Shown here: piece by piece, positions 1 through 64,000 of the stretch
How the letters are laid out: every line of letters starts with the position of its first letter
How positions within the stretch are numbered: the first letter of the stretch is position 1
Assembly (NCBI GenBank): GCA_951812775.1
Contig: OX638326.1
Coordinates: 3,823,180-3,887,179, forward strand
Reading direction: 5' to 3'
Origin: an uncultured Alphaproteobacteria bacterium
GTDB taxonomy: Bacteria; Pseudomonadota; Alphaproteobacteria; MPNO01; UBA2964
DNA length: 64,000 nucleotides
The notes under the pieces: generated by a model
Told to the model about the DNA's origin: nothing
Database searches by the model: none
The model's input: the letters and a program-made list of their open reading frames with translations, nothing else
Program-made: the position numbers and the translations under genes

Positions 1-17
1 CTCAGCATCTTGCCTGC

Positions 18-488
18 ATGAATGGGTCTGTTCCGCCTCAAGCACAAAAATACATGGAAATCGCTCTTGCCGAGGCGGCGGAAGCGGCGTTGCGCGGGGA
101 AGTTCCCGTGGGGGCGGTTATTGTTGATACGCAAAGCCATGAAGTGCTCGGGGCCGCCGGAAATCGAACCGAGGAACTCAAAGATGCTACCGCGCATGCG
201 GAAATGCTGGTGCTGCGAGAAGCTGCAAAAGTTTATGGTGGTACCCGTCTTGTTGATTGCGATCTCTATGTAACCTTGGAGCCTTGTGCGATGTGCGCTG
301 CAGCCATTTCTATGGCACGGATTAGAAGGCTCTATTTTGGGACGTCTGATCCAAAGAGTGGCGGTGTCGAAAACGGCCCTCGTTTCTTTAGTCAGCCAAC
401 CTGTCATCACCGTCCTGACGTTTATGGAGGGATCGATGAATTGCGGTCACGCAGAATGCTGCAAGATTTTTTTGAAGTCCGGCGTTAA
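18..488 (+). CDS. tadA: tRNA adenosine(34) deaminase TadA (CMP/dCMP-type zinc deaminase)
   Basis: 156 aa; HAEM...LEPCAMC zinc-binding deaminase motif; size and motif match TadA. Confidence 0.85.
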   Translation: MNGSVPPQAQKYMEIALAEAAEAALRGEVPVGAVIVDTQSHEVLGAAGNRTEELKDATAHAEMLVLREAAKVYGGTRLVDCDLYVTLEPCAMCAAAISMARIRRLYFGTSDPKSGGVENGPRFFSQPTCHHRPDVYGGIDELRSRRMLQDFFEVRR

Positions 489-539
489 CTCGTTAGACTA
501 TTTGGAAAGCTGCAAACATAATTATTCGGTTTCGGGCTA

Positions 540-2450
540 ATGGCCAATGAGGCGATAAACAGCGACTTTACAAAGGGCCATAAACGACCGGTATCAGCTC
601 TCGTCGTCCGATCAGTCGTTCTTGTTGGTTTTGTTGTCATCAGTGCTGTTGTGCTCTGGTTGACGTACTATTGGTCTCAACAGATTGGTCGTGAGGAAAT
701 TCGCGAGCGCAGTGGACACACGCTTAACCTGGTTGTGATGAATCTCCGGAGCGAGCTTTCAAAATTTCAGTACCAACCCGCGCTGTTGGCCAATAGCCGC
801 TTGTTTCAATCGGTTTTGCTTGATCCCGCGTCTGGTCCAACCCTTGATAATTTGAACCGTGAATTGGAGCGCATTAATTTTTTATCCGGTGCTTTAGATA
901 CTTTCTTGGTCAACAAATCTGGGACCGTTGTGGCTTCCAGTAACTGGGCGTCTGACAGATCCCTGGTAGGTGTTTTTGTTGGCGCGCAGCCGTATTTTCA
1001 AGCGGCAATGCATGGCGGGCTCGGGCGATATCACGCAATTTCGGGGCCACCAGATGCTGGAGAGATGAGCTATTTCTTTTCTCATTCAATTCGTGCTGAA
1101 GATCGCCAGATTGGCGTTGTAGTAATCCGATTACGGCTCGGCAGTCTAGAGGAGCGGTGGTTAGCCCCCGATCACGAGATTCTCGTAGTCGATGACGCGG
1201 GAATCATTTTTATGAGCACCCGCGTTGATTGGCGATTTAGAGCTACGAAACCGCTTGATGCTGAAATTCTGACAAAATTAAAACGCCTTCATCAATATGG
1301 TGACCGCAATTATCCCTCTTGGCCAATAACAACACCGCGGCAAGATAATGTTTTGGTGATTTTCGAAAGTCTCGACTCTGCTAATCAGAGATCTTCGGCA
1401 AAGAAAGTAGATCGCTACTTGTTTCAGCAAAAGGAAATGCCTACGGCTGGGTGGCGGGTGGTAATCTTGTCTCGGCTGGAAGCTGCAGCAGTGCAAACGA
1501 ATATTGCCTTAGTCGTCGTGAGCTTCATACTTATGAGCGCACTTTTGCTCCTGGCAGTAAGACATCAGAGAAAATTAAGAGTCCATGAACGAATTTCCTT
1601 GCAGGAGGCTGCGAAAGCCAATCTTGAGGATCAGGTCGAACAGCGTACCGAGGCCCTAACGACGGCGAACCGTCAATTGAAAAATGAAGTTGCCGTACGT
1701 CATCGTGCAGAAGAAGAACTCCATAAAGCCCAGGAGGATCTTGTACAATCCGCAAAACTTGCGGCGCTTGGGCAGATGTCTGTCGGGCTAAGTCATGAAC
1801 TCAATCAGCCGCTGGCGGCTATCCGATCCTATTCGGATAATGTGGCGACCTTTCTCGAACGGTCTCAAACGGAAGAGGCTCGGTCAAATTTAGAAGGTAT
1901 TTCCGAACTCATTGAACGCATGGCGCGGATAATCCGTAACCTGCGAACCTATGCTCGCGGTGAAGCTGTTGAATCACGACCAACGTCGCTGAGGGGTTCT
2001 TTAGATGAAGCGCTCAATTTGCTGGAAGTAAGGTTTCGTGAAGAAGTGGTAGAACTTGAATCGAAGTTACCGGCTCCATCTCTTCAGGTAATTGGTGGAG
2101 CAGTACGTCTGCAACAGGTCTTTGTGAATTTAATATCAAATGCGATAGATGCGATGAAAGGGTGTAAAACGCGCAAGCTCAGTATTTCGGTTGAAGAACT
2201 TGGCGAACAGGTTGAAATCCTGGTCGCAGATACTGGAGCTGGTATCAGCAAAGAGGATCGTGCCAACATATTTGATCCATTTTATTCCACCAAAGGTGTC
2301 GGCGAGGGAACGGGGTTAGGTCTGTCGATTTCGTACGGTATTATCAATCAGTTCGGCGGTCAGATTAAATCGGACGATAATCCCGAAGGAGGCACGATAT
2401 TTACTGTCGTCCTGCAAAAGGCTGAGGCAGAAGAGACGGTTCAGGCATGA
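540..2450 (+). CDS. dctB: C4-dicarboxylate sensor histidine kinase, DctB-like (N-terminal TM + periplasmic sensor, HisKA SHELNQPL, HATPase_c)
   Basis: 636 aa; H-box LSHELNQPLAAI, G-box GTGLGLSIS; immediately upstream of and overlapping (ATGA) a sigma54 activator, and upstream of dctPQM. Confidence 0.7.
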   Translation: MANEAINSDFTKGHKRPVSALVVRSVVLVGFVVISAVVLWLTYYWSQQIGREEIRERSGHTLNLVVMNLRSELSKFQYQPALLANSRLFQSVLLDPASGPTLDNLNRELERINFLSGALDTFLVNKSGTVVASSNWASDRSLVGVFVGAQPYFQAAMHGGLGRYHAISGPPDAGEMSYFFSHSIRAEDRQIGVVVIRLRLGSLEERWLAPDHEILVVDDAGIIFMSTRVDWRFRATKPLDAEILTKLKRLHQYGDRNYPSWPITTPRQDNVLVIFESLDSANQRSSAKKVDRYLFQQKEMPTAGWRVVILSRLEAAAVQTNIALVVVSFILMSALLLLAVRHQRKLRVHERISLQEAAKANLEDQVEQRTEALTTANRQLKNEVAVRHRAEEELHKAQEDLVQSAKLAALGQMSVGLSHELNQPLAAIRSYSDNVATFLERSQTEEARSNLEGISELIERMARIIRNLRTYARGEAVESRPTSLRGSLDEALNLLEVRFREEVVELESKLPAPSLQVIGGAVRLQQVFVNLISNAIDAMKGCKTRKLSISVEELGEQVEILVADTGAGISKEDRANIFDPFYSTKGVGEGTGLGLSISYGIINQFGGQIKSDDNPEGGTIFTVVLQKAEAEETVQA

Positions 2451-3805
2451 CGGCCAATGTTATCTTTGTCGATGATGAGAAGCACTTGCGGACGGCTTGT
2501 AGCCAGGCGTTGGAACTCGCTGGGTTCGAAGTGAACAGCTATGAATCTGTCGATGGCGTGTTGGATGAAATTGATCCCGCGTGGCCTGGCATACTCGTCA
2601 CCGATATTCGGATGGCGGGGACCGATGGGTTGCAGCTTATGGCTGGCGCCCTGGAAATTGACCCTGATCTGCCCGTCGTATTGATCACCGGGCACGGTGA
2701 TGTTCCTATGGCCGTCAAAGCCATGCGCGACGGTGTCTATGACTTTATTGAAAAGCCGTTTGCCTCCGAAGTTCTGGTCGATGCCGTGCGGCGTGGTCTG
2801 GATAAAAGAAACTTGGTTCTTGAAAATCGGCAATTACGAGAAGCTCTTACCAAGGGGACGCGACTCGAAAACAGGCTCGTCGGACAATCGCTTGGAGCGA
2901 TAAAACTGCGCGAGAGCATTACGCAATTTGCGGCCGTGGATGCCGATGTCCTGATCACCGGTGAAACGGGTACCGGGAAAGAGCAGGTTGCTCAGGCATT
3001 GCATGAGTTGAGTCCCCGTGCGGAGCAGCGCTTTGTTCCTGTGAATTGTGGCGCTCTGCCGGAGACCATGATCGAAAGCGAATTATTCGGGCATGAGAAG
3101 GGGGCCTTTACGGGGGCGGGTCAGACACGGATCGGCAAGTTTGAATATGCCGACGGTGGCACAGTTTATCTCGATGAAATTGAAAGCATGCCTTTGGAAC
3201 TGCAGGTTCGACTGCTCCGAGTTTTGGAGGAACGCAAAATTGTGCATTTGGGGTCCAATACGGAAATCCCGTTTAACGTACGCATTATCGCTTCCAGCAA
3301 AGGCGACCTTCGTGATGCTGTAAGTGAGGGTAGTTTTCGCGATGACCTATATTACCGTCTCAACGTCTTGACGGTATCCATTCCGCCTCTTCGTGATCGT
3401 CGGGATGATATCGCCATGTTGGTGACGCACTTTATACACCAAGAAGGTATCCAGTTTGACCGAGCTATCGATGAGATACCGTTGCCTGATATGCAGCCGT
3501 TGATGTCGTATGATTGGCCCGGCAATGTCAGGGAGTTACGGAATTGTGTTCGGCGATATGTTCTGGGACAAGCAATCGAACTGGATAGGCCAGAACGCGG
3601 CGATGACTCTATTGAGTTGAGCGGAGAACCACTCTCGATACAACTGGCAGCTTTTGAAAAAAAGATTTTGCAGGAAACGCTGCAAAAGAATGGTGGCCGG
3701 TTAAAGTCAACTTACAAAGAACTTGGTGTTTCCAGAAAGACGCTATACGACAAGCTCAAGAAGTATCGTCTTGGGAATCCTGACAGAGGAAGTGAATTGG
3801 ATTAG
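2447..3805 (+). CDS. dctD: sigma-54-dependent response regulator DctD (REC + AAA+ sigma54 activator + Fis-type HTH)
   Basis: 452 aa; REC domain N-term, GETGTGKE Walker A, GAFTGA motif, C-terminal HTH; start overlaps dctB stop. Confidence 0.8.
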   Translation: MTANVIFVDDEKHLRTACSQALELAGFEVNSYESVDGVLDEIDPAWPGILVTDIRMAGTDGLQLMAGALEIDPDLPVVLITGHGDVPMAVKAMRDGVYDFIEKPFASEVLVDAVRRGLDKRNLVLENRQLREALTKGTRLENRLVGQSLGAIKLRESITQFAAVDADVLITGETGTGKEQVAQALHELSPRAEQRFVPVNCGALPETMIESELFGHEKGAFTGAGQTRIGKFEYADGGTVYLDEIESMPLELQVRLLRVLEERKIVHLGSNTEIPFNVRIIASSKGDLRDAVSEGSFRDDLYYRLNVLTVSIPPLRDRRDDIAMLVTHFIHQEGIQFDRAIDEIPLPDMQPLMSYDWPGNVRELRNCVRRYVLGQAIELDRPERGDDSIELSGEPLSIQLAAFEKKILQETLQKNGGRLKSTYKELGVSRKTLYDKLKKYRLGNPDRGSELD

Positions 3806-4413
3806 GCGGGGTTAGGTTGTCGCAGCTCGTGGGGGATCAGAGTTGGTCCGTCATTGAGCTTAACTTCACCGGTTTCCTGATTGTAGGTTCTTTGTTTGAA
3901 GGTTCCGGCTTTTTGTGCCCGTACAATGAAGGCCATACTGTTCTCGGGTCCACCATGTTCCTGATGGATGTTCCCGGGCGGGACTGAGTCGACGCCGCCT
4001 GGACCGATATTATGACATCCGACTTGCCTGAGCTGGGCTGGGCCAGTGTCGCGTGGCGCGGTATCAGTTCTTTCATATCTGTTCATGGTTTCATGACCTT
4101 CGATGAGGCCATAAAGGGTCCATACGTCGCCATGATCATGAATGCTGGTGACGGAATTGGCCTTCCGCACGGTCGCATTGAAAACGAAGCCGTAATCTGG
4201 GTCTTCATAGAAGAGGAGGTTCTTAACTTTTGGCGCGCCCTCAACCGTGAGTGGCCAGGTCTTAGAGCTTTCTATGAGCTTAGGATCAGCTAACAAGGGT
4301 TCCATCGCCTCTTTGATTTTTGACCAGAGAGTGTCCGGGTCCAGGTTTTGTGCATAGAGTGTACGAATTTGATCGACAAAACGTCGTGCGGCAGGGAGTT
4401 GCGGCTTTTCCAT
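3802..4413 (-). CDS. cupin-fold protein, cysteine dioxygenase / 3-mercaptopropionate dioxygenase-like
   Basis: 203 aa; cupin motif SIHDHGDVWTLYGLIEGHE; tail-to-tail 4-nt overlap with dctD. Confidence 0.45.
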   Translation of the reverse strand: MEKPQLPAARRFVDQIRTLYAQNLDPDTLWSKIKEAMEPLLADPKLIESSKTWPLTVEGAPKVKNLLFYEDPDYGFVFNATVRKANSVTSIHDHGDVWTLYGLIEGHETMNRYERTDTAPRDTGPAQLRQVGCHNIGPGGVDSVPPGNIHQEHGGPENSMAFIVRAQKAGTFKQRTYNQETGEVKLNDGPTLIPHELRQPNPA

Positions 4414-4631
4414 AGCAAGACCTTTCTATGATGCCAGCTATTGTGTCATTGAGGCGTTGCGTTATCCAGTCACCTCGCAATGGCTGATGTGTCATTCGTC
4501 CCACATGTGGAATGCCTGATGGGTAAACTCCTACACATTTGAATTTGACTAGGTGGCTTTGTCCGCAGGCCTCCGCTTTGTAACACTATGAAATTACTTA
4601 ATAAAAATTAACATTCTGCTGTGTATAGGTT

Positions 4632-4646
4632 TGGCATGGATGTTGC
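4632..4646 (+). promoter_or_regulatory. sigma-54 (-24/-12) promoter TGGCAT-N5-TTGC upstream of dctP
   Basis: tggcatggatgttgc, with GG and GC spaced as in the TGGCAC-N5-TTGCW consensus, about 75 nt upstream of the dctP ATG; matches DctD-activated TRAP/dct promoters. Confidence 0.5.
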
Positions 4647-4720
4647 GATGCAAAATCGCCATACCACAACAGGCCGGAAAAGGCCGTTATATGACAATCC
4701 AACAATAGAAAGGTTGAGAA

Positions 4721-5725
4721 ATGAAAAAAATTATTTTGGGGGCCGCAGCTCTAGCTGCCGCTACGAGTTTTTCTGCTGCCGCATATGCTAAATGTGATCC
4801 GGGCGAAATTGTGATCAAGTTCAGTCATGTGACGAACACGGACAAGCATCCAAAGGGTATCGCTGCAACGTTGCTTGAGAAACGTATCAACAAAGAAATG
4901 CAGGGCAAGGCCTGTATGAAGGTATATCCAAACTCAAGCCTTTATAATGACAATAAAGTTCTTGAAGCTTTGCTGCAGGGTGATGTCCAGTTGGCGGCAC
5001 CTTCATTGTCCAAATTCGAGAAGTTCACCAAGAAGTTTCGGATTTTTGATCTTCCGTTCATGTTCCAGGACATCAATGCGGTTGACCGATTTCAGAATTC
5101 CAAGGCTGGTCAAGCCCTTAAGAATTCGATGACGCGTCGTGGTCTTAAGGGGCTCGAATTCTGGCACAACGGCATGAAACAGCTTTCGGCCAGCAAGCCA
5201 CTCATCAATCCTTCCGATGCATCAGGTCTTAAGTTCCGCGTCCAGCCTTCAGATGTGCTGGTGGCCCAGTTCAAAGCGCTCGGTTCAAACCCACAGAAAA
5301 TGGCCTTTAAGGAAGTTTATGGCGCTCTGCAGACTAAGGTCGTTGATGGTCAGGAAAACACCTGGTCGAACATTTATGGCAAGAAGTTCTTCGAAGTTCA
5401 GGACGGCGTAACCGAAACCAATCATGGTATCATTGATTATCTGGTTGTGACCTCAACCGATTGGTTGAAGGGTTTGCCGAAAGATGTTCGCAGTCAATTC
5501 ACGACGATTCTTAAAGAAGTCACAGAACTTCGCAATAAGGAAGCCTACGCTGTGAATCAGGCTAACAAGAAAAAAATTCTCGCCGCTGGCGGTAAGGTTC
5601 GCACCCTGTCCGCAGCTCAACGGGTGGCTTGGGTTAAGGCTCTTCGCCCGGTTTGGAAAAAATTCGAAGGCGATGTTGGTGCAGATATGATTAATGCTGC
5701 TCAGAAGGCCAATGCAGGAAGTTAA
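4721..5725 (+). CDS. dctP: TRAP transporter substrate-binding protein DctP
   Basis: 334 aa; signal peptide MKKIILGAAALAAATSFSAAAYA; DctP-family periplasmic SBP; followed by dctQ and dctM. Confidence 0.85.
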   Translation: MKKIILGAAALAAATSFSAAAYAKCDPGEIVIKFSHVTNTDKHPKGIAATLLEKRINKEMQGKACMKVYPNSSLYNDNKVLEALLQGDVQLAAPSLSKFEKFTKKFRIFDLPFMFQDINAVDRFQNSKAGQALKNSMTRRGLKGLEFWHNGMKQLSASKPLINPSDASGLKFRVQPSDVLVAQFKALGSNPQKMAFKEVYGALQTKVVDGQENTWSNIYGKKFFEVQDGVTETNHGIIDYLVVTSTDWLKGLPKDVRSQFTTILKEVTELRNKEAYAVNQANKKKILAAGGKVRTLSAAQRVAWVKALRPVWKKFEGDVGADMINAAQKANAGS

Positions 5726-5753
5726 GTCGACTCCGGGGTTGTAAGTCGTCTAA

Positions 5754-5785
5754 GGAAATGCGGTCAGCTATAGCTGACCGCATTT
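5754..5785 (+). terminator. stem-loop between dctP and dctQ (possible intercistronic terminator or attenuator)
   Basis: 13-14 bp inverted repeat GAAATGCGGTCAGC-TATA-GCTGACCGCATTTT directly after the dctP stop; T-run is weak. Confidence 0.45.
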
Positions 5786-5836
5786 TCCCTAATAATAAGC
5801 TGCACAAGCGGTAAGGCAGGGGCAGGAAGGTTTCGA

Positions 5837-6472
5837 ATGACGGAAAATACGTCCGCTAGTTCTGGACTGGGCGATCAGCTTGAAGAAAGCCTAATTGCTA
5901 TTTTTCTAGGGCTAATGACCCTGATTACATTTGCAAATGCAGTTGCCCGATATGTCTTCAATGACAATATCTTATGGGCCCTGGAAGCAACGGTATTCTT
6001 GTTTGCATGGATGGTGTTGCTCGGCGCCAGCTACGGCGTGAAGAAATCTCTGCATCTCGGTGTTGATATTGTAATCGCGAAAATGTCGCCGGCAGGTAGA
6101 CGAATTATGGGGTTGTGTGCAGCTGTCGCCTGTCTTGTCTTTGCGCTGCTGCTGCTGAAAGGCGGATGGGACTACTGGTATCCCTTCGCAACCAAGCGGG
6201 CCTTTCTCGAAACCAATGATATTCCCATGCCCGAATTTCTGCAGTTCATCGCAACCTGGATGAATGAGGGCGAAAAATACGAGAAAATTCCACGCTTTAT
6301 CCCATACGCGGTACTGCCAATCGCGATGTCTCTTTTTACCTGGCGCGTTTGTCAGGCCACCTGCCGCATTTGGCGCGGAAAGCAGGAATTGCTTATCGCT
6401 TCACATGAGGCGGAAGAACTTTTGCAGGAAGTGGAAGCAAGCCACGCAGATAACTCGAAGCGAGAGGGCTGA
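5837..6472 (+). CDS. dctQ: TRAP transporter small permease DctQ
   Basis: 211 aa, four predicted TM helices, lies between dctP and dctM. Confidence 0.8.
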   Translation: MTENTSASSGLGDQLEESLIAIFLGLMTLITFANAVARYVFNDNILWALEATVFLFAWMVLLGASYGVKKSLHLGVDIVIAKMSPAGRRIMGLCAAVACLVFALLLLKGGWDYWYPFATKRAFLETNDIPMPEFLQFIATWMNEGEKYEKIPRFIPYAVLPIAMSLFTWRVCQATCRIWRGKQELLIASHEAEELLQEVEASHADNSKREG

Positions 6473-6475
6473 CAC

Positions 6476-7840
6476 ATGGAAGTCGCCATTCTATTCGGGT
6501 TGGTAATTGGTTTGATGGCAATTGGCGTACCGGTTGCGGTCTCTCTAGGGCTGTCGAGCGTTCTGTTCCTAATGATGTTTTCCGATGGGTCGCTCGCGTC
6601 GATCGCACAGACCTTATTCTCCGCCTTTGACGGGCATTACACTTTACTGGCTATCCCGTTTTTCATTCTGGCCTCGACTTTTATGTCGACCGGTGGTGTT
6701 GCCCGCCGGATCATCCGATTTGCGATTGCGCTGGTTGGGCATATGCCTGGTGGTTTGGCCATCGCGTCCGTCGTTGCCTGTATGATGTTTGCAGCCTTGT
6801 CAGGCTCTTCGCCGGCAACGGTGGTGGCTATTGGCTCCATCGTTATCGCGGGAATGCGAGAGGTAGGATACTCAAGAGAATTCGCTGCTGGCGTGATCTG
6901 TAACGCAGGGACGCTTGGTATTTTGATACCGCCATCAATCGTTATGGTCGTCTATGCTGCGGCGACAGATGTCTCAGTAGGCCGCATGTTCCTGGCTGGT
7001 GTGATCCCAGGGCTAATTGCTGGCCTGATGTTGATCATGGGTATTTACGTTACCGCCCGTTTCCGCGGGCTGCCATCTCAGCCTTGGGCGGGATGGGGGG
7101 AGCTATGGGAATCTGCACGCGACGCTTTTTGGGGACTACTCCTCATCTTTATAATTCTGGGCGGAATTTATGGCGGCGTCTTTACGCCGACTGAAGCCGC
7201 AGCCGTTGCGGCGATTTATGCTTTTTTTATCGCCAACTTCGTTTACCGCGACATGGGGCCATTTGTCTCTGCCGGTAAAGGCGGCCTCGCCATCGTTACG
7301 CGCACGCTTTCATCCTTTTGGCACCCCGACACAAAGAAAACGCTTTTTGAAGCTGGCAAGCTAACCATCATGCTGATGTTCATCATTGCGAATGCGCTTA
7401 TTCTCAAGCATGTGTTGACGGAGGAACGAATCCCGCAGGCCATCGCTGGAACGATGCTGGCTGCAGGCTTCGGCCCAATTGTGTTCCTCATCGTCGTCAA
7501 CGTGATGTTGTTGATCGGTGGACAATTTATGGAGCCTTCCGGGCTTTTGATTATTGTTGCGCCGCTGGTATTCCCCATCGCGATCCAGCTGGGCATAGAT
7601 CCTATTCACCTGGGTATCATTATGGTGGTGAATATGGAGATTGGTATGATAACGCCGCCTGTGGGGCTCAATCTGTTTGTGACAGCGGGCGTCGCGCAAA
7701 TGTCGGTTCTTGGTGTTGTGAAAGCGGCATTACCCTGGGTCGGAATCATGTTTGTCTTCTTAATTTTGGTCACTTATGTGCCCTGGATTTCGACTGTCTT
7801 GCCCACCGCGCTTATGGGGCCCGAAATTATTACGAAATAA
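6476..7840 (+). CDS. dctM: TRAP transporter large permease DctM
   Basis: 454 aa polytopic membrane protein, DctM family, directly follows dctQ. Confidence 0.85.
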   Translation: MEVAILFGLVIGLMAIGVPVAVSLGLSSVLFLMMFSDGSLASIAQTLFSAFDGHYTLLAIPFFILASTFMSTGGVARRIIRFAIALVGHMPGGLAIASVVACMMFAALSGSSPATVVAIGSIVIAGMREVGYSREFAAGVICNAGTLGILIPPSIVMVVYAAATDVSVGRMFLAGVIPGLIAGLMLIMGIYVTARFRGLPSQPWAGWGELWESARDAFWGLLLIFIILGGIYGGVFTPTEAAAVAAIYAFFIANFVYRDMGPFVSAGKGGLAIVTRTLSSFWHPDTKKTLFEAGKLTIMLMFIIANALILKHVLTEERIPQAIAGTMLAAGFGPIVFLIVVNVMLLIGGQFMEPSGLLIIVAPLVFPIAIQLGIDPIHLGIIMVVNMEIGMITPPVGLNLFVTAGVAQMSVLGVVKAALPWVGIMFVFLILVTYVPWISTVLPTALMGPEIITK

Positions 7841-7924
7841 ATTGTTGGAAGCTGGGACCGGCGACCACTATGTTTAAAGCTGGGCGTGGCTTGGCGCTGT
7901 AGTACTATCTTTTAAAGGATTGTT

Positions 7925-8490
7925 ATGCGGTTTCTTGATTTCCGGGCGATTGTCGCTCTTACGATTTTTTCTTTGGTTTTGCAATTCTGCTGCCTCTTGG
8001 GGCAAGCGCTCAACGCGTTCCGGCAAAACCCGCTGAATCCAATTCTGGCACACAATCCCCCCGGGTGGGGCAGCGCATTGGCGATTGGACCTTTCAATGT
8101 CAGGCCTTATCGGCGAGCGATACGCGATGCGTCATTTTTCAACAGCTTGTGAATCAAAAAACCCGTCGTCCGGTGTTGCGAGCAACGCTGGCCTCGATCG
8201 GGGAGAAAAAGAACCTTGGACTTATCGTCCTGGCACCGCTGGGCATATTCCTCGGTTCAGGGGTTGCTGGGAAAGTTGATGAAGGTAAGCAGTTCAAATT
8301 TGTATTGCAGCGTTGTACGCAGCAGGGCTGCCAGGCCGCTATTCAGGTTTCAGACAGTCTGAAAGCGGAATTAAAGAAAGGCAAACAGTTGGTCGTTGCC
8401 TTTAAGCCCACAGCCAATGCTCAACCTGTCCAGCTAGCCGTGTCCCTGAAAGGTGTCGCTGCTGGTCTGAAGGCGCTGAAAATCAAGTGA
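7925..8490 (+). pseudogene. Invasion-associated locus B (IalB) family protein; signal peptide (frame 2) and mature domain (frame 1) separated by an apparent frameshift in a C6 homopolymer
   Basis: 7925.. encodes MRFLDFRAIVALTIFSLVLQFCCLLGQA (signal peptide). 8065..8490 (GTG start) encodes IalB-like GDWTFQCQ...KQFKFVLQRCTQQGCQAAIQ. The frames overlap at 8038-8152 around cccccc at 8057-8062. Confidence 0.55.
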
Positions 8491-8579
8491 CCGCCTGATC
8501 GGTGACCAATCACGAGTAAGGTCTCGTTTACCCTAACGTCATACCATTAGTGGCCGAATGATGTTGTTGAGGCCAGACT

Positions 8580-10517
8580 GTGCAGCCGGGACAGGTAAAC
8601 CCATTATCTTTGACTAAAGCCGCAGTGCCAGCCTGGCTGGGCGTCGCTGGCTGGCGGGAAATATTTGGCATAGATCTGCGCACACTTGCCGTTTTTCGGG
8701 TTTTGTTGGGCAGTTTCCTGATTTTGGATCTGATCCTGCGGTCTCGGGACCTAGTGGCCCATTATACGGATTTTGGAATATTCCCAAGAGCCGCCGCCAT
8801 AGATGGATTGGCGGCGGGTGCCTTTTCGTTTCACTTGATGAATGGCAGCGCAGTATTTCAGGCAGCTTTGTTTGTCCTTGCAGGTGCATTCGCTGTTTTG
8901 ATGATCGTTGGATGGCGGACGAGGCTCGCCACAGCTATGTCGTGGGTACTGCTGCTCTCCATGCAGAACCGCAACTGGGAAATTCATTCCGGTGAGGATC
9001 AACTGGTGATGGTTCTGTTGTTCTGGGCGATGTTTTTGCCGTTGGGAGCGCGTTTCTCCGTTGATGCTGCGATGGTTCTCAGGGAATCTGCTAAGTCGAA
9101 TGATTTCGTTTCCCTTGTGACGGCTGCGTTGTTGTTACAGGGCATGTCGATGTATTTCTTTAGCGCCTTGTTAAAATCCGATGCGCGATGGATTCCCGAC
9201 GGGACAGCCATCTATTTTGCTTTGCAGCTCGATTATTTTGCGACGTCACTGGCATTGTGGTTCCGGCAGTTCGAGACACTTCTTCAAGGTCTAACCTATT
9301 ACGTCTGGGCGCTAGAACTTATTGGCCCAATTCTGATTTTCTCACCAATTCTCCAACGGCCATTGCGCGCAATATTGATGACGGCGTTCATCACGATGCA
9401 TTGCGGTTTCTTTCTGTTCCTGGAAATCGGGATTTTTCCGCTCATTTCAATTATTATGAACCTGACCTTTATGCTTGGCTGGATGTGGGATTGGTTTTGC
9501 CGGAAATTACGACCCGATGCCCGCGAAGGGTTGAAAATTTGGTATGACCGGGATTGCGGGTTTTGTCTTAAAACCTGCCGCTTGTTAAAGGTTTTTCTCA
9601 TATTACCCGAGGTGCCGATCAAACCAGCGCAGTCAGATGCGCAGGCTGGTGCATTGTTGGAATCCCACAATAGCTGGGTTGTTTCCCAGGGAAATGTCGC
9701 ATTGATACGGTGGGATGCGATGCGGCATCTATTTATCTGTTCACCGATATTCTGGCCTGTTGCAAGGCTTCTCACTGTAACACCAATACGAAAAATGGGA
9801 GATCGGTTGTATCTATGGATCGCCCGGAATCGTAATACGTTAAGCAATGTGTCTGCGCGTGTTTTACCCTGGGAAAAGATTCAGTTGAGGCCACCGCTCT
9901 GGCAAAACGTATTTGTCGCAGTCTCGTTCTCACTCGTTCTGGCGCAGAATGTTTCAACGCTTCCACAATCCGGGCTTCAAATTCCGGAGCCGCTTTGGCA
10001 GGTGCGACAGTTCCTGGGGCTTTATCAAAACTGGACTATGTTTGCGCCTTATCCCGAACTGGTCAGCCCCTGGCCAGTTATGATGGGGGAGCTCAAAGAT
10101 GGTCATGTGGTGGACGTCTACAATGCGAAAACAGGAATTCCTTCTTTTGAAAAACCTGAGCTGGTTTCCGCTGTGTATAAAAACTACCGCTGGCGAAAAT
10201 ATTTATCCAATCTCGAAGATGCCAGTTATGAAAACAAGCGCAATCATATGGCGTTGAATTATGGACGATATCTTTGTCGTTTATGGAATAGCCAAGCCAT
10301 TGGACTCGACCAGCTATCAACTTTTTCGATTTTTTTAATGTCGAAAGAACGCCACTTCCCGGAAATGCCAAAGTCGTTAAAACACGGCAGATTTGGGATC
10401 ATAACTGCTTTGGATGACCAATCTCGGTTAGGCAGATTTCCGATGTTCAATGAGTCTTGTTGCCGGCAATCTGACGGTTGCCGTCGTCCCTTCCCCTTCT
10501 TTGCTCTCAAGTTTTAG
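8580..10517 (+). CDS. HTTM (vitamin K-dependent gamma-carboxylase-like) domain fused to DCC-family (DUF393) thiol-disulfide oxidoreductase domain
   Basis: 645 aa; N-terminal GIDLRTLAVFRVLLGSFLILD HTTM signature with multiple TM helices; central IWYDRDCGFCLKTCR (YDGDCxFC-like DCC motif); the last ~30 codons overlap the convergent HK gene. Confidence 0.6.
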   Translation: MQPGQVNPLSLTKAAVPAWLGVAGWREIFGIDLRTLAVFRVLLGSFLILDLILRSRDLVAHYTDFGIFPRAAAIDGLAAGAFSFHLMNGSAVFQAALFVLAGAFAVLMIVGWRTRLATAMSWVLLLSMQNRNWEIHSGEDQLVMVLLFWAMFLPLGARFSVDAAMVLRESAKSNDFVSLVTAALLLQGMSMYFFSALLKSDARWIPDGTAIYFALQLDYFATSLALWFRQFETLLQGLTYYVWALELIGPILIFSPILQRPLRAILMTAFITMHCGFFLFLEIGIFPLISIIMNLTFMLGWMWDWFCRKLRPDAREGLKIWYDRDCGFCLKTCRLLKVFLILPEVPIKPAQSDAQAGALLESHNSWVVSQGNVALIRWDAMRHLFICSPIFWPVARLLTVTPIRKMGDRLYLWIARNRNTLSNVSARVLPWEKIQLRPPLWQNVFVAVSFSLVLAQNVSTLPQSGLQIPEPLWQVRQFLGLYQNWTMFAPYPELVSPWPVMMGELKDGHVVDVYNAKTGIPSFEKPELVSAVYKNYRWRKYLSNLEDASYENKRNHMALNYGRYLCRLWNSQAIGLDQLSTFSIFLMSKERHFPEMPKSLKHGRFGIITALDDQSRLGRFPMFNESCCRQSDGCRRPFPFFALKF

Positions 10518-12688
10518 CTCGCCCTGGTGGAGTTCGGTCATTGATTTGACCAATGGCAAACCGAGGCCTGTACCTTCATAGGCCCTCTCCAATCTGGAAT
10601 CCGCCTGACCAAACGGTTGCAGGATGATATTTATCTTGTCGGCGGGTATGCCGATGCTGGTATCACTGACTGAAAAGACAAACCCGTTTGCCCCGATGCG
10701 GGCAATGAGTTTTACACTGCCACCTTCGGGCGTGAATTTAACGGCATTGGATAATAGGTTCAGGAGAACCTGTTTGATCATCCGCTCGTCTGCCATTAAC
10801 TCGGGAAGATCGTCGGGGATATCTGCAGAAAGCGTGACATTGCCCTTTTCGGCTCTTTCGGCAAGCATTTTTAGGGCAGTGGCGACAATACGGCCAAAGC
10901 CAAAGGGAGCTTCATTGGGCTCCAATTCGCCAGCCTCAATCTTCGACATATCGAGGACGTCGTTGATGATTTCAAGAAGATGGGAGCCGCTATTATAGAT
11001 GTCAGTCGAGTATTCGACATATTGAGGAGATCCCACAGGGCCAAAGGCCTCGGTTTTGATAATTTCTGAAAACCCGATAACCGCGTTTAACGGTGTCCGG
11101 AGTTCGTGACTCATATTAGCGAGAAATTCTGTTTTGGCGCGGTTTGCCGACTCCGCTGTTTTACGTGCTTGCTCCTGTACTTCTTCGGCTTTCTTCCGTT
11201 CCGTGATATCGCGAAAAGTGTAGATGAACATTTTTTTGTCGACATGTTCCGAACGTCGTTTATTTGCCTTGATAGATAGTCGAGACGTACTGATCAGCAG
11301 CTCTATAATAAGCTCTCTTCCGTCTTGGGTCGTCAGGGGGAATTCGGCCGGTCCGAACATATTGTCACTTAAGCCACCTCTTTGGTCCTCATCTCCTTCA
11401 GCTTTGTTGTATAGGGCCTCGATTTCTTTCGACCAGGGTAAATAGTTGTGAATGGGCTGATCCATGGCGTCATCTGTTGTGATGCCCAGTATCTGTCCTG
11501 CTGCCGGATTGAAGAGCTCTACTACGCCGTCTTCATTAACTGTTGCGATACCATCAAAACTGTCATCGACCATGCTATTCATCATCGCTCGACGATGCAT
11601 CGCCTCAACACGATGCTCAAAAATCGACAAGGTTTGGGCGTCGATTGATCGCCAAAGGCCAACAACATAGGAGAGACCTGTTACAAGTACCCAGGGAGCA
11701 GTATCGACAATGATCGGCCAAGCTGCCAGTACGCCCAGGGAAATCCCACCGCTTAAGAAAATGACGGACCCTGTACAGAATGCGCCGATTCGCCAAGAGG
11801 TACGATCAAGAAAAGGGCCAAGAAAAATAGCAAGGAATAAAGCGACAATCAGAACCGGCCAAGTGTCCAGTCGATGGATCATCCGGTTCTGGATAATCGT
11901 TTCAAAGGCGAGCGCTTGCAGGACTGGACCAGGAATCACTTTGTGGACGGCAACGTTTAGTGGTCACCAAGTTCCACGGCCGTGGCGCCCACAATAACTC
12001 GTTTTCCGGCTACGGTACTATTGAGAAAATTTCCCTGGATGACGTCCATATAGGACAATCTTGGAAGCGTGTCCGGTTGGATACCCAGATCAATATAAAA
12101 AGAACCATGTGGCATTTCCTTGCTCGTCGCGAGGATGCCAGCCATGCTGGTGATGTTATGGCCTTGAATGTCGTCGGCGGTGAGATAGCGCCTTACGCGG
12201 CCATCCTCCTCTACTCGGATATTAACCGTTGCAAGATGAGCATTCGCGCCGACTGTTGGTACGGGAACGGAATGAAAAACCTTTGTTTCATGACCCTTAG
12301 CGGCATGGAACTGTTTGAAGACGGGCAATAAAACGCGGCCATTAGCGCGGGTAATTGCGTCTCCCAAGGCTTTGTCATCTTCTTCATTGGAATGGGAACT
12401 AAAGTCAATATCGAGGGCAACAGACTTAGCACCGGCGGCGAGGAGGCGGTCTATAATCTGGGCGTGATAGCGCCGCGGCCACGGCCAGATGTTGAGTTCT
12501 TTCAGGCTCCTTGTGTCGATTTCGACAACAACAATTTCCTGGCTGGCTTCCCGCTTCAGGAGCTTGAAAGCGAGATCTGTGAGAGCAAAACCTAAGGACG
12601 ACAAAAACTCGCCGAGATATATTCCCGCGACGGTAAGAAACACCACCAGATGGGGCATTATTCGTCTCAGTGTATTTCGGTCTTTCAA
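10428..12688 (-). pseudogene. CHASE2-sensor / PAS / histidine kinase, split by a 1-nt frameshift between the CHASE2 and TM regions
   Basis: 11957..12688 is a CHASE2 domain (IVVVEIDTRSLKELNIWPWPR...GATAVELGDH*). 10428..11939 continues the CHASE2 C-terminus (IPGPVLQALAFETII), then three TM helices, a PAS domain, HisKA (MSHELRTPLNAV) and HATPase. The frames switch at GGTGACCACTAAACG (~11957-11966). Confidence 0.7.
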
Positions 12689-12849
12689 TGCTGCCTCGAA
12701 TGGCCAAACAGTTTTCTACAAATCCGGCCATAAAGGGTAGTTGGAACAGTTTAAAGAACCGTTCAGGGTTGTCAGAAAAGAAAACGGCCTCCTCGAAAGG
12801 AGACCGTTTCTTTGCAAAGCAATTTCAGGAGGAACTATTTGTTCCCGTT

Positions 12850-12966
12850 TCAGTTACCATTGCCATTTCCGTTACTGTTTCCATTACCGCCGCCGTTACT
12901 GTTTCCGTTGCCGCCGCCATTTCCAATACCGCTATTGTTGGCGCTGTTTCCGTTGCCATTGCCGTA
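12850..12966 (-). repeat. imperfect tandem GGN/AAY coding repeat encoding a Gly-Asn tail (YGNGNGNSANNSGIGNGGGNGNSNGGGNGNSNGNGNGN)
   Basis: visible nucleotide periodicity gttaccattgccatttccgttactgtttcc... at the 3' end of the FecR-domain gene. Confidence 0.6.
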
Positions 12967-13900
12967 GCTAGCTTGGGCAGCAACGGTTGCCGGGATGGAG
13001 AAGCTCTTCGGAACTTTGAAAGCTCTTAGTTTTTTGACGGTGTTTTTTGAAAGTTTCCGGGAATTGCCGCGCCCGGTCGCTTTAGGGGCACCTGCATCAT
13101 TGACGAGGCCGCGCGAAACTTTAGAGATATTGACCCGTTTGGCACCAACCATCTTTTTGATGACAGAGCGTGCTGCTTTGCCACGACCGCCTTGTGGGCT
13201 GTTCTGTGATTGCTTCTCCGCCGCCGGTTTAGCATTGGCGGGGTCAGCTTTAGCTTTGTCCTTGCCCTTTGCTCCTGGCGTCGATTGCTTTTTGAAGCCA
13301 ATCAGCCGCATCTGACCGCCATTCCGGTTGCTGACAGCAGCTGTCTGGCCAGGTCTCACGAGGGCAGTTTGGCCACTCAAAATAGAGCTGACCTGGACGG
13401 CACCCTCGGTAACATGCAAAGCAGCGTTGCGCTGATCAACGGAAACCGTAAAAGTCGTTCCTTTGATAACCGCCGCTAAATAGGGTGTTTTTACCGAGAA
13501 CGGTTTGTCCGGCCTGGTCGTGATTTTGAACAGGATTGATCCCATTTTTTGCGCAATACGGGTTGCCGGTTTTTTGCCCTTCGCCTTACCTGATTTTGGA
13601 ATGTTAAAATGGCTGCTTGGCGCGACATCAAGTGAGTCTCCGGGCTGGACCATAATAACACGTCCTTTTGGACCGGTTTTGACTTCCATACCGGGATGAA
13701 TAGTTTCGCCGCGCTTGAGCACATGCCATGCCTTCCCGTCGTGGCTCTTTTGTGTCCTTAATATCAGTTACCCGCCAGTCGCGTGCGTGCTCTGCTTTAG
13801 CGCTGTTCGTATTGACTAAGAGGGCGCCCATCGCCATGGCACCCCAGATCAGGTAGCCATATCTACTTGAAGTTTTGGCGGTGTTGTTCAAATTTTCCAT
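12850..13900 (-). pseudogene. FecR-domain periplasmic protein with GN-repeat C-terminal tail; signal peptide and FecR domain in different frames (apparent 1-nt frameshift)
   Basis: 13628..13900 encodes signal peptide MENLNNTAKTSSRYGYLIWGAMAMGALLVNTNSAKA. 12850..13722 (GTG start) encodes the FecR domain (KRGETIHPGMEVKTGPKGRVIMVQPGDSLDV...TTFTV). The frames meet at ACACAAAAG (~13748-13756). Confidence 0.6.
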
Positions 13901-14249
13901 TTTTCTGCCCTCCCGGGGCTGGTTGATTAAAAATTGCTACAAAACTGCGATTAACATTGCGGCGATTTTTACCTTTCAAATCTTACGAAAATTTAAAAAG
14001 ATAAATTAAATCAATAACTTAGTAAAATTTTAGAAAAATTTGAGATAATTCTTTGTTAACCTTTTCGTTAATATTATGGTTAACATTCGATGCTGGGTTG
14101 GCTCGGATAACTGTGGGAAGGCGTTAGTTGTCCTGGCTTAAGCACCTGGTTTAGCAGAAGAATTTCGGCGCTTTTTTCCCATGGTCTTCTGAGGTCATGG
14201 TTAATCGACTGTCGTCGGGTATAGGAAACACCAGCAAATTGTTGCGTAA
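13901..14249. promoter_or_regulatory. AT-rich divergent intergenic region between the FecR/CHASE2-HK operon (-) and the TpsB gene (+); repeated TTAACATT / GTTAAC motifs
   Basis: 350 bp with GC far below the window average; TTAACATT at 13951-13958 and 14080-14087, GTTAAC at 14055-14060. Confidence 0.35.
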
Positions 14250-15953
14250 ATGAATCAGTCGACCGGGTCTCAATGGGGCCATAAAAAAAATAAATTATTT
14301 TTTATTGGTGCATTCGTTTGCATAACGTTTTTACTTGGATTTTCGTTTGCGCAGTCTTCTGGCGGGGCCAACGACGCCGGAAAGATTCAGGAACGGCTTG
14401 AACGGCCGGCCGAGAAACTAAGCGAAATCGATTCTATTGCTGCTCCGAAAACAGAGAAAACCGAAACCAGGAAGGAATCCGAGAAATTTCGTCTGATAGG
14501 GGCACAGCTGGTTGGAAACAGCGTTTTTACCTTGGCGCAGCTCGCACCGATTTATGAACCTTACCTCAATCGGGAAATCTCGATTGCCGAGGTCGACAAG
14601 ATCGTAAAGGCGATCACCGAAAAATATCACAAAGATGGATATTTCCTGACGCGCGTCTATGCGCCGCCGCAGGCAGCCGAGTTTGGCATTCTGGAACTCC
14701 GCGTGGTGGAAGGGTTCGTGGAACGCGTTGAATTCAAGGGCGATAAGCCGGGAAGATCGAGCTTGTTCAAGGGTTGGGCGGCTAATATTCAGGCAGAGAA
14801 ACCTCTTAAGCTTGGCACCCTTGAACGAAACCTGCTCCTTATGGCTGATATCCTAGGGATCGGCGTAACCCCGAGCGTCAAATAGATTGACCTGGAAAGA
14901 GGAGCGTATCGTCTTGAAATCGCCGTGACTCACCAGAAAGTGGGCGGTTTCGTGAATTTCGACAATCGTGGTACGACGGCTGTTGGACCTTTACAGGTCT
15001 ATGCAGGTGTAAACCTAAATTCCATTATTGGCCTTCTTGAACGAACCAGGCTGGCTGTCTTCACAATTCCCCAGACACCTGAAGAACTTCGCTACGTAGA
15101 GTTTCAACAGGACCATATTTTGAATGGTGCCGGGACTCAGGCATCGATTTTTGCGTCGCGCAGTATTGTGGATTTGGGAGATGAAGCGCTTTTTACCAAA
15201 GAGAACAGCCACGGAACGCGAATTTCACTGGAAGTCTCTCACCCTCTCATCAGGAGTAGGGATCTCAATCTTTTTGCTTCAATCAAGCTGGATGCCTTCG
15301 AATCCGACAAGAGTGGAGATAATGGCACGTTTGATGACAAGCTCCGGATCTTAAGGCTGAAGTCGCGGTTCAATTCGTCAGATGGTTGGGGCGGTACGAA
15401 CTGGTTGTCAGGTCAGTATAGTCAGGGTTTCGACATATTTGGCGCCTCCGACGAAGAATCCGGATTTGTTTCGAATACCAACGGACGTGCTGACTTTTTG
15501 AAAGTCAGAGCAGATTTTACACGGGTGCAGAAAATCGTTGAACATCTCGATCTGCAATTGTCGAGTGCGGGACAATGGTCACCCCATACATTGTTGTCAT
15601 CAGAAGAATTTACGGTCGGTGGACAGAACTTCGGCCGGGCATTCGATCCGTCAGAAATTAGCGGTAACCTCGGTGTTTCGGGATCTGCTGAACTACAATT
15701 CAACTTACCTGCCGATCTGAAGCCTGTCTTGGATTCGGTGCAGCTTTACGGATTTTATGATGCCGGTGCGGTTTGGGGCGTGGGATATACACGCGCATCG
15801 GTAGTCTCTGCCGGTGGTGGAGTAGGGTTGTCATTACCGTACAATTTTCGGGCGCAGTTTGAGGCTGCGATGCCCCTTACCCGGCAAAGCGATAGTGGTG
15901 AAGCGGAACGCAAGGACCCCCGCCTGTATTTCAGCATAAGCAGTCAGTTCTAA
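14250..15953 (+). pseudogene. TpsB-type (ShlB/FhaC/HecB family) outer-membrane transporter with POTRA domain, interrupted by an in-frame TAG
   Basis: 14250..14885 encodes signal peptide + POTRA (LELRVVEGFVERVEFKGD...LERNLLLMADILGIG). An in-frame TAG sits at 14883-14885. 14925..15953 in the same frame encodes the beta-barrel (GGFVNFDNRGT...RLYFSISSQF, C-terminal aromatic residue). Confidence 0.7.
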
Positions 15954-16074
15954 CGCGGATATTGTTCTCACTGTGGATAACTTCATCCCATCAACGTTTT
16001 ATTTACGATAATTTTTCACCGGAATTTTAGGCCTTTGGTCCACCATTTTGGCAACAAGATTGGCGGAGTAGATC

Positions 16075-16554
16075 ATGAAATTTCTGTCCGGTTTTATTAC
16101 TTTTTGTGCATTGCTCGCTTTTGCACCTGCTGGTGCCATGGCGGCGGAAGAAACTGAAGAACAGCTAAAAGCGCGGAAAAAGGCTGAAGCCGAAGCCAAT
16201 AGTGTCCACGCGCTCTCGGTTTTCAGCTATGTGAATCCGGTTCGAGGCCGCGTTCATACGCGACGGCGCCCGGTTCTCATTACCCTGAATGTCAAAGGAA
16301 TGGACGCGCTCAGCCACTTTTGTCAGCAAAAGCCATTGATTGGCGAGGCCGTCCTAAAAATTATCGGTTGGGGGCCTGCCCCCGATTTGTCCAACAAGAA
16401 GGTACTGGAAATTAAGCGGCAATCGTTACATCAGGAATTTTCTGAGGTTTTGTCGGCGGATTCCTTGAAGAATGTCTCACTGAAATTAGGAAAAACAGTC
16501 GCGGAATTTGGCAAGCAGCTGCAGGGAACATCCAACGCCTGTGGTGGCAAGTAG
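16075..16554 (+). CDS. hypothetical secreted protein (signal peptide; weak FliL-like character)
   Basis: 159 aa; N-terminal MKFLSGFITFCALLAFAPAGAMA signal peptide; no confident family assignment. Confidence 0.4.
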   Translation: MKFLSGFITFCALLAFAPAGAMAAEETEEQLKARKKAEAEANSVHALSVFSYVNPVRGRVHTRRRPVLITLNVKGMDALSHFCQQKPLIGEAVLKIIGWGPAPDLSNKKVLEIKRQSLHQEFSEVLSADSLKNVSLKLGKTVAEFGKQLQGTSNACGGK

Positions 16555-16562
16555 GTTTCTCT

Positions 16563-17967
16563 CTAAAGCCTGATGACGGCCATCTTGTCCTGGGTCAGGT
16601 CGTGCATGGTGTGACCGATTCCGCCGGTGCCATAGCCTGACTGTCGCCGTCCTGCAAACGGCATCCAGTCGACTCGAAAAGCTGTGTGATCATTTATCAT
16701 GACAGCCGTTGCATCCAGAGACCGTATCAGTTTGGTGGCGGTGTCGAGTCGTTGCGTAAATCCAGCTGCCTGAAAAGCAAAGGGTAGGGCGTTGGCACGA
16801 TCAATCGCTTCCTCAATAGTCTCATAGCTATAGACTGCGAGTACGGGGCCAAAAATTTCAGCAGTTGAAAGACGTGTGTCGCTACAAGGGTTCAAAATTA
16901 CTGTAGGTGCAAAGGCAGTTTCACCCAATTTTTCGCTACCACACAGAACATCTCCACCGCTTTCCATGGCCTCAGATACCCATTCAGCCACGCGCGACAC
17001 TTCGCCCGGGCGAATGAGGGGGCCAACCTCGACCTTCTCCTCAATTGCATTTCCCACGACGAGCTTGCTCGCCTGTTCGGCGATAAGTCCGGCGATATCA
17101 TGCGCCATCGATGCTGGTGCAAAGACGCGCTGAACCGATACGCAAACCTGTCCAGCGTGGTAAAATCCACCTTTGACCAAAAGGGGCAGCATTGCGTCGA
17201 TATCTGCGCTTTCATCGATAATAACCGGCGCGGCACCGCCATGTTCTAATGCCGCCCTGGTGCCCGGTGCGAGTTTTGATCGCAGCATCCAGCCAACGCG
17301 GGCTGATCCGATAAAACTGAAAAATGCTACACGCGGGTCTGTAATAAGACGTTCTGCCGTAGGAATGTCACAGGGAAAATACTGGCACCATTCTTCGGGG
17401 AGTCCGGCCTCATATAAGATGTTTACAAAGCTTTGCGCCGAAAGCGGTGTGTCATCTGCCGGTTTGATAATGACGGGGCAGCCCGTGGCGATAGCGGGTG
17501 CTACCTGATGGATAATCAGATTTAGTGGGTGATTGAATGCGGAAACCGCGACAACCGGCCCAATCGGTTCCTTGCTGGTAAAGGCCATTCGGCCGGCGCC
17601 GGCGGCGGTGAGATCCATTGGAATTTCGTGTGCCAGTGAGATGACTTAATTCCTTGGCAGCGAGTTCGACACCATCGATCGCACGGTCGACTTCGATCCG
17701 GGCATCAATGAGCGGCTTGCCCCCTTCATTGGCAATTTGAAAAGCAAGCTCGTCAAAACGCTCACGCATGAGGGCGCTGGCTTTGTGCAAAACAGAAATC
17801 CGCTGATGGGCGGGAAGCCAGCTATCGCGATCACGATGTAATCGATCAGCGGCGGTGAGCCACTTATCGGCTTCTTCCCATGTGCCTAAAGAGACTTCAC
17901 CGATGGTCTCGAGAGAGAACGGATTGCAAACAGACAGGATGGCATATTCCTTGGCTTTCGCACGCAC
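16563..17967 (-). pseudogene. aldehyde dehydrogenase (NAD(P)+) family, split by a 1-nt frameshift
   Basis: 17452..17967 encodes the ALDH N-terminus (IANEGGKPLIDARIEVDRAIDGVELAAKELSHLTG). 16563..17618 encodes the rest (HEIPMDLTAAGAGRMAFTSKEPIGPVVAVSAFNHP...catalytic Cys region GQVCVS). The frames switch at ACTGGCACACGAAATT (~17625-17640). Confidence 0.7.
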
Positions 17968-18044
17968 TTGCGTACTCAGTGCCTTAGAATATGGGGCCTA
18001 AATCTGAATCAAAGATAACTTTTCCGCGATACGGCAGAAAAACC

Positions 18045-19598
18045 TTAATCCTCGAAGCCGTACTCTTTCCAGCGGGCGTTGACCTTATCCATGTCTTCCT
18101 TATGCGGGATGACCATGGCGGGGTAACGATCGCCGTTATATTGCTCTTCCGGTTCGAAATCGAGGTTAACGGTCGCATCGATGAGGACCCGGCACCATTT
18201 GCCAGTGCCAAAGAGCATCGGATCCCGGTCTTTGAGGCGCGTCGATGGATCCAGCAATGACCCCCATGAACCTGGGAAAAAGACGATGTCATCTTCGGCT
18301 GCATTGACGCGATAGGCAAAGGCCCAATCCACCGCCGCATAATCGTGAATGTCGATGTCCTGATCGACTACCCAGATATGTTTGTATCGAAGATGCGATG
18401 CGTTTGAGCCCCAGATTGCGGCGGCTGCCTGTTTTGCCTGACCCCGATAGGTCTGGTTCAGCTGGATGAACAGCGTCGTACCGTTATTGGCAGGGGCGCA
18501 ATGGACGTCCGTCACACCTGGAACACCGGCACGTTCCAGAACATTCCAGGCCACACCAGCTCGCTGTACCGAACTCATAATGCTGTTCTCATTCAACATT
18601 GACGGTAGGGTGCCCTCGAGCGTGCCCCGGAAAATAGGCTGGTCGCGATGGGTAATAGCAGTGACTTTGGTGACATGCTTTGGTCCCTGATCGCCACCGA
18701 AATAACCGGTATATTCGCCAAACGGGCCCTCCATCTCGAACGTTGCCGGATCAGGATCAATAAATCCTTCAACCACCAATTCAGCGCTGGCTGGTACCAT
18801 GATGTCACTGGTCTCGCATTTGACGAGTTCAACTGGCTTGCCACGGATGGCGCCCATCACGTCATATTCTGAAACACCGGTTGGCACAGGGGCAGAAGCA
18901 CAATACGGCATGCAGGGTTCCCAACCATAGACGTGAGCAACCGGCATTTTCATGCCGCGGTCAGCCCATTTCTGGAAGTGAACACCCCAGTTCTGCGCGC
19001 GCCATAGGAGGACCGGCAGAGTGTCTTTTTGACCCAACATTCCCCGATAGATACCCAGGTTATGAACACCAGTGTCGGGGTCCATCGTAATCGTTGCCTG
19101 GAAGGTGTTGATGTAGCGGCCGCCATCTTCGCGATGCCATTTTGGAATTGGAAAATCGTACAGGTTAATATCGTCGCCTGTGACGATGTTTTCCTTTACC
19201 GGCCCGTTATCTACTTCAACCGGTGCAACTCGTTGGCTCAGATAGTAGCGCGTGGCCTGCACCATATCGGTAACAGATGCATCTTTTGGCAGGCCCAGCG
19301 TCATTGCGATGCGCGAGAAGTTCGACATACCGCCAGTAAATAGCTGACTGCAGCGCGCGTCATCGCCGTTATAACCGCCGATATTCTTGAACAGCAGGGC
19401 AGGGCCGTTGCCTGTACCAAACGCCTTGCGGGCGACGGTTCCCAGTTCGCAATCCCAATCGACCTCAGCGTTGATTTCCTGCAATTCGCCTTCGGCGCGC
19501 AGTGCTTCGATCCATTCCCGAAGATCGCCATATGCTTTGGGTTGCAGTCTGTTCGAGACACCGCCAAAGGCGTCAATATCATTGTCTGTTCCGGCCAT
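18045..19598 (-). CDS. UbiD-family (prFMN-dependent) decarboxylase, VdcC/BsdC-like paralog 1
   Basis: 517 aa; ALLFKNIGGY, GIYRGM, SEYDVMGAIRGKPVELVKCET, EGPFGEYTGYFGG, VVDQDIDIHD motifs align with phenolic-acid decarboxylase C subunits; distinct from the canonical ubiD at 40566..42065. Confidence 0.75.
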   Translation of the reverse strand: MAGTDNDIDAFGGVSNRLQPKAYGDLREWIEALRAEGELQEINAEVDWDCELGTVARKAFGTGNGPALLFKNIGGYNGDDARCSQLFTGGMSNFSRIAMTLGLPKDASVTDMVQATRYYLSQRVAPVEVDNGPVKENIVTGDDINLYDFPIPKWHREDGGRYINTFQATITMDPDTGVHNLGIYRGMLGQKDTLPVLLWRAQNWGVHFQKWADRGMKMPVAHVYGWEPCMPYCASAPVPTGVSEYDVMGAIRGKPVELVKCETSDIMVPASAELVVEGFIDPDPATFEMEGPFGEYTGYFGGDQGPKHVTKVTAITHRDQPIFRGTLEGTLPSMLNENSIMSSVQRAGVAWNVLERAGVPGVTDVHCAPANNGTTLFIQLNQTYRGQAKQAAAAIWGSNASHLRYKHIWVVDQDIDIHDYAAVDWAFAYRVNAAEDDIVFFPGSWGSLLDPSTRLKDRDPMLFGTGKWCRVLIDATVNLDFEPEEQYNGDRYPAMVIPHKEDMDKVNARWKEYGFED

Positions 19599-19757
19599 TA
19601 TCCTGTTCTTTCAAGTTCCATACGCTGGCGTGTGGTTGTGTTAATTCCGCGACGAATATTCGTCAACCGCAATACTGAAGTTTCACCGTTTTGAGCGGCT
19701 CACCCCCAATTCGTCGGCAGAATTTCAAAATTTTAGGTATAAATCAAATTTAATTTG

Positions 19758-19774
19758 TTTATATTAAATATAAA
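19758..19774. promoter_or_regulatory. A/T palindrome TTTATATTAAATATAAA in the AT-rich divergent region between the UbiD-like gene and the LysR gene (candidate LysR-type T-N11-A box)
   Basis: 7-bp inverted arms with a 3-bp spacer; lies in the 254-bp very AT-rich intergenic region 19599-19852. Confidence 0.3.
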
Positions 19775-19852
19775 TACAAATTATGGATTGTTTGTCTGAA
19801 TTTTTTGAAGTTTGCCGTTTGTCTATGATCTATCTATCTGGTCAAAATTGAC

Positions 19853-20779
19853 GTGGTTGATCTCCGTAGTTTTGATTTCAATCTTGTTCGGGTGCTGGTC
19901 ATGCTCGAGGAAGAAAGAAGTGTAACCAGCGCGGCAACACGTCTCGGCATAACACAGCCTGCGGTAAGTGCAGCTTTGGCCCGTATGCGCGAAGCATTTG
20001 ATGATCCATTATTCATAAGAACCCAACGGGGCATGACGCCCTCTATCCGGGGTGCAGAGTTGGCGCGCGCGGCAAAGTTGGTTTTGCATGATTTTGAAGA
20101 GCTGTTTGCGACTAAGTCCTTTGATCCGGCAACGGCAGAGGCAAGCCTGACTGTCGGCGCCAACGATTACGGCCAATTCTCTATCGTGGCCCCCTTGCTG
20201 AAGACTATTCGGAACTCAGCCCCTGGCATCAGAATTAATGTACGGCCTTTGGAAGATGATATTTGCGGGCAGCTCGAACGCCAGGAGATAGATGTCGCCA
20301 TTACGTTGCTGTCGAAATCGCCCCAGAACGCCATCGCGACCCGTCTCTTCAGTGAAGATTTTGTCGGAGCCGTTGATAAGGCAAATAATTCTGTTGGCTC
20401 TAGAGTCTCTCTGGATGAGTTCTGTGGGTTTGAGCATGTGCGTGTTTCAGTTGCTAACACGCGGCTCACGGATCCTGTGGATGAGGAGCTCAAGATCAAA
20501 GGTCGTCGTCGCGATATTGTTTTGACGATACCGAACTTTTTTATGATCCCCAGCCTGCTTCGCGGATCCGATCTTTTTAGTGTCGTTCCGCTAAGACTCA
20601 CGCGGTACTTTGATTGGACATTGAAGCCCGTCGCACTGCCGCTTCACCTTCCGGGTTTTACGATGAACCTTATTTGGCACCAGCGAACGGTAGACTCGCC
20701 ACGTCACGTATGGCTGCGAGAACAGCTACAATCTATTTCGCGCTCAATTGAAAAGGGCGCGGCGGATAAAAACCGCTAA
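19853..20779 (+). CDS. LysR-family transcriptional regulator
   Basis: 308 aa; N-terminal wHTH LVRVLVMLEEERSVTSAATRLGITQPAVSAALARMRE; divergent from one UbiD-like gene and followed by a second. Confidence 0.85.
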   Translation: MVDLRSFDFNLVRVLVMLEEERSVTSAATRLGITQPAVSAALARMREAFDDPLFIRTQRGMTPSIRGAELARAAKLVLHDFEELFATKSFDPATAEASLTVGANDYGQFSIVAPLLKTIRNSAPGIRINVRPLEDDICGQLERQEIDVAITLLSKSPQNAIATRLFSEDFVGAVDKANNSVGSRVSLDEFCGFEHVRVSVANTRLTDPVDEELKIKGRRRDIVLTIPNFFMIPSLLRGSDLFSVVPLRLTRYFDWTLKPVALPLHLPGFTMNLIWHQRTVDSPRHVWLREQLQSISRSIEKGAADKNR

Positions 20780-20789
20780 CTATTGCTCG

Positions 20790-22340
20790 TCAAACCGGTT
20801 TAAGCGGATCGCCCCATTTATCCATGCCAAGCTGGGCCCAGCGATTACGGATGTTTTCTGCATCCGCTTCGTCCGGGTGGATTGTCGGCGGATACCGTCG
20901 ACCATCCTCACCAGGTTCGTAATCCAAATTGATGGTGCAGTCGAACAAGACACGGTGCCATTTCCCGGTGCCAAACAAATGGACATTGGAATCACGTGTT
21001 CTGACGCTGGGATCCAGTCCGGCGCCCCAATTCTCCGGATAAACGACGAGATCACCTTCTCCGGCGTTAAAACGCCACGCCATTGCCCAATCGATAGCAT
21101 CGTAATCATGCACATCAATGTCTTCATCGACGACAGTGACATGTTTGTATCGAACATGGGATGCGGAATTACCCCATAACGCGGCAGCAACCTGTTTCGC
21201 CTGTCCGCGATAGGTCTGCTTGATTGAAACAACTGTATTCACACAGGCCTGGATGGGCATGCCAAAGACGTCCTGAACACCTGGGACGCCCGCGGACTCA
21301 AGGGCATTCCAGGCGGTAGCGGATCGTTGGATCGAACTCATAATCGGGTTTTCGCCATAACTACCTGGAATGGCTCCTTCGACACAACCGCGGAAGATCG
21401 GTTTATCGCGATGGGTAATACAGGTGATCTGGGCGACATGTTTCGGGGAATGGTCGGGCGCGTAATAGCCGGTAAACTCGGCATAAGGACCCTCGGGTTC
21501 AAAGGTTGAGGGGTCGGTCGAAATCCACCCTTCAATGACGATTTCTGCATCAGCCGGAACCTGCAGCGGAACAGTTTCGCAATCGACAAGGTCGACGGGC
21601 TTACCGCGGATCGAACCCATAATGTCATATTCGGAAACTGACCGCGGTATCGGAGCACCACCGGTAAAGCCCATCGAAGGTTCCCAGCCGATAACAAAGG
21701 CAACCGGCATTTTGTCGCCGCGTTCCATGTGCTTGGCATAATGCGTGCCCCAACCCTGTGCCCGCCATAAAAGAACACCAAGCCGGTCCTTATCGAGAAC
21801 CATCCCGCGATAGATACCGATATTGTGGACATCTGTATCCGGGTCTTTGGTTACACAGCCAGCATAAGTCAGGGCGTAGCGGCCACCGTCGCCACGATTC
21901 CATTTTGGAACCGGGAATTTCAGCAGATCGATATCGTCTCCCTTAAGAATGTTCTCTTTTACAGCGCCAGTTTTGACGGTGTTGGGAGTGACCTGATTGT
22001 TAAAAATGGTTCGGCAAACCTGGACCAGGTCCTTCACAGGCGTATCGCGTGGTATACCGAACATCATTGCTAGACGTGAATAACTGCCCTGGCCTCCGGT
22101 GAAGACCTGAGAGGAAACGGCGTTGGGTCCGTTATAATCTGTGATGTTGTTGAACAGAAAGGCGGGGCCGTGGCCGGTCCCCTGTCCCATACGGATAATG
22201 TTGCCCAATTCGACGTCCCAGTTCACTTCCGCGTCGATTTCAGCGAGTTCCCCTTCTTTGCGCAGGGCGTCAATCCAACCCCGGAGGTCGCCATAGGCGA
22301 TGGGGGTGCGTTCTACGCTGGGTTCTTCTTGCTCAGTCAT
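20790..22340 (-). CDS. UbiD-family decarboxylase, VdcC/BsdC-like paralog 2
   Basis: 516 aa; same motif set as paralog 1 (AFLFNNITDYNG, GIYRGM, SEYDIMGSIRGKPVDLVDCET, EGPYAEFTGYY). Confidence 0.75.
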   Translation of the reverse strand: MTEQEEPSVERTPIAYGDLRGWIDALRKEGELAEIDAEVNWDVELGNIIRMGQGTGHGPAFLFNNITDYNGPNAVSSQVFTGGQGSYSRLAMMFGIPRDTPVKDLVQVCRTIFNNQVTPNTVKTGAVKENILKGDDIDLLKFPVPKWNRGDGGRYALTYAGCVTKDPDTDVHNIGIYRGMVLDKDRLGVLLWRAQGWGTHYAKHMERGDKMPVAFVIGWEPSMGFTGGAPIPRSVSEYDIMGSIRGKPVDLVDCETVPLQVPADAEIVIEGWISTDPSTFEPEGPYAEFTGYYAPDHSPKHVAQITCITHRDKPIFRGCVEGAIPGSYGENPIMSSIQRSATAWNALESAGVPGVQDVFGMPIQACVNTVVSIKQTYRGQAKQVAAALWGNSASHVRYKHVTVVDEDIDVHDYDAIDWAMAWRFNAGEGDLVVYPENWGAGLDPSVRTRDSNVHLFGTGKWHRVLFDCTINLDYEPGEDGRRYPPTIHPDEADAENIRNRWAQLGMDKWGDPLKPV

Positions 22341-22499
22341 TATCCGTACTCTCGTTCATTACTTGAATTTCATAAATTCACGGGGCGGGTACTGATAGAA
22401 CATCGGTTGCATCGCGTCCAGCCGAGCATTCTTGTAGAATCATTCTCGACCGGTTAGCGTGTGCGCCACGGGACTAATATATTTGCGGAGCGTATCAGG

Positions 22500-23324
22500 A
22501 TGCCCAAGCACCTTACTCAGGATCAGGTTGACGCCTATCATCGTGACGGGTTTGTCGGACCGGTTGACCTGTTTTCGACTGAAGAGGCGGCGCAGCTGCG
22601 CGCGAAGGTCGAAGAGGTTGAGGCGGAGATGGGCTCGCAAATTCAGCAACGCTGCAAGATTAAAGCGCACCTGCCTTTTACGTTTTTATGCGATGTGATT
22701 TCCCACCCAAAACTGCTCGACGCCGTTGAAGACATCATCGGTCCCAATATTCTGTGCTGGGGGTCGAGCTTTTTTCAGAAAGAAGCGCATGATCCGGGCT
22801 TTGTTTCCTGGCATCAGGACTCGACCTATTACGGTCTGGAGCCACCGGATACCTTGACCGCATGGCTGGCCATTTCGGACAGCAATCTAGAGAGCGGTTG
22901 TATGGAGTTTATTCCGGGCACGCATAATCAGGGCATCTACGACCATAAAGAGTTTAAAGCGGAAGACAATTTACTGTCTCGTGGCCAGACAATTGTTGGC
23001 GTCGATGAATCCAAAGCCCAGTCGATGATTCTCAAGGCTGGTCAGTTTTCTTTCCATAAGGAAGATTGTGTTCATGGCTCAGCCCCGAACAATTCGGATG
23101 ACCGTCGTATTGGGCTGTCTATTCATTATGTCCCTCCCTCAATAAAGGAGACTGGTTTCCCTGGTGCATCAGTGATGGTGCTACGTGGCGAGGATACCGA
23201 AGGGCACTGGGCAGTCGATATGACGCCGAAGAAAGACTGGGACCCAGAGTGTCTCGCGGAACTGGATCGGGTCTGGACCATGTATGATACAACGCCTCCG
23301 GAAGAACGGGAATCGGTGGCCTGA
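22500..23324 (+). CDS. phytanoyl-CoA dioxygenase (PhyH) family Fe(II)/2-oxoglutarate oxygenase
   Basis: MPKHLTQDQVDAYHRDGFVGP...WHQDSTYY...HxD...H facial triad context typical of PhyH family; start moved to ATG 22500 with upstream RBS. Confidence 0.7.
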   Translation: MPKHLTQDQVDAYHRDGFVGPVDLFSTEEAAQLRAKVEEVEAEMGSQIQQRCKIKAHLPFTFLCDVISHPKLLDAVEDIIGPNILCWGSSFFQKEAHDPGFVSWHQDSTYYGLEPPDTLTAWLAISDSNLESGCMEFIPGTHNQGIYDHKEFKAEDNLLSRGQTIVGVDESKAQSMILKAGQFSFHKEDCVHGSAPNNSDDRRIGLSIHYVPPSIKETGFPGASVMVLRGEDTEGHWAVDMTPKKDWDPECLAELDRVWTMYDTTPPEERESVA

Positions 23325-23329
23325 TCGCT

Positions 23330-24139
23330 GTGCCGATACCGGCACTTCAAACCACGAATATTGAAGGTCAAACCCTCGCCTGGCGCGAAGCTGGTGACGG
23401 AGACCCGTTGATCTTGCTGCATGGAATTGGCGGCATCTCGGAAAGTTGGGAAGCGCAACTCAGCGGCTTGAGTGATTGTCGCCGCATTATAGCCTGGGAT
23501 ATGCCGGGTTATGGCGGTTCTGATGGTTTCGACAATTCCGCACCGACCGTGGATGATTATGCTGGGCGTCTTTGTGCTCTGCTGGATTACCTGAATATCG
23601 ACCAGGCCCATATTTTGGGACAATCGATTGCAGCCCTCATAGCTGCCAGATACTGCGTACAGAATCATAAAAAGGTGCGGAGTTATATTTTTGCACATGG
23701 TCTGACCGGATTCGGCGGATTGGAACCAGCAGAGCGCGAAAAAGCGAAACGAGGTCGGCTGGAGGTGTTTAACGCGCTCGGGCCAAAAAGATTCGCCTAT
23801 GAAAAAGGGCCTGCAATTATGAGTCCTGGTGTTTCCGATGCCGCACGTGAGAAGGCCGTTGGCATCATGGCACAGGTCAAACCGGCAGGATTTCGGCAAG
23901 CTGTCGAGATGCTCAGTACGGCGGATTTTTTCGCAGATGTTGCCTATATGCAGACTCCATCCCTCGTTTTATGCGGTGCCGATGACCCCGTCGCTCCGGA
24001 GTCAATTTATCGTTCTGTACAGGCAGCCCTGACAAACGCACAATTTTGCCTTATTCCTGATGTAGGTCATTATTCGGCGACAGAAAACCCGGCCTTGTTT
24101 AATGCGACAATTTCAGGTTTTCTGGACGATGTTGCCTAA
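23330..24139 (+). CDS. alpha/beta-fold hydrolase
   Basis: 269 aa; LHGIGG...GQSIAA nucleophile elbow (GxSxA) and C-terminal His region. Confidence 0.7.
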   Translation: MPIPALQTTNIEGQTLAWREAGDGDPLILLHGIGGISESWEAQLSGLSDCRRIIAWDMPGYGGSDGFDNSAPTVDDYAGRLCALLDYLNIDQAHILGQSIAALIAARYCVQNHKKVRSYIFAHGLTGFGGLEPAEREKAKRGRLEVFNALGPKRFAYEKGPAIMSPGVSDAAREKAVGIMAQVKPAGFRQAVEMLSTADFFADVAYMQTPSLVLCGADDPVAPESIYRSVQAALTNAQFCLIPDVGHYSATENPALFNATISGFLDDVA

Positions 24140-24233
24140 TATTGTTTGTGTCATCTTTTATTTGACGCAGTGTCACAGGCGTGTAGATTCCGCCCATTGC
24201 GGATGAAGACATTTAATGAATAGGGAGAGAGTT

Positions 24234-25196
24234 ATGAAGTTTGTACCTTTAACACTCGCAACCGCCGCCGCGGTCGGGCTGGCCGCTTCGGCGTCTGCGC
24301 AGACCTTTGGTATCGGTTCGACTAAAGCCGGCGCCGTGTCGCAAATTACGGCGACAATTTCGAAAGCTGTTTCTGAACATGCCCCAGGCGTTCAGATGCG
24401 TAAGCAGACCATGGGCGGCACACAGCAGTATATTCCTGTGGTCAATGCTGGTGAACTGGGCTTCGGTATTTCGAATATTTCTCAGTACCATATGGCCAAG
24501 CAGGGCATCATGCTGTCAAAGGGCAAGAAGCATAAGAATTTGCGCATTATAACCACCATGATGAAATTTACGGTTAGCCCGGTTGTTTCTCTTAAGTCGG
24601 GTATTACGCGCGTTTCACAGATGAAAGGCAAACACGTCGCCAGTGGTTTTAAAGGTGCGCCGCTTTTCGTCAACATCACGAGTGGTGCTCTGGCAACCGA
24701 TAACCTGACGATGAAGGACGTTAAGAATGTTCCTCAGGTTGGTCTTGTGCAGCATTGGCGTGCTTTCATGGCCGGCAAAATTGACATGGCGATCGCCGCC
24801 GCAGGTTCGGGCTTCGTGAAACAGATGAATGCTAAAATCAAAGGCGGTATTCGTCATATCTCTTTTGACAAATCACCCGCTGCTCTTAAGCGCATGCAAA
24901 AGTGGTTCCCGCGGTCAGAATGGGCCGTCATTCAGCCGGCGAAAGGTTTGACAGGCGTTATCGAGCCGACAAATTTTGTCAGCTACGACTTCCTGCTCTG
25001 GACTCACAAAGGCCTCTCCAACGACGTCGCTTATAAGGTTGCAAAGGTCATGCACCAGCAAGAAAAGCAGCTTAAAGAAGGCGGCCCACTGTGGCGTTCC
25101 TACCGTGCCAACAAGCGCATGGCGAAGGATCAGGGTTATGCCTATCATCCTGGTGCTGTGAAGTACTATAAGGAAGTAGGCCTCTGGTCTCGTTAA
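24234..25196 (+). CDS. TAXI-family TRAP transporter solute-binding protein
   Basis: signal peptide MKFVPLTLATAAAVGLAASASA; GGTQQYIPVVNAGELGFGISN TAXI signature; strong RBS GGGAGAG before ATG 24234. Confidence 0.75.
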   Translation: MKFVPLTLATAAAVGLAASASAQTFGIGSTKAGAVSQITATISKAVSEHAPGVQMRKQTMGGTQQYIPVVNAGELGFGISNISQYHMAKQGIMLSKGKKHKNLRIITTMMKFTVSPVVSLKSGITRVSQMKGKHVASGFKGAPLFVNITSGALATDNLTMKDVKNVPQVGLVQHWRAFMAGKIDMAIAAAGSGFVKQMNAKIKGGIRHISFDKSPAALKRMQKWFPRSEWAVIQPAKGLTGVIEPTNFVSYDFLLWTHKGLSNDVAYKVAKVMHQQEKQLKEGGPLWRSYRANKRMAKDQGYAYHPGAVKYYKEVGLWSR

Positions 25197-25228
25197 TAGG
25201 TCAGAGCATTTGCAGAAGATTTAGTGTT

Positions 25229-25269
25229 ATGCCCGCGTCCTTTATTTGGACGCGGGCATTTTATTTTTG
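25229..25269 (+). terminator. rho-independent terminator after the TAXI SBP gene
   Basis: 12-bp perfect inverted repeat ATGCCCGCGTCC-TTTATTT-GGACGCGGGCAT followed by TTTATTTTTG. Confidence 0.65.
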
Positions 25270-25326
25270 AAAAAGTCACTTATAATTTCTCGATAATCTT
25301 TAAGAATATTCAGCGGAGATTTCGAC

Positions 25327-27312
25327 GTGTCCGATACGTCCTCGACGGCGGCAGCGCCAGAAAATAAAAAGGGTGCAGCGCTTCTTGAGCAATGGAAAGA
25401 AGGCCCCCTTGTAAACGTGTTGTGCCTCACCTGCGGAGCACTCATTACGATTATCGCCCTGAGCTGGGCTATCGAATTACCGCTCAAGGTTGGCTTCGAG
25501 TGGTTGGACGAGCAGGCTATGGTCGCCTGCTATGGTCTCGTGCTGACTATCGTCTTTATCCGATTTCCAGCGAGCGGTGGGAAAAACCGACCTTCAATAC
25601 CCTGGTATGACGTTATCCTGGCTGCGCTAGGATTTGGCACATGCTCTTATCTGCTCTGGGTGTATGGAGATATTGAGTTAAATCCGTTTGCCATGCGGCC
25701 AACGATGTTTTGGATAAGTCTCGTTATCTTACCGATGACAGTCGAGGCCTTGCGCCGGACCGCCGGTATGAGCCTGACAATTATTTTTTCTGTCTTTGTC
25801 GTTTATGCCTATCTGGGGCATTTCCTGCCGGAACATGGGTTCCTGTTTCAGGCGCCACATCGGTTAACAGCGGAACTGGGAACAAATAACGCGTCGCTCC
25901 TTGGGTTGCCGCTCAAAATTATCGTTTTGACTGTCGTGCTCTTTATTTGGATGGGGCAGTTGCTTCTCCATACTGGAGCGTCGGAATGGTTTACAGATCT
26001 CGCAGCGGCGATGATGGGTCGTTCACGGGGTGGTTCTGCAAAGATCGCCGTTGTTGCTTCGGGTTTCTTTGGATCAATTTCTGGTTCCGCGGTTGCTAAT
26101 GTTGCCTCCACAGGCGTGATTACGATCCCGTTAATGCAGCAGGCGGGGTATGACCGCAAGAGCTCCGGCGCTATTGAGGCCGTTGCCTCGACCGGTGGAC
26201 AAATTATGCCACCTATCATGGGTGCTGCCGCCTTCCTGATGGCGGAAATTCTGGAGCTGGAATATACCGAGATTATTCTCGCAGCGCTGATTCCGGCGGC
26301 GTTGTATTATCTGGCGGTCTTTGTTCAGGTCGATCTGGAAGCCGCCAAGAACAAGATTGCGCCCCTACCAAAAGATCGAATTCCCTTAATTGGGAAGGTT
26401 ATGAGAGAAGGCTGGTTCTTCCTGCTGCCCTACGTGATTCTGGTGTGGACATTGTTCTCGTTGAATTTGCCACCGCAGGAATCTGCTTTCTGGGCTGCGA
26501 TTTCAGTGGCCGGCGTTAGCCTGATATTTGGGTATAAGGGGCATCGTATTTCGCCCAAGCAAATTTGGGACTCAATCGCTGGCTGCGGTAAGTCATCGGC
26601 TGACATCGTCGCGATTGGCGCGATGGCCGGTATCATCATCTCGATACTGGATCGGACAGGCCTGGGGCAGTCATTGACCTTGCTTCTCGCCGCTGTTGGC
26701 GAAGACAGCCTGTTCCTGCTGCTGGTCCTTACAGCGATTGTGTCGATCCTGCTTGGCATGGGAATGCCAACCTCGGCGATCTACCTGTTGTTGGCCACGA
26801 TGATCGCGCCGTCGCTGATCAAGCTCGGCATTCACCCGATTTCAGCCCATATGTTCGTGCTGTATTTCGGTCTGATGTCGATGATTACGCCGCCCGTGGC
26901 AATAGCCGCCTTCGCGGCGGCGAACCTATCGGGGGCCAAACCGATGGAGACCGGCGCAACGGCCGTTCGACTTGGTTGGATCGCCTATGTCGTGCCATTC
27001 ATATTTGTTCTGTCGCCTGCCTTGCTGTGGCAGGGCGAACCAATGGCCATCTTCACGGGGGCGGTGACAGCCTTTATCGGGGTGTGGTTTGGCTCATGTG
27101 GGCTGATCGGCTACATGTTTGGGCCACAGGGAACAATTGGCAGGGTCTTGCTGTTTGTCGCAGGAATATTGCTCCTGCTACCAGCGGACGCGATATCAAA
27201 CGGCTTGTTGATCAACGGTATCGGCCTGGCAATCGGGGTAATCTGGGGAACCAAAGATTATTTGGCGAACCCGAAGTCGAAGAAAACCGCTGAAGTGAGT
27301 AGCGGCGAGTAA
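25327..27312 (+). CDS. TAXI-type TRAP transporter fused permease (DctQ-like + DctM-like)
   Basis: 661 aa polytopic membrane protein directly downstream of the TAXI SBP. Confidence 0.75.
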   Translation: MSDTSSTAAAPENKKGAALLEQWKEGPLVNVLCLTCGALITIIALSWAIELPLKVGFEWLDEQAMVACYGLVLTIVFIRFPASGGKNRPSIPWYDVILAALGFGTCSYLLWVYGDIELNPFAMRPTMFWISLVILPMTVEALRRTAGMSLTIIFSVFVVYAYLGHFLPEHGFLFQAPHRLTAELGTNNASLLGLPLKIIVLTVVLFIWMGQLLLHTGASEWFTDLAAAMMGRSRGGSAKIAVVASGFFGSISGSAVANVASTGVITIPLMQQAGYDRKSSGAIEAVASTGGQIMPPIMGAAAFLMAEILELEYTEIILAALIPAALYYLAVFVQVDLEAAKNKIAPLPKDRIPLIGKVMREGWFFLLPYVILVWTLFSLNLPPQESAFWAAISVAGVSLIFGYKGHRISPKQIWDSIAGCGKSSADIVAIGAMAGIIISILDRTGLGQSLTLLLAAVGEDSLFLLLVLTAIVSILLGMGMPTSAIYLLLATMIAPSLIKLGIHPISAHMFVLYFGLMSMITPPVAIAAFAAANLSGAKPMETGATAVRLGWIAYVVPFIFVLSPALLWQGEPMAIFTGAVTAFIGVWFGSCGLIGYMFGPQGTIGRVLLFVAGILLLLPADAISNGLLINGIGLAIGVIWGTKDYLANPKSKKTAEVSSGE

Positions 27313-27321
27313 CAGTTTGGG

Positions 27322-27351
27322 AAAGAGCGGCTAGAGCACTGGCCGCTCTTT
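27322..27351. terminator. hairpin between convergent TRAP permease and thioesterase genes (possible bidirectional terminator)
   Basis: AAAGAGCGGC-tagagcactg-GCCGCTCTTT, then TTACCAACTTTTTG. Confidence 0.4.
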
Positions 27352-27780
27352 TACCAACTTTTTGCCCTTCTCAAGAATTTCCTCCGGCCACGGCGTGGAT
27401 TTGCGGGTGATCGTGTCTAGCGAAACACACACTTGATCATTGATCGCACATATTTCGTCGGTGCAGGCATCGATCATCACACCCCATACATGAAGGCTTT
27501 TAGGCGTGAAGTTGATAAAGCAAGTTCTGATTTGAATCAGGTCACCCGGCAGGATCTCCCGCTTATATTCAAAGTTTTCGGTCACTGCCGCCATACCGCG
27601 GTCATTTTCTCGCATATAGGTTGGCGTAATATTCGCCGTCGTGAAGGTGAAATAGGCCGCTTCGTTAAACGCGCGGCTGTAATAGCGCACGTTGGCGTGC
27701 CCCATATGATCGGTTTCCATTGGATAGAACATACCCTGATAGGCGATGTTGAAATCCTTGAAGCGTTCCAGCGGTGACAT
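27331..27780 (-). CDS. acyl-CoA thioesterase, hotdog-fold (4HBT/YbgC-like)
   Basis: 149 aa; size and hotdog-fold sequence features; low-complexity-free, conserved D/H-rich N-terminal region. Confidence 0.6.
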   Translation of the reverse strand: MSPLERFKDFNIAYQGMFYPMETDHMGHANVRYYSRAFNEAAYFTFTTANITPTYMRENDRGMAAVTENFEYKREILPGDLIQIRTCFINFTPKSLHVWGVMIDACTDEICAINDQVCVSLDTITRKSTPWPEEILEKGKKLVKERPVL

Positions 27781-27925
27781 GGTTATTCAGAATATTGTTG
27801 TTTAAATTCGCCGCGACTATAGCTCGGGCGAGGAGCCTGTCAATTCTGGTGCCGTTGAAGGCCAAAGCGTAGCGGCTTAATCTAATCGAAATAGCGTTTG
27901 CACGTTCCCAACAAAGGTACCTGTC

Positions 27926-28879
27926 ATGTTCAAACAACTCGGTGTTTCGGCTGCCACGCCCTGCTCCCATCCCGTAATGCGGCAAATTATTGTCGACGCC
28001 TATCCTGATGCAAGGTTGGTGGATGATGAGAGGATTACAGACGAGGATCGTTTGATCGAGTTTCTGTCGGGTTGTGATGCGGCAATTGTCGGGTTTGAGC
28101 CGCTGACAGATAAGGTTCTCTCGGCCCTCCCAGAACTCAAGACCATCGCCAAGTTTGGAGCGGGTTGTGAGACGATAGATTTCGACGCCTTGAAGGCGCA
28201 CGGCATCCGGTTTGGCTACACGTTTGGTGTGAACAAGCTGTCGGTCGCGGAGTTGGCGCTGAGTTTTATGATCAGTGCCTTGCGTTGGATTACGCCGCTC
28301 AACCAGTCTATGCGGGCGAGTGATCGGCCGCGCTACCGCAATGGCGAGCTGTTAACAGGACGCACGGTCGGTATTCATGGCTGCGGCAATATCGGTAAAG
28401 AAGTGGTGCGCCTGCTCAAGCCCTTTAACTGCACGATCTTGTCCTGTGATACGGAATATTACCCAGAATTTTATGCCGAACACGGCGTCACGCCGGTGTC
28501 GTTTGATGAATTGCTGCAAAGATCAGAGGTTCTGACCCTTCATCTACCCAAGACCCAATCGACCCGGGGGCTCTATACGCGGGAGGTGCTTGAACGCATG
28601 CGCCCGGAAGCCGTTCTCGTAAATACCTGCTGCGGTGAAATTGTTGATGAGGATGCGCTTGCGGATCGATTGGAAGATGAGTCGCTACGGGCCGCCTGTT
28701 TTGATGTTTTTGCCGTGGAACCTGCTGAAAATGACAGGTTACTTAATCTACCGAACTTTTTGGCGACACCGCATATCGGTGCCAGCACCGAAGAGACCCG
28801 TGTGGCTATGGCGCAGGCGGCTTTGCGCGGGCTAACGGAAAATGAACTCGTTGAACCGGAAAAATATTACGACAACTAG
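27926..28879 (+). CDS. D-isomer-specific 2-hydroxyacid dehydrogenase (NAD-binding)
   Basis: GRTVGIHGCGNIGKEV Rossmann motif and ...TPHIGASTEE catalytic His region. Confidence 0.75.
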   Translation: MFKQLGVSAATPCSHPVMRQIIVDAYPDARLVDDERITDEDRLIEFLSGCDAAIVGFEPLTDKVLSALPELKTIAKFGAGCETIDFDALKAHGIRFGYTFGVNKLSVAELALSFMISALRWITPLNQSMRASDRPRYRNGELLTGRTVGIHGCGNIGKEVVRLLKPFNCTILSCDTEYYPEFYAEHGVTPVSFDELLQRSEVLTLHLPKTQSTRGLYTREVLERMRPEAVLVNTCCGEIVDEDALADRLEDESLRAACFDVFAVEPAENDRLLNLPNFLATPHIGASTEETRVAMAQAALRGLTENELVEPEKYYDN

Positions 28880-29664
28880 ACGACTGGTGATTTCCCGCCA
28901 TCGACGTTAATCGCTGCGCCTGTAATGTAGCCACCTGCTTCAGAGGCAAGGAACAAGGCTGTGCTGGCAAACTCTTCGGTTTCTCCGATGCGCCCGAGCG
29001 GAATATTCCGGGCGTCGACCATATCCTGCAGGAAGTCCTCATATTCCTGGTTTGGCTGTTGATTGGCGTAAAGCCGTTCCCACTGACCTGACTTGATAAA
29101 CCCGACCAGCAACGCGTTTACCAGCACATTGTCGGGTGCGCCTGTATTGGCGAGGACCTTCGTCAGTGCCAGCCCTGCCGCCCGGGCGACCGCCGTTGGC
29201 GCACCGTTCGCGCCGGGAGCTTTTGAACCAATATTTAGAACATTGATAATGCGTCCCCATTTGCGAGACTGCATGGCGGGTAGCGCGAAACGGGCCAACC
29301 GTATGGCGGCGAAAAGTTTCAGCTCAAAATCGTCATGCCATTCCTGATCCGAAATGCTGAGAAACGGCCCCGCTTTTGACGTACCCGCATTGTTGATCAG
29401 GATATCGACCTTACCCAACGCTGACTCTGCTGTTGCGAAGGCATCCGCTGTAGCAGCGGGGTCCATTAGATCACAGGAAATGGCGACGACCTGACCTTTA
29501 CCAACGCTCTCTATGTCCGCCTTTGCGGCGTCCAGAAGGTCCTGGTTTCTCGCAATGATCGCAACATCGGCGCCAGCTTCTGCGAATTTGAGGGCCATTC
29601 CCTTGCCAAGCCCCTGGCTGCCGCCCGTGATTAGGGCCGATCTCCCGTCTATTCGGATTTCCAT
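28876..29664 (-). CDS. SDR-family oxidoreductase
   Basis: 262 aa; ALITGGSQGLGKGMA (TGxxxGxG) and NNAG motifs. Confidence 0.8.
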   Translation of the reverse strand: MEIRIDGRSALITGGSQGLGKGMALKFAEAGADVAIIARNQDLLDAAKADIESVGKGQVVAISCDLMDPAATADAFATAESALGKVDILINNAGTSKAGPFLSISDQEWHDDFELKLFAAIRLARFALPAMQSRKWGRIINVLNIGSKAPGANGAPTAVARAAGLALTKVLANTGAPDNVLVNALLVGFIKSGQWERLYANQQPNQEYEDFLQDMVDARNIPLGRIGETEEFASTALFLASEAGGYITGAAINVDGGKSPVV

Positions 29665-29696
29665 AGTTACTTTCTCTTATTTTGGAGAAATCTTCC

Positions 29697-30974
29697 TCAT
29701 TCTCGTTCCACGGCCCGCCAACCGATATCACGGCGGCAAAACCCGCCGGGCCAGTCGATCTTATCTATAGCCTTATAAGCGCTTGTCTGTGCTTCGGCCA
29801 CTGTATCGCCAAGCGCTGTTACTGCCAGCACCCTGCCACCTGTTGCACAGATTTTCTCATTCTCACTAAACGCCGTGCCGGCATGGAAAACAGTGATGTC
29901 ACGATCTTCGCCGGCTTTCTCTAATCCTTTAATAACACTCCCTTTTTCATAGCTGCCGGGATAGCCATTGGCGGCCATAACCACAGTGAGGGCTGTCTCA
30001 TAGTACCATCGAAGGTCAAAATCCTTGAGCACCCCGTCTGCAGATGCGATGAGAGCGGTCAGCAAGTCTGACATCAACCGCATCATCAATACCTGACATT
30101 CGGGATCGCCAAACCGAACATTATATTCCAGCAACTTCGGCTGTCCGTCTTCAATCATAAGACCTGCATAAAGGACGCCTTTATATGGCTTCCCTTCGGC
30201 TTTCATCCCGTCCATCGTTGGATTGATGATGGTCTCCATAATGGTCTCGACCATTTCCTCCGTCACGATCGGGGCAGGGGAGTAGGCTCCCATGCCACCC
30301 GTATTGGGTCCGGTATCACCATCGCCGACACGCTTGTGATCCTGGGCGGAAGCCAGGGGCAAAGCCGTTTCACCATCGCAAAGAGCAAAAAAACTTGCCT
30401 CCTCACCACCAAGAAACTCTTCGATGACAATTTCGGCGCCCGCTTCACCGAACGCACCACCCGCCAGCATGTCGTCTACGGCGGCATTCGCCTGGTCGAT
30501 AGTTTCGGCAATTATCACGCCCTTACCGGCGGCTAACCCGTCAGCTTTCACTACGATTGGCGCACCCTGCTTGGCGATAAAAGTCTTTGCCGCTGCAATA
30601 TCGCTAAATCGGCCATAGGCAGCCGTAGGGATTTCATGCCGCGCGCAAAAATCCTTCATAAACCCTTTGGAGCCCTCCATGACCGCAGCGGCGGCACTTG
30701 GTCCAAAGGATTTAATGCCGATGTCCAAAAGTTTGTCTGAAAGACCGGCGACGAGTGGCGCTTCAGGACCGATGACCACAAACTCGATATCATTGTCTTG
30801 GACGAATCGAATAATCCCATCGACGTCTTCGGCGGCAATGGCGACGCATTCAGCATCTTGCGCAATGCCAGCATTTCCTGGTGCGCAATAAAGCTTGGTA
30901 ACCAAGGGGGAGCCTGCAATTGCCCAGCAAAGCGCATGTTCGCGGCCGCCGCCGCCTACCACCAGAACCTTCAC
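29697..30974 (-). CDS. purD: phosphoribosylamine--glycine ligase
   Basis: 425 aa; [16 protein letters not shown]-terminus and ATP-grasp core. Confidence 0.9.
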
Positions 30975-31056
30975 CCTTAAATCCCCCTATGCTTTTCGTT
31001 TGTCGCATCACGCCGCTGGTATGCGTCTTCCCGTTTAGCATAGAATGTGAGTCGCG

Positions 31057-32625
31057 ATGACCGACAACAGCCCCCTTTTTGACTCTGATGCGCCGACGGC
31101 GACAGCGCTCGAACATAATATCAATGAGTTTTCGGTCGGTGAGATATCCAATGCCGTTAAACGAACGCTGGAAGGTGCTTTTGGACGCGTGCGGGTAAAG
31201 GGGGAGGTCTCGCGCCCGAACTATCACGGTTCAGGACACCTCTATTTCACGTTGAAAGACGAAGACGCTGCGATGGATGGCGTTTGCTGGCACGGTTCCG
31301 TTGGCAAACTTGGGATCACGCTTGAAGAGGGAATGGAGGTCATTTGCACCGGGCGTATCTCGTCCTATCCCCGTAGTTCAAAATACCAAATTGTCGTCGA
31401 GGCCGTTGAGCTCGCAGGTGAGGGGGCTCTCTTAAAGCTGCTGGAAGACCGTCGCAAGAAACTGACCGCAGAAGGCCTGTTCGATCCTGAACGCAAGCAG
31501 GAGTTACCTTTTTTACCTGAAATCATCGGTGTCATTACGTCTCCGACCGGGGCCGTAATTCGAGATATATTGCACCGCCTCTCGGATCGTTTTCCTCGTC
31601 GCGTTCTTTTGTGGCCGGTAATCGTGCAGGGCGATGGTGCCGCCGAGCAAGTTGCGGGGGCGATAAATGGTTTTAACGCTTGTGACCGCGATGGTGTCGT
31701 CCCGCGTCCAGATTTGTTGATAGTTGCGCGTGGTGGCGGCAGCCCTGAGGATCTTTGGGCCTTCAATGAAGAAGTTGTTGTGCGTGCAGTATCTGAGAGT
31801 GATATCCCCTTAATTTCCGCTGTTGGTCACGAAACCGATACCACGCTCATCGATTTCGCAGCCGATATTCGGGCCCCAACACCAACGGCTGCTGCTGAAA
31901 TGGCCGTCCCGGTACGTGCCGATTTGGAAGCGCAGTTGGCAGATAGTCAAGGGCGACTGGTCGCGGGTCTGGAACGCTGTTGGGAAGACCAGCGGCTACA
32001 GTTGGAGGGGTTGGCACGAGGATTACCTCAGCCCGACTATTTGTTAGAGGAAGCCACGCAACGCCTCGATAGCGAAACGGACCGACTGAAACTATTGCTC
32101 GCCAACAAGCTTGAACAGCATCGCGAACGTGTCTCTGGTGTGGGAGCACGTTTGCGACATCCGCGCGATGTTATGACAGCGGCAGAAGAACGATTGATCC
32201 AAACTGCTGAACGATTTGAACTGGCAATTTCATCTAATGTTAACAACAGCAAAATCCGATTTGAGGGTCTCGAAGCTTCGGTACGTTTGTCCAATGCGAT
32301 AGGGCGCATTTTTCGTACAGATGAGGAGCGATTGGTTGGACAGGGACAACTGCTGGAAAGCCTTTCCTATAAAGGGGTCCTTGAGCGTGGTTTCGCACTG
32401 GTAAGAGATGGTGATGGCAAGCCAGTCATGCGGGCGGCAGAGGCTGTCGCTGGCGGCCCGGTGGAAATTGAGTTCGCTGATGGAATTCGCGGCGCCCTGT
32501 TGAATGGCAGCGTTGAAGGAGAACCGAAATCGGCTAAGCCACGCGCAACGGCAAAAAAACCAGCAGCGAAGAAAACTGCGCGGAAACCAGGCGCTTTTGA
32601 TGATGGTCAGGGGTCGCTCCTGTGA
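31057..32625 (+). CDS. xseA: exodeoxyribonuclease VII large subunit, with Lys/Ala-rich C-terminal tail
   Basis: 522 aa; OB-fold N-terminus and catalytic core; tail KSAKPRATAKKPAAKKTARKPGA. Confidence 0.85.
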   Translation: MTDNSPLFDSDAPTATALEHNINEFSVGEISNAVKRTLEGAFGRVRVKGEVSRPNYHGSGHLYFTLKDEDAAMDGVCWHGSVGKLGITLEEGMEVICTGRISSYPRSSKYQIVVEAVELAGEGALLKLLEDRRKKLTAEGLFDPERKQELPFLPEIIGVITSPTGAVIRDILHRLSDRFPRRVLLWPVIVQGDGAAEQVAGAINGFNACDRDGVVPRPDLLIVARGGGSPEDLWAFNEEVVVRAVSESDIPLISAVGHETDTTLIDFAADIRAPTPTAAAEMAVPVRADLEAQLADSQGRLVAGLERCWEDQRLQLEGLARGLPQPDYLLEEATQRLDSETDRLKLLLANKLEQHRERVSGVGARLRHPRDVMTAAEERLIQTAERFELAISSNVNNSKIRFEGLEASVRLSNAIGRIFRTDEERLVGQGQLLESLSYKGVLERGFALVRDGDGKPVMRAAEAVAGGPVEIEFADGIRGALLNGSVEGEPKSAKPRATAKKPAAKKTARKPGAFDDGQGSLL

Positions 32626-33446
32626 TGCGGACGCTTTTAGTTGCAGTTTTTTTGCTGGCTGCCGGGCAGGTCGCTGCTTTGGAGTTAAAGGGTTCGGTTA
32701 CACAAGGCGCTCTCGTAATCGGAAAGGTGGCGTCTGGCAGCACCGTGTCTCTGGATGGCATTCCCTTGGAGACATTGCCCGATGGCAGTTTCGTTTTTGG
32801 TCTTCCGCGCAACGCCAAGTCGACGGCCCTTATCACGGTTCGACAACAAGACGGTCATATAAAACAAAAGACTCTAAAGATAAGAAATCGTTCCTACAGG
32901 ATTCAGCGCATTGATGGCTTGCCTAAGCGCAAGGTCACCCCCAAAAAACGGGACTACAAACGCATTGCAAGGGAACGGAAGCTGCTTGTGACAGCTCGCC
33001 GTCGTATGACGATGGCAGGAGATTTTCAGGATGGGTTCGTCTGGCCAGCGGCAGGTCGTATCTCTGGTGTTTATGGTAGTCAACGTATTCTCAACGGTAA
33101 GCCCCGGGCTCCGCATCTCGGCGTTGATATTGCCGCCCCGACAGGGAGCCCTGTCATTGCGGCGTCCGCCGGCATTGTTTCCCTCACTCATGAAGGGATG
33201 TTTTTTACGGGCAAAACAATTCAGATCGACCACGGCCTTGGTGTGGGGACAATTTATATCCATCTCAGCAAGGTTCTTGTCAAAGAGGGGCAGCGCGTTC
33301 GCAAAGGTCAGCTCATAGGTCGGATCGGAAAAACCGGTCGCGCGACGGGACCGCATTTGCATTGGGGGCTGACCTGGAAGACGATGCGCCTTGATCCATC
33401 TTTGCTCGTCGGGCCCATGCCAAAGCGCGACGTAAAACGAAATTAG
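32622..33446 (+). CDS. M23-family peptidoglycan metalloendopeptidase
   Basis: signal peptide; HLGVDIAAPTGSPV...IDHG...GPHLHWG M23 zinc motifs. Confidence 0.8.
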   Translation: MMRTLLVAVFLLAAGQVAALELKGSVTQGALVIGKVASGSTVSLDGIPLETLPDGSFVFGLPRNAKSTALITVRQQDGHIKQKTLKIRNRSYRIQRIDGLPKRKVTPKKRDYKRIARERKLLVTARRRMTMAGDFQDGFVWPAAGRISGVYGSQRILNGKPRAPHLGVDIAAPTGSPVIAASAGIVSLTHEGMFFTGKTIQIDHGLGVGTIYIHLSKVLVKEGQRVRKGQLIGRIGKTGRATGPHLHWGLTWKTMRLDPSLLVGPMPKRDVKRN

Positions 33447-33447
33447 G

Positions 33448-34335
33448 TTAGTCTTCAGGCCAGCGCCGGTGCAACCAACCCAGCCATTGATCAGGCGTTT
33501 CGGTTGCCCATTCCTCGAATAACGCGTTGATATCCCGCATCATGCTGGGCACATCGCCATCAGCGGGCTTCGTCAATTCAGGCACCAACCGTACCTGAAA
33601 TTGACAACCGGTTGTGCGTATTATGCGCACCGGAATAGCGGGGCAATCATAGCGGATAGAAAGCTCAGCGACTGCCGGGGCCGTCATAGCGTTACGGCCA
33701 AAAAACTCAACGGCAATGCCATCATTCATTTTTTGATCAACAAGCATGCCCAGGCGACGCCCTGCACGAAGAGCGGAAATCGCCCCTCGGGCACCGCGAG
33801 GGCCTTTCGGGATAATATCGTCGTCTTCGAGTTTTCTGATTTTTCTTAGCATCGCGTCGACGAAGTGATTGTTAGTGGCGCGATACACCTGGACATAAGG
33901 AACACCAGATTTTTGGGCGGTCAGGGCGAAGAGTTCCCAATTGGCAAAGTGGCCGGAGAAAAAGATGCAAGGTTTTCCCTCGGGCTTAACATCAGCAATA
34001 TTCTCTTCGTTGAGGACCTCGACCCGATCGGCGATAATTTTTTCGAGATGCGGGAGTTCGGCCAGGACGCGTCCAAGGTTGTCCCACAAACCGCTGATGA
34101 TGTGCTGTATTTTTTCGTCGTCATAGTCTGGAAAGGCGCGTTTAAGGCTGTCCATGGCGCGCTTGTGGTACCCAAGTCTTGGTCCCAATGTTCGACCAAT
34201 CCAGCCGCCAAATCCAGATGCGGCGTCTAAAGGAAGCAGCGAAAAGAACCCGTATACAATTGCAACACCCAGGGCTTCCAAAGGGTAGCCAACGGCACGG
34301 TAAATACGTCTTTGCGCAGGACTCCGCTTAGCCAT
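33448..34335 (-). CDS. lipid A biosynthesis late acyltransferase (LpxL/HtrB family)
   Basis: 295 aa; N-terminal TM and the lysophospholipid-acyltransferase fold; lies next to lpxK-waaA-msbA. Confidence 0.65.
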   Translation of the reverse strand: MAKRSPAQRRIYRAVGYPLEALGVAIVYGFFSLLPLDAASGFGGWIGRTLGPRLGYHKRAMDSLKRAFPDYDDEKIQHIISGLWDNLGRVLAELPHLEKIIADRVEVLNEENIADVKPEGKPCIFFSGHFANWELFALTAQKSGVPYVQVYRATNNHFVDAMLRKIRKLEDDDIIPKGPRGARGAISALRAGRRLGMLVDQKMNDGIAVEFFGRNAMTAPAVAELSIRYDCPAIPVRIIRTTGCQFQVRLVPELTKPADGDVPSMMRDINALFEEWATETPDQWLGWLHRRWPED

Positions 34336-35377
34336 TCAACGAAACCCTATCGAGAAGGCGCTCATGCGCATTCTCTTCCTCCCATTCAAGAGCGATGCGA
34401 ATGGTTTTAATCAGGGGCTGGGCTTCTTCCGGCAGACGCACGTAATCCTTCTCCGTTGTAACCGGGACTGCGCCCAGTTGCGTTGCATGGTCACATATCT
34501 TGATTAGTTCGTCCGGGTCAAATTTATGGTGATCAGGAAAATCCTGCGTACCGATAATATCGCAGCCTAATTCCTGAAGGGTTTCATAGAATTTCGGAGG
34601 TCGTGCGATACCAGCGAACGCAAAAACTTTTCTTCCAGGGACTTCAGGGTTGGGAATTGCAACAACCCGCGCTCGAAACAGCGGACAGCTCTTTTCAATT
34701 GTTTGCGCAACCCCGTATCTATCTTCTCCGATAATGACGGCGGCATCACAGCGCATCAGGCCGGAAGAGATGGTTTCCCTTAGCGGTCCCGCAGGAATAA
34801 CGTGCCCGTTGCCAAAACCGTATCCGCCGTCGATTGTCAGGATAGAGAGATTTTTTGCCAAGTCGTTATTCTGGTAGCCGTCATCCATAACGATAATTGT
34901 GGCGCCATTCTCAATAGCCTTTTTCGCACCAGCGATACGATTCTGCGACACCCAGGTTGGCGCTGCTTCGGCGAGAAGCAGTGGTTCGTCTCCAGTCTCC
35001 AAGGCGCTGTGTCCTTTGGGGTCGACCAGAGCCGGGCCAGAGGTTGTTCCGCCATATCCACGGCTCAGAAGATGTGGTTTGTGCCCGATGCCACTTAAAG
35101 CACGCGTTAAATCAATAGCAAGCGGTGTTTTGCCTGCACCTCCAGCGGTGAGATTGCCAACACATAGAACAGGAATTGGGGCGATCCATGGCTTTCCTGA
35201 AAAGTTATTTCGTATGCATGATCCCGCGCGCCAAACCAGGGAAAGCGGTGATAAAATGCTCCCTGTCACACCGGGCCGATGCCAGAATTCGGGCGGACGC
35301 ATCTTATTTAGTGGCCAAGTCATCGGGGCGAGATGTCTCGAGAGTTGTAAGAAAAGGGTCAAGCTGGACGAGGACAT
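34328..35377 (-). CDS. lpxK: tetraacyldisaccharide 4'-kinase
   Basis: GNLTAGGAGKTPLAIDL P-loop typical of LpxK. Confidence 0.85.
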   Translation of the reverse strand: MSSSSLTLFLQLSRHLAPMTWPLNKMRPPEFWHRPGVTGSILSPLSLVWRAGSCIRNNFSGKPWIAPIPVLCVGNLTAGGAGKTPLAIDLTRALSGIGHKPHLLSRGYGGTTSGPALVDPKGHSALETGDEPLLLAEAAPTWVSQNRIAGAKKAIENGATIIVMDDGYQNNDLAKNLSILTIDGGYGFGNGHVIPAGPLRETISSGLMRCDAAVIIGEDRYGVAQTIEKSCPLFRARVVAIPNPEVPGRKVFAFAGIARPPKFYETLQELGCDIIGTQDFPDHHKFDPDELIKICDHATQLGAVPVTTEKDYVRLPEEAQPLIKTIRIALEWEEENAHERLLDRVSLNG

Positions 35378-36602
35378 TGTCCAGAATCCCCGCCTTGGCC
35401 TGTGCTACATTGTATGCCGCTGTAATCTGTTCCTTCCGGCGGTCATCGTCGGAGAACAGGATCGAAACCGCGTCTGCCAGCTCAGCGTCGTTTTGTATGA
35501 TTGTTGACCCACCTGCCGCTGAAATTTCGTTGGTGATCGCTGTAAAATTAGTCGTCGAAGGGCCGTGGATAATTGCGCATTCAAGCTTGGCGGCTTCCAG
35601 CATATTTTGGCCGCCATGAGGGATAAGTGTGCCGCCAATGAAGGCGATTGTTGCCAGTCTGTAAAACAAGCCAAGTTCACCAACAGTATCAGCTATATAA
35701 AGATCACTTTTGGCATGTAATGGAGTCTGTTCGCTCCGTCTCGCGATCGTAAACCCTTGATCTGCAAGTTGTGCTGCGATTTCTGATCCTCGCGCGGGGT
35801 GTCGCGGAATTATAATTGTTAAAACATCAGGATGTTTATCCGCTATGGCGCGATGCGCATTTGCAACGGCAACTTCTTCTCCCGCATGGGTGCTTGCTGC
35901 AATCCAAACTGGCCTGGTGCTAATTTCATTCCATAATTTTGAGAGCGCCGCATCGTCTACGGGGAGCGGCTCTGCCGCAAATTTTAGGTTGCCGGGGACA
36001 TGAACATTTTTTGCTCCCAACGTTGCGAGCTTTTCCGCGTCTTGTTCACTTTGGGCGAGACAAAGTGAAAAACAGCGGAGTAAGCGCGCGATGGTACGTG
36101 GAACACGCTGCCAGCCTCGAAACGAATCCGGCGAAACGCGCGCATTTATTAAAATCAATGGGATGGATCGGGCTTTGATAGAAGTTAATAGATTAGGCCA
36201 GAATTCAGACTCGACCCATAGGACGATATCTGGCCGCCAATGATCAAGAAATCGCTTAATCCAGATTGGTTGATCAACGGGTATGAACTGGTGAATGACA
36301 TCTTGTGGTAACCGTTCCGCCATGATTGTCGCGGATGTCACCGTTCCTGTCGTGAGCAGGATGATGTGGTCTGGATAGTCTGTATCCAGCCTTTTTATAA
36401 GCGAAAGAACGGAGATAGCTTCGCCAACGCTCGCCGCATGTATCCAGATGACAGCACCAACAGGGCGTTTTTTGCTCGGGTTGCCGAACCGCTCATCAAT
36501 TCGCTCTGGATCTTCCTTACCACGTTGTTTTCGCCGTCCCAGAAAGTTACGAAGAATAGGGGCGGCTGCGTAAGACAGTCCTCGATAAACCGGCAGAATC
36601 AT
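35304..36602 (-). CDS. waaA: 3-deoxy-D-manno-octulosonic acid (Kdo) transferase
   Basis: 432 aa; AVIWIHAASVGEAISVLSLIKRL N-terminal motif of KdtA/WaaA. Confidence 0.85.
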   Translation of the reverse strand: MILPVYRGLSYAAAPILRNFLGRRKQRGKEDPERIDERFGNPSKKRPVGAVIWIHAASVGEAISVLSLIKRLDTDYPDHIILLTTGTVTSATIMAERLPQDVIHQFIPVDQPIWIKRFLDHWRPDIVLWVESEFWPNLLTSIKARSIPLILINARVSPDSFRGWQRVPRTIARLLRCFSLCLAQSEQDAEKLATLGAKNVHVPGNLKFAAEPLPVDDAALSKLWNEISTRPVWIAASTHAGEEVAVANAHRAIADKHPDVLTIIIPRHPARGSEIAAQLADQGFTIARRSEQTPLHAKSDLYIADTVGELGLFYRLATIAFIGGTLIPHGGQNMLEAAKLECAIIHGPSTTNFTAITNEISAAGGSTIIQNDAELADAVSILFSDDDRRKEQITAAYNVAQAKAGILDNVLVQLDPFLTTLETSRPDDLATK

Positions 36603-37315
36603 GACGATGACCCTGCTGTTCTTGGCGCAGGCTCAATCGGAGAAATTCCTAACTCTGAATCCAGTTGCCGGGTGATCTGGTTTAGTTCGTTTTCGAGCGC
36701 TGTCGTAACGGATTTTATTTCCTGCGCATCGGCGTCGGTGCGAATTTCAATTGGTTTGCCCCATTTCATCACGCCTTTGCAAAAGGGAAGCGGGATAAGG
36801 AACCTGTCCCAGCTTGAGAGGGTTTTGTTGCCCTTCGCCGTATAGCTTAATGGCAATATAGGAACGCCCGCGTGCCGTGCGGCGAACACGACCCCTTCGG
36901 CCGCTTGCATTCTCGGTCCACGCGGACCATCCGGTGTGACGCCGACATACTCTCCTGCTTTAAGAGCTCGCAACATGGATCGTGCCGCACCAACGCCGCC
37001 TCGTGACGAGGACCCACCGATTGAATCAAAACCTAGAATACCAATGGTACGGGTGATCAGCTCTCCATCGGGGTGGTGCGATATTACCATCTTAAAAGGG
37101 GGCGCATAGGGCCATGCCAGGGACATCATCAAAAGGCGGCCGTGCCAGAACGCAACAAGAAAGGGTTTGTTTTCGCTGATTAGCTTCTCCGGGATTTCCG
37201 AACCCTCAATTCGCCAGCAGCCCGTGGCTTTGACAAGACGAATATAGTTCGCCGCCAGCCAACACGCGGTAGCCCGTGGACCAGGGCGCCGCATCATATT
37301 TTTGAACAGCGCCAT
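36599..37315 (-). CDS. DUF374-family lysophospholipid acyltransferase-like protein
   Basis: 238 aa; FWHGRLLMMS...; a conserved member of the alphaproteobacterial msbA-kdtA-lpxK cluster. Confidence 0.6.
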   Translation of the reverse strand: MALFKNMMRRPGPRATACWLAANYIRLVKATGCWRIEGSEIPEKLISENKPFLVAFWHGRLLMMSLAWPYAPPFKMVISHHPDGELITRTIGILGFDSIGGSSSRGGVGAARSMLRALKAGEYVGVTPDGPRGPRMQAAEGVVFAARHAGVPILPLSYTAKGNKTLSSWDRFLIPLPFCKGVMKWGKPIEIRTDADAQEIKSVTTALENELNQITRQLDSELGISPIEPAPRTAGSSS

Positions 37316-37318
37316 TAT

Positions 37319-39133
37319 CTAGGCAGAAACCTCTGCCGCGACGGAGCCTTCGGCCTGGTCGGCAAACTGCACAGCATAGAGTCGAGCATAGGCGCCTTCC
37401 TTTGCGAGAAGCTCTGCGTGGGTTCCCTGCTCAATGATCTGCCCGGCATCCATGACATAAATTTTGTCGGCCGCCATAACCGTTGAAAGGCGATGGGCGA
37501 TGACAATAGTCGTACGGCCTTTGGTCAATTTTTCGAGTGCCGACTGAACCAGCCGTTCGGTTTCAGTATCCAACGCCGATGTCGCTTCATCCAGCAACAG
37601 GATCGGAGCGTTTTTCAACATTGCTCTGGCAATGGCAATTCGCTGTCGCTGCCCGCCGGAAAGTTTTAAGCCGCGCCCTCCAACATGGGTTTCATAGCCC
37701 GACGTCAAGCCGGATATGAAGTCATGTGCCTCGGCGGCTTGAGCAACTGCGATGATTTCGTCATCTGTAGCTTCCAGCTTGCCATAGGCGATATTGCTGC
37801 GGACGGTATCGTCAAACAGTGTTATGTCCTGCGAAACTAATGCAATATTGGCTCTCAGTGAGGCCACAGTAACGTCACCTAAATTCTCACCGTCAACCAG
37901 GACCGCGCCCTCATCACTGTCGTAGAATCTTGGGATAAGGTTCAAGACAGTCGATTTGCCTGCGCCGGACGGACCAACGAGGGCAACGGTGCTGCCAGCA
38001 GGAATATCAAGATCAATACCCGACAGGGCGGCACGGCCTTTCTCATACCCGAACCGGACATTCTTAAATTCGACATCCCCTCGAACCGTTCCGAGCTGTT
38101 TGGCGTCAGGCCTGTCCTGAATTGTTGGCTCGGCATTGATCAGTGTGAAGATGCGTTGTGCCGCCGCAAGACCCTCCTGGAGGTTGGCATTGAGATTGGC
38201 AAGGTTTTTCATCGCCGGGTAGGCCATCAGCAGGGCGGAAATAAAGGATGCAAAGGTGCCGGGCGTCGTTGCGCCGGTAACAACTTGGCTTCCACCGTAG
38301 AAAATAATGACCGCAATTGCGACGCCACCGAGAGATTCCATAATGGGGTGGGTGGCTGACCTGACTCGCGCTGCTTTCTGCACCAGCTGGAAGATGGTCT
38401 CGATGATGCGGCCCGCCCGGTCAATTTCGTAATTTTCCATACCGTAAGCACGAACATGGCGGGCACCCCGGAATGTCTCATCAAGGATGGTTGTCAATTC
38501 ACCCATCTGAACCTGGGTATTGTCCGATACCTTCCGCATGCGCTGGCCGATCCTGACAATCGGATAGACCGCGGTGGGAAAGACGACAAAAGCGATCAAC
38601 GCCAGTGCCCAGTCATGATAGAACAGCAAGCCGATCAGAAAGATCAGAGTCAGAGTGTCCTTGGCGATGCCAACGAGCACATTTGAGACTGCCGCTCGCA
38701 ACATATTGGCGTCGTTATTAAATCGTGAAATCAATTTGCCAGTGGCAGTCTTCTGGAAGTAGGCGATGTCGGCCCACATAAGGTGCGAAAACATCCCGCC
38801 CTGGATCGTTGCGACGATCCGCTGACCAATGTAACTCATCAGAACCGCCTGGCCGTATGTCGCTGCCCCCTTGATCACCGCAATACAGAGGATGGCGATC
38901 GGGATGAGGATCAACATCGTTTCATCCTTGAGGATAAAAACATCGTCAAAGACCGGTTTCATCAAATAGGCGTTTGCGGCTGTGGTTGCTGCGACAACGG
39001 CCATACACAATACAGCCAGACTCAATCGACCGCGATGCGGGCGTATGTATTCACGCACAAGCCGCGAGACGAGTGATTGCGTGGTGGCTGGGTTGTGTTG
39101 TGTTGCCACGATCTGGGTATCAGAACTGTTCAT
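37319..39133 (-). CDS. msbA: lipid A export ABC transporter ATP-binding/permease
   Basis: 604 aa; six-TM exporter domain + Walker A GPSGAGKST, signature LSGGQRQR, Walker B ILLLDEATSALD. Confidence 0.85.
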   Translation of the reverse strand: MNSSDTQIVATQHNPATTQSLVSRLVREYIRPHRGRLSLAVLCMAVVAATTAANAYLMKPVFDDVFILKDETMLILIPIAILCIAVIKGAATYGQAVLMSYIGQRIVATIQGGMFSHLMWADIAYFQKTATGKLISRFNNDANMLRAAVSNVLVGIAKDTLTLIFLIGLLFYHDWALALIAFVVFPTAVYPIVRIGQRMRKVSDNTQVQMGELTTILDETFRGARHVRAYGMENYEIDRAGRIIETIFQLVQKAARVRSATHPIMESLGGVAIAVIIFYGGSQVVTGATTPGTFASFISALLMAYPAMKNLANLNANLQEGLAAAQRIFTLINAEPTIQDRPDAKQLGTVRGDVEFKNVRFGYEKGRAALSGIDLDIPAGSTVALVGPSGAGKSTVLNLIPRFYDSDEGAVLVDGENLGDVTVASLRANIALVSQDITLFDDTVRSNIAYGKLEATDDEIIAVAQAAEAHDFISGLTSGYETHVGGRGLKLSGGQRQRIAIARAMLKNAPILLLDEATSALDTETERLVQSALEKLTKGRTTIVIAHRLSTVMAADKIYVMDAGQIIEQGTHAELLAKEGAYARLYAVQFADQAEGSVAAEVSA

Positions 39134-39229
39134 GTGCTCGCAATTCAGGGCGCGGAATCATAACATGTGCCTTGAATCCCGCTAATTAAATGCGTGCAAA
39201 GCCTATTGGACTTTACCCGCAAAAATAAT

Positions 39230-40573
39230 TCAGAGTCCGGCGACGGTCATACCGTCAATCCGCACCGTCGGGGCGTCTGTCCCATAGCGGAACTCAAGAT
39301 CGTTCGCCGGTATGAGATTGGCAAACATTTCCTTGAGATTACCCGCTATCGTCATCTCGCTTACCGGATAGGTAATTTCACCGTTTTCGATCCAGAATCC
39401 GCTGGCGCCACGGCTATAATCCCCGGTTACTCCATTGACGCCCATACCTATCAATTCATTGACCAGAAACCCTTCTTTGATATCGGAGATCAGCTCTGCA
39501 ACCGAGTGCTCTCCCGCCTCAAGATACACGTTGGTTGAAGACGGGCTTGGCGGGCCACCGGTGCCGCGCGACGCATTGCCGGTTGTTGCAAGGCCCAGCT
39601 GGCGTGCCGAGGCGAGATCAAGCAGCCAGGTTGTTAGCTTGCCATTCTCAATGATTTTCTTGGGTGTCGTGGCGATACCTTCACCGTCAAAGGGCTTGGA
39701 ACTCAGGCCACGTTTTCTGTGCGGGTCATCGTGAATGGTAATATTATCGCCGAAGACTTGCTCTCCCATCATTTCTTTTAGAAACGATGTGCCGCGCGCT
39801 ATGCCCGCACCATTGATGGCACCTGTCAGATGACGTAACAGGCTTGAAGAGGCGCGCCAGTCATAGATGACCGGTACCTGTGAGGTCTTTTTCTTTTGCG
39901 GATTGAGGCGGGCGACGGCGCGTTCTCCGGCACTTCTTCCAACGTCTGCCGGGTTTTGAAGGTCCTCTGCATAAACGGCAGTTGCAAAGTCGTAATCACG
40001 CTCCATCGTGGTGCCTTCGCCAGCGATGACGGAAGTAGAAAAGCTGTGGCTGGTGACGGCGTAATCCTGTGCGAAACCGTTCGTGGCGGCGAGCGCGATA
40101 CGGGCTCTGCTGTAACCCGCTTCTGCCCCTTCGGAGTTGGTAACGCCAGCCACTGCACGGGCGGCATCTTCCGCCTCGTTGGCCATATCGATCAGGGTTT
40201 GAGTTTCGGGCTCAACGGGATCGAAACTGTCCATCTCCGCCAGGGTTGTTGCGATCTGATCTGGCTCCGCAATTCCACACCATGGATCTTCCGGGGCGAC
40301 TTTCGCCATGGCAACAGCGCGTTCCGCCATCTCGCGCAGGGCGTCATCCGAATGATCAGTTGAGGAGACAATGGCCTGCTGTTTGCCGATAAAAACCCGC
40401 AAGCCCATGTCAGCAGACTTAGCACGCTCCAGCTTTTCAGGTGCCCCGAGCCGTTGGGCGACTTCGATAGAGGTGGCATCAAATACAACCGCGTCAGCGC
40501 TTTCCGCTCCCTCCTTCTTGGCCATCTCCAGCAATCGCGACAATAGGTCGAGCTGGTTTACCTGTTCAGTCAT
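39230..40573 (-). CDS. pmbA: metalloprotease PmbA (TldE), TldD/PmbA family
   Basis: TldD/PmbA family fold; start moved to MTEQVNQ, 2 nt after the ubiD stop (operonic). Confidence 0.7.
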
Positions 40574-42065
40574 TAGAATTCCCTTTCCAGATGGGGTTGC
40601 CGGAGCCGGGCAGACCATATTCCTGCCAGTCACGGGTTACTTTTTCAATTACATCGTCGCTCATGCGAATCTTGCGTCCCCAGGGGCGCTTGGTTTCAGG
40701 GGGTATTTTAGCCGTGGCATCAATCCCGACTTTTGAGCCGAGACCGGATTCCGGAGAGGCAAAATCAAGATAATCGATTGGCGTGTTTTCAACGAAAGTG
40801 CAGTCTCGTGCCGGGTCCACATTTGTTGAAATAGCCCAAACCACATCTTTCCAGTTTCGCGCATCAATATCGTCATCCATCACGATGACAAACTTTGTGT
40901 ACATAAACTGGCGCAGATAAGACCATACCGCCATCATGATACGTTTGGCGTGACCGGGGTAACCTTTGCAAATGGAAACAACAGCAACGCGATAGGAACA
41001 GGCCTCCGGCGGCAACCAAAAATCGGTAATCTCGGGAAACTGTTGTGTCAGGAATGGCACAAAGACATCATTGAGCGCTTCCCCCAGAACTGACGGCTCG
41101 TCCGGTGGACGGCCAGTGAAGGTCGAGAGATAGATCGGGTCACGTCGCATTGTGATGGCGGTGACCGTAAAGACCGGAAAATCTTCGACCGCATTGTAAT
41201 AGCCCGTATGGTCGCCATAGGGACCTTCGCCTTCATAGTGAGTTCGTGAAACGTGGCCTTCGAGCACGATCTCCGCGTTGGCGGGGACTTTCAGTGGGAT
41301 CGTTTTGCAATCGACCAGCTCAACCTTTTTGTCGCGTAGCAAACCTGCAAACTGGTATTCCGACACGGATTCGGGCACTGGCGCAACGGCGGCAATAACG
41401 GTCGCCGGATCAGCGCCAATAACGGCGGCGGCGGGGATAGCATCATCGGTTGCCGCTGCATGAGCCTCTGCACCGCCGCGATGTTTGAGCCAGCGCATCA
41501 AGGTCGTGTTGCGTCCCGTGACCTGCATTCGGTAGATGCCAAGATTTGTGCCAGCAGGACCCACAGTGACGACCAGAGGCCAGGTTATCAGCGGCGCCGG
41601 TTCATCCGGCCAACAACTTTGAATCGGAAGCTGCGAAAGATCTATATCGTCACCCGTGAGGACAACTTCCTGACAGGGGGCATCTGAGACCGTCTTAGGT
41701 TTCATCGCAAAAACCGATTTAACCATCGGCAGCATTTGCAATGCCTCGCGCCAACCACCCGGTGGTTCAGGCTGACGCAGAAAAGCAAGTTGTTCACCAA
41801 ATTTGCGGAGTTCGTCTGGCGTGCGATTCATACCGGCAGCGACCCTTTCTACGGTACCAAACAAGTTGACCAGAACTGGCATGTCGCTTGGTGTGCCATC
41901 GGCCCGTAATGGATTTTCAAACAGCACGACGGGGCCGCCCTCGGCGAGAAGCCGGGTCTGAATCTCTGTCATTTCGAGCGCCGTTGAGACAGGCTTGGTG
42001 ACTCGGCTCAACTGGCCGTCCTTTTCAAGCTGTTCGATAAAATCGCGCAGATCGGCAAATGCCAT
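40566..42065 (-). CDS. ubiD: 4-hydroxy-3-polyprenylbenzoate decarboxylase (canonical UbiD)
   Basis: 499 aa; [27 protein letters not shown]...VVLFENP close to E. coli UbiD N-terminus. Confidence 0.85.
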
Positions 42066-42219
42066 CGTTTTTCACTCTCATAACCCGAAAAACACACGGG
42101 CGCGCAACTGTTTAGCACGTTGTTGGGGGGATTTGGCAAACGCATTGCTGAACGGTGGAAGCGAATTGCCAACGGAATGAAGCTGTCGTAGAGGATGTGT
42201 ATGGAAAGCGAGAGTAGTT

Positions 42220-42930
42220 TTGATCGATCCTGTTGCACACGCTAAGGCCTATCCGTTTCCGGCACCGGACCATTCCTATGTCTTTGAGACCGGACAATGG
42301 CGGCCCTTAGAAGAAGATGATTTTGATATCAGCGGGCGGACACCGGTATTGGCTGCGGGTTCCAATCAATCACCGGAGCAACTCGCCCGTAAATATGCCG
42401 AAATGCCTGATAGTGGCCCTATTCCGGTGGTCAGGGGGCGTCTTCCTGATTTTGACGTGGTCTATGCGGCGCATCTCGCGGGGTATGGGTCGATGCCCGC
42501 AACATTTCAAAATTCACCGGGTACCACAGTGTCGGTTTTTGTTGCCTGGTTCACTGATGCGCAGCTTGAGCGCATGCATGCGACCGAGGGAAATTACAGT
42601 TATGACCGACTGACAGATGTCGGATTAGAGACCGACTTCGGATCTGCTCCCCTCGAGGTTTTTGCCTATACCGCGAAAGTCGGTTGTTACAATCACAATG
42701 GCGGCTGTTTGAGCTTGGCGGAAATACCAGCAACTAACCGCAAATTCGCGTCAGCAAGGCAGGCGGAGGCGCTGAGTTTTTTGCGGGACCGACTCGCGGT
42801 GGGAATGGATCTTGATCAATTTGTTGCCGAACACATTGACGATAGTGTTGTCCGGGTTGGACGTGTGGCGGCCATGCGTGCGGACGCGATAGAGATCGGA
42901 TATCCGCGCGAATCTTTGTTGTCTCTTTAG
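42220..42930 (+). CDS. conserved hypothetical protein
   Basis: 236 aa ORF with good coding character; no family recognised. Confidence 0.4.
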   Translation: MIDPVAHAKAYPFPAPDHSYVFETGQWRPLEEDDFDISGRTPVLAAGSNQSPEQLARKYAEMPDSGPIPVVRGRLPDFDVVYAAHLAGYGSMPATFQNSPGTTVSVFVAWFTDAQLERMHATEGNYSYDRLTDVGLETDFGSAPLEVFAYTAKVGCYNHNGGCLSLAEIPATNRKFASARQAEALSFLRDRLAVGMDLDQFVAEHIDDSVVRVGRVAAMRADAIEIGYPRESLLSL

Positions 42931-44300
42931 AGTGTCAGCAGGGCTTGTAACGCATCGCCGCAGGATTCAGGTGCCGCATAGGTAGGGACACCGGCACTGT
43001 TGAGACGATGTAAAATTGCCGGTGCATCGGGGCTACAATACACCAGCAACGGCTTTGATGTGTTTTTGACAGCTTCTATGACGGGGTCGGCAACGAGTTC
43101 CGGCCGCCCTACACCGGAAGATCCGACAATGGGGATGACGACGTCATATTCTTTTGCTTCCAGCAATGCCGTTATGGATCCGCCGACGATTTCTGGTGTC
43201 AGGCCGGCCAGTGTCAGATCAATTGGATTACGGTCGGCAGTAAACCCGACATGGCTAAACAGCTTGGCAAGTTGAGCTGCGGTGTTACGGCTGGGGGCAG
43301 GTGTTGTGTATCCCGCCAATCCACATCTATCGGCGACCAGCCCACCTGCACCGCCCGTCGAGGTAAGAATGCCGACCCGCCGTCCCTTGGGTTTCTTGCC
43401 CATGCTCAGCGCCATGGCGATATCCAGAAGGTCGTCGAAGCGATCTGCCCGCACAATGCCGGTTTGAGCAAACAAAGCGTCATAGAGCCGGTCATCTCCG
43501 GCCATAGCACCGGTGTGGGACGCCGAGGCGAGAGCTCCAGCCTCAGATTTGCCGACTTTGTACGCAACCAGGTGTTTTCCGGCCCGTTTTGCCACTTTGG
43601 CCAGCTTGCCGAAACGTTTTGTATCGCGTAGCCCCTCGAGATAGAGCGTGATAACGGTGGTTTCTTTTTCCTCGATCATCCATTCAAGGATATCGCAGAC
43701 TTCAAGGTCACCTTCATTGCCAGTCGCCGCCAGATGGGACAGGCCAATCCCTTTTGCCGCAGCGCGGGACAGGAGGGATCCCAGAATGCCACCGGATTGT
43801 GAAATAACGCCGATCTTACCTGACGTGAGGTGCTCCGTATCGAGTGCACCAGAAGCGGAAAGGGTGATGCGGTCCTGCAAATTTAGCAGCCCGATTGTGT
43901 TAGGTCCAAGAATACGCATCTGTCCGGCGGCTTCCGATAACGCGGCTTGCCGTTTGACGCCATTGGGGCCTGTTTCGCCGTAGCCACCTGCCAATACGAT
44001 TGCAACTTTGGTGCCGAGCGATGATAGATTTCTGGCCGCGTCTTCGGTTCCCGCTGGTCCCAGCAGGATCATGGCGGCATCGGGTACACCTGGAAGATCA
44101 TCAATACTGTTATAACAGCGCAGACCATTGATTTCTGAAGAGCGGGGATTTACCGGCCAGATTTCGCCGCGGAAACCGTGTTTACTCAGAAACTGTAGCG
44201 GTCGGCCTGCGGTTTTTCCGGGGTCGGCGGAAGCACCAATGATGGCTACTGACCTTGGCCGAAACAGCTTTTCAATTGTGGCGATTGTGGCGTTCGGCAC
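42927..44300 (-). CDS. acyl-CoA synthetase (NDP-forming) alpha-type protein (CoA-binding + succinyl-CoA-synthetase-like flavodoxin domains)
   Basis: 457 aa; SVAIIGASADPGKTAGRP CoA-binding Rossmann N-terminus; no ATP-grasp partner adjacent. Confidence 0.6.
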   Translation of the reverse strand: MPNATIATIEKLFRPRSVAIIGASADPGKTAGRPLQFLSKHGFRGEIWPVNPRSSEINGLRCYNSIDDLPGVPDAAMILLGPAGTEDAARNLSSLGTKVAIVLAGGYGETGPNGVKRQAALSEAAGQMRILGPNTIGLLNLQDRITLSASGALDTEHLTSGKIGVISQSGGILGSLLSRAAAKGIGLSHLAATGNEGDLEVCDILEWMIEEKETTVITLYLEGLRDTKRFGKLAKVAKRAGKHLVAYKVGKSEAGALASASHTGAMAGDDRLYDALFAQTGIVRADRFDDLLDIAMALSMGKKPKGRRVGILTSTGGAGGLVADRCGLAGYTTPAPSRNTAAQLAKLFSHVGFTADRNPIDLTLAGLTPEIVGGSITALLEAKEYDVVIPIVGSSGVGRPELVADPVIEAVKNTSKPLLVYCSPDAPAILHRLNSAGVPTYAAPESCGDALQALLTL

Positions 44301-44304
44301 GATG

Positions 44305-45111
44305 TTATTTTTTTGTTTTATCTAAAAACGCCGTCACGGCATTCCGATGCTCGTCGGTCGTGTAACAAATTGCCTGAGCTTGGCATCCCAGTGCAAAAAC
44401 CTCTTCAATGGATAGTTCCAGACTTTGATCCATAATCGATTTCGCAAGCGCCAGCGCATTGGGCGACCCGGCTGTCATCCGTTCGGCGGTGGCAATCGCT
44501 TCGTCGAGTAACGTCTCAGAAGTTGTCACAGCTTCGATCATGCCCATAGATTGAGCTTCTTCCGCCGGGACACGGCGACCGGAAAAGATCAGTTCCTTGG
44601 CACGTGCCAGCCCGACGCGTCGTGGCAGAAAATACATACCCCCACCGTCCGGGATGAGGCCGCGAAGGAGATAACTCATCGTGAACATTGCCTTGTCTGA
44701 CGCGATCACAAAATCGCAGCACAAAGCGAGGTCTGCCCCCAACCCTGCAGCTGCTCCATTCACCGCGGCGATGGTCGGTTTCGCTAGCCCATGCAGCATC
44801 GTTACGGCGTGATGAGTGCGGCGCTGCCGTTTCCAGCCATTCATGGCAACTGTGCCAATTGGGGCTTCGAGACGTTCCCGCATGGCAGAAATGTCTCCGC
44901 CTGCACAAAAGGCTTTGCCGCTGCCAGTAAGGACGATGGCTCGAACCTCTTCCTCCTGGCTCGCCCAATCGATGGCCGCCATAAGGTCAGTACGCATGGT
45001 GTCATCTATGGCATTGAGTTTTTCAGGGCGGTTCAGGGTAATGATAGCAATGGCATCTTGTTGTGTGATTGCGATGCGTTCGGAGGTTGGCTTGTCCATA
45101 CTCATTTCCAA
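44305..45111 (-). CDS. enoyl-CoA hydratase/isomerase (crotonase) family
   Basis: 268 aa; AIITLNRPEKLNAI...oxyanion-hole G/AxGGD region. Confidence 0.8.
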   Translation of the reverse strand: MEMSMDKPTSERIAITQQDAIAIITLNRPEKLNAIDDTMRTDLMAAIDWASQEEEVRAIVLTGSGKAFCAGGDISAMRERLEAPIGTVAMNGWKRQRRTHHAVTMLHGLAKPTIAAVNGAAAGLGADLALCCDFVIASDKAMFTMSYLLRGLIPDGGGMYFLPRRVGLARAKELIFSGRRVPAEEAQSMGMIEAVTTSETLLDEAIATAERMTAGSPNALALAKSIMDQSLELSIEEVFALGCQAQAICYTTDEHRNAVTAFLDKTKK

Positions 45112-45238
45112 TCTGTGGCGACTTGCGGGTTATGTACCACAAAAACCTGTCGTGACGATTCAGTGATACCCCAAACTCCCTAATTGACATAGAGCGTGGT
45201 GTAATCTGTCATTCATCTACACGGAATTGGAGGAATAG

Positions 45239-46342
45239 ATGACAGCTGTTTCTTATGACGATGCACCGGTGCCTATCCGACAGGATTTACTCAATGCACA
45301 TCAACGTGCCTGGCAACGTATCGCCGCACCCGGTACATGGCTGACAGGTGAAACACGTGTTGCGACTGCGCGAGAAGTTCGAAATGCGAGGCTTTGTCCC
45401 CTATGTGCCGAACGGAAGGCATCGCTCATGCCCTATGGTGTGATTGGGACCCATGACACAGTGACCGACTTGCCAGAGGCCCAGGTTGAACTCATCCATC
45501 GCCTGGCGACTGACTCCGCGCGGCTGAAACAAAGCTGGGCCCGCGAGTTGATCGAGGGCGGTTTAAGCGAGGAAGAGTATGTCGAAACGGTGGGTGTCGC
45601 CTGTACAACGATTTCGCTGGATACTTTTGCGCATGCGGTCGGAATGGCGATCCGCGAAATTCCCGCAGCGATGCCGGGGGAGCCAAACCGCATCAGGCCG
45701 GCGGAGGCACGTCAGGGCGATGCTTGGTTGCCCTGGATTGCGGCTGAAGATGCTAACGAAGCGGATCGGGATACTTTTGGGCCCGGGATATCCAATATCC
45801 GGCGGGCGTTGAGTCTGGTGCCTGATGAAGCGCGCGGTTTCTTCGATCTTGTCGGAAACCAGTATCTCAATGCGGAACAGATGAAGGATTTTGCAACACG
45901 GTTTCGGGCGATCACACGCGCCCAAATTGAACTGATTGCGGGGCGAATATCTGCCATCAATCAGTGCGCCTATTGAACCACCAGCCATACGGCTCTGCTC
46001 CGTGCGAGCAGCGAACAAACTGGTGACGAGATTGATTTGAGCAGCGTGATGGGCAAAGCGGACGGAGATGGTGGAATTCCAAACGGTGCTTTGCTGGTAG
46101 AATTTGCAGAGGCAGTCGTCGGGGATGATTCGGATCGTTTGACTGCAGCTCAGGATGAGGTGACACAAGCTCTCGGCGCTGATGGGTTGGTGGATGCTTG
46201 CGGCATCGCCGCGACCTTTAATGCAATTGATCGGGTTGCGGATTCCATAGGGGTGCCGATCGACGATGTGCGGCTCGAACCAACCGCCGAATTCCGACGC
46301 GAGATGGGAATTGATGCGTTTCCGTCGCGGGTTGAAAGTTAG
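45239..46342 (+). CDS. AhpD/carboxymuconolactone-decarboxylase-family protein with in-frame TGA at the second Cys of the CxxCxxxH motif (candidate selenoprotein, C-A-Y-U-T-T-S-H)
   Basis: ORFs 45239..45976 and 46037..46342 are in the same frame, separated only by TGA 45974-45976. The translation around it, INQCAY[TGA]TTSHT, matches the AhpD-type redox motif. A hairpin CTGCTC-CGTGC-GAGCAG lies at 45995-46011. Confidence 0.5.
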
Positions 46343-47289
46343 CTAAGCGCCATTACCTGAGCGGCCAGAATGCCGCCGAGGAAAAGCCATGAAAAAAGCC
46401 GGTTCGATTTGAACTTGGCGAGGCAGTCTTTGGGATTGTTGATATCGACATCCCAAACCTGCCATAGGAGTTGTACGGCGCCGAGGCCGAGCCCGACAAA
46501 GTACGGCCAGGCGAAACCGCCGATTATCCCCGCATAGGCGAACAGGCCAGCGGCGATTACATAAAAGGCGTAAAGCCAGGGTTTGCTGCCGAGCCCCAAT
46601 CGCCGTGCGGTTGATTTGACGCCAGCTTGCGGATCGTCCTGTCGGTCCTGATGGGCGTAGATCGTGTCATATCCTAAGGTCCAGAAGAGACCGCCCAGAT
46701 AGAGAAATATGGCGGGTGTCCCAAGATCGCCGCGAACCGCGGCCCAGCCCAATAGGGCCCCCCAATTAAACGTCAGCCCGAGAAAGAATTGCGGCCAAAA
46801 TGTCACCCGTTTCATCAAGGGGTAGGTGAAGACCAGGATAAGAGACGCAGCGCCTACCGCTATCGCATAGGTCTTTAGAGTGATCAAAACGCTGAAGCCA
46901 ATTGCGAGTAAAACGGCCAGGAATATTACCGCCTGTTTAACGGTGACCTGGCCGCTGGGAAGGGGTCGGTTTTTTGTCCGGGCAACCTGGGCATCGAAAT
47001 CACGGTCGACAATATCGTTATAGGTGCAGCCCGCCCCACGCATGACCAGGGCGCCGATACCAAACGCGGCAAACAGATACATTATTTCCTGGGCTGCCTG
47101 CCAATTGGGCCAGGCCATGGCGATTGACCACCAGCATGGAAATAACAGTAACCATGTGCCAATTGGGCGATCGAAACGGGCTAGTCGAATATAGGGATGT
47201 GTCGCCCGTGGCATCAGCCGGTCGACCCAGCTATCAACCGGAATGTCGCTTGCTGAAGTGTCAATTTCATTTCGGGCTTGCTCTGCCAT
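46339..47289 (-). CDS. ubiA: 4-hydroxybenzoate polyprenyltransferase
   Basis: LARFDRPIGTWLL UbiA motif and nine-TM body; start moved to MAEQARNE. Confidence 0.85.
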   Translation of the reverse strand: MAEQARNEIDTSASDIPVDSWVDRLMPRATHPYIRLARFDRPIGTWLLLFPCWWSIAMAWPNWQAAQEIMYLFAAFGIGALVMRGAGCTYNDIVDRDFDAQVARTKNRPLPSGQVTVKQAVIFLAVLLAIGFSVLITLKTYAIAVGAASLILVFTYPLMKRVTFWPQFFLGLTFNWGALLGWAAVRGDLGTPAIFLYLGGLFWTLGYDTIYAHQDRQDDPQAGVKSTARRLGLGSKPWLYAFYVIAAGLFAYAGIIGGFAWPYFVGLGLGAVQLLWQVWDVDINNPKDCLAKFKSNRLFSWLFLGGILAAQVMALS

Positions 47290-47376
47290 GGCGTAAGCTC
47301 TAACGCTGTTGTGAAATTGGCTCAAGCATTTGAGCAATCTTTTGATAACCAAGTCTTTGCAGATTTTCCGAATACG

Positions 47377-48021
47377 ATGCGTATAACCCGACTCTTTGTC
47401 GATCACCCTTTTACCTCTGAACAGCCGGTTTCACTATCCGAAGCCCAGGCACATTATTTGATGAATGTTTTGAGAAAGGCACTTGGTGATCCCGTTCATC
47501 TGTTTAACGGACGTGATGGCGAATGGCGGAGTGTCATTGACCGTATTACGCGACGACGGTGTTCGATTGCCCTGGAGGAACAGGTGGTTGAACAAAAACC
47601 CGAACCGGATTTGTGGCTGATCTTTGCGCCCATCAAATGGGCACGTATAGATTTCGTTGCGTCCAAAGCCACTGAGCTGGGGGTTTCGGATATCATTCCG
47701 GTGTTTACCGAATTTACCGACGTCACTCGCGTCAATACCCAGCGCCTGCGCGCCAATGCAATAGAGGCGGCGGAGCAGTGCGGTCGCCAGTCGGTACCTG
47801 AAGTTGATGAGCCCGCAAATCTTTTGGCCGTCCTGAAAGACTGGCCGGAAGACAGACGGCTGCTTTACTATGACGAAACGGGTGGTGGCACAGGGATCAA
47901 CCAAGTTTTGACCAATCTGAAGGCTGCCGGTCAAGCTGAACCGATGGCTTTTCTGATTGGGCCCGAAGGCGGATTTTCGCGATCCGAGCTTGACCTCCTG
48001 AAAGAAAAAACCACCTTTTAG
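47377..48021 (+). CDS. rsmE: 16S rRNA (uracil1498-N3)-methyltransferase
   Basis: MRITRLFVDHP...VHLFNGRDGEW RsmE N-terminus; start at the internal ATG. Confidence 0.8.
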   Translation: MRITRLFVDHPFTSEQPVSLSEAQAHYLMNVLRKALGDPVHLFNGRDGEWRSVIDRITRRRCSIALEEQVVEQKPEPDLWLIFAPIKWARIDFVASKATELGVSDIIPVFTEFTDVTRVNTQRLRANAIEAAEQCGRQSVPEVDEPANLLAVLKDWPEDRRLLYYDETGGGTGINQVLTNLKAAGQAEPMAFLIGPEGGFSRSELDLLKEKTTF

Positions 48022-48147
48022 GCAATTGACTTGGGGCCGCGTATTTTACGCGCAGATACAGCGGCTGTTGCAGCACTCTCATGCTGGCAGTCCGTGTTGG
48101 GCGATTGGGCCGGTGAGAAAGCGTAGAGCGGTTGAGTAGGATCTAGC

Positions 48148-49515
48148 ATGGCAGCACCACCGGCAACACTTGGGACCCCGATCTCCAGCAAGCAGCAGCT
48201 CGTTGAATACCTGGAGGCAGGATGCAAACCAGCCTCGGATTGGCGCATTGGAACCGAGCACGAAAAGTTTGTTTTCCAGAATGAAACTTTTCTGCCCGCG
48301 CCTTATGAAGGAGATTGGGGCATCCGCGCCCTTCTGGAAGGATTACAGCGATTTGGCTGGGAAGCCGTGCTGGAGAATGAGAACCCTATCGCTCTAACGC
48401 ATGCCAATGGTTGTTCGATAACGCTGGAACCCGGTGGACAGGTAGAACAGGCTGGTGCGCCGCTAGAGAATATTCATCAAACCTGTAATGAGGTTCATTC
48501 GCATCTAAATCAGGTTAAGGAAGTTGCCGAGGAACTCGGCATTGGCCTGATCGGTGTCGGTTTTAATCCCAAATGGAAGCGCGGCGATATCCCGTGGATG
48601 CCAAAAGGTCGTTATAAAATTATGCGGGATTACATGCCCAAGGTTGGTTCGCTTGGGCTCGACATGATGGTTCGAACGTCGACTGTCCAGGTCAACCTCG
48701 ATTTTCAATCAGAAGCCGATATGGTCAAGAAATTCCGAGTTTCGCTGGCGCTGCAACCCATCGCGACGGCGCTATTCGCGGATTCCCCGTTTTTGGAGGG
48801 CAAGCCGAGCGGATATCTTTCTTATCGAAGCCATATCTGGGAGGACACTGACCCAGACCGCTGTGGCATTCTGCCTTTTGTCTTTGAAGAGGGCATGGGG
48901 TTCGAACGCTATGTCGACTACATGCTCGATGTTCCCATGTATTTTGTGTATCGCGATGGTGTTTATCTTGATGCAGCTGGACAATCCTTTAGAGATTTCT
49001 TAAATGGCGAGTTGCCGGCCTTGCCGGGAGAGATACCCACGACGGGTGATTGGGGAGATCATCTGACCACGGTGTTTCCTGAAGTTCGGCTCAAGAAGTT
49101 TATTGAAATGCGGGGTGCGGATGGCGGTCCGTGGAGACGGTTATGTGCGTTGCCTGCGCTTTGGACGGGTTTGCTTTATGATCAGTCTTCCCTCGACGCA
49201 GCCTGGGATTTGATAAAGGACTGGACACCCGAAGAGCACGAACGATTGCGTGTTGAGGTGCCCAAGCAGGCTTTGAAAACGCCGTTTCGTAATCAGACAA
49301 TTCAAGATGTTGCTCGCGAAACGCTGGAGATCGCTAGTGCCGGGTTGCGTCGACGAAACCGCATTGATGCAATTGGGACCGATGAGACGGGTTTCCTTGG
49401 AACGCTGTATGAGATTGTAGATAGCGGTCGAACGGCGGCAGAAGAAAAACTTGAGAAATATCACAGTGTCTGGGATGGTAAAATTGATCCCGTGTTTGAT
49501 GAGTACGCCTATTAG
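48148..49515 (+). CDS. gshA: glutamate--cysteine ligase, plant/alphaproteobacterial type (GCS2)
   Basis: 455 aa; N-terminal region and size typical of GCS2; DUF3126 neighbour is typical. Confidence 0.8.
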
Positions 49516-49525
49516 GGCAATCGGC

Positions 49526-49954
49526 ATGAAAAGACGTAAGATACAATTTTTCAGCATATTGATCCTGTGTGGATTAATTGGTTCTGGCGCGATGTTCCAA
49601 GTATCGGCTCAGCAGCAGGTCCAGCCGTGGGAACGCGATCTTCAGAAATTTTACAATCAAGACAGAAAAGTGCTGCAGCCGCGACTTCGCAATCCGGCGC
49701 AAGAGGCATTGCGAAAATTACGTCGTGATCCTTTGGCGAGGCTTGGCTTGCCCGGTAATCCGTTGCCGCTTCCGGAGGATGCGCCAACGGATGGTGAACC
49801 AGTTTTATCCCCCTTTGCTGCTGGTTATGACCGAAACGGCGATGGTGCCGTCACACGCGAAGAATATTTTGCGAATCAAAGACGGCAATTTGGTGTGGGC
49901 GCGGGTTCTGCCAGGCGTCAGCAGCGCGCACTAAGAAGGTTGGTCCCAGCCTAG
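49526..49954 (+). CDS. small secreted EF-hand protein
   Basis: signal peptide MKRRKIQFFSILILCGLIGSGAMF; DRNGDGAVTREEY EF-hand loop. Confidence 0.5.
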   Translation: MKRRKIQFFSILILCGLIGSGAMFQVSAQQQVQPWERDLQKFYNQDRKVLQPRLRNPAQEALRKLRRDPLARLGLPGNPLPLPEDAPTDGEPVLSPFAAGYDRNGDGAVTREEYFANQRRQFGVGAGSARRQQRALRRLVPA

Positions 49955-50175
49955 CGGGACATGTCCGGGGGCAGGTCCTCTTCCAAAATCGACATCATCA
50001 AGGAATAGGACACTTCGCCTTCATCCTCGTCGCGATGTAGAACGCCGATAAATTCTGGTCCTACGCGTACTTCAACCGGTTGACCAGGTTTCTCCGGCAT
50101 ATCTATTTCAATTCCATTATTTCCAAATGTCTTTCGGAGGTAGGATTGAACGCGGGCCACCTCGTTTCGGTTCAT
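49951..50175 (-). CDS. DUF3126-family protein
   Basis: 74 aa MNRNEVARVQSYLRKTFGN...; typical alphaproteobacterial gshA neighbour. Confidence 0.6.
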   Translation of the reverse strand: MNRNEVARVQSYLRKTFGNNGIEIDMPEKPGQPVEVRVGPEFIGVLHRDEDEGEVSYSLMMSILEEDLPPDMSR

Positions 50176-50282
50176 TTGTTATCTCCCTGGAAATTAATTG
50201 CTAATCAAATTAAATCGTCGTCTAAATAATTCGCGATCATGGCGCAAAGTGACGCCATGATCTAGAGGAACATAAGCATGGA

Positions 50283-51659
50283 TTAGTCTTCATCCCGCAA
50301 TACGGCATGGATGAGCCAGTGGGCAATGGCGACCAAGTCATAATCTTGGCGATAATATCCGATGAGCTGAATGCCCAGGGGCATATCATCTTGGGCTAAA
50401 AGTGGGACATTCAAGGCCGGAACACCAAGCTGAGAGGAGTGTTCGCCATACACAGCATTGCCGACTGGCATACCCTCCGGCGCTGGTCCTGTAGCGTTTA
50501 ACGTGAGCAAGGCGTCATATTTTTCTGATAGGGCCTGGTGTCGTACTTTGGCTTCCGCGCTCCATATCAGGGTTTCTTCATATTGTTCCGGTGTGATGTC
50601 TGCAGAGGAAAGAGCTCTGTTGAGAACTCGTTCCCCAAGCTTTTCAGGATTGCGATCAGCATACATCATCAGCGGCCAGCGGCCCTCATACGCCAAAGTC
50701 ACTTCCATAACCTCGCGCAACTTGATCAGGTCCTGTTCGTAGGCTTCCAGTTCCGGATCATCCTGACGACCAACGACCTCGACGCCGCGGCCCTCAAGTT
50801 TGTCGAGCATCTTGTTGAAAATAGCACGGGTTTCTTCAGGTGTTTCGAGCCATCCTGCGCTTTCGATACGCGCTACGCGCTTCGGTTTTCTGGCTTTGGG
50901 GAAAACTGCCTCACCTTTGAGGCTGGGATGTCCGGCGTCACCTCCAGCATTTCTTGATAGCCAGTAGCCGGTTATCCAGGCATCCGCCAAGGAGCCGGCG
51001 AGTATTCCCAAATGACCGACACTTGGTGGCGGCGGAAAGCCACCACGGGTGTTGATCGCGCCATGGGATGGCTTCAATGCCCAAGCACCGCAGAAGCAGG
51101 CAGGCCGTAAGACCGAACCACGAACTTGTGTTCCAGTTGCGGCAGGAACCATGGAGGCGCCGACTGCCGCTCCTGAACCACTCGATGAACCTCCAGGTGT
51201 GCGGTTGGTGTCCCACGGGTTGCGTGCCGGGCCGGGATCACCAAAAGCAAATTCGGTGGTAACTGTTTTGCCGACGACGATCGCCCCCCCGCGGCGGAGA
51301 AAATACACCGAGGCTGCATCCCAACCAGTTTCGTATCCGTCAAAAAGCGGGCTACCCAATTGCATCGGCATGTCTTCGGTTTCAAACACGTCCTTAATAG
51401 CGATAGGCATGCCGTCCAGAGGAGATAGCGGCGCGCCATTTCGATATCGTTCCGTTGCCTCGTCCGCCATCTTGCGAGCGCGATCAACCGACATTGTTAC
51501 AAAGGCCCTGACCTCGGCCTCGCGAGCATCAATAGTCTCTATACAGCGCTCGAGATACGCTCTGGGCGTATCGCTCCTGTCCAGGAAGGCTGGTAGCTTG
51601 TCGTGAAAGGTCAGCAATTTGGTCGAGGATGGATCGTAGGCCAACGTATTCCTCCGCAA
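50283..51659 (-). CDS. amidase-signature family amidase
   Basis: 458 aa; GGSSSGSGAAVGA signature. Confidence 0.75.
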   Translation of the reverse strand: MRRNTLAYDPSSTKLLTFHDKLPAFLDRSDTPRAYLERCIETIDAREAEVRAFVTMSVDRARKMADEATERYRNGAPLSPLDGMPIAIKDVFETEDMPMQLGSPLFDGYETGWDAASVYFLRRGGAIVVGKTVTTEFAFGDPGPARNPWDTNRTPGGSSSGSGAAVGASMVPAATGTQVRGSVLRPACFCGAWALKPSHGAINTRGGFPPPPSVGHLGILAGSLADAWITGYWLSRNAGGDAGHPSLKGEAVFPKARKPKRVARIESAGWLETPEETRAIFNKMLDKLEGRGVEVVGRQDDPELEAYEQDLIKLREVMEVTLAYEGRWPLMMYADRNPEKLGERVLNRALSSADITPEQYEETLIWSAEAKVRHQALSEKYDALLTLNATGPAPEGMPVGNAVYGEHSSQLGVPALNVPLLAQDDMPLGIQLIGYYRQDYDLVAIAHWLIHAVLRDED

Positions 51660-51864
51660 AGTGGGTGTTTTCGCAACCGCCAGTCGATTTCGATATCAAG
51701 AGTTACAATTTATTGTTTTGTTCAATAAAATCAACAATTTATAAATTCCCCCAAATTATAAATTAACGCTTTGTTAACTATACTTCACAATGGTAACGAA
51801 TAGGTGATAAGGCATAAATTCTAAGAAATTCTCATCTTGGTTGGCGTCAGTATAAAAGAATAAA

Positions 51865-53506
51865 ATGGGTTTAATTCATTCACGGACTTTCCTCCGGGAA
51901 CGTCACGAAATCGTTGACCGCTTGAGCAAATGGCAGGTGCTGGTCAATCTCGTCGCTAAAACTTTTGGCGGTTCGGCATCTTTGGTTTGCCAGATAACAG
52001 AATCGGGTATTCGTCCGGTCGTCTCTAGCGATCAGGAAAGCAACCCGTTTCCTATCGGGGCAACTTTTCCATTTGAAGCCCACACCTTCTGCAAAGAGGT
52101 AATTGTTAAGCAGGAGCCGGTTTACGTTCCAAATGCGCCCGAATATCCCTATTGGGAAGAAAGCCCTGTTTGGACTGAACATGGCTTCCGGACGTACTAT
52201 GGGGTGCCACTTTTTTGGCCGGATGGCCAGGCCTTCGGAACCATTTGTGTCATGGATCTTGTTTCGACGGAGTACGAAGAACCGTTTATCCACTGGCTCA
52301 CCTGTTTTCGGGATTTGGTTGAAGCAGACCTTATATCGGCGGCACAATTTTATATCGGCGGCACAATTTTTGAACAAATCAGAATTTCTCGCTGGCGTCA
52401 GTCATGAGCTGAGAACACCAATGAACGGCATTGTTGGGATGGCAGAGTCCCTGTTGCGTTCGACATTGTCTGACAATCAAAAACTTGAAGTCGAAACGAT
52501 AAAAGACTGCGCGGAAACATTGGTGTCATTACTCGATGACATTTCAGATATTTCCAAAATTGAAGCCGGCCATCTTGAAATCGATATTCAGAGCTTTAGC
52601 CTCAATGAGATGATAGCTCATACCGAGCGCCTTTGGCGGACGCATGCGGATGCGAAAGGGCTGGCACTAACGGTCGATATTGCACTGGATATCCCTACTG
52701 TTCTGGAAGGCGATGTTAATCGAATAAAGCAGGTTTTATTCAATTTACTCTCCAATGCGATAAAATATACCGACCATGGATCGGTGACGGTGAAAGCTCT
52801 GTCCAAAGGTCTAAAAGAGGGTTCACATATCGTCCGGTTTGAGGTGCAGGATACCGGCATTGGACTCGATTGTGATGATCAGGAGGTCCTTTTTCAGCGA
52901 TTTATTCAACCTAACCCGTCAATCGGTGAGGCTGAGGGTGGCGCAGGTCTTGGTATTGCGATCAGTCGAAATCTCGTCGAGATGATGGGCGGCGAGATAG
53001 GGGTCGATAGCGAGGTTGATACGGGGTCGACCTTTTATTTTGAGTTGCCGTTTGGTGTGCCTGGCGAGGCCGACAAAGCGCCAGCTACATCTAAGGCAAA
53101 AGAAGAGCCTGAAACTGCTACCGACGTTTCCGTATTGATCGTAGAAGATAACCGCGTAAATCAACGCGTTCTTGAGGTATATCTTGCACCGTTTGATTTT
53201 GATGCGACGATTGCCGTCAATGGTGCTGAAGCAGTTGCTGCCATTCAAGATGAACAGTTCGATGTTATTTTTATGGATATCCAGATGCCGGTCATGGATG
53301 GGATTCATGCAACCCGAAAGATTCGTGAAGTAGGTGGTTGGTGCGCAAGCGTTCCCATCGTTGCTGTTACGGCGAACGCAACGGCTGGTGATCGGGAACG
53401 CTACCTCGAAGCTGGCATGGATGATTACATTCCCAAACCGGTAGATCGAAGCGCCTTGTTTGAGGTTCTCAGAAAGTACAAACTGGCTTCAAAAATCGTT
53501 GACTGA
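51865..53506 (+). pseudogene. GAF-domain hybrid sensor histidine kinase/response regulator, interrupted by a 19-bp tandem duplication
   Basis: 51865..52407 encodes the GAF domain. 52103..53506 encodes HisKA (VSHELRTPMNGI), HATPase and a C-terminal REC (VLIVEDN...MDIQMP). The reading frames differ by +1 exactly at the duplication. Confidence 0.7.
52332..52369 (+). repeat. perfect 19-bp direct tandem duplication (tatatcggcggcacaattt x2) inside the hybrid kinase gene
   Basis: read directly: 52332-52350 is identical to 52351-52369; removing one copy restores ...EADLISAAQFLNKSEFLAGVSHELRTP in one frame. Confidence 0.85.
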
Positions 53507-53523
53507 AGGGCCTGTCGCGGGAA

Positions 53524-54957
53524 TTACGCTGCGGTGCCACCAACGGTAAGGTTGTCGAGTAGCATCGTTGGCTGACCTACACCGACTGGTACGCCTTGGC
53601 CGTCCTTCCCGCAAGTTCCGACACCTGGATCAAGTGTCATATCATTGCCGATCATTTTGACGTGGGTCAGTGCATCCGGACCGTTGCCGATAAGGGTCGC
53701 CCCTTTTACCGGCGCGCCAACTTTACCGTTCTCAATAAGATAGGCTTCGGAGGCGGTGAACACGAATTTTCCGGATGTTATGTCAACCTGGCCGCCGCCA
53801 AAATTGACGGCATAAAGACCATTTTGAACTGAGCTCAGAATTTCTTCCGGTGAATGTTTACCATCCATCATGTAGGTGTTCGTCATGCGCGGCATTGGTG
53901 CATGGGCAAAACTTTCGCGGCGACCATTTCCTGTCGGTGCCATGCCCATGAGGCAGGCATTTTGCCGATCCTGCATATAGCCAACTAATATGCCATCTTC
54001 GATGAGGACCGTTTTTGATGTTGGCGTTCCTTCATCATCAATCGAGAGGGAGCCGCGGCGGTCATGGATCGTCCCGTCATCAACGACGGTAACGCCTTCT
54101 GAAGCGACGCGTTCGCCCATGAGACCTGAGAACGCTGACGTTTTCTTGCGATTGAAGTCACCTTCGAGGCCATGCCCAATGGCTTCATGCAGCAAAATGC
54201 CCGGCCAACCTGGGCCGATGACGACCTGCATTTCACCGGCCGGCGTATCAACTGAGTCGAGATTGACCAGCGCCTGACGCAATGCCTCGTCAACCTGTGA
54301 CTGCCATTGGTCGGGTTCAATATAGGTGGCATATCCGGTTCGACCGCCAGTGCCATGGCTGCCGGTTTCCATACGGTCACCCTCGGCGGCGACAATAGAA
54401 ACGTTTACCTGTACGAGTGGTCGAATATCTGCAACGCGTTCGCCGCCCGCTCTGAGAATCTGGACCGCCTGCCACTCGCCTGAAATGGACGCTGACACCT
54501 GCGCGACTCTTGGGTCTTTGGCCCTCGCATAGGCATCTATTTCAGCCAGCAACGACACCTTTTGTTCGAAGCTGACTTCACCAAGCGGGTTGGTGTCAGT
54601 ATAGAGGGAAAGGTTTGTCCCTTGAGGTGCTTCAGCTGCTGAACCGCTATGACCTGCATGGACAGCTGTTACAGTTTCAGCCGCTCTTTTTATAGCTGCC
54701 TCGGAAAGTTCTGAGGCATGAGAATATCCAACGGCTTCATCAGCAATCGCTCTCAGTCCGAAACCCTGGGCAGTATCGAAAGAAGCGCTACGCAAACGAC
54801 CATCGTCGAAAGAAAGGCTTTCTGACTGCCGGTATTCAAGAAACAGTTCGCCATCATCTGCACTTGTTAGCGCACCATCGACGATGCCATTGATTCGATC
54901 CCGGTCCATTCCGGCTTTTTCGAAAAAGAGTTGGTCGGTTTTCGCTAAATCAGTCAC
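53524..54957 (-). CDS. tldD: metalloprotease TldD
   Basis: 477 aa; TldD-specific N-terminus and HEAIGHGLEGD motif. Confidence 0.85.
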   Translation of the reverse strand: MTDLAKTDQLFFEKAGMDRDRINGIVDGALTSADDGELFLEYRQSESLSFDDGRLRSASFDTAQGFGLRAIADEAVGYSHASELSEAAIKRAAETVTAVHAGHSGSAAEAPQGTNLSLYTDTNPLGEVSFEQKVSLLAEIDAYARAKDPRVAQVSASISGEWQAVQILRAGGERVADIRPLVQVNVSIVAAEGDRMETGSHGTGGRTGYATYIEPDQWQSQVDEALRQALVNLDSVDTPAGEMQVVIGPGWPGILLHEAIGHGLEGDFNRKKTSAFSGLMGERVASEGVTVVDDGTIHDRRGSLSIDDEGTPTSKTVLIEDGILVGYMQDRQNACLMGMAPTGNGRRESFAHAPMPRMTNTYMMDGKHSPEEILSSVQNGLYAVNFGGGQVDITSGKFVFTASEAYLIENGKVGAPVKGATLIGNGPDALTHVKMIGNDMTLDPGVGTCGKDGQGVPVGVGQPTMLLDNLTVGGTAA

Positions 54958-55280
54958 TCCAAGGTCCTTTCAGGAGAAAAATCGGCAAAAATACTGCGAA
55001 TTATGGCGAAAACCCCAATCTGGGGTCATTTAGCTGAATTTGCCATCAAAATGTTAACGGCCTGTTTACCATATCGTCCACACTCTGTCTGGACGCAGTT
55101 GCGACATAGGGTCGCGTCGGCGCCTTACGCTATCTGCAGCCCCAATGCTTGGGGTAATATAGTTAAAGATTTTATCAGGAGTCTTCCTGATTAATCGTTG
55201 TAGCCAATGTGGCAGTACATCTCTCCCGGCAGATTGTCAGGAGGGTTTGCGGTGCTCAGGCCAAAGAACGGAAGAGAGCG

Positions 55281-56138
55281 ATGCGGTTTAATAAAATTCT
55301 TTCGGCGATTTCATCGATTGGGGCAGGCCTGTTTTGTGGGCTTTTTGCGACAAGCGCTTCGGCGACTTTCGCTGAGCCTTGGCAGACAGGCTTCCAAACA
55401 GCTGTCACAGAGGTGATGGAAGACATTACCGATTTTCATAATCTGCTATTGGTGATCATCACGCTGATTACGATTTTTGTACTGGTTCTGCTGGTCTATA
55501 CGATGTGGCGGTTCAGCGCGAAACGAAACCCGGTACCTTCAAAGACAACCCATCACGCGATGCTGGAGATGGTCTGGACGATTGTTCCGGTTATCATCCT
55601 GGTCGTAATCGCGGTGCCCTCGTTCAAATTGCTTTATAAAGCGGATGTTGTGCCGAAAGCGGATATGACCGTTAAGGCGATCGGCAATCAATGGTACTGG
55701 CAATACGAATATCCCGATCATGGTAATTTTGGATTTGCCTCTAATATGATCCAGGATGCTGACCTCGCGAAATTTGCCAAAGAGAATAATATTAAGAACC
55801 CCAAGCGGCTTCTTGAAACCGACACTGAAGTTGTCGTTCCCGTAAATACAACGGTTCGCGTGCAGGTGACGGCCAATGACGTACTTCATGCTTGGGCGAT
55901 CCCTGCTTTTGGCGTCAAGATTGATGGCGTGCCCGGTCGTTTGAACCAGACCTGGTTCAATGCAAAGAAAGAGGGCACCTATTACGGTCAGTGTTCCGAA
56001 CTTTGCGGGGTAAATCATGGCTTTATGCCCATTAAGGTCAAGGTTGTTTCAAAGGCCGCCTTTGACGCCTGGGTGACAGCGCAGCGCAAGGCTGCAGGCC
56101 TCGCCCCAATGACTTCAGAGCGGCGTGACGTCGGCTAA
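55281..56138 (+). CDS. coxB: cytochrome c oxidase subunit II
   Basis: signal/TM N-terminus, two TM helices, CuA site CSELCGVNHGFM; start at ATG 55281 with RBS. Confidence 0.85.
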   Translation: MRFNKILSAISSIGAGLFCGLFATSASATFAEPWQTGFQTAVTEVMEDITDFHNLLLVIITLITIFVLVLLVYTMWRFSAKRNPVPSKTTHHAMLEMVWTIVPVIILVVIAVPSFKLLYKADVVPKADMTVKAIGNQWYWQYEYPDHGNFGFASNMIQDADLAKFAKENNIKNPKRLLETDTEVVVPVNTTVRVQVTANDVLHAWAIPAFGVKIDGVPGRLNQTWFNAKKEGTYYGQCSELCGVNHGFMPIKVKVVSKAAFDAWVTAQRKAAGLAPMTSERRDVG

Positions 56139-56176
56139 ACTTAATAACTCGGCTCGTTGAGCAAGAAGGCAGGTAG

Positions 56177-57790
<1,614 letters not shown>

Positions 57791-57826
57791 CGATAATTTG
57801 GAAGGTTAATAGGGAAAGACATCACG

Positions 57827-58741
57827 GTGACAGAAAAGTCTGGCGATATGACAATGACAGCGGCAGTGCCGACGGGCGGTGACGTCGCCGATTACATTGC
57901 CCTGTTGAAACCACGTGTCATGTCGCTGGTGGTGTTTACAGCCTTAGCTGGCCTTTATCTGGCACCTGGCTCCATTCATCCTGTGATTGCTGTGGTTGCG
58001 GTGCTTTGCATCGCAGTGGGGGCCGGCGCGTCCGGCGCTATCAATATGTGGTATGACCGCGATATTGACGCCGTGATGACCCGTACCGCAGAACGTCCGG
58101 TACCGACTGGCCGCATTGAACCTGGGGCCGCACTCGCCTTTGGCGTGGCTTTATCGGTTTGGTCTGTCATGGTGATGGGGATTGCGGTCGATTGGGCTGC
58201 CGCCGCATTGCTGGCTTTTACTATCGCGTTTTATGTCTTCATTTACACGATGTGGCTTAAACGTCGGACACCCCAAAATATCGTCATCGGTGGCGCGGCA
58301 GGTGCGTTCCCACCAATGGTTGGATGGGCCGCTGTCTCTGGTGATATCTCCCTGAGTTCAATTGTCCTGTTTGCGATTATCTTCATGTGGACGCCGCCGC
58401 ATTTCTGGGCATTGGCGCTGTATCGTCGCGGTGACTACGAAAAAGCCGGTGTGCCCATGATGCCAGTCGTTGCAGGGGAGAAAGAGACCAAGCGGCAGAT
58501 CGTTCTGTATTCGGTGCTGTTGGCGCCGCTCGGCATGGCGCCGACATTTATCGGCATGTCTAGCTGGTACTATGGCGGCATAGCAGGCGTTCTGGGCCTG
58601 ATCTTTGTCGGGCTGTCCGTGGCGATCTATAGAGAAACAGAATATCGTTTTGCGCGTCGAACCTTTGCTTTTTCAATCCTGTATCTGTTTTTGCTGTTTG
58701 CTGCCCTTATCGCAGACAAAGCAGCCGGACTCGCAGGGTGA
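57827..58741 (+). CDS. ctaB: protoheme IX farnesyltransferase (heme O synthase)
   Basis: UbiA-superfamily prenyltransferase in the cox cluster. Confidence 0.85.
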
Positions 58742-58744
58742 TCG

Positions 58745-58882
58745 ATGGACATGACCATGGATAATCCAGAAGAGCAGCGCGCCAAGTTAAAACGCCGCAA
58801 CCGCGCGTTGCTCATCGTGCTGATGGGAATGTGCGCTTTATTTTATGCCATTTCGATAGTTCGGATGGGGATTGCCGAATGA
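58745..58882 (+). CDS. small (45 aa) membrane protein between ctaB and ctaG (CoxF-like)
   Basis: MDMTMDNPEEQRAKLKRRNRALLIVLMGMCALFYAISIVRMGIAE; stop overlaps the ctaG start (ATGA); below the 60-aa ORF cut-off. Confidence 0.35.
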   Translation: MDMTMDNPEEQRAKLKRRNRALLIVLMGMCALFYAISIVRMGIAE

Positions 58883-59484
58883 GCCGACACGGTAAAACAG
58901 TTACGCTCTTTGGCGTGCTCTGCATTTTGGCGGGAATGACGACTCTGACCGCATACGCAGTGCCGCTTTACGAGCTGTTTTGTAAAGTGACAGGCTATGG
59001 CGGTACCACGCAAGTCGCGGACGGTCCGGCGAAATCCGTTCTTGATCGCAAAATTACCGTCCGGTTCAATGCTGATACAAATTCAGAGCTTCCCTGGAAA
59101 TTTGAGGCGGTACAAAACGCTGTTTCGGTAAAAGTCGGAGAGCCGGTCCTTGCTTTTTATGAGGCTAAGTCGTTGGCCAGTTACGACGTAACCGGGACGG
59201 CAACTTTTAATGTTGTCCCGAACAAGGCCGGAAAATATTTCAATAAAGTCGATTGTTTCTGCTTTACAGAACAAACGCTTAAAGCGGGAGCACGCGTCGA
59301 TTTGCCGGTTCAGTTCCATATCGACCCGGCTATTGCTGATGACCGGGGGCTGGACGATGTTGAAACCATCACCCTGTCATATACCTTTTTTAAAGCGGTA
59401 GAGAGTAAAGATAAGAATTCAAAACGATCTGCCTGGACGACAAAGACATCGCAACCCGGCGCAGCCGGTAAAGCGGTTAACTGA
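58879..59484 (+). CDS. ctaG: cytochrome c oxidase assembly protein CtaG/Cox11
   Basis: N-terminal TM then Cox11 copper-chaperone domain (CFCF motif). Confidence 0.8.
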   Translation: MSRHGKTVTLFGVLCILAGMTTLTAYAVPLYELFCKVTGYGGTTQVADGPAKSVLDRKITVRFNADTNSELPWKFEAVQNAVSVKVGEPVLAFYEAKSLASYDVTGTATFNVVPNKAGKYFNKVDCFCFTEQTLKAGARVDLPVQFHIDPAIADDRGLDDVETITLSYTFFKAVESKDKNSKRSAWTTKTSQPGAAGKAVN

Positions 59485-59516
59485 TAGAGCTATAACAAAC
59501 CACGGGAAATACGAAA

Positions 59517-60380
59517 ATGGTTGCACCCGCTGACAGCACTGCCGACGCACACGGCGCAGAACATAAACATCCTTGGCACTTGGTGGACCCAAGTCCTTGG
59601 CCAGTGGTTGGCGCCATCAGCGCCGGCGTCTTAGCGCTCGGTACCGTCATGTATATGCATGATGGTGGATCATGGATGCTTGCGCTTGGTTTTCTAGGCG
59701 TTGCCGCGACAATGTTCTTCTGGTTCCGCGATGTTGCCATGGAAGCGACATTTCAGGGGCACCATTCCATTCCGGTTCAGATCGGTATGCGATATGGCAT
59801 GGCGTTGTTCATTGCGTCCGAGGTGATGTTTTTCGTGGCCTGGTTCTGGGCTTTCTTTAATGCCAGTCTGTTTCCACCCGAGCAGATCAACGGTACCTGG
59901 CCGCCACCTGGCATTATTCCGTTTAATCCGTGGAGCTTGCCCTTCCTGAATACGCTGATCCTGTTGACCTCGGGTGTCACGTTGACATGGGCCCATCACG
60001 CGCTGATTGAAGGCAATAAGGACCATGTATTACAGGGGCTTGGCCTGACTATCTTCCTTGGTCTCGTCTTCTCCGGCGTTCAAGGATACGAATATTCGCA
60101 TGCCGCATTCAGCTTTGCGTTTGAAGAAGGTGCCGCCGGAAAAGGCGGGATTTATCCGACAGTGTTCTACATGGCCACCGGGTTCCATGGTTTCCATGTC
60201 ATCGTCGGAACGACCTTCCTGTGTGTCTGTTTTTATCGTGCTCAAAAAGATCACTTTAAGACTGACCATCATTTCGGTTTCGAAGCAGCCGCCTGGTACT
60301 GGCATTTTGTTGATGTCGTTTGGCTGTTCCTGTTTATCTGCATCTATTGGTGGGGCGCTGGCAACGCGCCGACGATCTGA
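59517..60380 (+). CDS. ctaE: cytochrome c oxidase subunit III
   Basis: 287 aa seven-TM subunit III. Confidence 0.85.
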   Translation: MVAPADSTADAHGAEHKHPWHLVDPSPWPVVGAISAGVLALGTVMYMHDGGSWMLALGFLGVAATMFFWFRDVAMEATFQGHHSIPVQIGMRYGMALFIASEVMFFVAWFWAFFNASLFPPEQINGTWPPPGIIPFNPWSLPFLNTLILLTSGVTLTWAHHALIEGNKDHVLQGLGLTIFLGLVFSGVQGYEYSHAAFSFAFEEGAAGKGGIYPTVFYMATGFHGFHVIVGTTFLCVCFYRAQKDHFKTDHHFGFEAAAWYWHFVDVVWLFLFICIYWWGAGNAPTI

Positions 60381-60407
60381 TCGGATATCAGAAATACTTA
60401 GTAAACC

Positions 60408-60436
60408 TCACGCCGCGGCATCCCACCGCGGCGTGA
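60408..60436 (+). terminator. rho-independent terminator after ctaE
   Basis: 11-bp perfect inverted repeat TCACGCCGCGG-CATCCCA-CCGCGGCGTGA followed by ATTCTTTCGGG. Confidence 0.6.
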
Positions 60437-60460
60437 ATTCTTTCGGGCAAGGATCATAGG

Positions 60461-60832
60461 ATGCCGGACCCCACGCATTATCCTAAAATACCTCCCTTGC
60501 AGGCTGGCCGAAGCCGTACTTGCCCGCGATGTGGCAAGGGCCCGCTTTACAATGGTCTCCTAACTGTTGCCGGAAAATGCTCTGTCTGTGACCTGGATCT
60601 TTCACCACATGATACCGGGGACGGTGCATCGGTGATTGTGATCTTTCTTCTCGGTGGTCTTGTTGTTCCGCTGGCCTTGAAATTCGAGGCTGCTTTTGGG
60701 CCACCGATATGGGCGCATCTCCTATTATGGCCGCCGATAATTATTGTGTTGGCTATTGCGTTTCCACGACCTGTAAAGGCAACATTGATCGCCTATCACT
60801 TTAAAAATCTGCGCCACAAATATGACGAATGA
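60461..60832 (+). CDS. DUF983-domain protein (zinc-ribbon + 2 TM), cox-cluster associated
   Basis: CPRCGKGPLY...CSVCDLDL zinc ribbon then TM helices. Confidence 0.65.
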   Translation: MPDPTHYPKIPPLQAGRSRTCPRCGKGPLYNGLLTVAGKCSVCDLDLSPHDTGDGASVIVIFLLGGLVVPLALKFEAAFGPPIWAHLLLWPPIIIVLAIAFPRPVKATLIAYHFKNLRHKYDE

Positions 60833-61544
60833 GCCAGCGACTGAGATGCCTCAAAAGCGAACCGGCAAGGGACTTGCAGTTCTTGCTCTTGGCACCTTTT
60901 GCGTTCTGATCACACTCGGTACCTGGCAGCTTCAACGGCTCGCCTGGAAAGAAGGGTTGATCGCTGAACGACAGGCAAAGCTCGCAATGGCACCGATTCA
61001 GGTGTCGAACCCTCTTGATGTCAAACCGGCACCATTCCGGCGTGTCGTGCTGGAAGGCCGCTTTCTGCATGATAAGGAAATATTTGTAGGGCCGCGCTCC
61101 TTTCGCGGGCGTCCCGGCTGGCATGTTGTTACACCGCTGCAATATAGATCGGGCGCAATCGTGTTGGTTGATCGCGGTTGGGTCCCGCAATCCCGACAGG
61201 ATGTTGCAAAACGGCAATCTGCTCAGAAGACAGGATTCGTCTCTGTCGTCGGTATTGCAGGGTGGCCGCGCAAGCTAGGGTGCTTTGAGCATCAGAACGA
61301 CCCTGGAAAGAACCAATGGTTTCGGGTGGCTCCTGACGCGATGGCGGCGAAGCTGAAATTAGAACAAGTTGCTGCTTTTTGGGTAATCGCAGATGCCACC
61401 CCCAATGCTGGTGGGTTTCCGATTGGCGGTGGCGGAATCAGAATGCCTGCGAACAATCACCTGCAATATGTCCTTACCTGGTATGGCATGGCCTTGGGAC
61501 TACTCGTGCTATCCATCGTCTACTGGCGGCAGAGGCGCCAATAG
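60822..61544 (+). CDS. SURF1-family cytochrome oxidase assembly protein
   Basis: 240 aa; N- and C-terminal TM helices; SURF1 family in the cox cluster. Confidence 0.75.
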   Translation: MTNEPATEMPQKRTGKGLAVLALGTFCVLITLGTWQLQRLAWKEGLIAERQAKLAMAPIQVSNPLDVKPAPFRRVVLEGRFLHDKEIFVGPRSFRGRPGWHVVTPLQYRSGAIVLVDRGWVPQSRQDVAKRQSAQKTGFVSVVGIAGWPRKLGCFEHQNDPGKNQWFRVAPDAMAAKLKLEQVAAFWVIADATPNAGGFPIGGGGIRMPANNHLQYVLTWYGMALGLLVLSIVYWRQRRQ

Positions 61545-62457
61545 TGCCCGGCGCGGCATTCTGGAAGCAGTCTTCGGTCCGAGGGGCACTTTGGATGTGT
61601 GCCGCATCTGTCATGATAGGGATTTCCGCTGCTTGCATCCGCGAGCTTTCCGGGACCTACAATACCTTTCAGCTGGTGTTTTTTCGCAGTGCCGTTGGCT
61701 TGCTGTTGCTCGTGCCATGGATGTTTCGGACGGCGAGGTTGGGCGTTTTATCGACGCAACGTCTGCCGCTATATCTGGTGAGAACGGTGCTTAGCTATCC
61801 GGGATGGTTTGTGTGTTCTATGGCCTGGCGAATATGCCAATTGGCGAGGTTTACGCCCTGTTATTCCTGGTGCCCATCATTACCATTGTGTTGGCGGTTC
61901 TTCTGCTCAAAGAAAGAGCGGGCGCCGAAGCCTGGATTGCTTGTGGTATCGCCTTTATCGGAGCGCTGGTCATTCTGCGACCCGGCATTATCGCTCTTAC
62001 ATTGGCGGCGGCGGTGGTGCTGGTAACTGCCGTGGCCTATTCCGCCGTTAATATCTGTATAAAATCCCTATCCAAAACCGATACACCTGCGCAGATTACA
62101 TTCTACGGACAGTTGCTCGCCTTACCGTTGGCGCTGGGTCCCGCGCTTTTCGTCTGGGTTACCCCTGAATGGTCAGATGTTCCCTTGATCTTTGCCCTTG
62201 GCGCCCTACAGCTGTTGGCGGGGCTGTGTCACGCCTATTCGGTACGTGCGGCAGATGCGCGAGTCGTGCAGCCGTTCAATTTCGTCCGTTTGCCCGCAAG
62301 TGTTTTGATCGCATTCGTTTTGTTTTCTGAGCTGCCATCGCCCTGGACCTGGCTCGGGGCGGGGATGATCTTTGCCAGATCGTACTATGTGCTTTACCGC
62401 GAGGCCGCAAATAAAGAGGCGGCTAGCGACGCAGAAGAAACTCCCTGCCAAGCTTGA
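61544..62457 (+). pseudogene. EamA-family (DMT) transporter, apparent frameshift in a TG repeat between the two EamA halves
   Basis: 61544..~61815 (frame 2) encodes the first EamA domain; 61804..62457 (frame 1) encodes the second; junction at tggtttgtgtgttctatgg. Confidence 0.55.
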
Positions 62458-63604
62458 CGCGGGCGGTGCCGTCATACTCGATTATATCGGCAGTCGCGTA
62501 GGTCTCACTCCAGGTTGTCGGGAGATAACTGCCGGTGCCGATGACATCGACCGGCGCCTGTGCTTCGGCGAACAGATGGCATTTGGCCGGACCAAATCCG
62601 CTGGACGCGACAATCTTCGCTTTCTCAAAGCCTTCCTTGTCGAGGACCTCACGCATCCGCCAGATCGCTGCGGCAGAAACACCGGCACCAACGAGATAGG
62701 CGAGCTGCGCTTCTGAACGATAGCCGCGGACAACGTCTGGCACGTGGCGTTCCAGAACGGCATAGGAAGCAGCCGGGTCGAGCCCTTCAATGTATCGGCT
62801 GCCAGGTGTGTCGAGTCGGAACGACATTTGTCCCTGTTCAACGAGCTCGGGAAATTTTCTGCAGACCGCGAGCGTATCGGTCACCTCCTGGCCAAAATAA
62901 TCAACCAGCACTGTCATCGGCATATCAGGGAACGCGTCGCGGAACATTTCCGCGGCCCGCAAAGTACTACCTGCATACCCAATAAAAGCATGCGGCATGG
63001 TGCCTTTGCCGTCTTCTTCGCCGAAGTAATGCGCCGTGGCGTCGGTTGCATTGCCAACAAAGCCGATAGCGCCAACCTTTTTACGCGCTTTCGCAGAACC
63101 GACGGATGCCGCATAGGCCATCATTTCCGCCATGCTGGTGCCGGCGCAATGGCGGGCATCCATTGCCATAAAGGCAACTTTGGGCAGATCGGCACACATT
63201 GAATAGGCATTGTAAGCTGCGACACAGGCCGGTCCCAGTTTTTGCAGAAGTAAAGTCTCAAGATCAACAAGCTGCGAAAACGCGCCCGTGACATAGGCGA
63301 TAGGTTCGCCAGCACCGACCCATTTACCTTCCTTGTATTTTAGATCAATTTCAAAACGCGTGTTGCGTTCATCGGCAACTGCCTGAAGCCAGTCGAGCGC
63401 CAGTCGGGGGGCAGAAACAACGGGTCGCCTCATAAACAGGGCGTACGTGACCTGGGCATCGCCAAATTTGGCGACGGCTTCCTTGGTTCGCGAGAAATAC
63501 TTATCGGTCCAACTATCAATTTCCGGCTGACCGGTCGGCCAGCTGGCTTCGCCACTTTCTTTTGACGTGGTGGGTTTTCCCTTTGGGCTTACAGTGGCGG
63601 CCAT
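62423..63604 (-). CDS. nicotinate phosphoribosyltransferase-family protein
   Basis: 393 aa; type II phosphoribosyltransferase fold. Confidence 0.55.
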   Translation of the reverse strand: MAATVSPKGKPTTSKESGEASWPTGQPEIDSWTDKYFSRTKEAVAKFGDAQVTYALFMRRPVVSAPRLALDWLQAVADERNTRFEIDLKYKEGKWVGAGEPIAYVTGAFSQLVDLETLLLQKLGPACVAAYNAYSMCADLPKVAFMAMDARHCAGTSMAEMMAYAASVGSAKARKKVGAIGFVGNATDATAHYFGEEDGKGTMPHAFIGYAGSTLRAAEMFRDAFPDMPMTVLVDYFGQEVTDTLAVCRKFPELVEQGQMSFRLDTPGSRYIEGLDPAASYAVLERHVPDVVRGYRSEAQLAYLVGAGVSAAAIWRMREVLDKEGFEKAKIVASSGFGPAKCHLFAEAQAPVDVIGTGSYLPTTWSETYATADIIEYDGTARVKLGREFLLRR

Positions 63605-63720
63605 GATATTGCTCGTGTGCGCTTGGCGAGTAATCTATCGTATTCAAGCACATAATGGTCCCGAAGCGGTAGTGCCATTGTGCAATGATGTATTTGTTGA
63701 ACGAACGATATTGAAGGTCG

Positions 63721-64000
63721 AATGACTCCTTATAAAGAGCTTGAAGCCCGTTTTCGGCGCATTGGCGCGCTTGAGGAAGCAGAAGGTATTCTGCACTGGG
63801 ATATGTCGGTGATCATGCCCAAGGGTGGCGCGGAATCGCGTGCCGAACAGTTGGCGGCAATGAAACTCACCATTCACGGTATGCTGACGGATGCCGCCTT
63901 GGCAGATCTGCTGAATGCAGCCGAGGAAACGCCTATTGATGATCCTTGGCAGGCCGCTAATTTAAAGGAAATGCGGCGTCGTTGGCGGCATGCAAATGCT
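63721..64000 (+). CDS. M32 carboxypeptidase (Taq-like), 5' fragment running off the window
   Basis: MTPYKELEARFRRIGALEEAEGILHWDMSVIMPKGGAESRAEQLAAMKLTIHG matches the M32 N-terminus; no stop before position 64000. Confidence 0.5.

Follow-up and report, generated by a model that had tools for sequence, protein, structure and literature searches.

Why does one 64-kb stretch of a bacterial chromosome (hereafter the window) hold so many broken genes, and are those genes truly lost, misread in the deposited sequence, or still expressed through some form of recoding? An initial annotation had reported seven disrupted genes in the window, all of them accessory and several at short repeats, with the housekeeping genes intact. 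We counted 57 genes (35 accessory and 22 core) and found nine of them, about 16%, to be disrupted, with lesions placed by splits in Pfam domain matches, views of the reading frames, and alignment to relatives. All seven genes reported earlier are broken in the deposited sequence, as judged from split Pfam domains and frame views, and two more, encoding a DCC1-like membrane protein and the rRNA methyltransferase RsmE, had been overlooked. Syntenic relatives share about 77-80% nucleotide identity with the window and carry an intact full-length orthologue of every one of the nine genes, the seven first reported included; against this intact background, every lesion stands out as one small event.

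Positions and types of the lesions

A second stop in the FecR gene and a start-codon change in the aldehyde dehydrogenase gene bring the nine disrupted genes to 11 lesion sites, i.e., six 1-nt or small indels, three stop-creating substitutions, one exact 19-bp duplication, and one possible start-codon loss. The broken fragments are called as proteins in the deposited 4.15-Mb public record, so the lesions belong to the deposited genome. The fragments were not found in Logan assemblies, and no record of a near-identical strain exists, the top TldD match apart from self being 96% identical.

Table 1. Disrupted genes of the window, and one gene with a conserved in-frame TGA, with the basis of each assignment
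Feature	Position	Strand	Basis
IalB-family periplasmic protein gene, frameshifted	7925..8490	+	Pfam IalB 1-131/131 in the 7939-8490 frame; frame view; alignment
DCC1-like thiol-disulfide oxidoreductase-domain polytopic membrane protein gene	8580..10417	+	tblastn of L013 orthologue; nucleotide alignment
CHASE2-PAS-HisKA-HATPase sensor histidine kinase gene	10428..12688	-	Pfam split; L013 orthologue mapping
FecR-domain secreted protein gene, Gly/Asn-rich tail	12835..13900	-	Frame view; Pfam FecR; alignment to L013 374-aa orthologue
TpsB/ShlB-type outer-membrane transporter gene (POTRA_2 + ShlB barrel)	14250..15953	+	Pfam; frame view; protein and nucleotide alignment
Aldehyde dehydrogenase gene	16563..17967	-	Pfam split; L016 orthologue split; start-codon alignment
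CMD/AhpD-like gene, in-frame TGA 45974-45976, most likely not a lesion	45239..46342	+	Frame view; relatives
RsmE (16S rRNA m3U1498 methyltransferase) gene	47377..48123	+	Pfam; frame view; relatives; 4j3c match
GAF-HisKA-HATPase-REC hybrid histidine kinase gene	51865..53506	+	Pfam; sequence; relatives; tblastn split
EamA/DMT-family transporter gene	61544..62457	+	Pfam split; relatives' proteins; nucleotide alignment

The IalB gene opens with an ATG at 7925 behind an AAGGA ribosome-binding site, and its first ~21 codons lie in one frame while the remainder of the signal peptide and the entire IalB domain lie in the -1 frame. The lesion is a net loss of 1 nt at about 7985-7990 (near 7988), where a T has gone from TTC(T)TG in the signal-peptide region; the gene is thus disrupted as first reported, but not at the C6 tract (8056-8061) to which the break had been assigned. 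Intact orthologues are 187 aa long and align with 80% identity. In the DCC1-like gene, a T7 run at 10330-10336 has lost 1 nt, which shifts the final 28 codons ahead of the conserved stop (10415-10417); the shifted frame stays open to 10517, overlapping the convergent kinase gene. By tblastn, the 612-aa orthologue from the relative L013 maps with residues 1-585 in frame +3 and residues 582-612 in frame +2; the orthologue in the JGI relative is likewise 612 aa long. In the CHASE2 kinase gene, CAAC has become CAC at about 11960, a lone 1-nt loss within the CHASE2 domain, with Pfam CHASE2 (2-202 of 257) in one frame and PAS, HisKA, and HATPase in another, and residues 2-241 and 242-751 of the 751-aa L013 orthologue fall in two frames that join at 11960.

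The frame of the FecR gene breaks at 13745-13756 (the ACACAAAAG site), after the signal peptide and ahead of the FecR domain, through a net change of -5 nt, such that here, as in IalB, the lesion cuts the signal peptide from the domain. Its second stop is a TGA at 12850-12852, five codons ahead of the natural TAG (12835-12837). The transporter gene carries an in-frame TAG at 14883-14885 where all three close orthologues have GAG (Glu). A 1-nt insertion at about 17628, in GGCACACG (GGCACA-C-GAAATT), breaks the aldehyde dehydrogenase gene, for which Pfam Aldedh 9-128 and 115-459 lie in two frames and the 458-aa L016 orthologue splits at residues 104/105. In addition, the start ATG of the relative is ATC here (17938-17940), and the sole upstream start is an in-frame GTG at 17967.

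Three further lesions lie far downstream. RsmE has an in-frame TAG at 48019-48021 where the relatives, which align across the stop, have ACG; shortened by 34 residues, the protein loses the conserved LGPRILRADTAAVAA motif and LGPRILRADTAA C-terminus. The Pfam match accordingly stops at 139 of 165, and a full-length match to the solved RsmE structure 4j3c places the X opposite Thr. The GAF hybrid kinase gene holds an exact 19-bp tandem duplication (52331-52368; unit TTATATCGGCGGCACAATT, present twice). Exactly 19 nt are missing at this point in relatives, and deletion of one copy restores ...ISAAQFLNKSEFLAGVSHELRTPMNGI and gives a corrected translation with no internal stop. In the EamA gene, 1 nt has been lost after 61798 (61798/9), turning TATAC into TATC (relatives AGCTATACTGG, window AGCTAT-CCGG); Pfam EamA 2-72 and 76-134 lie in different frames, and the 304- and 287-aa proteins of relatives map onto both. 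This gene, too, had rightly been called disrupted, but the lesion lies about 12 nt upstream of the TGTGTG repeat that had been named as its site.

Overall, the lesions remove functionally required sequence, with domains split in the CHASE2 kinase, aldehyde dehydrogenase, GAF kinase, EamA, and TpsB proteins. The weaker cases for loss are the DCC1-like protein, in which only the last 28 residues are changed, and the second FecR stop, which costs only five residues.

Clustering, constraint, and the quality of the consensus

The pattern had been read as a bias in functional class against a background of about 45 kb of housekeeping sequence. Core genes span about 22.6 kb of the window, and although cox, msbA, lpxK, waaA, purD, xseA, ubiA/D, gshA, tldD, and pmbA are all intact as listed (full-length Pfam coverage, with alignment where relatives exist), the stop in the conserved RsmE gene means that the losses are not all accessory. 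With RsmE included, 8 of 35 accessory genes and 1 of 22 core genes are disrupted (Fisher p=0.065), and p rises to 0.21 when the four-gene block described below is treated as one unit, which leaves the class bias weak and statistically not robust. The strong signal is instead spatial clustering: from 7.9 to 18 kb, six of seven genes in a row are disrupted (permutation p=6e-4), compared with 3 of 50 outside this 10-kb cluster, although with the block counted as one unit the clustering is not significant (p=0.11). The lesions also avoid the most strongly constrained genes, hitting 8 of the 20 genes that are less than 90% identical to the relative versus 1 of 20 at 90% or more (p=0.01). For instance, the untouched neighbours DctPQM, UbiD, and cox are 93-96%, 94-98%, and 92-98% identical to their counterparts in relatives.

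Clustering over a variably present island would suit a locally poor consensus, and one reading is that the lesions are sequencing or assembly errors in the deposited 4.15-Mb contig, with the genes intact in the organism and the consensus poorer over an accessory island (e.g., through low coverage or strain heterogeneity). The record consists of one long contig, as is typical of long-read assemblies, most of the lesions are 1-nt indels (two of them in or near T7 and T6 runs), and such errors would also give essentially one lesion per gene with no extra divergence. The homopolymers as a whole point the other way. Among the 13 runs of at least 7 in the window, 12 are in frame and one, the T7 run of the DCC1-like gene, coincides with a lesion; nearly all of the 50 runs of at least 6 are in frame, and besides T7 only a T6 run at 7965-7970 is near a lesion, ~20 nt upstream of that in IalB. 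Four of the six indels lie outside homopolymers altogether. By simple codon arithmetic, only a few percent of random substitutions create stop codons, and three such substitutions would mean that dozens of further substitution errors, along with far more indels than observed, were also present. Consensus errors do not usually take the form of an exact 19-bp tandem duplication, and errors would not be expected to spare highly constrained genes as these lesions do. As such, we regard consensus error as rather unlikely; the suggestion of systematic assembly error at low-complexity sites is disfavoured by the same in-frame homopolymers, nonsense substitutions, exact duplication, and spared constrained genes.

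We infer that the lesions are biological. Because the lesion types are mixed and the long homopolymers are almost all in frame, genuine recent loss-of-function decay under relaxed selection, in genes dispensable to this lineage, is favoured, and we consider it the probable explanation. Relaxed selection, rather than local hypermutation, would then lie behind the clustering. The decay is also young, since the TpsB and IalB sequences of the window are no farther from outgroups than their intact orthologues are. Gene decay of this kind is ordinary and calls for no new mechanism: dispensable genes would have been inactivated independently, by small indels, by nonsense substitutions, and in one case by a slipped-strand duplication of 19 bp.

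A variably present envelope-sensing block

Four of the six clustered lesions fall in a conserved block encoding the DCC1-like protein, CHASE2 kinase, FecR-domain protein, and TpsB, and the other two genes flank it. The block is intact at the same site in the JGI relative and in another genomic context in L013, and the kinase/FecR/TpsB trio recurs, at 53% identity and in a different context, in the distant genome L019. The closest syntenic relative lacks the block, of which L009-L012 retain only a 349-aa TpsB stump. With the block absent or eroded in these relatives, it is clearly dispensable and recurrently lost in the clade, and for the main cluster this supports the initial suggestion of relaxed selection on sensory and surface functions.

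The core of the pattern would thus be the decay of an optional envelope-signalling block together with its two flanking genes. Failure of one component, or a signal that became irrelevant, may have freed the remaining components from purifying selection, after which each could have gained a lesion of its own in a 'domino' decay. RsmE, the GAF hybrid kinase, and EamA would then be scattered single lesions in individually non-essential genes.

Operons that combine a FecR-domain protein with a CHASE2-PAS histidine kinase have been described as 'BiofilmReg' in Burkholderia, along with a related FecR-protein/kinase pair in P. aeruginosa PAO1 (PMC5192318). As in that type, the gene for a secreted FecR-domain protein here adjoins a CHASE2-PAS-HisKA-HATPase kinase gene. 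Unlike that type, the block has no adjacent response regulator, LysM domain, or DUF4136 gene (no REC gene, LysM, or DUF4136 was found in the block, whether in this genome's copy or in those of relatives), a divergently transcribed TpsB-type transporter and the DCC1-like membrane protein accompany the pair, and all four block genes are mutated in this genome. The transporter resembles those of two-partner secretion (TpsB/FhaC/ShlB) in its POTRA_2 plus ShlB barrel architecture and its length of 543-567 aa. In contrast to those systems, the transporter has the FecR-domain protein and the CHASE2 kinase as conserved partners; no TpsA-type passenger with a TPS domain was found beside it in the window, in L013 or L019, or on the JGI contigs, and a beta-helix passenger was seen only beside a 32%-identical TpsB homologue. 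The FecR protein may itself be the cargo of TpsB.

Whether the window is representative of its genome bears on a broader reading, namely early reductive evolution throughout the genome following niche restriction or a small population, which would extend recent decay rather than exclude it. Free-living bacteria usually have a few percent of their genes disrupted, and 9 of 57 is far above that level; the lesions are young and have struck genes for sensing, envelope, and transport functions as well as one non-essential gene for rRNA modification. As in the young pseudogenes of recently niche-restricted bacteria, there are one or two small lesions per gene, intact orthologues, no excess divergence, and an enrichment of weakly constrained genes. 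Unlike in such lineages, most of the lesions (six of the nine disruptions in this single window) sit in one 10-kb block, and this 64-kb sample gives no sign of IS expansion or of a drift in composition: neither IS elements nor other features typical of decaying genomes were seen within the window, GC is 0.47-0.55 throughout with no AT drift, and, the variable block aside, comparison with relatives shows no large deletion. We consider genome-wide reduction a minority possibility. Slightly less doubtful, and still put forward tentatively, is that the window records a marine alphaproteobacterial-type lineage just as a burst of inactivation begins, in which independent point lesions, rather than deletion, are taking its envelope-sensing module apart one gene after another. 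If so, the locus would offer a time-resolved view of 'domino' decay in an uncharacterised signalling module, and its four parts would thereby be tied functionally.

Recoding and a conserved in-frame TGA

Short repeats do occur at or near some of the lesions, including T7 in the DCC1-like gene, ACACAAAA in FecR, and CACACG in the aldehyde dehydrogenase gene, and the genes could in principle still be expressed through phase variation at simple repeats, programmed frameshifting, or stop read-through. The window also contains a probable recoding site in the CMD/AhpD-like gene. However, the orthologues of all nine disrupted genes are single open frames without tracts, and neither shift nor repeat is conserved. 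The tracts are short (7 nt or fewer, T7 being the longest at any lesion), TAG is an ordinary terminator in the window (e.g., at the ends of RsmE and the CMD gene), and a 19-bp duplication and nonsense codons are not reversible switches. No long simple-sequence tract conserved at the shift sites was found in the window or orthologues, and no shift or stop is conserved in orthologues of the nine genes, the CMD TGA being the only such case. Regulated or reversible disruption is therefore very improbable. The earlier description of several lesions at short repeats applies to about three sites, with most outside repeats, and the repeat-mediated variation proposed from it is not supported, the T6 and T7 runs not being conserved in relatives.

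The CMD/AhpD-like gene stands outside the disrupted set and is reported here as a side observation. Its in-frame TGA was considered as a third overlooked damaging stop and rejected on account of its conservation in relatives. The codon lies in a C-A-Y-U (CxxU) motif, AINQCAY-TGA-TTSH, which is identical in L006 and L007, and the surrounding region shows 2 differences in about 80 nt against an overall identity of about 77%. Reading the TGA as Cys raises the Pfam CMD score from 18 to 34 bits, above the cut-off only on read-through. A stem-loop starts 5 nt past the UGA; it is about 97% conserved in sequence, folds with an energy no better than that of shuffles (z=-0.69), and has no Rfam match. 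No selA, selB, selC, or selD was found within the window, nor any tRNA gene. AhpD-like CxxU selenoprotein families have been described (PMC2398784), and the gene resembles these AhpD-like/CMD selenoproteins in its conserved in-frame UGA at the second redox position of C-A-Y-U, and its CMD-family domain, with a putative hairpin downstream. The TGA most likely encodes selenocysteine rather than marking damage, making this a candidate selenoprotein.

Disrupted genes and the relatives used for comparison

All seven of the gene disruptions reported in the initial annotation were borne out by Pfam frame splits, frame views and alignment to relatives. The Pfam domains are split over frames in the CHASE2-PAS histidine kinase (CHASE2 2-202 of 257, then PAS-HisKA-HATPase), the aldehyde dehydrogenase (ALDH; model 9-128, then 115-459), the hybrid histidine kinase with GAF domain (GAF, then HisKA-HATPase-REC) and the EamA/DMT transporter (EamA; model 2-72, then 76-134). 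In the genes for IalB and the FecR-domain protein, the domain is out of frame with the start codon, ribosome-binding site and signal peptide, and in the TpsB transporter gene a stop falls between the POTRA_2 domain and the ShlB barrel, both of which are read in the same frame. Two of the lesions do not lie at the short repeats proposed for them: the IalB frame that fits the orthologues is already in use by about residue 22, long before the C6 tract, and nucleotide alignment places the EamA lesion away from TGTGTG.

Further disruptions had been missed, and with these the total comes to 9 of 57 genes and about 11 lesions. In the DCC1-like membrane protein gene, located between IalB and the CHASE2 kinase, a nucleotide is lost, and the last 28 codons continue in another frame, 61% identical to the orthologue and ending at its conserved stop. 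The gene for the 16S rRNA methyltransferase RsmE has an in-frame TAG that removes 34 residues from the C-terminus, the invariant LGPRILRADTAA stretch among them; when read through, the protein can be aligned over its full length with the solved RsmE structure 4j3c. The FecR gene carries a second lesion, and ATC replaces the relative's start ATG in ALDH, at about 17939. Reassignment of TAG, or pyrrolysine, at the two in-frame TAGs was rejected, as other genes end with TAG and relatives have sense codons at these sites. A degraded gene in the 768-nt gap at 49515-50283 was likewise rejected, as relatives have genes for an EF-hand protein and a DUF3126 protein there, both intact in the window.

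Lesions and other features in the window, with the lengths of intact counterparts in the JGI relative (metagenome contig, JGI 3300072015)
Gene	Position	Strand	Lesion or feature	Basis	JGI length (aa)
IalB	~7988		1-nt loss, TTC(T)TG	alignment	187
DCC1-like	10330-10336		1-nt loss in T7 run		612
CHASE2 kinase	~11960		1-nt loss, CAAC to CAC	alignment	751
FecR	13745-13756		net -5 nt	alignment	372
FecR	12852		additional stop five codons ahead of natural stop
FecR	12838-12960	-	C-terminal Gly/Asn tail
TpsB	14883-14885		GAG to TAG	alignment	562
No-family gene	16075-16554	+	intact		159
ALDH	~17628		+1 nt	alignment	458
UbiD paralogue	18045-19598	-
LysR family	19853-20779	+	between UbiD paralogues (19599-20789)
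UbiD paralogue	20790-22340	-
UbiD paralogue	40566-42065	-
CMD/AhpD-like	45239-46342	+	in-frame TGA at 45974-45976 within AINQCAY-TGA-TTSH (C-A-Y-U motif)
RsmE	48019-48021		TAG; ACG in relatives
GAF kinase	52331-52368		exact 19-bp tandem duplication	alignment
EamA	after 61798		1-nt loss	alignment

The window is of alphaproteobacterial chromosomal type (GC about 0.52), with TRAP transporters, three UbiD paralogues, purD, xseA, pmbA, tldD and gshA, a lipid-A/Kdo cluster (lpxL-like, lpxK, waaA, msbA) and a cox operon with ctaB, cox11 and SURF1; scanning it against Rfam and for tRNAs gave no hits. A single contig of 4,149,033 bp (NCBI, ENA) carries an identical TldD and identical fragments of the broken genes, and the lesions therefore belong to the deposited genome. 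Closest to this genome are MAGs of uncultured "Alphaproteobacteria bacterium" and contigs from ocean metagenomes, with TldD 83-96% identical and syntenic DNA at about 77-80% nucleotide identity. Relatives' loci L006-L008 served as comparison DNA for 43.6-64 kb and L016-L018, which lack the four genes from DCC1-like to TpsB, for 2.6-27 kb; between 27 and 43.6 kb gene integrity was judged from Pfam coverage and ORF continuity only. The JGI relative, compared by its gene table alone, is a 97-kb contig with the same gene order and every gene intact. Scanning genome contigs with the kinase retrieved only distant, non-syntenic relatives (at most 52% identical), and scanning metagenome contigs with a TpsB alignment gave one irrelevant match (24%).

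Distribution and origin of the lesions

The initial annotation had argued that lesions fall on accessory genes and spare about 45 kb of housekeeping sequence. Core genes in fact span about 22.6 kb, and disruption of 8 of 35 accessory genes versus 1 of 22 core genes gives a Fisher p of 0.065, or 0.21 when the four-gene block is counted once, so this central argument is weak; the case shows that a "housekeeping spared" argument needs proper denominators. The strong signal is spatial: in a row of seven genes from 7.9 to 18 kb, six are disrupted (permutation p=6e-4), a clustering that loses significance with the block collapsed to one unit (p=0.11). Lesions also avoid constrained genes: of the 20 genes less than 90% identical to the relative, 8 are disrupted, versus 1 of the 20 at 90% or above (p=0.01). 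The exception within the broken run, the no-family gene following the block, encodes a 159-aa protein without a family match that is among the least conserved in the window (65% identity with the relative, versus 82-98% for its neighbours).

We favour, with moderate confidence, the reading that these lesions reflect real and recent decay centred on the accessory block. Real mutation is favoured because the lesion types are mixed, with three stop-creating substitutions and one exact 19-bp duplication, because four of the six indels lie outside homopolymers and constrained genes are avoided, and because there is independent evidence that the main target is dispensable. Consensus error in the deposited sequence, which we consider unlikely, is favoured by the single lesion per gene, by one indel inside a T7 run and a second some 20 nt away from a T6 run, and by a record that is a single long contig. 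A lesion falls in just one of the window's 13 homopolymers of at least 7 nt. Orthologues conserve neither the shifts nor the tracts, which essentially excludes phase variation and programmed recoding. Early reductive evolution of the whole genome is possible but less likely; beyond the block 3 of 50 genes are disrupted, and the window shows neither an IS element nor compositional drift.

Accelerated evolution of the broken genes was not seen, as identities to outgroup homologues equal those of intact orthologues for both TpsB (55-57% in the window, 54-58% in orthologues) and IalB (49-62% and 49-63%). Beyond the inactivating lesions, decay has barely begun, as would be expected both of very recent mutation and of sequence error. 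Of the three substitutions that create stops, two could be G-to-T changes (GAG to TAG in TpsB and GGR to TGA at the FecR additional stop), which hints at a mutation spectrum of the oxidative-damage type in a sample of three that is too small. Overall this is an ordinary phenomenon, namely recent pseudogene formation among genes under weak constraint. Should the lesions be real, the genome would carry unusually many young pseudogenes; should they be errors, the record needs correction, and automated annotation would under-call at least nine proteins in 64 kb.

A variably present four-gene block

The genes for the DCC1-like protein, CHASE2 kinase, FecR-domain protein and TpsB stand together and intact at the window's site in the JGI relative, and again intact in another genomic context in a further relative (L013, 4220-11632); the kinase, FecR and TpsB trio recurs in yet another context, with TpsB 53% identical. 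In the closest syntenic relative the block is precisely absent and IalB adjoins the 160-aa gene. This polymorphism has precise boundaries (window 8491-16074; L016 5890-6016), and the relative's 126-nt spacer between these genes matches window DNA directly upstream of 16075. At the L013-type site in four other loci (L009-L012), only a 349-aa C-terminal stump of TpsB is left (L009 8655-10102). The block being together at two sites, absent from one relative and eroded in four loci, it is an accessory unit that is functional, varies in presence and is lost repeatedly in this clade.

Operons that pair a FecR-domain protein with a CHASE2-PAS kinase are known from Burkholderia and Pseudomonas (PMC5192318), where they are described without the TpsB and DCC1-like partners, whereas the window's block has both. 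Conservation, loss in a relative and mutation here all affect the four genes jointly, and if the lesions are real these genes offer a lead on an uncharacterised envelope-signalling module, which the lesions tie together in a modestly useful way; the locus would then be a clean natural experiment in which four genes form one dispensable unit.

Two observations concern the proteins of the block. The long, low-complexity Gly/Asn tail (GNGNGN...) of the FecR-domain protein differs in length between the window and L013, which may matter should the adjacent TpsB transporter carry this protein as cargo. In the JGI relative, the TpsB orthologue (P0126) is otherwise intact, but its last 40 or so residues diverge completely, as if frameshifted, which could be metagenome assembly error or independent damage to TpsB.

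A probable selenoprotein and the UbiD paralogues

The conserved TGA of the CMD/AhpD-like gene, which probably encodes selenocysteine, shows that in-frame stops need not be damage. This TGA is also present in both relatives, with two differences in the surrounding 80 nt or so versus about 77% identity overall, and is followed on its 3' side by a conserved stem-loop (CACCAG...CUGCUC-CGUGC-GAGCAG...CUGGUG). With the TGA read as Cys, the CMD match reaches 34 bits in Pfam instead of 18 and passes the cut-off. Gene callers split the gene into ORFs of 245 and 97 aa, here and in relatives. A family of AhpD-like selenoproteins with a CxxU motif has been described (PMC2398784), and the gene is probably a selenoprotein gene in which the TGA is not a lesion.

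Three paralogues of the UbiD-family decarboxylase lie within 24 kb. Two of them stand beside genes for PhyH, a hydrolase and a TRAP-TAXI transporter, which suggests an aromatic-acid catabolic island, not ubiquinone synthesis. The two adjacent paralogues are separated by a LysR-family gene, whereas in all syntenic relatives (L016, L017 and JGI contigs) they are direct neighbours about 85 nt apart; the LysR gene was either inserted in the window's lineage or lost from the others.

Follow-up and report, generated by a model that had tools for sequence, protein, structure and literature searches.

Sensor domains of the CHASE2 type are common. In Sinorhizobium meliloti, the gene encoding the outer-membrane barrel NsrA reportedly adjoins cyaK, an arrangement that Garnerone et al. 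are said to have described in J Bacteriol in 2018. NsrA is required by the CHASE2 adenylate cyclases CyaK, CyaD1 and CyaD2 for the perception of an external protein signal (PMC7529298, PMC13001267), and this NsrA/CyaK work provided the only functional leads on CHASE2 found in the searchable literature. The cyaK gene is SMb20776, located on pSymB, and smc02177, a FecR-domain gene positioned beside cyaD1, is dispensable for perceiving the known plant signal (PMC5498481). Adjacency of FecR-domain and CHASE2 genes, which a preliminary description of the present locus had called common, is indeed known from Burkholderia (PMC5192318), Campylobacterota (PMC9239204), Magnetospirillum (MtxA; PMC4439547) and S. 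meliloti (SMc02177-CyaD1; PMC5498481). The Burkholderia 'BiofilmReg' operon consists of genes for a response regulator, a LysM/FecR protein, a CHASE2 kinase and a DUF4136 protein (PMC5192318), and the Magnetospirillum mtxA gene precedes that of a CHASE2 adenylate cyclase (PMC4439547).

The locus analyzed here, which lies in a 64-kb stretch of alphaproteobacterial DNA (the window), contains genes of the same FecR and CHASE2 families divergent from a gene for a TpsB-type barrel. The identities proposed in the preliminary description (FecR, CHASE2-PAS-histidine-kinase and TpsB) were borne out by Pfam domains, and all three genes were found to be disrupted, as that description had stated.

Three disrupted genes and their divergent spacer

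10428-12688, minus strand: CHASE2 sensor histidine kinase pseudogene (Pfam, frames, alignment to intact orthologue)
11957-12688, minus strand: kinase ORF with CHASE2 (Pfam, E 3e-31)
10428-11939, minus strand: kinase ORF with PAS, HisKA (E 7e-20) and HATPase_c (E 3e-26; Pfam)
12850-13900, minus strand: secreted FecR-domain protein pseudogene (Pfam, frames, alignment to the related locus L001)
12850-13722, minus strand: ORF with FecR (PF04773; Pfam, E 7.2e-10)
13628-13900, minus strand: ORF with the signal-peptide part of the FecR gene, without a Pfam match
13901-14249, no strand: divergent AT-rich intergenic region (composition, alignment with the related loci L001 and L003)
14250-15953, plus strand: TpsB/ShlB-type Omp85-family outer-membrane protein pseudogene (Pfam, translation)
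14250-14885, plus strand: TpsB ORF with POTRA_2 (Pfam, E 6.4e-19)
14925-15953, plus strand: TpsB ORF with ShlB (Pfam, E 1.1e-22)
16075-16554: gene for a 159-aa protein downstream of TpsB, with a signal-peptide-like N-terminus and without a Pfam match

The kinase is laid out as a transmembrane segment, a periplasmic CHASE2 domain, three further transmembrane segments, PAS, HisKA and HATPase_c, which is the architecture of a CHASE2 sensor histidine kinase, and its HisKA H-box reads SHELRTPLN. Three-frame translation placed its two ORFs in different frames, the gene being split and its frame broken by a 1-nt deletion at approximately position 11960, which is the lone 1-nt gap in the DNA alignment with the intact 751-aa orthologue of L001. 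By comparison with L001, the deleted base is the A in parentheses in GAC-C(A)A-CTA, and the sequence ELGDQLNVAVHK is thereby changed to one that ends in ELGDH and a stop. The dN of the kinase gene relative to L001 is 0.14, with dS saturated. No response regulator gene adjoins the kinase gene in the window, and none recurs in the related loci.

The FecR-domain protein consists of a signal peptide (encoded from 13900 down to ~13790), a FecR beta-domain, a Lys/Ala/Pro-rich linker bearing a conserved VNISKVSRGLV motif and, as judged from homologue tails and a structural model, a disordered Gly/Asn/Ser-rich C-terminal tail of ~120 residues. Its gene is frameshifted near 13745-13755, adjoining an A4 run, with a net change of -5 nt relative to L001, where the orthologue has 374 aa. 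The model of the orthologue comprises an all-beta domain and a disordered C-terminus and matches the C-terminal signaling domain of PupR (6OVK), which binds an outer-membrane transducer, and an anti-sigma factor (4M0N) with E ~1e-6 and rmsd 2.5-2.8 Å; superposition of 6OVK on the FecR-domain model gave an rmsd of 2.8 Å over 128 columns. FecR is the sole Pfam match, no TPS secretion domain being present in the protein, and the cleavable signal peptide runs straight into the FecR domain with no N-terminal cytoplasmic anti-sigma domain or transmembrane helix. No ECF sigma factor or TonB-dependent receptor was found among the neighboring window genes scanned with Pfam. The FecR subfamily comprises about 1,790 clusters at 50% identity (E <= 1e-30).

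The TpsB gene, which encodes a signal peptide, two POTRA domains and a 16-strand barrel, runs in one continuous frame that is interrupted by a single in-frame TAG at 14883-14885, within POTRA2, where the orthologue has Glu; this lesion is a substitution, not an indel. The family profile matches CdiB (3.7e-40) and FhaC (1.9e-17) over nearly the full length, which places the protein among TpsB sequences. An AF2 model of a 76%-identical orthologue (P0001; pLDDT 86.7) contains two beta-alpha-alpha-beta-beta units and 16 long strands, and its best Foldseek folds are CdiB (6WIM; TM 0.68) and FhaC. In FhaC, the L6 motif is (V/I)RG(Y/F) and the strand-13 motif is (F/G)xDxG. The window protein contains VGGQNFGRAFDPSEI and YGFYDAGAVW, so that the Arg and an FxDxG-like sequence are present, with the L6 order GRAF against the consensus VRGY; the most conserved stretch of its subfamily is the corresponding loop motif [FY]GR[AG][YF]D, which differs from the FhaC form. 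The preliminary description had noted no TpsA-like cargo gene nearby and only a 159-aa secreted protein as the next gene. Both observations hold, since no TpsA-sized gene exists in the 64-kb window, where the longest ORF does not exceed 661 aa, and the 159-aa protein has the N-terminus listed above.

The spacer, first described as ~350 bp and AT-rich, measures 349 bp and has a GC content of 36-38%, compared with ~50% in its surroundings. Sliding identity to L001 is 80-88% in the ~190 nt beside the start of the FecR-like gene, compared with ~71% for coding DNA. Two direct TGGTTAA motifs are located at 14077 and 14198, accounting for two of the three occurrences in the 64 kb; this motif is present in 18 of 43 module spacers (shuffle maximum, 12). 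Neither a sigma-70 consensus nor an Rfam match was found in the spacer.

The trio in related loci and comparison with described systems

Intact orthologues in the same arrangement were found in close relatives (kinase, 751 aa; FecR, 372-374 aa; TpsB, 543-562 aa), and intact copies are also present in cultured organisms, including Bosea sp. Tri-49 and several Azospirillum species. In a neighbor-joining tree of 88 TpsB relatives, the subclade of the window gene includes 26 loci that have at least 3.5 kb of upstream DNA; 25 of these carry both a CHASE2 gene and a FecR gene, the latter always divergent from TpsB. Clustering of neighboring ORFs at 29 full loci identified TpsB, FecR and CHASE2 as the only recurrent families (26-27 loci; next family, at most 4), with no conserved TpsA or response regulator near the trio. 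Since the same three families occur together across 29 independent loci with differing flanks, their adjacency goes beyond chance. Thus, of the points for which the preliminary description had proposed a search, co-occurrence in related Alphaproteobacteria and the existence of intact versions were both confirmed, and the intact orthologues have no TpsA partner, FecR and CHASE2 being their sole recurrent neighbors.

The outputs of the CHASE2 partners (n = 26) comprise 20 PAS-HisKA-HATPase and 6 GGDEF-EAL forms; on a plasmid of a cultured Bosea, ShlB and FecR genes are followed by one for a CHASE2 protein annotated as EAL-domain-containing. At the 15 Azospirillum-type loci, the gene for a CHASE2 adenylate cyclase is directly followed by a co-directional TpsB gene. 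This combination of a variable output with a constant TpsB/FecR/CHASE2 set indicates that the trio is an input module. Compared pairwise, the families have correlated distance matrices (r 0.75-0.83, Mantel p <= 5e-4, without control for the species tree), most highly for TpsB and FecR (r 0.83), and all TpsBs that adjoin TpsA-sized or TPS-domain genes lie outside the window gene's clade. FecR-CHASE2 pairs without an adjacent TpsB are found in R. leguminosarum and Sinorhizobium sp. B11, as well as in Burkholderia and Pseudomonas (PMC5192318); therefore, the barrel is not universally needed.

Like S. meliloti NsrA with CyaK, CyaD1 and CyaD2, the trio combines an outer-membrane barrel with an inner-membrane CHASE2 receptor. 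Linkage of a barrel gene to a CHASE2 receptor gene, of the NsrA/CyaK type, is found at the trio and Azospirillum loci, and the position of smc02177 beside cyaD1 parallels the FecR-CHASE2 pairing of the trio. However, NsrA has ~1200 aa, of which residues 600-1200 form the barrel (PMC7529298), whereas the window TpsB has ~560 aa, and the receptors of the NsrA pathway are adenylate cyclases, whereas the output in the window is a histidine kinase. A tblastn search of a plasmid collection including S. meliloti pSymB, with the window and Azospirillum TpsBs as queries, returned no series of pSymB matches and at most a few Sinorhizobium records, and did not reveal homology to NsrA. The FecA-FecR-FecI and PupB-PupR systems resemble the proposed module in relaying from a barrel via a FecR-fold domain in the periplasm to a transducer in the inner membrane, but their barrels are TonB-dependent transducers with an STN domain, whereas that of the window is of the Omp85/TpsB type with POTRA domains. 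Moreover, the window FecR-type protein, unlike FecR and PupR, is soluble and secreted, without a transmembrane or anti-sigma part, and the trio has no ECF sigma factor, its output passing through a separate CHASE2 receptor. Canonical two-partner secretion systems (FhaC/FhaB, CdiB/CdiA and ShlB/ShlA) share the POTRA_2 and ShlB families and the fold with the window TpsB, but they include a TpsA, whereas no TpsA or TPS-domain gene is present in the window or recurrent in the 29 related loci, and their TpsA-linked TpsBs are separate from the window clade. The FecR gene adjoins a CHASE2-TM-PAS-HisKA-HATPase kinase gene in Burkholderia 'BiofilmReg' and in the P. aeruginosa FecR + CHASE2 kinase pair, as in the window; these operons contain a response regulator and LysM and no TpsB, whereas the window has a TpsB, no LysM and no adjacent regulator (PMC5192318). 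In MtxA, a match to the FecR-subfamily profile is found in the N-terminal part (4Z29; E 2.8e-5), but the protein has Ig-like domains in place of the disordered Gly/Asn tail, and no TpsB has been reported for it (PMC4439547).

Local decay and alternative explanations

8580-10517, plus strand: DCC1-like gene (membrane plus thiol-disulfide oxidoreductase-like; Pfam, BLASTP, frames)
16563-17967, minus strand: aldehyde dehydrogenase pseudogene (frameshift within 17452-17618)

The preliminary statement that every component is lesioned is correct for the trio, but decay is not confined to it, as these two flanking genes are also frameshifted. The DCC1-like frameshift is located in a T7 run at 10330-10336; in BLASTP against L001, similarity is lost in the last ~45-55 aa, and the +2 frame recovers the conserved C-terminus FNVERTPLPGNAKVVKTRQIWDHNCFG and a stop, the ancestral stop being at 10415-10417. 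This gene is syntenic with the trio in the closest relatives only, does not recur across loci and is outside the conserved module. In the aldehyde dehydrogenase pseudogene, the Pfam Aldedh match is divided between two ORFs that overlap, one covering profile positions 9-128 and the other 116-459, and an intact 458-aa orthologue is present on a syntenic JGI contig; it is part of the local decaying block and not of the module. Lesions affect five of six consecutive genes (8580-17967) and two of the remaining ~52 window genes (p ~1e-3 for clustering, hypergeometric scan estimate), and the housekeeping genes purD, xseA, ubiA, ubiD, gshA and tldD are intact. In a MAG of a related lineage (locus L010), the equivalents of window positions 8921 and 14586 are joined, the block having been deleted. 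The trio genes have one lesion each (1-nt deletion, frameshift and in-frame TAG) and dN values of ~0.14-0.15, with dS saturated, relative to L001. The trio is non-functional in this genome, and since each gene has exactly one inactivating lesion and is otherwise well conserved, its inactivation was recent. The locus therefore represents a recently inactivated accessory module in a small decay block, and its genes are to be annotated as pseudogenes.

It is quite improbable that the lesions are instead sequencing or assembly errors in a module that is intact and functional in the organism. Two of the frameshifts, that of FecR near A4 and that of the DCC1-like gene in T7, could be sequencing errors; the source is one contig of 4.15 Mb, for which no sequencing technology is given, and fragments are also called in the depositor's annotation (P0004, 333 aa; P0166, 267 aa). 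Such errors would not readily account for the substitution to TAG in TpsB or for the kinase and EamA frameshifts, whose surroundings have no homopolymer of at least 4 bases. Moreover, read errors would be uniform, whereas the lesions are concentrated in one 9-kb block with housekeeping genes spared, and the same block is deleted in the related MAG.

For an authentic locus, a non-canonical two-partner secretion system can be envisaged, in which the TpsB exports the FecR-domain protein, as its true cargo, through the barrel to the cell surface or medium, and the CHASE2 protein is just a regulator encoded nearby or senses independently. The barrel is firmly assigned to the TpsB family, whose sole established function is, to our knowledge, secretion of a partner; the FecR gene is always divergent and adjacent to TpsB, its product has a signal peptide and a disordered tail that could traverse the barrel, and the TpsB-FecR distances are the best correlated. 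This explanation is nonetheless unlikely. The FecR protein lacks a TPS secretion domain, whereas such domains are found beside out-clade TpsBs; CHASE2 is as constant as FecR while its output varies among kinase, GGDEF-EAL and cyclase, unlike what would be expected if it were a transcriptional regulator dedicated to a secretion operon; and no conserved response regulator is found near the trio. Export would overlap with the sensory explanation favored here if the exported FecR protein were itself the sensor. A coincidental adjacency, with the TpsB serving a TpsA from another locus and having no functional relation to the FecR/CHASE2 pair, is very improbable: TpsBs may have unlinked or multiple TpsAs (PMC5422565), and FecR-CHASE2 pairs do occur without a TpsB neighbor, but the trio is kept in nearly all clade members with enough flank (25/26) amid otherwise differing neighbors, the clade is separate from TpsA-linked TpsBs, the Azospirillum TpsB gene directly follows that of the CHASE2 cyclase in the same direction, and all three genes share the decay seen here and the deletion in L010.

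A proposed envelope-spanning input module

The three genes are probably what is left of a conserved module for sensory input, made up of three parts, that spanned the cell envelope and recently decayed in this genome. Its predicted outer-membrane component is a TpsB-family protein, in which two POTRA domains face the periplasm and are followed by a 16-strand barrel. The second component would be a secreted protein whose FecR/PupR-fold beta-domain precedes a short conserved motif and a long, disordered tail rich in Gly, Asn and Ser. The third would be a receptor in the inner membrane, with CHASE2 on its periplasmic side and an interchangeable cytoplasmic transmitter (histidine kinase in the window; GGDEF-EAL or adenylate cyclase in relatives). 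Either the barrel itself or the FecR-type protein, docked on the POTRA domains or threaded through the barrel, would register a cue at the cell surface or outer membrane, and the FecR-type domain would relay it to the CHASE2 domain, which would alter kinase autophosphorylation; the response regulator would be encoded elsewhere. We infer this relay, from the barrel via FecR to CHASE2, as the working mechanism. Points that weigh against it are the dispensability of smc02177 in S. meliloti, the FecR-CHASE2 pairs that have no TpsB beside them, and the established role of TpsB proteins in secretion. Tentatively, the TpsB subclade may constitute the outer-membrane part of a widespread TonB-independent form of cell-surface signaling, rather than porters for large exoproteins, in which a POTRA barrel and a soluble FecR-fold adaptor with its disordered tail feed CHASE2 receptors with kinase, c-di-GMP or cAMP outputs.

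The locus had initially been regarded as an uncharacterized unit for envelope signaling and secretion. This view is supported, with a putative secretion role for the barrel, and the word uncharacterized is appropriate insofar as no description of a TpsB-FecR-CHASE2 trio was found in the searchable literature, but both the FecR-CHASE2 pairing and the NsrA barrel-to-CHASE2 pathway were already known. What is new is that one TpsB subclade and one FecR subfamily, both now defined, are hard-wired to CHASE2 receptors whose outputs are interchangeable. These observations suggest that a branch of the two-partner-secretion transporters either has a non-secretory role or secretes an adaptor. The trio provides a concrete three-protein complex to test, and, if the proposal is true, the TonB-independent TpsB-FecR route would be a first handle on how CHASE2 is stimulated.

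Gene content and lesions of the window trio

The ORF listing and Pfam assignments bear out the gene content that a preliminary description had given for positions 10428-15953, which comprises a CHASE2 kinase gene, a FecR-type gene and a TpsB gene:

10428-11939, minus strand: ORF with transmembrane segments, PAS, HisKA (7e-20) and HATPase_c (3e-26) (Pfam)
11957-12688, minus strand: ORF with a CHASE2 domain (Pfam, E 3e-31)
12850-13722, minus strand: ORF with a FecR domain (Pfam, 7e-10)
13628-13900, minus strand: signal peptide of the FecR-type protein, in another frame (ORF listing)
14250-14885, plus strand: ORF with a ShlB-type POTRA domain (Pfam, 6e-19)
14925-15953, plus strand: ORF with a ShlB/FhaC/HecB barrel (Pfam, 1e-22)

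All three genes had been described as disrupted, and one lesion per gene was indeed located by three-frame translation and DNA alignment to L001, an intact orthologous locus from assembly GCA_040260895.1 (~71% nucleotide and 77-81% amino acid identity to the window trio). The kinase gene carries a 1-nt deletion at ~11960, where the window reads GAC CAC TAA and the orthologue GAC CAA CTC (...GDQLNV...). The frame of the FecR gene changes at ~13745-13755 (net -5 nt), where the sequence is divergent and adjoins an A4 run, and the TpsB gene contains a lone in-frame TAG (14883-14885) that replaces a Glu codon of the orthologue and is predicted, by comparison with the orthologue model, to fall in POTRA2. 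The TAG and the frameshifts were also considered as sites of programmed recoding, a reading rejected because the orthologous genes run through in one frame with ordinary sense codons. Because the trio is otherwise well conserved relative to L001 (dN 0.14-0.15, dS saturated), the inactivations are recent relative to the split from that locus.

The neighboring genes are also affected. The DCC1-like gene is frameshifted in a T7 run (10330-10336; ancestral stop at 10415-10417), as is the aldehyde dehydrogenase gene (16563-17967), so that five of the six consecutive genes at 8580-17967 (DCC1-like, CHASE2 kinase, FecR, TpsB and aldehyde dehydrogenase) bear lesions. The sole intact-looking member of this block is the gene 3′ of TpsB (16075-16554), which encodes a 159-aa protein with no Pfam match and a signal-peptide-like N-terminus, in keeping with its earlier designation as secreted. 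Two further lesioned genes were found among the other ~52 genes of the window:

51865-53506: GAF-HisKA-HATPase-REC hybrid kinase, frameshifted
61379-62457: EamA-family transporter, frameshifted

A post hoc hypergeometric estimate with scan correction gives p ~1e-3 for the clustering of lesions. Wholesale sequencing error is an unlikely cause, since no homopolymer of at least 4 bases lies in the kinase and EamA frameshift regions and TpsB was hit by a substitution; at the T7 and A4 sites, such an error may be the cause. The copy in the window genome is a recently dead module. The housekeeping genes purD, xseA, ubiA, ubiD, gshA and tldD/pmbA of the window are intact, as are, within 540-7840, a dCache histidine kinase and a sigma-54 response regulator (DctB/DctD-like) upstream of a TRAP transporter (DctPQM). 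The IalB-family gene that follows the TRAP genes (8065-8490) is a 141-aa ORF, compared with 187 aa in the orthologue.

In the related locus L010, the counterpart of window 8509-8921 runs directly into that of 14586-15953:

L010, 8583-10357 (MAG ME_XS_2303_bin_60, JBMYRG010000028.1): ~5.7-kb deletion relative to the window

At the junction, the DCC1-like gene breaks off in its 5′ part (window 8921) and continues into mid-TpsB (window 14586); the intervening block, including the kinase and FecR genes and the TpsB 5′ part, is gone. The deletion could have arisen as a separate loss of this module, or it could be a MAG artefact.

Conservation of the trio and variation of its output

Full-length versions of all three genes, for which a comparison of orthologous loci had been proposed, are present in close relatives. 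The nearest TpsB homologues (75-77% amino acid identity) are full length (543-562 aa), and their contigs carry a DCC1-like gene (+), a 751-aa CHASE2 kinase (-), a 372-374-aa FecR protein (-) and TpsB (+). One JGI contig continues as the window does: the 159-aa gene recurs, followed by an intact aldehyde dehydrogenase (458 aa) and two UbiD genes. The latter are only 86 bp apart, and the LysR-family regulator between the two UbiD-family genes of the window (19853-20779) is therefore an insertion/deletion difference between relatives. A 53%-identical homologue retains the CHASE2 kinase, FecR and TpsB genes among otherwise unrelated neighbors.

A scan by TpsB alignment, with one genome per GTDB species, yielded 80 loci, whose six-frame ORFs were searched with HMMs built iteratively from the window CHASE2 and FecR sequences; a second seed in the CHASE2 HMM and hhalign (96.6% probability) were needed to detect the CHASE2 cyclases of Azospirillum. 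In a neighbor-joining (NJ) tree of 88 TpsB relatives, the clade of the window TpsB comprises 46 leaves. Where a clade locus has 3.5 kb or more of sequence upstream, a CHASE2 gene is always found (26/26), and 25 of these 26 loci also contain a divergent FecR gene, which establishes the co-occurrence in related alphaproteobacteria that had been put forward for examination. The contigs of the other clade leaves end too early, and a FecR gene is still seen in 11 of them. Canonical two-partner secretion TpsBs, with giant or TPS-domain neighbors, fall in a different clade.

All-against-all ORF clustering of 29 complete loci identified CHASE2 (27 loci), TpsB (27) and FecR (26) as the recurrent families; the fourth-ranked neighbor family is found in 4 of the 29. 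Only three families recur, and the DCC1-like and 159-aa genes therefore lie outside the unit. Neither a conserved cargo nor a conserved response regulator was found among the neighbors in these 29 loci. The longest ORF of the 64-kb window is at most 661 aa, so the window holds no TpsA-sized gene, and the preliminary observation that the TpsB lacks a nearby TpsA-like cargo gene holds for both the window and the complete loci. The outer-membrane component is drawn from a TpsB clade without a neighboring TpsA.

On its cytoplasmic side, the CHASE2 protein has PAS-HisKA-HATPase in 20 of 26 loci and GGDEF-EAL in 6, and cyclases occur in Azospirillum (for example, A. lipoferum 4B and A. oryzae). A plasmid of a cultured Bosea carries ShlB beside FecR and then a gene for a CHASE2 protein whose annotation reads EAL-domain-containing; Bosea sp. 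Tri-49 has an intact set (BLM15_RS31035/31040/31045). The three families show correlated pairwise distances (r 0.75-0.83). These data show a trio that is conserved as a unit and whose output is interchangeable. The FecR subfamily comprises 1,790 clusters at 50% identity (E ≤ 1e-30). No FecR-TpsB fusion was present among 137 profile-search matches in a set of 5.8 billion proteins, all 137 being stand-alone FecR proteins of ~130-365 aa.

Variant arrangements were also observed. A third TpsB clade in the NJ tree (Azospirillum and allies, 15 loci) has a co-directional set, in which a gene for a 235-aa protein comes first, followed by the CHASE2 adenylate/guanylate cyclase and TpsB genes; the 235-aa protein has no Pfam hit and was rejected as a FecR, being not FecR-like by Pfam or hhalign. 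In a small TpsB subclade, formed by L021 and L023, two FecR-domain genes lie in tandem upstream, with no CHASE2 gene in range. Examples are as follows:

L007, 4971-9587: Azospirillum-type set on Azospirillum oryzae plasmid NZ_CP054616.1 (14 similar loci, L064-L081)
L023, 6440-7708 and 7956-9473: FecR ORFs

A beta-helix protein is encoded ~1 kb downstream of the L007 set. L012 is the reverse case, with a CHASE2 kinase directly divergent from TpsB and no FecR gene. At L061 (6998-11620), a TpsB relative and a 7TMR-DISM hybrid histidine kinase (HisKA-HATPase-REC-Hpt) are encoded divergently, and on this single case TpsB-like barrels may pair with sensors besides CHASE2.

Protein features and the divergent spacer

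Nearly the full length of the TpsB family profile aligns with CdiB and FhaC, and these two proteins are also the best structural matches of the AF2 model of a TpsB orthologue (pLDDT 86.7), whose fold comprises two POTRA units and a barrel of 16 strands. In the FecR-type model, an all-beta domain is predicted with confidence, and the C-terminal third is disordered. FecR-type homologues share a motif after the domain (...V-N/D-I/V-x-x-x-S/T-x-G-L-V..., with G and L nearly invariant) and have long Gly/Asn/Ser/Ala-rich tails with basic residues at the end. The domain model superposes on the C-terminal cell-surface-signalling domain of PupR and on putative anti-sigma factors; in the 6OVK work, the partner of the PupR domain is reportedly an outer-membrane transducer, bound through its periplasmic signalling domain. 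The fold of the middle component is one that elsewhere links an outer-membrane protein with a signalling protein of the inner membrane.

The AT-rich divergent region, earlier given as 350 bp, spans 349 bp (13901-14249) at 36-38% GC, compared with ~50% in its surroundings. Its fecR-proximal ~190 nt are 80-88% identical to L001, above the value for coding DNA (~71%). The heptamer TGGTTAA occurs three times in the 64-kb window, twice inside the spacer:

14077-14083 and 14198-14204: TGGTTAA copies, same strand, 121 bp apart

Of 43 module spacers, 18 contain it, against at most 12 after shuffling, and it is a candidate regulator binding site. A CtrA box (TTAA-N7-TTAAC) was rejected for the GTTAA repeats, whose counted spacing is N8. 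Scans for the sigma-70 consensus in the spacer and for Rfam families in window 8000-18000 gave no matches.

A possible trans-envelope relay and its precedents

The barrel, the FecR-type adaptor and the CHASE2 protein could act as a trans-envelope relay with control over the kinase, in which the FecR-type protein would dock on the POTRA domains or be partly exported through the barrel. Partial export of the FecR-type protein is the main rival to docking, and is compatible with a docking relay. The two halves of the trio, FecR-CHASE2 and barrel-to-CHASE2, already have precedents. FecR-CHASE2 adjacency has been reported in Burkholderia and Pseudomonas (PMC5192318), in Campylobacterota (PMC9239204), for Magnetospirillum MtxA (PMC4439547), which matches the FecR profile here, and for smc02177-cyaD1 of Sinorhizobium meliloti (PMC5498481). 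CHASE2 cyclases of S. meliloti need the outer-membrane barrel NsrA to respond to a protein signal from outside (PMC7529298, PMC13001267), and a Caulobacter CHASE2 receptor gene is co-regulated with neighbors annotated "heme:hemopexin-binding protein" (PMC11724286). The present module is split, uses a TpsB-type barrel and has a kinase output, and its logic is related to that of NsrA/CyaK and of FecA-FecR signalling.

Several observations count against the relay: smc02177 is dispensable for the response to the known plant signal (PMC5498481), some FecR-CHASE2 pairs have no TpsB, and similarity of NsrA to these TpsBs was undetected by tblastn. A tblastn search of a plasmid collection including pSymB (NC_003078.1) with the CHASE2 domain, too divergent a query, matched Azospirillum only, and one with the FecR domain matched rhizobial FecR-CHASE2 pairs but none in S. 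meliloti. In that species, nsrA reportedly sits upstream of cyaK (SMb20776). The preliminary observation is borne out and its envelope-signalling interpretation supported, the relay itself being inferred.

In the openly searchable literature, no paper combines "CHASE2" with "hemolysin"; the sole match for "CHASE2" with "POTRA" is a Caulobacter sRNA paper in which the words are unrelated, and a two-partner-secretion review does not mention FecR. The TpsB, FecR and CHASE2 trio therefore appears to be undescribed in that literature. The value of the finding lies in the comparative pattern across loci, rather than in the window's own copy.

Follow-up and report, generated by a model that had tools for sequence, protein, structure and literature searches.

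Paired UbiD-like subunits are known from phenylphosphate carboxylase (Ppc) and from the aniline system. To our knowledge, UbiD carboxylases all come from anaerobes and have extra subunits. In HmfF, as Payne et al. reportedly found in 2019, R304, H296 and R331 hold the distal carboxylate of furandicarboxylate; our alignment numbering gives R, H and R at these positions. An E(D)-R-E network is the hallmark of the UbiD family, whose enzymes are reversible in principle (PMC8988006). In HudA, Glu278 is catalytic, Y279 is an active-site residue, and E316/317-N318 form a hydrogen bond to the ring heteroatom (PMC7976604). In denitrifiers, TAXI-TRAP systems adjoining UbiD-like genes import o-phthalate (PMC13040137).

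Two UbiD paralogues of a separate clade

The 64-kb stretch of DNA analysed here (the window) encodes two full-length UbiD-family (de)carboxylase paralogues as open reading frames on the reverse strand: UbiD2 (20790-22340, 516 aa), the upstream member of a tandem module, and UbiD1 (18045-19598, 517 aa), the downstream and better-conserved member. The two proteins share 58% identity over the 497 aa compared and each contains all three Pfam domains UbiD_N, UbiD and UbiD_C, which bears out the preliminary description of them as paralogous UbiD-family proteins. The only model whose cut-off (244.85) they pass is the generic TIGR00148 (304 bits for UbiD1, 306 bits for UbiD2). The dN/dS ratios are 0.012-0.019 for UbiD1 and 0.015-0.018 for UbiD2. 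UbiD1 is 98% identical to its orthologue in the related locus L001, with saturated dS, whereas purD is 92% identical between the same loci; conservation above that of purD is odd for a peripheral catabolic enzyme.

Among solved structures, the phenazine-1-carboxylate decarboxylase PhdA comes closest (7PDA; 38% identity to UbiD1, 34% to UbiD2). By bit score, PhdA (237-252) is followed by HmfF (185-202) and HudA (180-193), and Bacillus subtilis VdcC (7AE4; 152-153) ranks only ninth to eleventh among the solved relatives. All of the 120 best database relatives bear generic names only, and no plasmid-borne relative exceeds 35% identity. The window also contains a canonical-type ubiD gene (40566-42065), which scores 675 bits with NF008175 as compared with 167-180 bits for UbiD1 and UbiD2, and is about 30% identical to them; the distinction drawn earlier between this gene and the pair is thus well founded. 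Clustering with true UbiD had been set in advance as a test, and the paralogues instead formed a separate clade; they are not orthologues of true UbiD. Membership in Ppc was also rejected: the UbiD-like subunits of Ppc are paired as UbiD2 and UbiD1 are, but the two proteins score far under the model cut-offs and gamma and delta subunits are lacking, against the analogy suggested in the preliminary description. UbiD1 and UbiD2 fall into two sister clades with congruent trees and correlated pairwise distances (r = 0.94), UbiD2 evolving at about 1.2 times the rate of UbiD1. Overall, the two proteins constitute their own, previously uncharacterised clade of a known enzyme family.

Conservation of the tandem module

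In genome and metagenome scans, every UbiD2-clade gene for which 400 nt or more of downstream sequence were available is directly followed by a UbiD1-clade gene on the same strand (98 of 98 loci), and none of these 98 loci has UbiD2 without UbiD1. The spacer has a median length of about 113 nt but goes down to 9 nt, and in some cases the genes overlap. The pair loci, about a hundred, belong to marine and other Alphaproteobacteria; adjacency is kept down to about 70% protein identity, while the flanking genes are wholly replaced between lineages. UbiD2-UbiD1 is a fixed tandem module with obligate linkage, and this order is strong new support for the earlier idea that the pair works together. 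About 30 loci carry a UbiD1-clade gene by itself, and in three of these ubiX directly adjoins it. In soil relatives, a second paralogue is divergent from UbiD1 or 2-4 kb away, without translational coupling.

The preliminary description noted that the pair lacks an adjacent UbiX/B or D subunit, and this holds. No UbiX homologue was found in the 64-kb window by tblastn with an E. coli UbiX query, validated by 60%-identical matches in three other loci; nor was an open reading frame for a D subunit of about 75 aa found in the intergenic spaces, which leave no room for one. No ubiX was found in the flanks of any tandem-pair locus. With no UbiX in the window, prFMN would have to be supplied in trans, as had been proposed.

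Active-site residues

N180, R185, E244, E290 and E295, which belong to the catalytic and metal-binding motifs, are invariant in both the UbiD1 clade (84/84) and the UbiD2 clade (51/51), and the counterpart of E295 in HudA is the catalytic Glu278; both paralogues therefore look active. E337-N338, also invariant in both clades, aligns with HudA E316/317-N318. The same is true of R346, which aligns with R304 of PtHmfF and is replaced by Ser in PhdA and by Ile in HudA.

The two clades differ at 23 positions that are fixed within each of them, with clusters at 293-301, 366-378 and 447; position 296, which aligns with HudA Y279, is Tyr in UbiD1 and Phe in UbiD2. These fixed differences at active-site positions indicate that the specificities of UbiD1 and UbiD2 would differ. 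At the position of the canonical His, which we take from the Fdc1 structure to be the Mn2+ ligand, UbiD1 has Asn203 and UbiD2 of this lineage has Gly, whereas PhdA, HudA and the canonical UbiD of the window have His. Because of the Gly, prFMN binding in UbiD2 is not assured.

Flanking genes

Upstream of UbiD2, a divergent intergenic region (22341-22460) with putative promoters for both operons precedes a gene for a PhyH-family Fe(II)/2-oxoglutarate dioxygenase (22461-23324, forward strand; Pfam PhyH 111 bits); this region reaches 22499 if the PhyH start is the ATG of MPKHLTQ. The divergent layout recurs in at least 16 related loci. The motif WHQDSTY of the PhyH protein contains the His-x-Asp of a hydroxylase-type HxD triad, unlike the His-x-Ala of SyrB2 halogenases. 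A chlorinating enzyme was considered and rejected, given this retained motif and a model score of 120.6 bits against a cut-off of 226. An alpha/beta-fold hydrolase gene (23330-24139, forward strand; Pfam Abhydrolase_1 and Abhydrolase_6) starts 5 nt after PhyH, and its product is distantly similar to PcaD/enol-lactonases (PcaD model 102 bits; cut-off 256). Genes for a TAXI binding protein (24216-25196; TIGR02122 116 bits, cut-off 84) and a fused TRAP permease (25327-27312; TIGR02123 573 bits, cut-off 321) follow on the same strand. Beyond these lie genes for a 4HBT_2 thioesterase (27331-27780, reverse strand), a 2-hydroxyacid dehydrogenase (27926-28879) and an SDR (28876-29664, reverse strand).

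Downstream of UbiD1, an aldehyde dehydrogenase gene (16563-17967, reverse strand) is split into two overlapping open reading frames, each matching Pfam Aldedh; tblastn and DNA alignment located the frameshift, one extra base near 17628, whereas L001 and L008 carry an unbroken copy of the gene (458 aa).

The genes of this neighbourhood are as previously listed, and the catabolic setting read from them is plausible. However, only PhyH and the hydrolase consistently accompany the pair in the sublineage of the window; TAXI-TRAP does so less regularly, and the thioesterase, the 2-hydroxyacid dehydrogenase, the SDR and the purD block may be inherited synteny. Flanks vary by lineage, with Rieske or molybdenum hydroxylases, CoA ligases or TAXI-TRAP elsewhere. 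Recurrent neighbours of UbiD1-clade genes include TAXI-TRAP, Rieske alpha/beta, VanA-like and HpaB proteins, AMP-forming ligases and xanthine-dehydrogenase-type molybdenum hydroxylases. TAXI-TRAP orthologues of 65-71% identity adjoin a single UbiD1-clade gene in L083, and TAXI-TRAP genes adjoin UbiD1-clade genes also in L088, L090, L064 and L072. In many marine loci (e.g., L105), the pair lies amid housekeeping genes without a catabolic partner, and in several it adjoins a cytidine deaminase or histidine kinase gene.

Insertion of a LysR gene between the pair

The gene for a LysR-type regulator (19853-20779, forward strand, 308 aa; HTH_1 and LysR_substrate domains) is divergent from UbiD1 and lies within an insertion of about 1.1 kb between UbiD2 and UbiD1, as determined by alignment with L001, L002 and L008. 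The regulator described earlier as flanked by the pair does stand between the genes here, but the native layout lacks it: 96 of 98 related loci have no LysR gene at this point. Apart from the window, LysR stands between the pair only in two metagenomic contigs (L086 and L087; LysR 83% identity), and LysR homologues are found divergent and upstream of single UbiD1-clade genes in L051 (70% identity) and L088 (50% identity). In composition, the LysR gene resembles its host. Without LysR, a lineage-specific insertion, UbiD2 and UbiD1 would form one contiguous operon.

The insertion includes an AT-rich predicted control region for divergent LysR and UbiD1 transcription (19717-19852; 25% GC), which is missing from L001, L002 and L008. 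The palindrome CAAATTTAATTTG in this region (19745-19757) is present in a single copy in the window and is kept in L086 and L087. A sigma-70-like site lies at 19809-19780 on the reverse strand; such sites are not enriched relative to shuffled sequence, and promoter and terminator predictions do not rise above chance. At the right edge of the insertion, the final ~30 nt of UbiD2 are repeated in degenerate form (19683-19716, reverse strand) as a scar; in the alignment with L001, L002 and L008, the sequence of this copy, TGGGGGTGAGCCGCTCAAAACGGTGA, matches the true UbiD2 3' end TGGGGCGATCCGCTTAAACCGGTTTGA. This scar is not present in L086 and L087. The ancestral UbiD2-UbiD1 spacer (19599-19682, reverse strand) aligns with the spacers of L001, L002 and L008, and within it lie the palindrome GACGAATATTCGTC (19651-19664) and, at 19618-19635, a hairpin/inverted repeat. 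In 23 loci, the spacer carries the motif CCATACG-N4-CGTATGG at this very location.

Function of the pair and alternative explanations

The best explanation, to which we assign a probability of about one half, is that UbiD2 and UbiD1 are competent prFMN-dependent non-oxidative decarboxylases forming a two-step module that acts on an imported aromatic or heteroaromatic carboxylate. Several observations do not favour a two-step module: the canonical metal-binding His is replaced in both paralogues, no flank of a pair locus carries ubiX, many marine pairs have no catabolic partner, and UbiD1 is more conserved than purD. Moreover, strict adjacency, spacers of 9 nt or overlaps, and correlated evolution fit a hetero-oligomer equally well.

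Under this alternative, the most likely after the two-step module, a single prFMN (de)carboxylase would be built obligately from both paralogues as its alpha and beta subunits. Such a hetero-oligomer, whether hexamer or dimer, would contain either two types of active site or a modified site alongside a catalytic one, and would in principle resemble Ppc with its paired subunits. In addition to the invariable gene order, the close spacing and the distance correlation, the very strong constraint on both proteins (dN/dS ~0.015) and the precedents of Ppc and the aniline system are consistent with this, and a subunit not equivalent to its partner could more readily tolerate Gly at the metal-His position, as in UbiD2. 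But UbiD1-clade enzymes stand alone in many genomes, some with ubiX adjoining, the soil relatives dispense with translational coupling, the lineage of the window tolerates a split into separate transcription units by the LysR insertion, and a small gamma- or D-type subunit is absent. As UbiD2 retains the whole R/E/E network in 51 of 51 members and both paralogues thus have the full catalytic network, a heteromer is possible but not indicated.

It is rather unlikely that the paralogues are independent isoenzymes acting in parallel on unrelated or loosely related acids, with adjacency as old synteny from a tandem duplication. Both appear to be catalytically intact, their fixed differences in active-site segments could mean distinct specificities, and the insertion would place them under different regulation here; however, adjacency has outlasted divergence to ~70% identity and replacement of every flanking gene, and the failure of UbiD2 to occur alone in any of 98 loci would scarcely be expected unless selection kept the two genes together.

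Still less probable is a housekeeping, biosynthetic or carboxylating role, in which the pair might help to produce or alter a cofactor, quinone or secondary metabolite, or add a carboxyl group to an aromatic compound. The constraint exceeding that on purD, the marine pairs beside cytidine deaminase or histidine kinase genes and the reversibility of UbiD enzymes could be accommodated in this way. Against it, the genome already has a canonical ubiD, PKS, NRPS and prenyltransferase genes are absent nearby, genes of the clade recur beside those for importers, aromatic oxygenases, molybdenum hydroxylases, CoA ligases and LysR regulators, and the UbiD carboxylases known to us are anaerobes' enzymes with extra subunits.

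Finally, the VdcC/BsdC-type C subunits of a phenolic (hydroxyarylic) acid decarboxylase named in the preliminary description share general UbiD motifs with the pair, and VdcC is its top specific NCBIfam model, but membership tests already contradict this reading, with scores of 272-287 bits (less than half of the 650-bit cut-off), closer similarity to PhdA, HmfF and HudA than to 7AE4, and no adjoining B (UbiX) or D gene here or in ~100 pair loci.

A proposed two-step pathway

In the two-step decarboxylase module, the acid would enter the cell, in this organism via the adjoining TAXI-TRAP system. The first decarboxylation would be carried out by UbiD2, whose upstream gene never occurs without its partner, and its product or a close relative would be the substrate of UbiD1, the more conserved enzyme, which seems to work alone in other bacteria. 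The two enzymes would form separate rather than mixed oligomers. Their prFMN would come from a UbiX encoded elsewhere in the genome, which this genome requires in any case for its canonical UbiD. Judging from a few aligned residues and variable neighbours, the substrate is most likely an imported aromatic or heteroaromatic acid from which a carboxyl is removed, and probably polycarboxylated or bearing more than one acidic group. A sequence from dicarboxylate to monocarboxylate to arene would be too simple if UbiD1 and UbiD2 both require the Arg corresponding to HmfF R304.

In this genome, as in a few close relatives, the inserted LysR gene brought an AT-rich control region with it, which may have separated the regulation of the two steps: UbiD1 and the frameshifted aldehyde dehydrogenase gene are proposed to be read from a LysR-controlled divergent promoter, while UbiD2 would keep the promoter region common to the PhyH operon. 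The decarboxylated ring would then be oxygenated, here by the divergent PhyH-type dioxygenase together with the PcaD-like hydrolase, and in sister lineages by Rieske or molybdenum hydroxylases, sometimes after CoA activation. The lineage-variable flanking genes thus point to a role for the conserved pair in the catabolism of aromatic, probably polycarboxylated acids.

Family assignment of UbiD1 and UbiD2

UbiD1 (18045–19598, minus strand, 517 aa) and UbiD2 (20790–22340, minus strand, 516 aa) are 58% identical across 497 residues and both contain UbiD_N, UbiD and UbiD_C domains (Pfam PF20695, PF01977 and PF20696), which bears out the preliminary description of the genes as paralogous members of the UbiD family. 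The sole model passed is TIGR00148, the generic UbiD family model, on which UbiD1 scores 304 and UbiD2 306 bits (cut-off 244.85). Judged from the three-domain architecture, this score and the E(D)-R-E ionic/catalytic network that is a hallmark of the family (PMC8988006), both proteins are assigned to the UbiD superfamily. As was also proposed, they differ from the canonical ubiD of the window (40566–42065, minus strand), to which they are about 30% identical: against the E. coli-type model NF008175 (cut-off 788), UbiD1 and UbiD2 score 180 and 167 bits and the canonical protein 675 bits, and the paralogues do not group with true UbiD orthologues. The canonical protein itself lies below this equivalog cut-off and is a somewhat divergent alphaproteobacterial UbiD.

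More specific identities are excluded by their family models. The name VdcC/BsdC-like, which the preliminary description had used, claims too much and suggests the wrong branch: NF041204 gives 271.6 and 286.8 bits against a cut-off of 650, and B and D genes are not adjacent, although VdcBCD/BsdBCD belong to the same superfamily and VdcC is the best-scoring specific NCBIfam model. The suggested analogy with phenylphosphate carboxylase (Ppc) alpha and beta subunits does not hold either, as scores are 209 and 187 bits for TIGR02723 (alpha; cut-off 564.6) and 237 and 252 bits for TIGR02724 (beta; cut-off 468.95), and no gamma or delta subunit or phenylphosphate synthase gene was found among the annotated window neighbours of the pair. 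MenA-pathway and BagN identities are ruled out by NCBIfam cut-offs.

Among solved structures, the closest relative is PhdA (7PDA), followed by HmfF, HudA and then roughly TtnD and bacterial Fdc, all of which are closer than VdcC; the ranking then continues, in this order, with E. coli UbiD, A. niger Fdc1, B. subtilis VdcC, AroY and InD, and lastly phthaloyl-CoA decarboxylase (56–75 bits). The 120 best database relatives (58–87% identity), mostly from metagenomes and alphaproteobacterial MAGs, carry generic names only, and plasmid collections yielded no relative above 35% identity and no informative annotation. On these grounds, UbiD1 and UbiD2 define an uncharacterised UbiD clade. In the literature searched, no description was found of this clade, of a two-paralogue arrangement without UbiX or small subunits, or of a non-canonical residue at the metal-binding His position.

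PhdA, the phenazine-1-carboxylic acid decarboxylase of M. fortuitum, matches UbiD1 and UbiD2 with 252 and 237 bits (38% and 34% identity over about 420 aa) and has in common with them the UbiD fold, the EGPFGE catalytic loop and, probably, an (N-hetero)aromatic acid as substrate class. Unlike the tandem pair, PhdA is encoded by one gene, whose partner is that of a UbiX homologue (PhdB), and it is without the C-terminal extension of roughly 60 aa that the paralogues have and that Fdc/Ppc-type proteins match. The second-best solved relative, HmfF (2,5-furandicarboxylate decarboxylase; 6H6V, 6H6X), scores 202 and 186 bits, is much less similar than the clade members are among themselves, and acts as a single decarboxylase whose gene neighbours that of a UbiX, HmfG. 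The logic of the furoate pathway recurs in related loci, in which a UbiD1-clade gene occurs with an AMP-forming ligase and a xanthine-dehydrogenase-type molybdenum enzyme, whereas the window cluster has neither. HudA (PA0254, pyrrole-2-carboxylate decarboxylase; 4IP2, 7ABN; 180–193 bits) is a single dimeric enzyme.

Catalytic residues, metal site and divergence of the paralogues

Residues N180, R185, E244, E290 and E295 are invariant in both clades (84/84 UbiD1-clade and 51/51 UbiD2-clade sequences); R185, E290 and E295 represent the E(D)-R-E network. In Fdc1, the Mn2+ that anchors the prFMN phosphate is bound by N168, H191 and E233, to which N180, the canonical His position and E244 would correspond. 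At the His position, UbiD1 has Asn203 (Asn in 74 of the 84 clade members), and UbiD2 proteins have either His (29/51) or Gly (22/51), Gly being the residue in the window, whereas PhdA, HudA and the canonical UbiD of the window all have the canonical His. UbiD2 proteins with Gly correspond exactly to the sublineage, including that of the window, in which PhyH dioxygenase and hydrolase genes adjoin the pair, and those with His to the sublineage adjoining Rieske dioxygenase genes (loci L001–L049 of the numbered related loci). A nearby residue, His207, is invariant in UbiD2 and may, from its position, substitute for the canonical ligand. E295 aligns with HudA Glu278, the acid-base catalyst of that enzyme (PMC7976604).

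Both paralogues are under strong purifying selection. With synonymous sites saturated, dN/dS against the nearest relatives is 0.012–0.019 for both genes, and UbiD1 is 98% identical to its L001 orthologue despite a dS of about 1.3, compared with 92% for purD and 73% for the hydrolase. Such constraint on UbiD1 is unusually strong for a presumed peripheral catabolic enzyme.

Twenty-three positions are fixed within each clade (at least 95% of members) and different between clades, and these are concentrated at 293–301, a segment surrounding the catalytic Glu loop, at 366–378 and at 447. The active-site residues of HudA are E278, Y279, E316, N318, W322, F432 and M434, of which the Glu-Asn pair binds the ring NH, N318 forming a hydrogen bond with the ring nitrogen (PMC7976604). 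Position 296, which corresponds to Y279, is Tyr in UbiD1 and Phe in UbiD2; at position 447, the probable counterpart of F432, UbiD1 has Ser and UbiD2 has Ala, this mapping being extrapolated a few residues past the alignment end and anchored on the conserved Leu449. Shared by both paralogues are an invariant Glu337-Asn338, equivalent to HudA E316/317-N318 and replaced by Gly-Asp in PhdA, and an invariant Arg346, which aligns with R304 of PtHmfF and is Ser in PhdA and Ile in HudA. In HmfF, H296, R304 and R331 reportedly bind the distal carboxylate of furandicarboxylate; His, Arg and Arg are found at these numbers in our alignment, and H296 corresponds to Asn338 of both paralogues. The shared Glu337-Asn338 and Arg346, combined with the fixed active-site differences, suggest substrates bearing a ring heteroatom or hydroxyl plus an extra anionic group, for which the two enzymes would have different but related specificities.

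Conservation of the UbiD2–UbiD1 tandem module

A scan of species-representative genomes with UbiD1 yielded 80 loci, mostly in MAGs of marine Alphaproteobacteria/Rhodospirillaceae, the closest being 98% identical. Carriers in culture include Propylenella binzhouense L72, Xanthobacter tagetidis DSM 11602, Xanthobacter sp. KR7-225 and Faunimonas sp. B44. In L001–L049, the UbiD2 and UbiD1 orthologues are directly adjacent in the same orientation, without an intervening gene, and an independent scan of metagenome contigs with UbiD2 recovered the same arrangement. Among UbiD2-clade genes (identity 66% or higher) for which 400 nt or more of sequence was available downstream, a UbiD1-clade gene followed directly in 98 of 98 loci, which were retrieved by similarity to the window proteins and are not all independent, as MAG and metagenome contigs partly overlap (e.g., L001 and L091). 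Spacers have a median length of about 113 nt, and in some loci the two genes overlap. UbiD2–UbiD1 is a fixed module: the pair is constant and its neighbours are variable.

Solitary UbiD1-clade genes (64–78% identity) occur in about 30 loci, most of them in contigs from soil and freshwater, in Xanthobacter and in a Sterolibacterium MAG. This MAG, LJ_bin-2701, has three such genes on three contigs (L053, L064 and L072), two of which are directly preceded by genes for a TAXI binding protein and an SDR.

In a simple neighbour-joining tree, the paralogues form two sister clades with matching internal topology, and their pairwise distances correlate with r = 0.94 (50 loci), UbiD2 evolving about 1.2 times faster. 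A third, intermediate group of UbiD paralogues, 55–62% identical to UbiD1 and UbiD2 and sister to UbiD2 in the tree, is present in loci of soil Alphaproteobacteria (L052, L063, L067, L068, L073, L075, L076, L079 and L080), where the gene is divergent from, or 2–8 kb away from, a UbiD1-clade gene, often with an alpha/beta hydrolase gene between the two.

UbiX and small subunits

A UbiX homologue was found neither in the 64-kb window nor in the flanks of any tandem-pair locus, with a query validated by matches of 60% identity in three other loci. No ORF for a D subunit of about 75 aa fits the intergenic spaces of the window, and in relatives the UbiD2–UbiD1 gap is only 9–180 nt. The preliminary description of the pair as without adjacent UbiX/B or small D subunits thus stands. 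As a canonical ubiD is present, a ubiX gene is implied elsewhere in the genome. The validating matches are UbiX genes (60% identical to E. coli UbiX) beside single UbiD1-clade genes in two Xanthobacter genomes (L070, 11638–12198; L071, 11697–12257) and one metagenome contig (L168, 1836–2390); none is beside a tandem pair.

LysR insertion and control regions

In the window, the two paralogues flank a LysR-type regulator gene (19853–20779, plus strand, 308 aa), as was first described, but this gene is an insertion and is absent between the contiguous pairs of L001–L049. Alignment with L001, L002 and L008 indicates that about 1.1 kb, comprising the LysR gene and a spacer of 25% GC, was inserted exactly after the UbiD2 stop codon. 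It left a scar at 19683–19716, where the final ~30 nt of UbiD2 are repeated in degenerate form; the ancestral spacer comes after this scar. The same arrangement is found elsewhere only in L086 and L087, two short contigs from one sequencing project, in which LysR is 83% identical and the UbiD proteins are 93–95% identical. As it is seen only with these diverged copies, the insertion is old enough to have diverged and is confined to a small sublineage. The composition of the LysR gene is host-like, giving no support for a recent foreign origin.

The LysR protein contains PF00126 (HTH_1) and PF03466 (LysR substrate-binding) domains, as expected of LysR-type regulators. A 254-bp spacer separates its gene from the divergently oriented UbiD1, and the inserted part of this spacer carries a palindrome (19745–19757) that is kept in L086 and L087. 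In L051 (70% identity) and L088 (50%), a LysR homologue precedes a single UbiD1-clade gene in divergent orientation, and another homologue (69%) lies beside a luciferase-like monooxygenase gene; a scan of metagenome contigs with the LysR protein as query gave no match. Given these divergent pairs and the general behaviour of LysR-type regulators, LysR would most likely activate UbiD1 from the inserted AT-rich spacer on sensing a pathway intermediate.

Two further elements precede UbiD1. An inverted repeat, CCATACG-N4-CGTATGG, at 19618–19635, about 20–35 nt upstream of the UbiD1 start and with one mismatch in the window, occurs at the same place in the spacer in 23 loci (e.g., L001, 9964–9981) and may function as an operator or as an RNA hairpin. 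At 19651–19664, the ancestral spacer contains a perfect 14-bp palindrome, GACGAATATTCGTC, which overlaps a TTGACG hexamer and is partly kept in L002 and L008; it may mark an internal UbiD1 promoter or operator predating the LysR insertion. Promoter and terminator scans performed no better than with shuffled sequence, and no Rfam structured RNA family was detected in the intergenic spaces of the window.

Genomic context of the module

The neighbouring genes named in the preliminary description, those for a PhyH dioxygenase, an alpha/beta hydrolase, a TAXI-TRAP importer (a TAXI binding protein, 24216–25196, and a fused TRAP permease), a 4HBT_2 thioesterase, a 2-hydroxyacid dehydrogenase and an SDR, were all confirmed, and purD is a further neighbour; conclusions on neighbourhoods rest here on tblastn and Pfam-annotated calls only, since simple ORF calling produced spurious antisense ORFs ('family 6') in GC-rich loci. 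In the sublineage of the window, genes for the PhyH dioxygenase (an Fe(II)/2-oxoglutarate enzyme) and a PcaD-like hydrolase are divergent from UbiD2, often with the TAXI-TRAP importer next to them. A halogenase reading of the PhyH protein was rejected: TIGR01762, the chlorinating-enzyme model, gives 120.6 bits against a cut-off of 226.3, and the motif WHQDSTY provides His-x-Asp, compared with the His-x-Ala/Gly of such halogenases (His-Gln-Ala in SyrB2). This triad and the low model score point to a hydroxylase-type PhyH-family dioxygenase. The TAXI binding protein (TIGR02122, 116.2 bits; cut-off 84.35) and the fused permease (TIGR02123, 572.6 bits; cut-off 320.65) belong to the TAXI-TRAP family. 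Solved TAXI proteins match the former at 59 bits or less and give no clue to its ligand, nor do solved structures for the alpha/beta hydrolase.

In the sister group, the alpha and beta subunits of a Rieske ring-hydroxylating dioxygenase occupy the PhyH/hydrolase position. Other loci differ in their partners. In L081, genes for a xanthine-dehydrogenase-type molybdenum enzyme, Rieske alpha and beta subunits and a DUF1194 protein precede the pair in one operon with a gap of 9 nt between the UbiD genes; in L118, the pair is preceded by genes for a cupin, a SnoaL protein and a molybdopterin oxidoreductase and directly followed by an AMP-forming ligase gene; in L105, the pair is among unrelated genes. 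Single UbiD1-clade genes are accompanied by orthologues of the window TAXI-TRAP importer (65–71%), HpaB, a VanA-like oxygenase and a ligase in L083, by LysR, TauE, a ligase, two TAXI proteins, TRAP and CoxLMS-type genes in L088, and by TAXI-TRAP and further UbiD and ligase genes in L090. The Rieske alpha subunit of L081/L082 (5815–7066) is called as two overlapping genes (a Rieske domain of 164 aa and a catalytic domain of 265 aa), which may be another frameshift, in addition to those of the window described below.

TAXI-TRAP systems beside UbiD-like genes import o-phthalate (PMC13040137). The anaerobic o-phthalate clusters resemble the window in having a TAXI-TRAP aromatic-dicarboxylate importer beside a UbiD-family decarboxylase (PMC13040137). 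Their decarboxylase, the UbiD-like phthaloyl-CoA decarboxylase, is however a single enzyme, and UbiX and a CoA transferase or ligase are encoded with it. Taken together, the recurring partners of the clade (carboxylate importers, aromatic-ring oxygenases or hydroxylases, CoA ligases and LysR) are read as a signature of peripheral aromatic or heteroaromatic acid catabolism. The catabolic neighbourhood first proposed for the window is plausible in view of the importers and oxygenases, which recur with the clade. The thioesterase, 2-hydroxyacid dehydrogenase and SDR genes are syntenic only in close relatives, and the block of these genes with purD may be functionally unlinked to the pair.

Several genes near the module are disrupted. 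Directly downstream of UbiD1, an aldehyde dehydrogenase gene (16563–17967, minus strand) consists of two overlapping ORFs owing to one extra base near 17628 (GGCACACGAA, compared with GGCGC-CGAA in relatives). As both halves are still 84–85% identical to the intact 458-aa L001 orthologue (the gene is also intact in L008), the split represents either a very recent pseudogene or an assembly error. A TpsB/ShlB-type two-partner-secretion transporter gene (14250–15953, plus strand; POTRA_2 and ShlB domains) has an in-frame stop at 14883–14885 (codon 212), and a CHASE2 ORF (11957–12688) and a PAS-HisKA-HATPase ORF (10428–11939), both on the minus strand, lie end to end in different frames, the region 10428–12688 resembling one sensor kinase broken by a frameshift. 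The three disrupted genes are within about 8 kb.

A proposed model of sequential decarboxylation

UbiD1 and UbiD2 are probably prFMN decarboxylases of an aromatic-acid catabolic module. For the full model, to which we assign a probability of about 0.5, the imported acid would be decarboxylated first by UbiD2 and then by UbiD1, with prFMN for both enzymes supplied by a UbiX encoded elsewhere. The decarboxylated product would be hydroxylated by the PhyH enzyme, after which the hydrolase would cleave an ester, lactone or C–C bond, and the aldehyde dehydrogenase, intact in L001 and L008 and frameshifted in the window, may act further downstream. Such a sequence would explain why UbiD1 is useful alone and UbiD2 is not, as well as the gene order, the full catalytic sites of both proteins with their fixed active-site differences, and the fact that the two genes could become separate transcription units when LysR was inserted.

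The obligate linkage, short spacers, correlated evolution and altered metal site of UbiD2 could also indicate that UbiD1 and UbiD2 form one hetero-oligomeric enzyme, for which PpcA/PpcB provides a precedent as two co-encoded paralogous UbiD-like proteins acting as one enzyme (PpcB is 32% identical in one plasmid match). The Ppc case differs in that the hosts here are Alphaproteobacteria with O2-dependent oxygenase neighbours and that both paralogues keep the prFMN-type catalytic network. A single hetero-oligomer is the less probable alternative in view of the stand-alone UbiD1 relatives, the intact catalytic network of UbiD2 and the operon split in the window. That the paralogues are isoenzymes acting in parallel is improbable: their active sites have diverged as this would require, but the linkage is retained in 98 of 98 loci across complete turnover of the flanks. 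Extreme conservation and context-free loci would suit a housekeeping, biosynthetic or carboxylating role, which is nevertheless very improbable given the recurrent catabolic partners and the canonical ubiD already present. The VdcC/BsdC reading falls on its family-model scores.

Implications

What is known here is the UbiD family; the clade, the obligate two-paralogue architecture and the non-canonical residue at the His position have no counterpart in the literature searched. To our knowledge, only about a dozen UbiD branches have a known substrate, and we know of no description of a fixed, active-site-diverged paralogue pair without small subunits for prFMN enzymes of aerobic bacteria. The clade is common in marine and soil Alphaproteobacteria and very strongly constrained. 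If UbiD1 and UbiD2 are merely two ordinary sequential decarboxylases, the result amounts to annotating a new subfamily, which is useful but not remarkable. The pair offers a test of whether UbiD enzymes can assemble into functional hetero-oligomers or cooperate in tandem on polycarboxylates, and it might show that another residue can stand in for the canonical metal ligand; for biocatalysis, and for research on how carboxyl-rich aromatic matter is turned over, a new reversible (de)carboxylase would be of interest.

A more far-reaching idea, which we regard as tentative, is that the pair is an obligate two-paralogue machine, either a two-site hetero-oligomer with a non-canonical metal/prFMN site or a channelled two-step decarboxylase, stripping successive carboxyls from polycarboxylated (hetero)aromatic acids. 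Candidate acids would then be phthalate-type, pyridine-, furan- or pyrrole-dicarboxylate and benzene-polycarboxylate compounds, and through the module widespread marine Alphaproteobacteria would gain access to poorly understood dissolved organic carbon by an entry step that needs no O2.

What the first reader, a model, noticed from the sequence alone, without database searches (positions are those of the whole stretch)
52332..52369. Perfect 19-bp tandem duplication frameshifting a GAF-hybrid histidine kinase
tatatcggcggcacaattt occurs twice back to back. Translation repeats ISAAQF in both frames. Deleting one copy gives an uninterrupted GAF-HisKA-HATPase-REC protein. A 19-bp duplication is a slipped-strand or replication event, or an assembly artefact, rather than a homopolymer base-calling error. 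It is therefore the most probably genuine of the lesions in this window.
Basis: seen in the sequence. Interest (0 to 1): 0.6.

Follow-up and report, generated by a model that had tools for sequence, protein, structure and literature searches.

The report
Fresh 19-bp duplication breaks decaying sensor-kinase gene
A perfect 19-base tandem duplication has just knocked out a GAF-sensor hybrid histidine kinase gene in this marine alphaproteobacterium, and the same gene has been independently broken, gutted or deleted in most of its relatives, so this is an ordinary young pseudogene within a notable pattern of repeated gene loss.

Summary
TTATATCGGCGGCACAATT occurs twice head to tail (period-19 identity 52331-52370). 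It is the only such repeat in the window and far beyond chance. Removing one copy restores a 540-aa GAF-HisKA-HATPase_c-REC protein, 79-85% identical to full-length orthologues and with its catalytic motifs intact.

As it stands, the +1 shift ends the GAF reading frame at TGA 52405-52407, which overlaps the phospho-acceptor His174 codon. The only gene call for the remainder starts after that histidine. The allele is therefore loss of function.

The new result is context. In syntenic loci from nine species-level lineages, this gene is hit in eight, each differently: nonsense codons, start loss, frameshift, large internal deletions and complete deletion. TldD, COX2, GCS2 and DUF3126 are always intact. 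Long-term dN/dS is about 0.07, and intact alleles (P0001, P0002) are interspersed among broken ones, so the hits are recent and independent.

This raises the odds that the duplication is real rather than an assembly artefact, but only reads can settle it. Reversion by precise loss of one copy is possible but untested.

Verdict: a new instance of a known kind. Interest is modest and comes mainly from the parallel-loss pattern.

The parts
52331..52349 (+). Copy 1 of the 19-bp unit TTATATCGGCGGCACAATT; in the GAF frame it encodes (L)ISAAQF, codons about 157-163 of the ancestral protein
52350..52368 (+). Copy 2 of the 19-bp unit, identical to copy 1; in the kinase frame it encodes ISAAQF again
52369..52370 (+). 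TT that repeats the first two bases of the unit: 2-nt microhomology at the duplication boundary, which makes the exact breakpoint ambiguous over three registers
   Evidence: period-19 identity runs 52331-52370
51865..52407 (+). Truncated 5' ORF (180 aa): GAF domain, then 17 out-of-frame residues (YIGGTIFEQIRISRWRQS), ending at TGA 52405-52407
52403..52405 (+). CAT codon of the phospho-acceptor His174 (H-box SHELRTP), in the kinase frame; overlapped by the stop codon of the shifted GAF frame
52352..53506 (+). Remainder of the kinase gene (linker, HisKA, HATPase_c, REC) in the +1 frame, with no native start. The public gene call for this genome (P0006, 361 aa) starts at ATG 52421, downstream of His174
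50283..51659 (-). Divergently transcribed amidase (PF01425), intact here; frameshifted in L002 and reduced to a remnant in L085
53524..54957 (-). TldD metalloprotease, convergent neighbour. Intact and 89-96% identical in all related loci; used as synteny anchor and selection control

Best explanation
The 19-bp repeat is a genuine and very recent tandem duplication in the linker between the GAF sensor domain and the DHp (HisKA) helix of a cytoplasmic GAF-HisKA-HATPase_c-REC hybrid histidine kinase. It most likely arose by replication slippage or microhomology-mediated template switching; a 2-nt TT lies at the boundary. It adds 19 nt, a +1 frame shift. Translation from the native start then yields a 180-aa GAF-only peptide that stops exactly over the phospho-acceptor His174 codon. 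The kinase core and receiver domain are left without a start codon upstream of that histidine, so phosphorelay output is lost. The gene is a young pseudogene. It belongs to a gene that was under purifying selection for most of its history but is now being knocked out again and again across this clade of uncultured marine Alphaproteobacteria. Shown here: the duplication, the frame consequences, the restored domain architecture, and the independent lesions in relatives. Inferred: that the duplication is present in the living cells, how it formed, and that no functional kinase is made.
For: The duplication is perfect, unique and non-random. The repaired ORF has all four domains, and the motifs I pattern-matched are present: H-box, N-box, G1 and the receiver motifs. 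It aligns end to end with intact 538-540-aa orthologues P0001 and P0002. The shifted frame stops at 52405-52407, over the His174 codon. No start codon upstream of His174 in the kinase frame has a Shine-Dalgarno-like motif longer than 3 nt, and the public call P0006 begins after the histidine. Independent lesions in syntenic orthologues: L001 has TGA at codon 134. L002 has ATG to AAG at the start plus TAA at codon 163, and L003/L086 add a deletion. L083/L166/L167 carry a frameshift at codon 507, seen in two assemblies. L085 has TAA at codon 3. L169 has a stop at codon 23, a frameshift and loss of about codons 108-501. L168 retains only codons 459-536. L170 has lost the gene entirely, with TldD and the amidase about 300 bp apart. 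The neighbours TldD, COX2, GCS2 and DUF3126 have no lesion in any locus: kinase 8 of 9 lineages against 0 of 32 neighbour copies, Fisher p about 1e-7. Kinase dN/dS is 0.055-0.116, against 0.010-0.024 for TldD (pairs of different lineages), at dS of about 1 or more, so the lesions post-date long purifying selection. The window's copy has only 6 private changes at otherwise invariant columns, against 4 and 12 for intact P0002 and P0001 and 20 for the multi-hit pseudogene L002. This fits a very young lesion.
Against: No reads are available, so the duplication could still be a consensus or polishing artefact. The same window has two more frameshifted genes, ALDH and EamA, which may point to residual indel errors in the assembly. 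No second genome or metagenome contig of this species was found to compare alleles (in one search only P0006 is more than 85% identical). The native start itself lacks a recognisable Shine-Dalgarno motif, so lack of one at internal starts is weak evidence against re-initiation. The local DNA shows no unusual hairpin that would favour slippage (z = 0.32).
Confidence: 0.7

Rival explanations
1. Assembly or polishing artefact: the organism has a single copy and an intact 540-aa kinase, and the extra 19 bp was introduced during consensus building.
For: Two other genes in the window carry small frameshifts (ALDH near 17640, EamA near 61800), so the consensus may not be error-free. Apart from the duplication the gene looks fully functional, with motifs intact and few private substitutions. 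No independent sequence of this species confirms the allele.
Against: A perfect 19-bp tandem insertion is not a typical base-calling or homopolymer error, and it needs a novel junction sequence (CACAATT|TTATATC) that assemblers do not normally invent. The same gene is demonstrably broken in eight other lineages from unrelated projects, one lesion being seen in two separate assemblies. A real lesion here is therefore expected rather than surprising.
Confidence: 0.2
2. Reversible on/off switch: the duplication is real and silences the kinase, but precise loss of one copy by slippage between the two perfect 19-bp repeats restores the gene at an appreciable rate. The population would then hold both states, as with the pneumococcal capsule genes.
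For: The two copies are perfect and adjacent, and the rest of the gene is undamaged, so a precise deletion would fully restore function. In Streptococcus pneumoniae, spontaneous tandem duplications inside cap3A, cap8E and tts cause reversible phase variation; for insertions of 9 bp or less the expected reversion frequency was put at about 1e-5 at most (Waite et al. 2001 and 2003, as cited in PMC4022640). My recollection, not checked here, is that reversion frequency rises with duplication length.
Against: There are no population or read data. The relatives' lesions are mostly irreversible (nonsense codons, start loss, large deletions, complete loss), which points to plain loss rather than a switching strategy. 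Two copies of a 19-mer are not a contingency-type repeat tract.
Confidence: 0.1
3. Functional split: the duplication separates a stand-alone GAF protein (180 aa) from a sensor-less kinase/receiver product that is still made from an internal start and still signals.
For: The kinase frame is open from 52103, and several ATG, GTG and TTG codons lie upstream of His174. More distant relatives (P0016, P0018) show that this family can persist as shortened non-kinase GAF-REC proteins.
Against: None of the upstream in-frame starts has a convincing ribosome-binding motif, and all lie inside the translated GAF ORF in another frame. The first start after the GAF stop (ATG 52421) lies beyond His174, so that product cannot autophosphorylate. 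No relative has a conserved two-gene arrangement. L001 and L002 are split by nonsense codons at different positions, and L002 has also lost its start codon.
Confidence: 0.05

Closest known systems
Class I (HisKA-type) hybrid histidine kinases with an N-terminal cytoplasmic GAF sensor and a C-terminal receiver domain
   Same: The repaired ORF has GAF, HisKA, HATPase_c and Response_reg above Pfam gathering thresholds. The motifs matched are H-box SHELRTP, N-box NLLSNAIKYT, G1 DTGIG and the receiver motifs MDIQMP, AVTA and KP.
   Different: In this genome the ORF is interrupted between GAF and HisKA, so no single polypeptide carries the sensor and the phospho-acceptor. The ligand of the GAF domain and the downstream partner are unknown.
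Tandem-duplication phase variation in Streptococcus pneumoniae capsule genes (cap3A, cap8E, tts; Waite et al. 2001 and 2003, cited in PMC4022640)
   Same: A spontaneous perfect tandem duplication inside an ORF causes a frameshift and loss of function, and precise excision could reverse it.
   Different: Reversion and population heterogeneity were shown experimentally there and are untested here. The organism, gene class and ecology differ. Relatives here mostly carry irreversible lesions.
Recurrent loss-of-function of global regulators within bacterial species (for example lasR in Pseudomonas aeruginosa, agr in Staphylococcus aureus, rpoS in Escherichia coli; from my own knowledge, not checked here)
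   Same: A signalling gene that is conserved over long time-scales (dN/dS about 0.07) is nevertheless found inactivated by many different independent mutations in sampled lineages.
   Different: Those cases are within-species polymorphisms with known selective settings. Here the hits are spread over species-level lineages of an uncultured marine clade, include complete deletions, and have no known selective agent. Adaptive and neutral loss are not distinguished.
Ordinary bacterial pseudogene formed by a small frameshifting insertion
   Same: A disrupted ORF alongside intact orthologues elsewhere, and a decay series in relatives from single lesions to remnants to absence.
   Different: Nothing essential. 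This copy is unusually fresh, with one lesion and no sign of relaxed constraint.

Membership tests
HisKA-type hybrid histidine kinase (ancestral, repaired gene) | HisKA/DHp domain with a conserved H-box histidine | tested here: met
   PF00512 E = 1.4e-19, residues 165-229; SHELRTP with His174
HisKA-type hybrid histidine kinase (ancestral, repaired gene) | HATPase_c catalytic domain with N and G boxes | tested here: met
   PF02518 E = 2.2e-25; NLLSNAIKYT and DTGIG matched by pattern. My G2 pattern did not match; a G2-like GGAGLGIAIS is visible by eye in the translation.
HisKA-type hybrid histidine kinase (ancestral, repaired gene) | C-terminal receiver domain with a phospho-acceptor Asp | tested here: met
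   PF00072 E = 3.9e-27, residues 417-529; MDIQMP, AVTA and KP motifs
HisKA-type hybrid histidine kinase (gene as it stands in the window) | Sensor, phospho-acceptor His, ATPase and receiver on one translatable polypeptide | tested here: not met
   The +1 frameshift stops the GAF frame at 52405-52407. The remaining ORF has no credible start before His174, and the public call P0006 starts after it.
GAF-domain sensor | GAF fold recognisable at the N-terminus | tested here: met
   PF01590 E = 4e-9, 37.6 bits against a cutoff of 22.4, residues 24-146
Pseudogene | ORF disrupted relative to intact orthologues | tested here: met
   Intact 535-540-aa orthologues P0001, P0002 and L084, against split ORFs here
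Pseudogene | The lesion is present in the organism, not only in the assembly | not testable with these tools
   No reads. No second sequence of this species in the metagenome or protein collections.
Pseudogene | Relaxed selection after the lesion | tested here: not met
   Only 6 private changes at invariant columns, in the range of intact orthologues (4 and 12); motifs intact. This is expected if the lesion is very recent, so it does not argue against inactivation.
Repeat-mediated phase-variable (contingency) locus | Repeat copy number varies between cells, strains or reads | not testable with these tools
   Neither the one-copy nor the two-copy allele was found in metagenome contigs. No reads.
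Repeat-mediated phase-variable (contingency) locus | The repeat tract is conserved at the orthologous site in relatives | tested here: not met
   All seven aligned orthologous DNA sequences have a single copy at this site.

The most novel reading that the evidence does not exclude
The GAF hybrid kinase is a recurrent target of selection for loss across a clade of uncultured marine Alphaproteobacteria. At least seven or eight independent, recent inactivations sit on a background of long-term purifying selection. This would resemble lasR, agr or rpoS loss, but across species in the open ocean. The window's 19-bp duplication would then be the youngest allele and possibly a reversible one.
Probability: 0.2. 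Interest if true: 0.5.

Novelty: new member of a known kind. Interest (0 to 1): 0.28.

Why it matters
On its own the duplication is a routine pseudogenising mutation. For annotation, the two ORFs should be flagged as one disrupted gene, and the 361-aa call should not be read as a working kinase because it lacks the phospho-acceptor histidine. The wider pattern is more useful. One signalling gene has been hit independently in eight of nine related lineages while all its conserved neighbours stay intact, and its long-term dN/dS is still low. That is a clean natural example of repeated recent gene loss. If the loss is adaptive, it identifies a sensory pathway whose removal is favoured in present-day marine populations. 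It also gives a testable handle, the GAF ligand and the neighbouring amidase, on what that pathway senses.

Tried and rejected
- Exact search of the metagenome contig collection with a pattern matching either the one-copy or the two-copy allele gave 0 hits, so there is no population evidence for this species.
- A look-up of this genome's own 361-aa call (P0006) in the contig index and cluster table gave no accession or organism name.
- Rfam scan of the window found nothing, so there is no rRNA or tRNA for taxonomy and no RNA element at the site.
- A search for relatives in species-representative genomes returned one true orthologue (L003) among 80 generic kinase hits. The metagenome search with the N-terminal half added one (L086). 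Using the adjacent TldD as an anchor was more productive.
- DNA folding of the single-copy ancestral sequence gave no significant hairpin (z = 0.32), so hairpin-promoted slippage was dropped as a mechanism.
- Programmed ribosomal frameshifting was considered and rejected. No relative has the duplication, and no slippery site or conserved two-frame arrangement was seen.
- Stop-codon recoding in the relatives was considered and rejected. The stops are of mixed type (TGA, TAA) at different positions, and come with start loss, frameshifts and deletions.
- The promoter-like hit on the minus strand created by the duplication junction lies within chance expectation (3 found against 2.6 expected).
- Twenty other suspicious adjacent ORFs in the window were Pfam-scanned. 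Apart from ALDH and EamA, those with Pfam matches are full-length, so the genome is not in wholesale decay.

Full report
**1. The observation**

The window reads GACC-TTATATCGGCGGCACAATT-TTATATCGGCGGCACAATT-TTGAAC.
- Tandem Repeats Finder reports 52331-52370, period 19, 2.1 copies, 100% matches.
- Period-19 identity spans exactly 40 bases: two copies plus a TT that repeats the first two bases of the unit.
- It is the only perfect tandem duplication of 10 bp or more in the window.
- The 19-mer has no other match in the window, even with 3 mismatches; none of 100 shuffles gave two matches.
- The expectation for such a repeat in 64 kb is about 2e-5.

**2. What it interrupts**

ORF 51865-52407 (180 aa) and the open frame 52103-53506 overlap in different frames. 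Removing one copy gives a 540-aa protein with four Pfam domains:

| Domain | Residues |
|---|---|
| GAF | 24-146 |
| HisKA | 165-229 |
| HATPase_c | 276-390 |
| Response_reg | 417-529 |

The H-box (SHELRTP, His174), N-box, G1 box and receiver motifs were matched by pattern. A G2-like GGAGLGIAIS is visible by eye in the translation, although my G2 pattern did not match it. Full-length orthologues of 535-540 aa exist at 67-79% identity: P0001, P0002 and P0005.

The duplication lies in the linker between GAF and the DHp helix, at codons 157-163.

**3. Consequence**

- Nineteen bases is a +1 shift.
- The GAF frame continues for 17 unrelated residues and stops at TGA 52405-52407. This overlaps the CAT codon of His174 at 52403-52405 in the kinase frame.
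- Start codons in the kinase frame upstream of His174 all lie inside the translated GAF ORF. None has a Shine-Dalgarno-like motif longer than 3 nt.
- The first start after the stop is ATG 52421. The public 361-aa gene call for this 4.15-Mb genome (P0006) begins there, six codons after the phospho-acceptor.

Whatever is made from the 3' part cannot autophosphorylate, so the allele is loss of function. That no internal initiation rescues it is an inference. The native start also lacks an obvious Shine-Dalgarno motif, which weakens the argument.

**4. Relatives**

I collected syntenic loci (GCS2, EF-hand protein, DUF3126, amidase, kinase, TldD, COX2) through the kinase itself and through the adjacent, highly conserved TldD.

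State of the kinase in each lineage:

| Lineage | State of the kinase gene |
|---|---|
| Window | 19-bp duplication |
| L001 | TGA at codon 134 |
| L002 | Start ATG to AAG, plus TAA at codon 163 |
| L003 and L086 (99% identical to L002 in TldD) | Same two lesions plus a deletion |
| L083/L167 and L166 (two assemblies) | Frameshift at codon 507, truncating the receiver domain |
| L085 | TAA at codon 3 |
| L169 | Stop at codon 23, a frameshift near codon 62, loss of about codons 108-501 |
| L168 | Only codons 459-536 remain, with a stop |
| L170 | Gene gone; TldD and the amidase about 300 bp apart |
| L084, P0001, P0002 | Intact |

All aligned orthologues carry a single copy of the 19-mer site.

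**5. Controls and timing**

- In the same loci, TldD, COX2, GCS2 and DUF3126 have no lesion. TldD, GCS2 and DUF3126 are 85-96% identical to the window's proteins; COX2 is 76-94%.
- Counting species-level lineages with DNA, the kinase is hit in 8 of 9, against 0 of 32 neighbour copies. Fisher p is about 1e-7.
- The lineages are old: dS is about 0.9 between the window and its sister L001, and saturated for most other pairs.
- Kinase dN/dS is only 0.055-0.116, against 0.010-0.024 for TldD in pairs of different lineages. Had the gene been dead since before these splits, it would be riddled with stops and have dN/dS near 1.
- A TldD tree puts the window next to L001, which has a different lesion. 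It groups L085, L169 and L168, whose visible lesions also differ from one another.
- A kinase tree places intact P0002 as sister to broken L085, and intact P0001 inside the clade.

The inactivations are therefore independent and recent, at least seven or eight events.

The window's copy has 6 private substitutions at otherwise invariant columns. Intact P0002 and P0001 have 4 and 12, and the multi-hit pseudogene L002 has 20. The window's lesion is very young.

**6. Genuine or artefact?**

This cannot be settled without reads.

Evidence for a real mutation:
- The error class. A perfect 19-bp insertion with a novel junction is not a homopolymer or base-calling error.
- The strong prior from eight other lineages, from unrelated projects, in which the same gene is damaged. 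One of those lesions is seen in two assemblies.

Evidence for caution:
- Two more genes in the window have small frameshifts. ALDH shifts near 17640 in a GGCACACGAA context. An EamA transporter shifts near 61800 at CCGGGATGG. The consensus may therefore not be perfect.
- Twenty other suspicious ORFs were scanned, and apart from these two genes those with Pfam matches are full-length.
- No other sequence of this species was found.

I put a genuine lesion at roughly 0.75-0.8.

**7. Mechanism of origin**

The only local feature is the 2-nt TT microhomology at the boundary. The ancestral sequence has no unusual hairpin (z = 0.32). Replication slippage or microhomology-mediated template switching is the standard explanation. 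It is inferred, not shown.

**8. Reversibility**

Two perfect adjacent copies in an otherwise undamaged gene could collapse precisely and restore function. The closest documented system is pneumococcal capsule phase variation by spontaneous tandem duplications in cap3A, cap8E and tts. For insertions of 9 bp or less, the expected reversion frequency was put at about 1e-5 at most (Waite et al. 2001 and 2003, cited in PMC4022640).

Nothing here tests this. The relatives' lesions are mostly irreversible, so I treat it as a minority reading.

**9. Comparison and novelty**

The repaired gene passes every tested criterion for a HisKA-type hybrid kinase with a GAF sensor. The gene as it stands fails the criterion of one translatable polypeptide. 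A frameshifting tandem duplication making a pseudogene is a known kind of event, so this is a new instance. The added value is the clade-wide parallel loss. It resembles recurrent loss of regulators such as lasR, agr or rpoS (my own knowledge), but across species of an uncultured marine group. Whether it is adaptive or neutral is open.

**10. Organism**

The nearest named relatives are only 'Alphaproteobacteria bacterium' MAGs, and several related contigs come from marine metagenome assemblies, two of them Tara-labelled. The window has no rRNA or tRNA.

**Verdict**

It is an ordinary, very recent loss-of-function lesion in a gene undergoing repeated loss. Interest is modest at 0.28.

Noticed in passing
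window 16563-18000 (- strand), shift near 17640: The aldehyde dehydrogenase gene is frameshifted. Pfam Aldedh positions 115-459 lie in ORF 16563-17645, and the ALDH-like N-terminus (…RERFDELAFQIANEGGKPLIDARIEVDRAIDGVELAAKEL…) is in another frame upstream. The shift lies in a GGCACACGAA context, not a long homopolymer.
   Followed up: partly
window 61379-62457 (+ strand), shift near 61800: An EamA/DMT transporter is split into two overlapping frames (ORFs 61379-62026 and 61804-62457). The switch falls at CCGGGATGG, consistent with a 1-nt indel in a short G-run. This could be a real lesion or a consensus error.
   Followed up: partly
L002 1880-3245; L085 3169-3424; window 50283-51659 (-): The amidase (PF01425) transcribed divergently from the kinase is itself frameshifted in L002 and reduced to a short remnant with stops in L085. 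It is intact in lineages that have deleted the kinase (L168, L170). The two genes are both dispensable in places, but they are not lost together.
   Followed up: partly
proteins P0016, P0018, P0021 (more distant homologues): A related group of 342-366-aa proteins keeps the GAF domain, a degenerate DHp region and the receiver. It lacks HATPase_c in frame and has replaced the H-box histidine (SHELRTP to SEDLKAP in P0018). It appears to be a stable non-kinase derivative of the family.
   Followed up: partly
window codons 134-163 of the kinase (about 52264-52353); L001 codon 134; L002 codon 163: Three of the small lesions (the window's duplication, L001's TGA, L002's TAA) fall within 30 codons of the GAF-DHp linker, and L002's stop is at the same codon where the window's duplicated unit ends. 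This is a post hoc observation. I did not test it for significance, and the other lesions lie at codons 3, 23 and 507.
   Followed up: no
window 52347-52374 (- strand): The duplication junction (AATT|TTATAT) creates a -10-like TAAAAT in a promoter-like match on the antisense strand. The number of such matches in the region is within chance expectation.
   Followed up: yes
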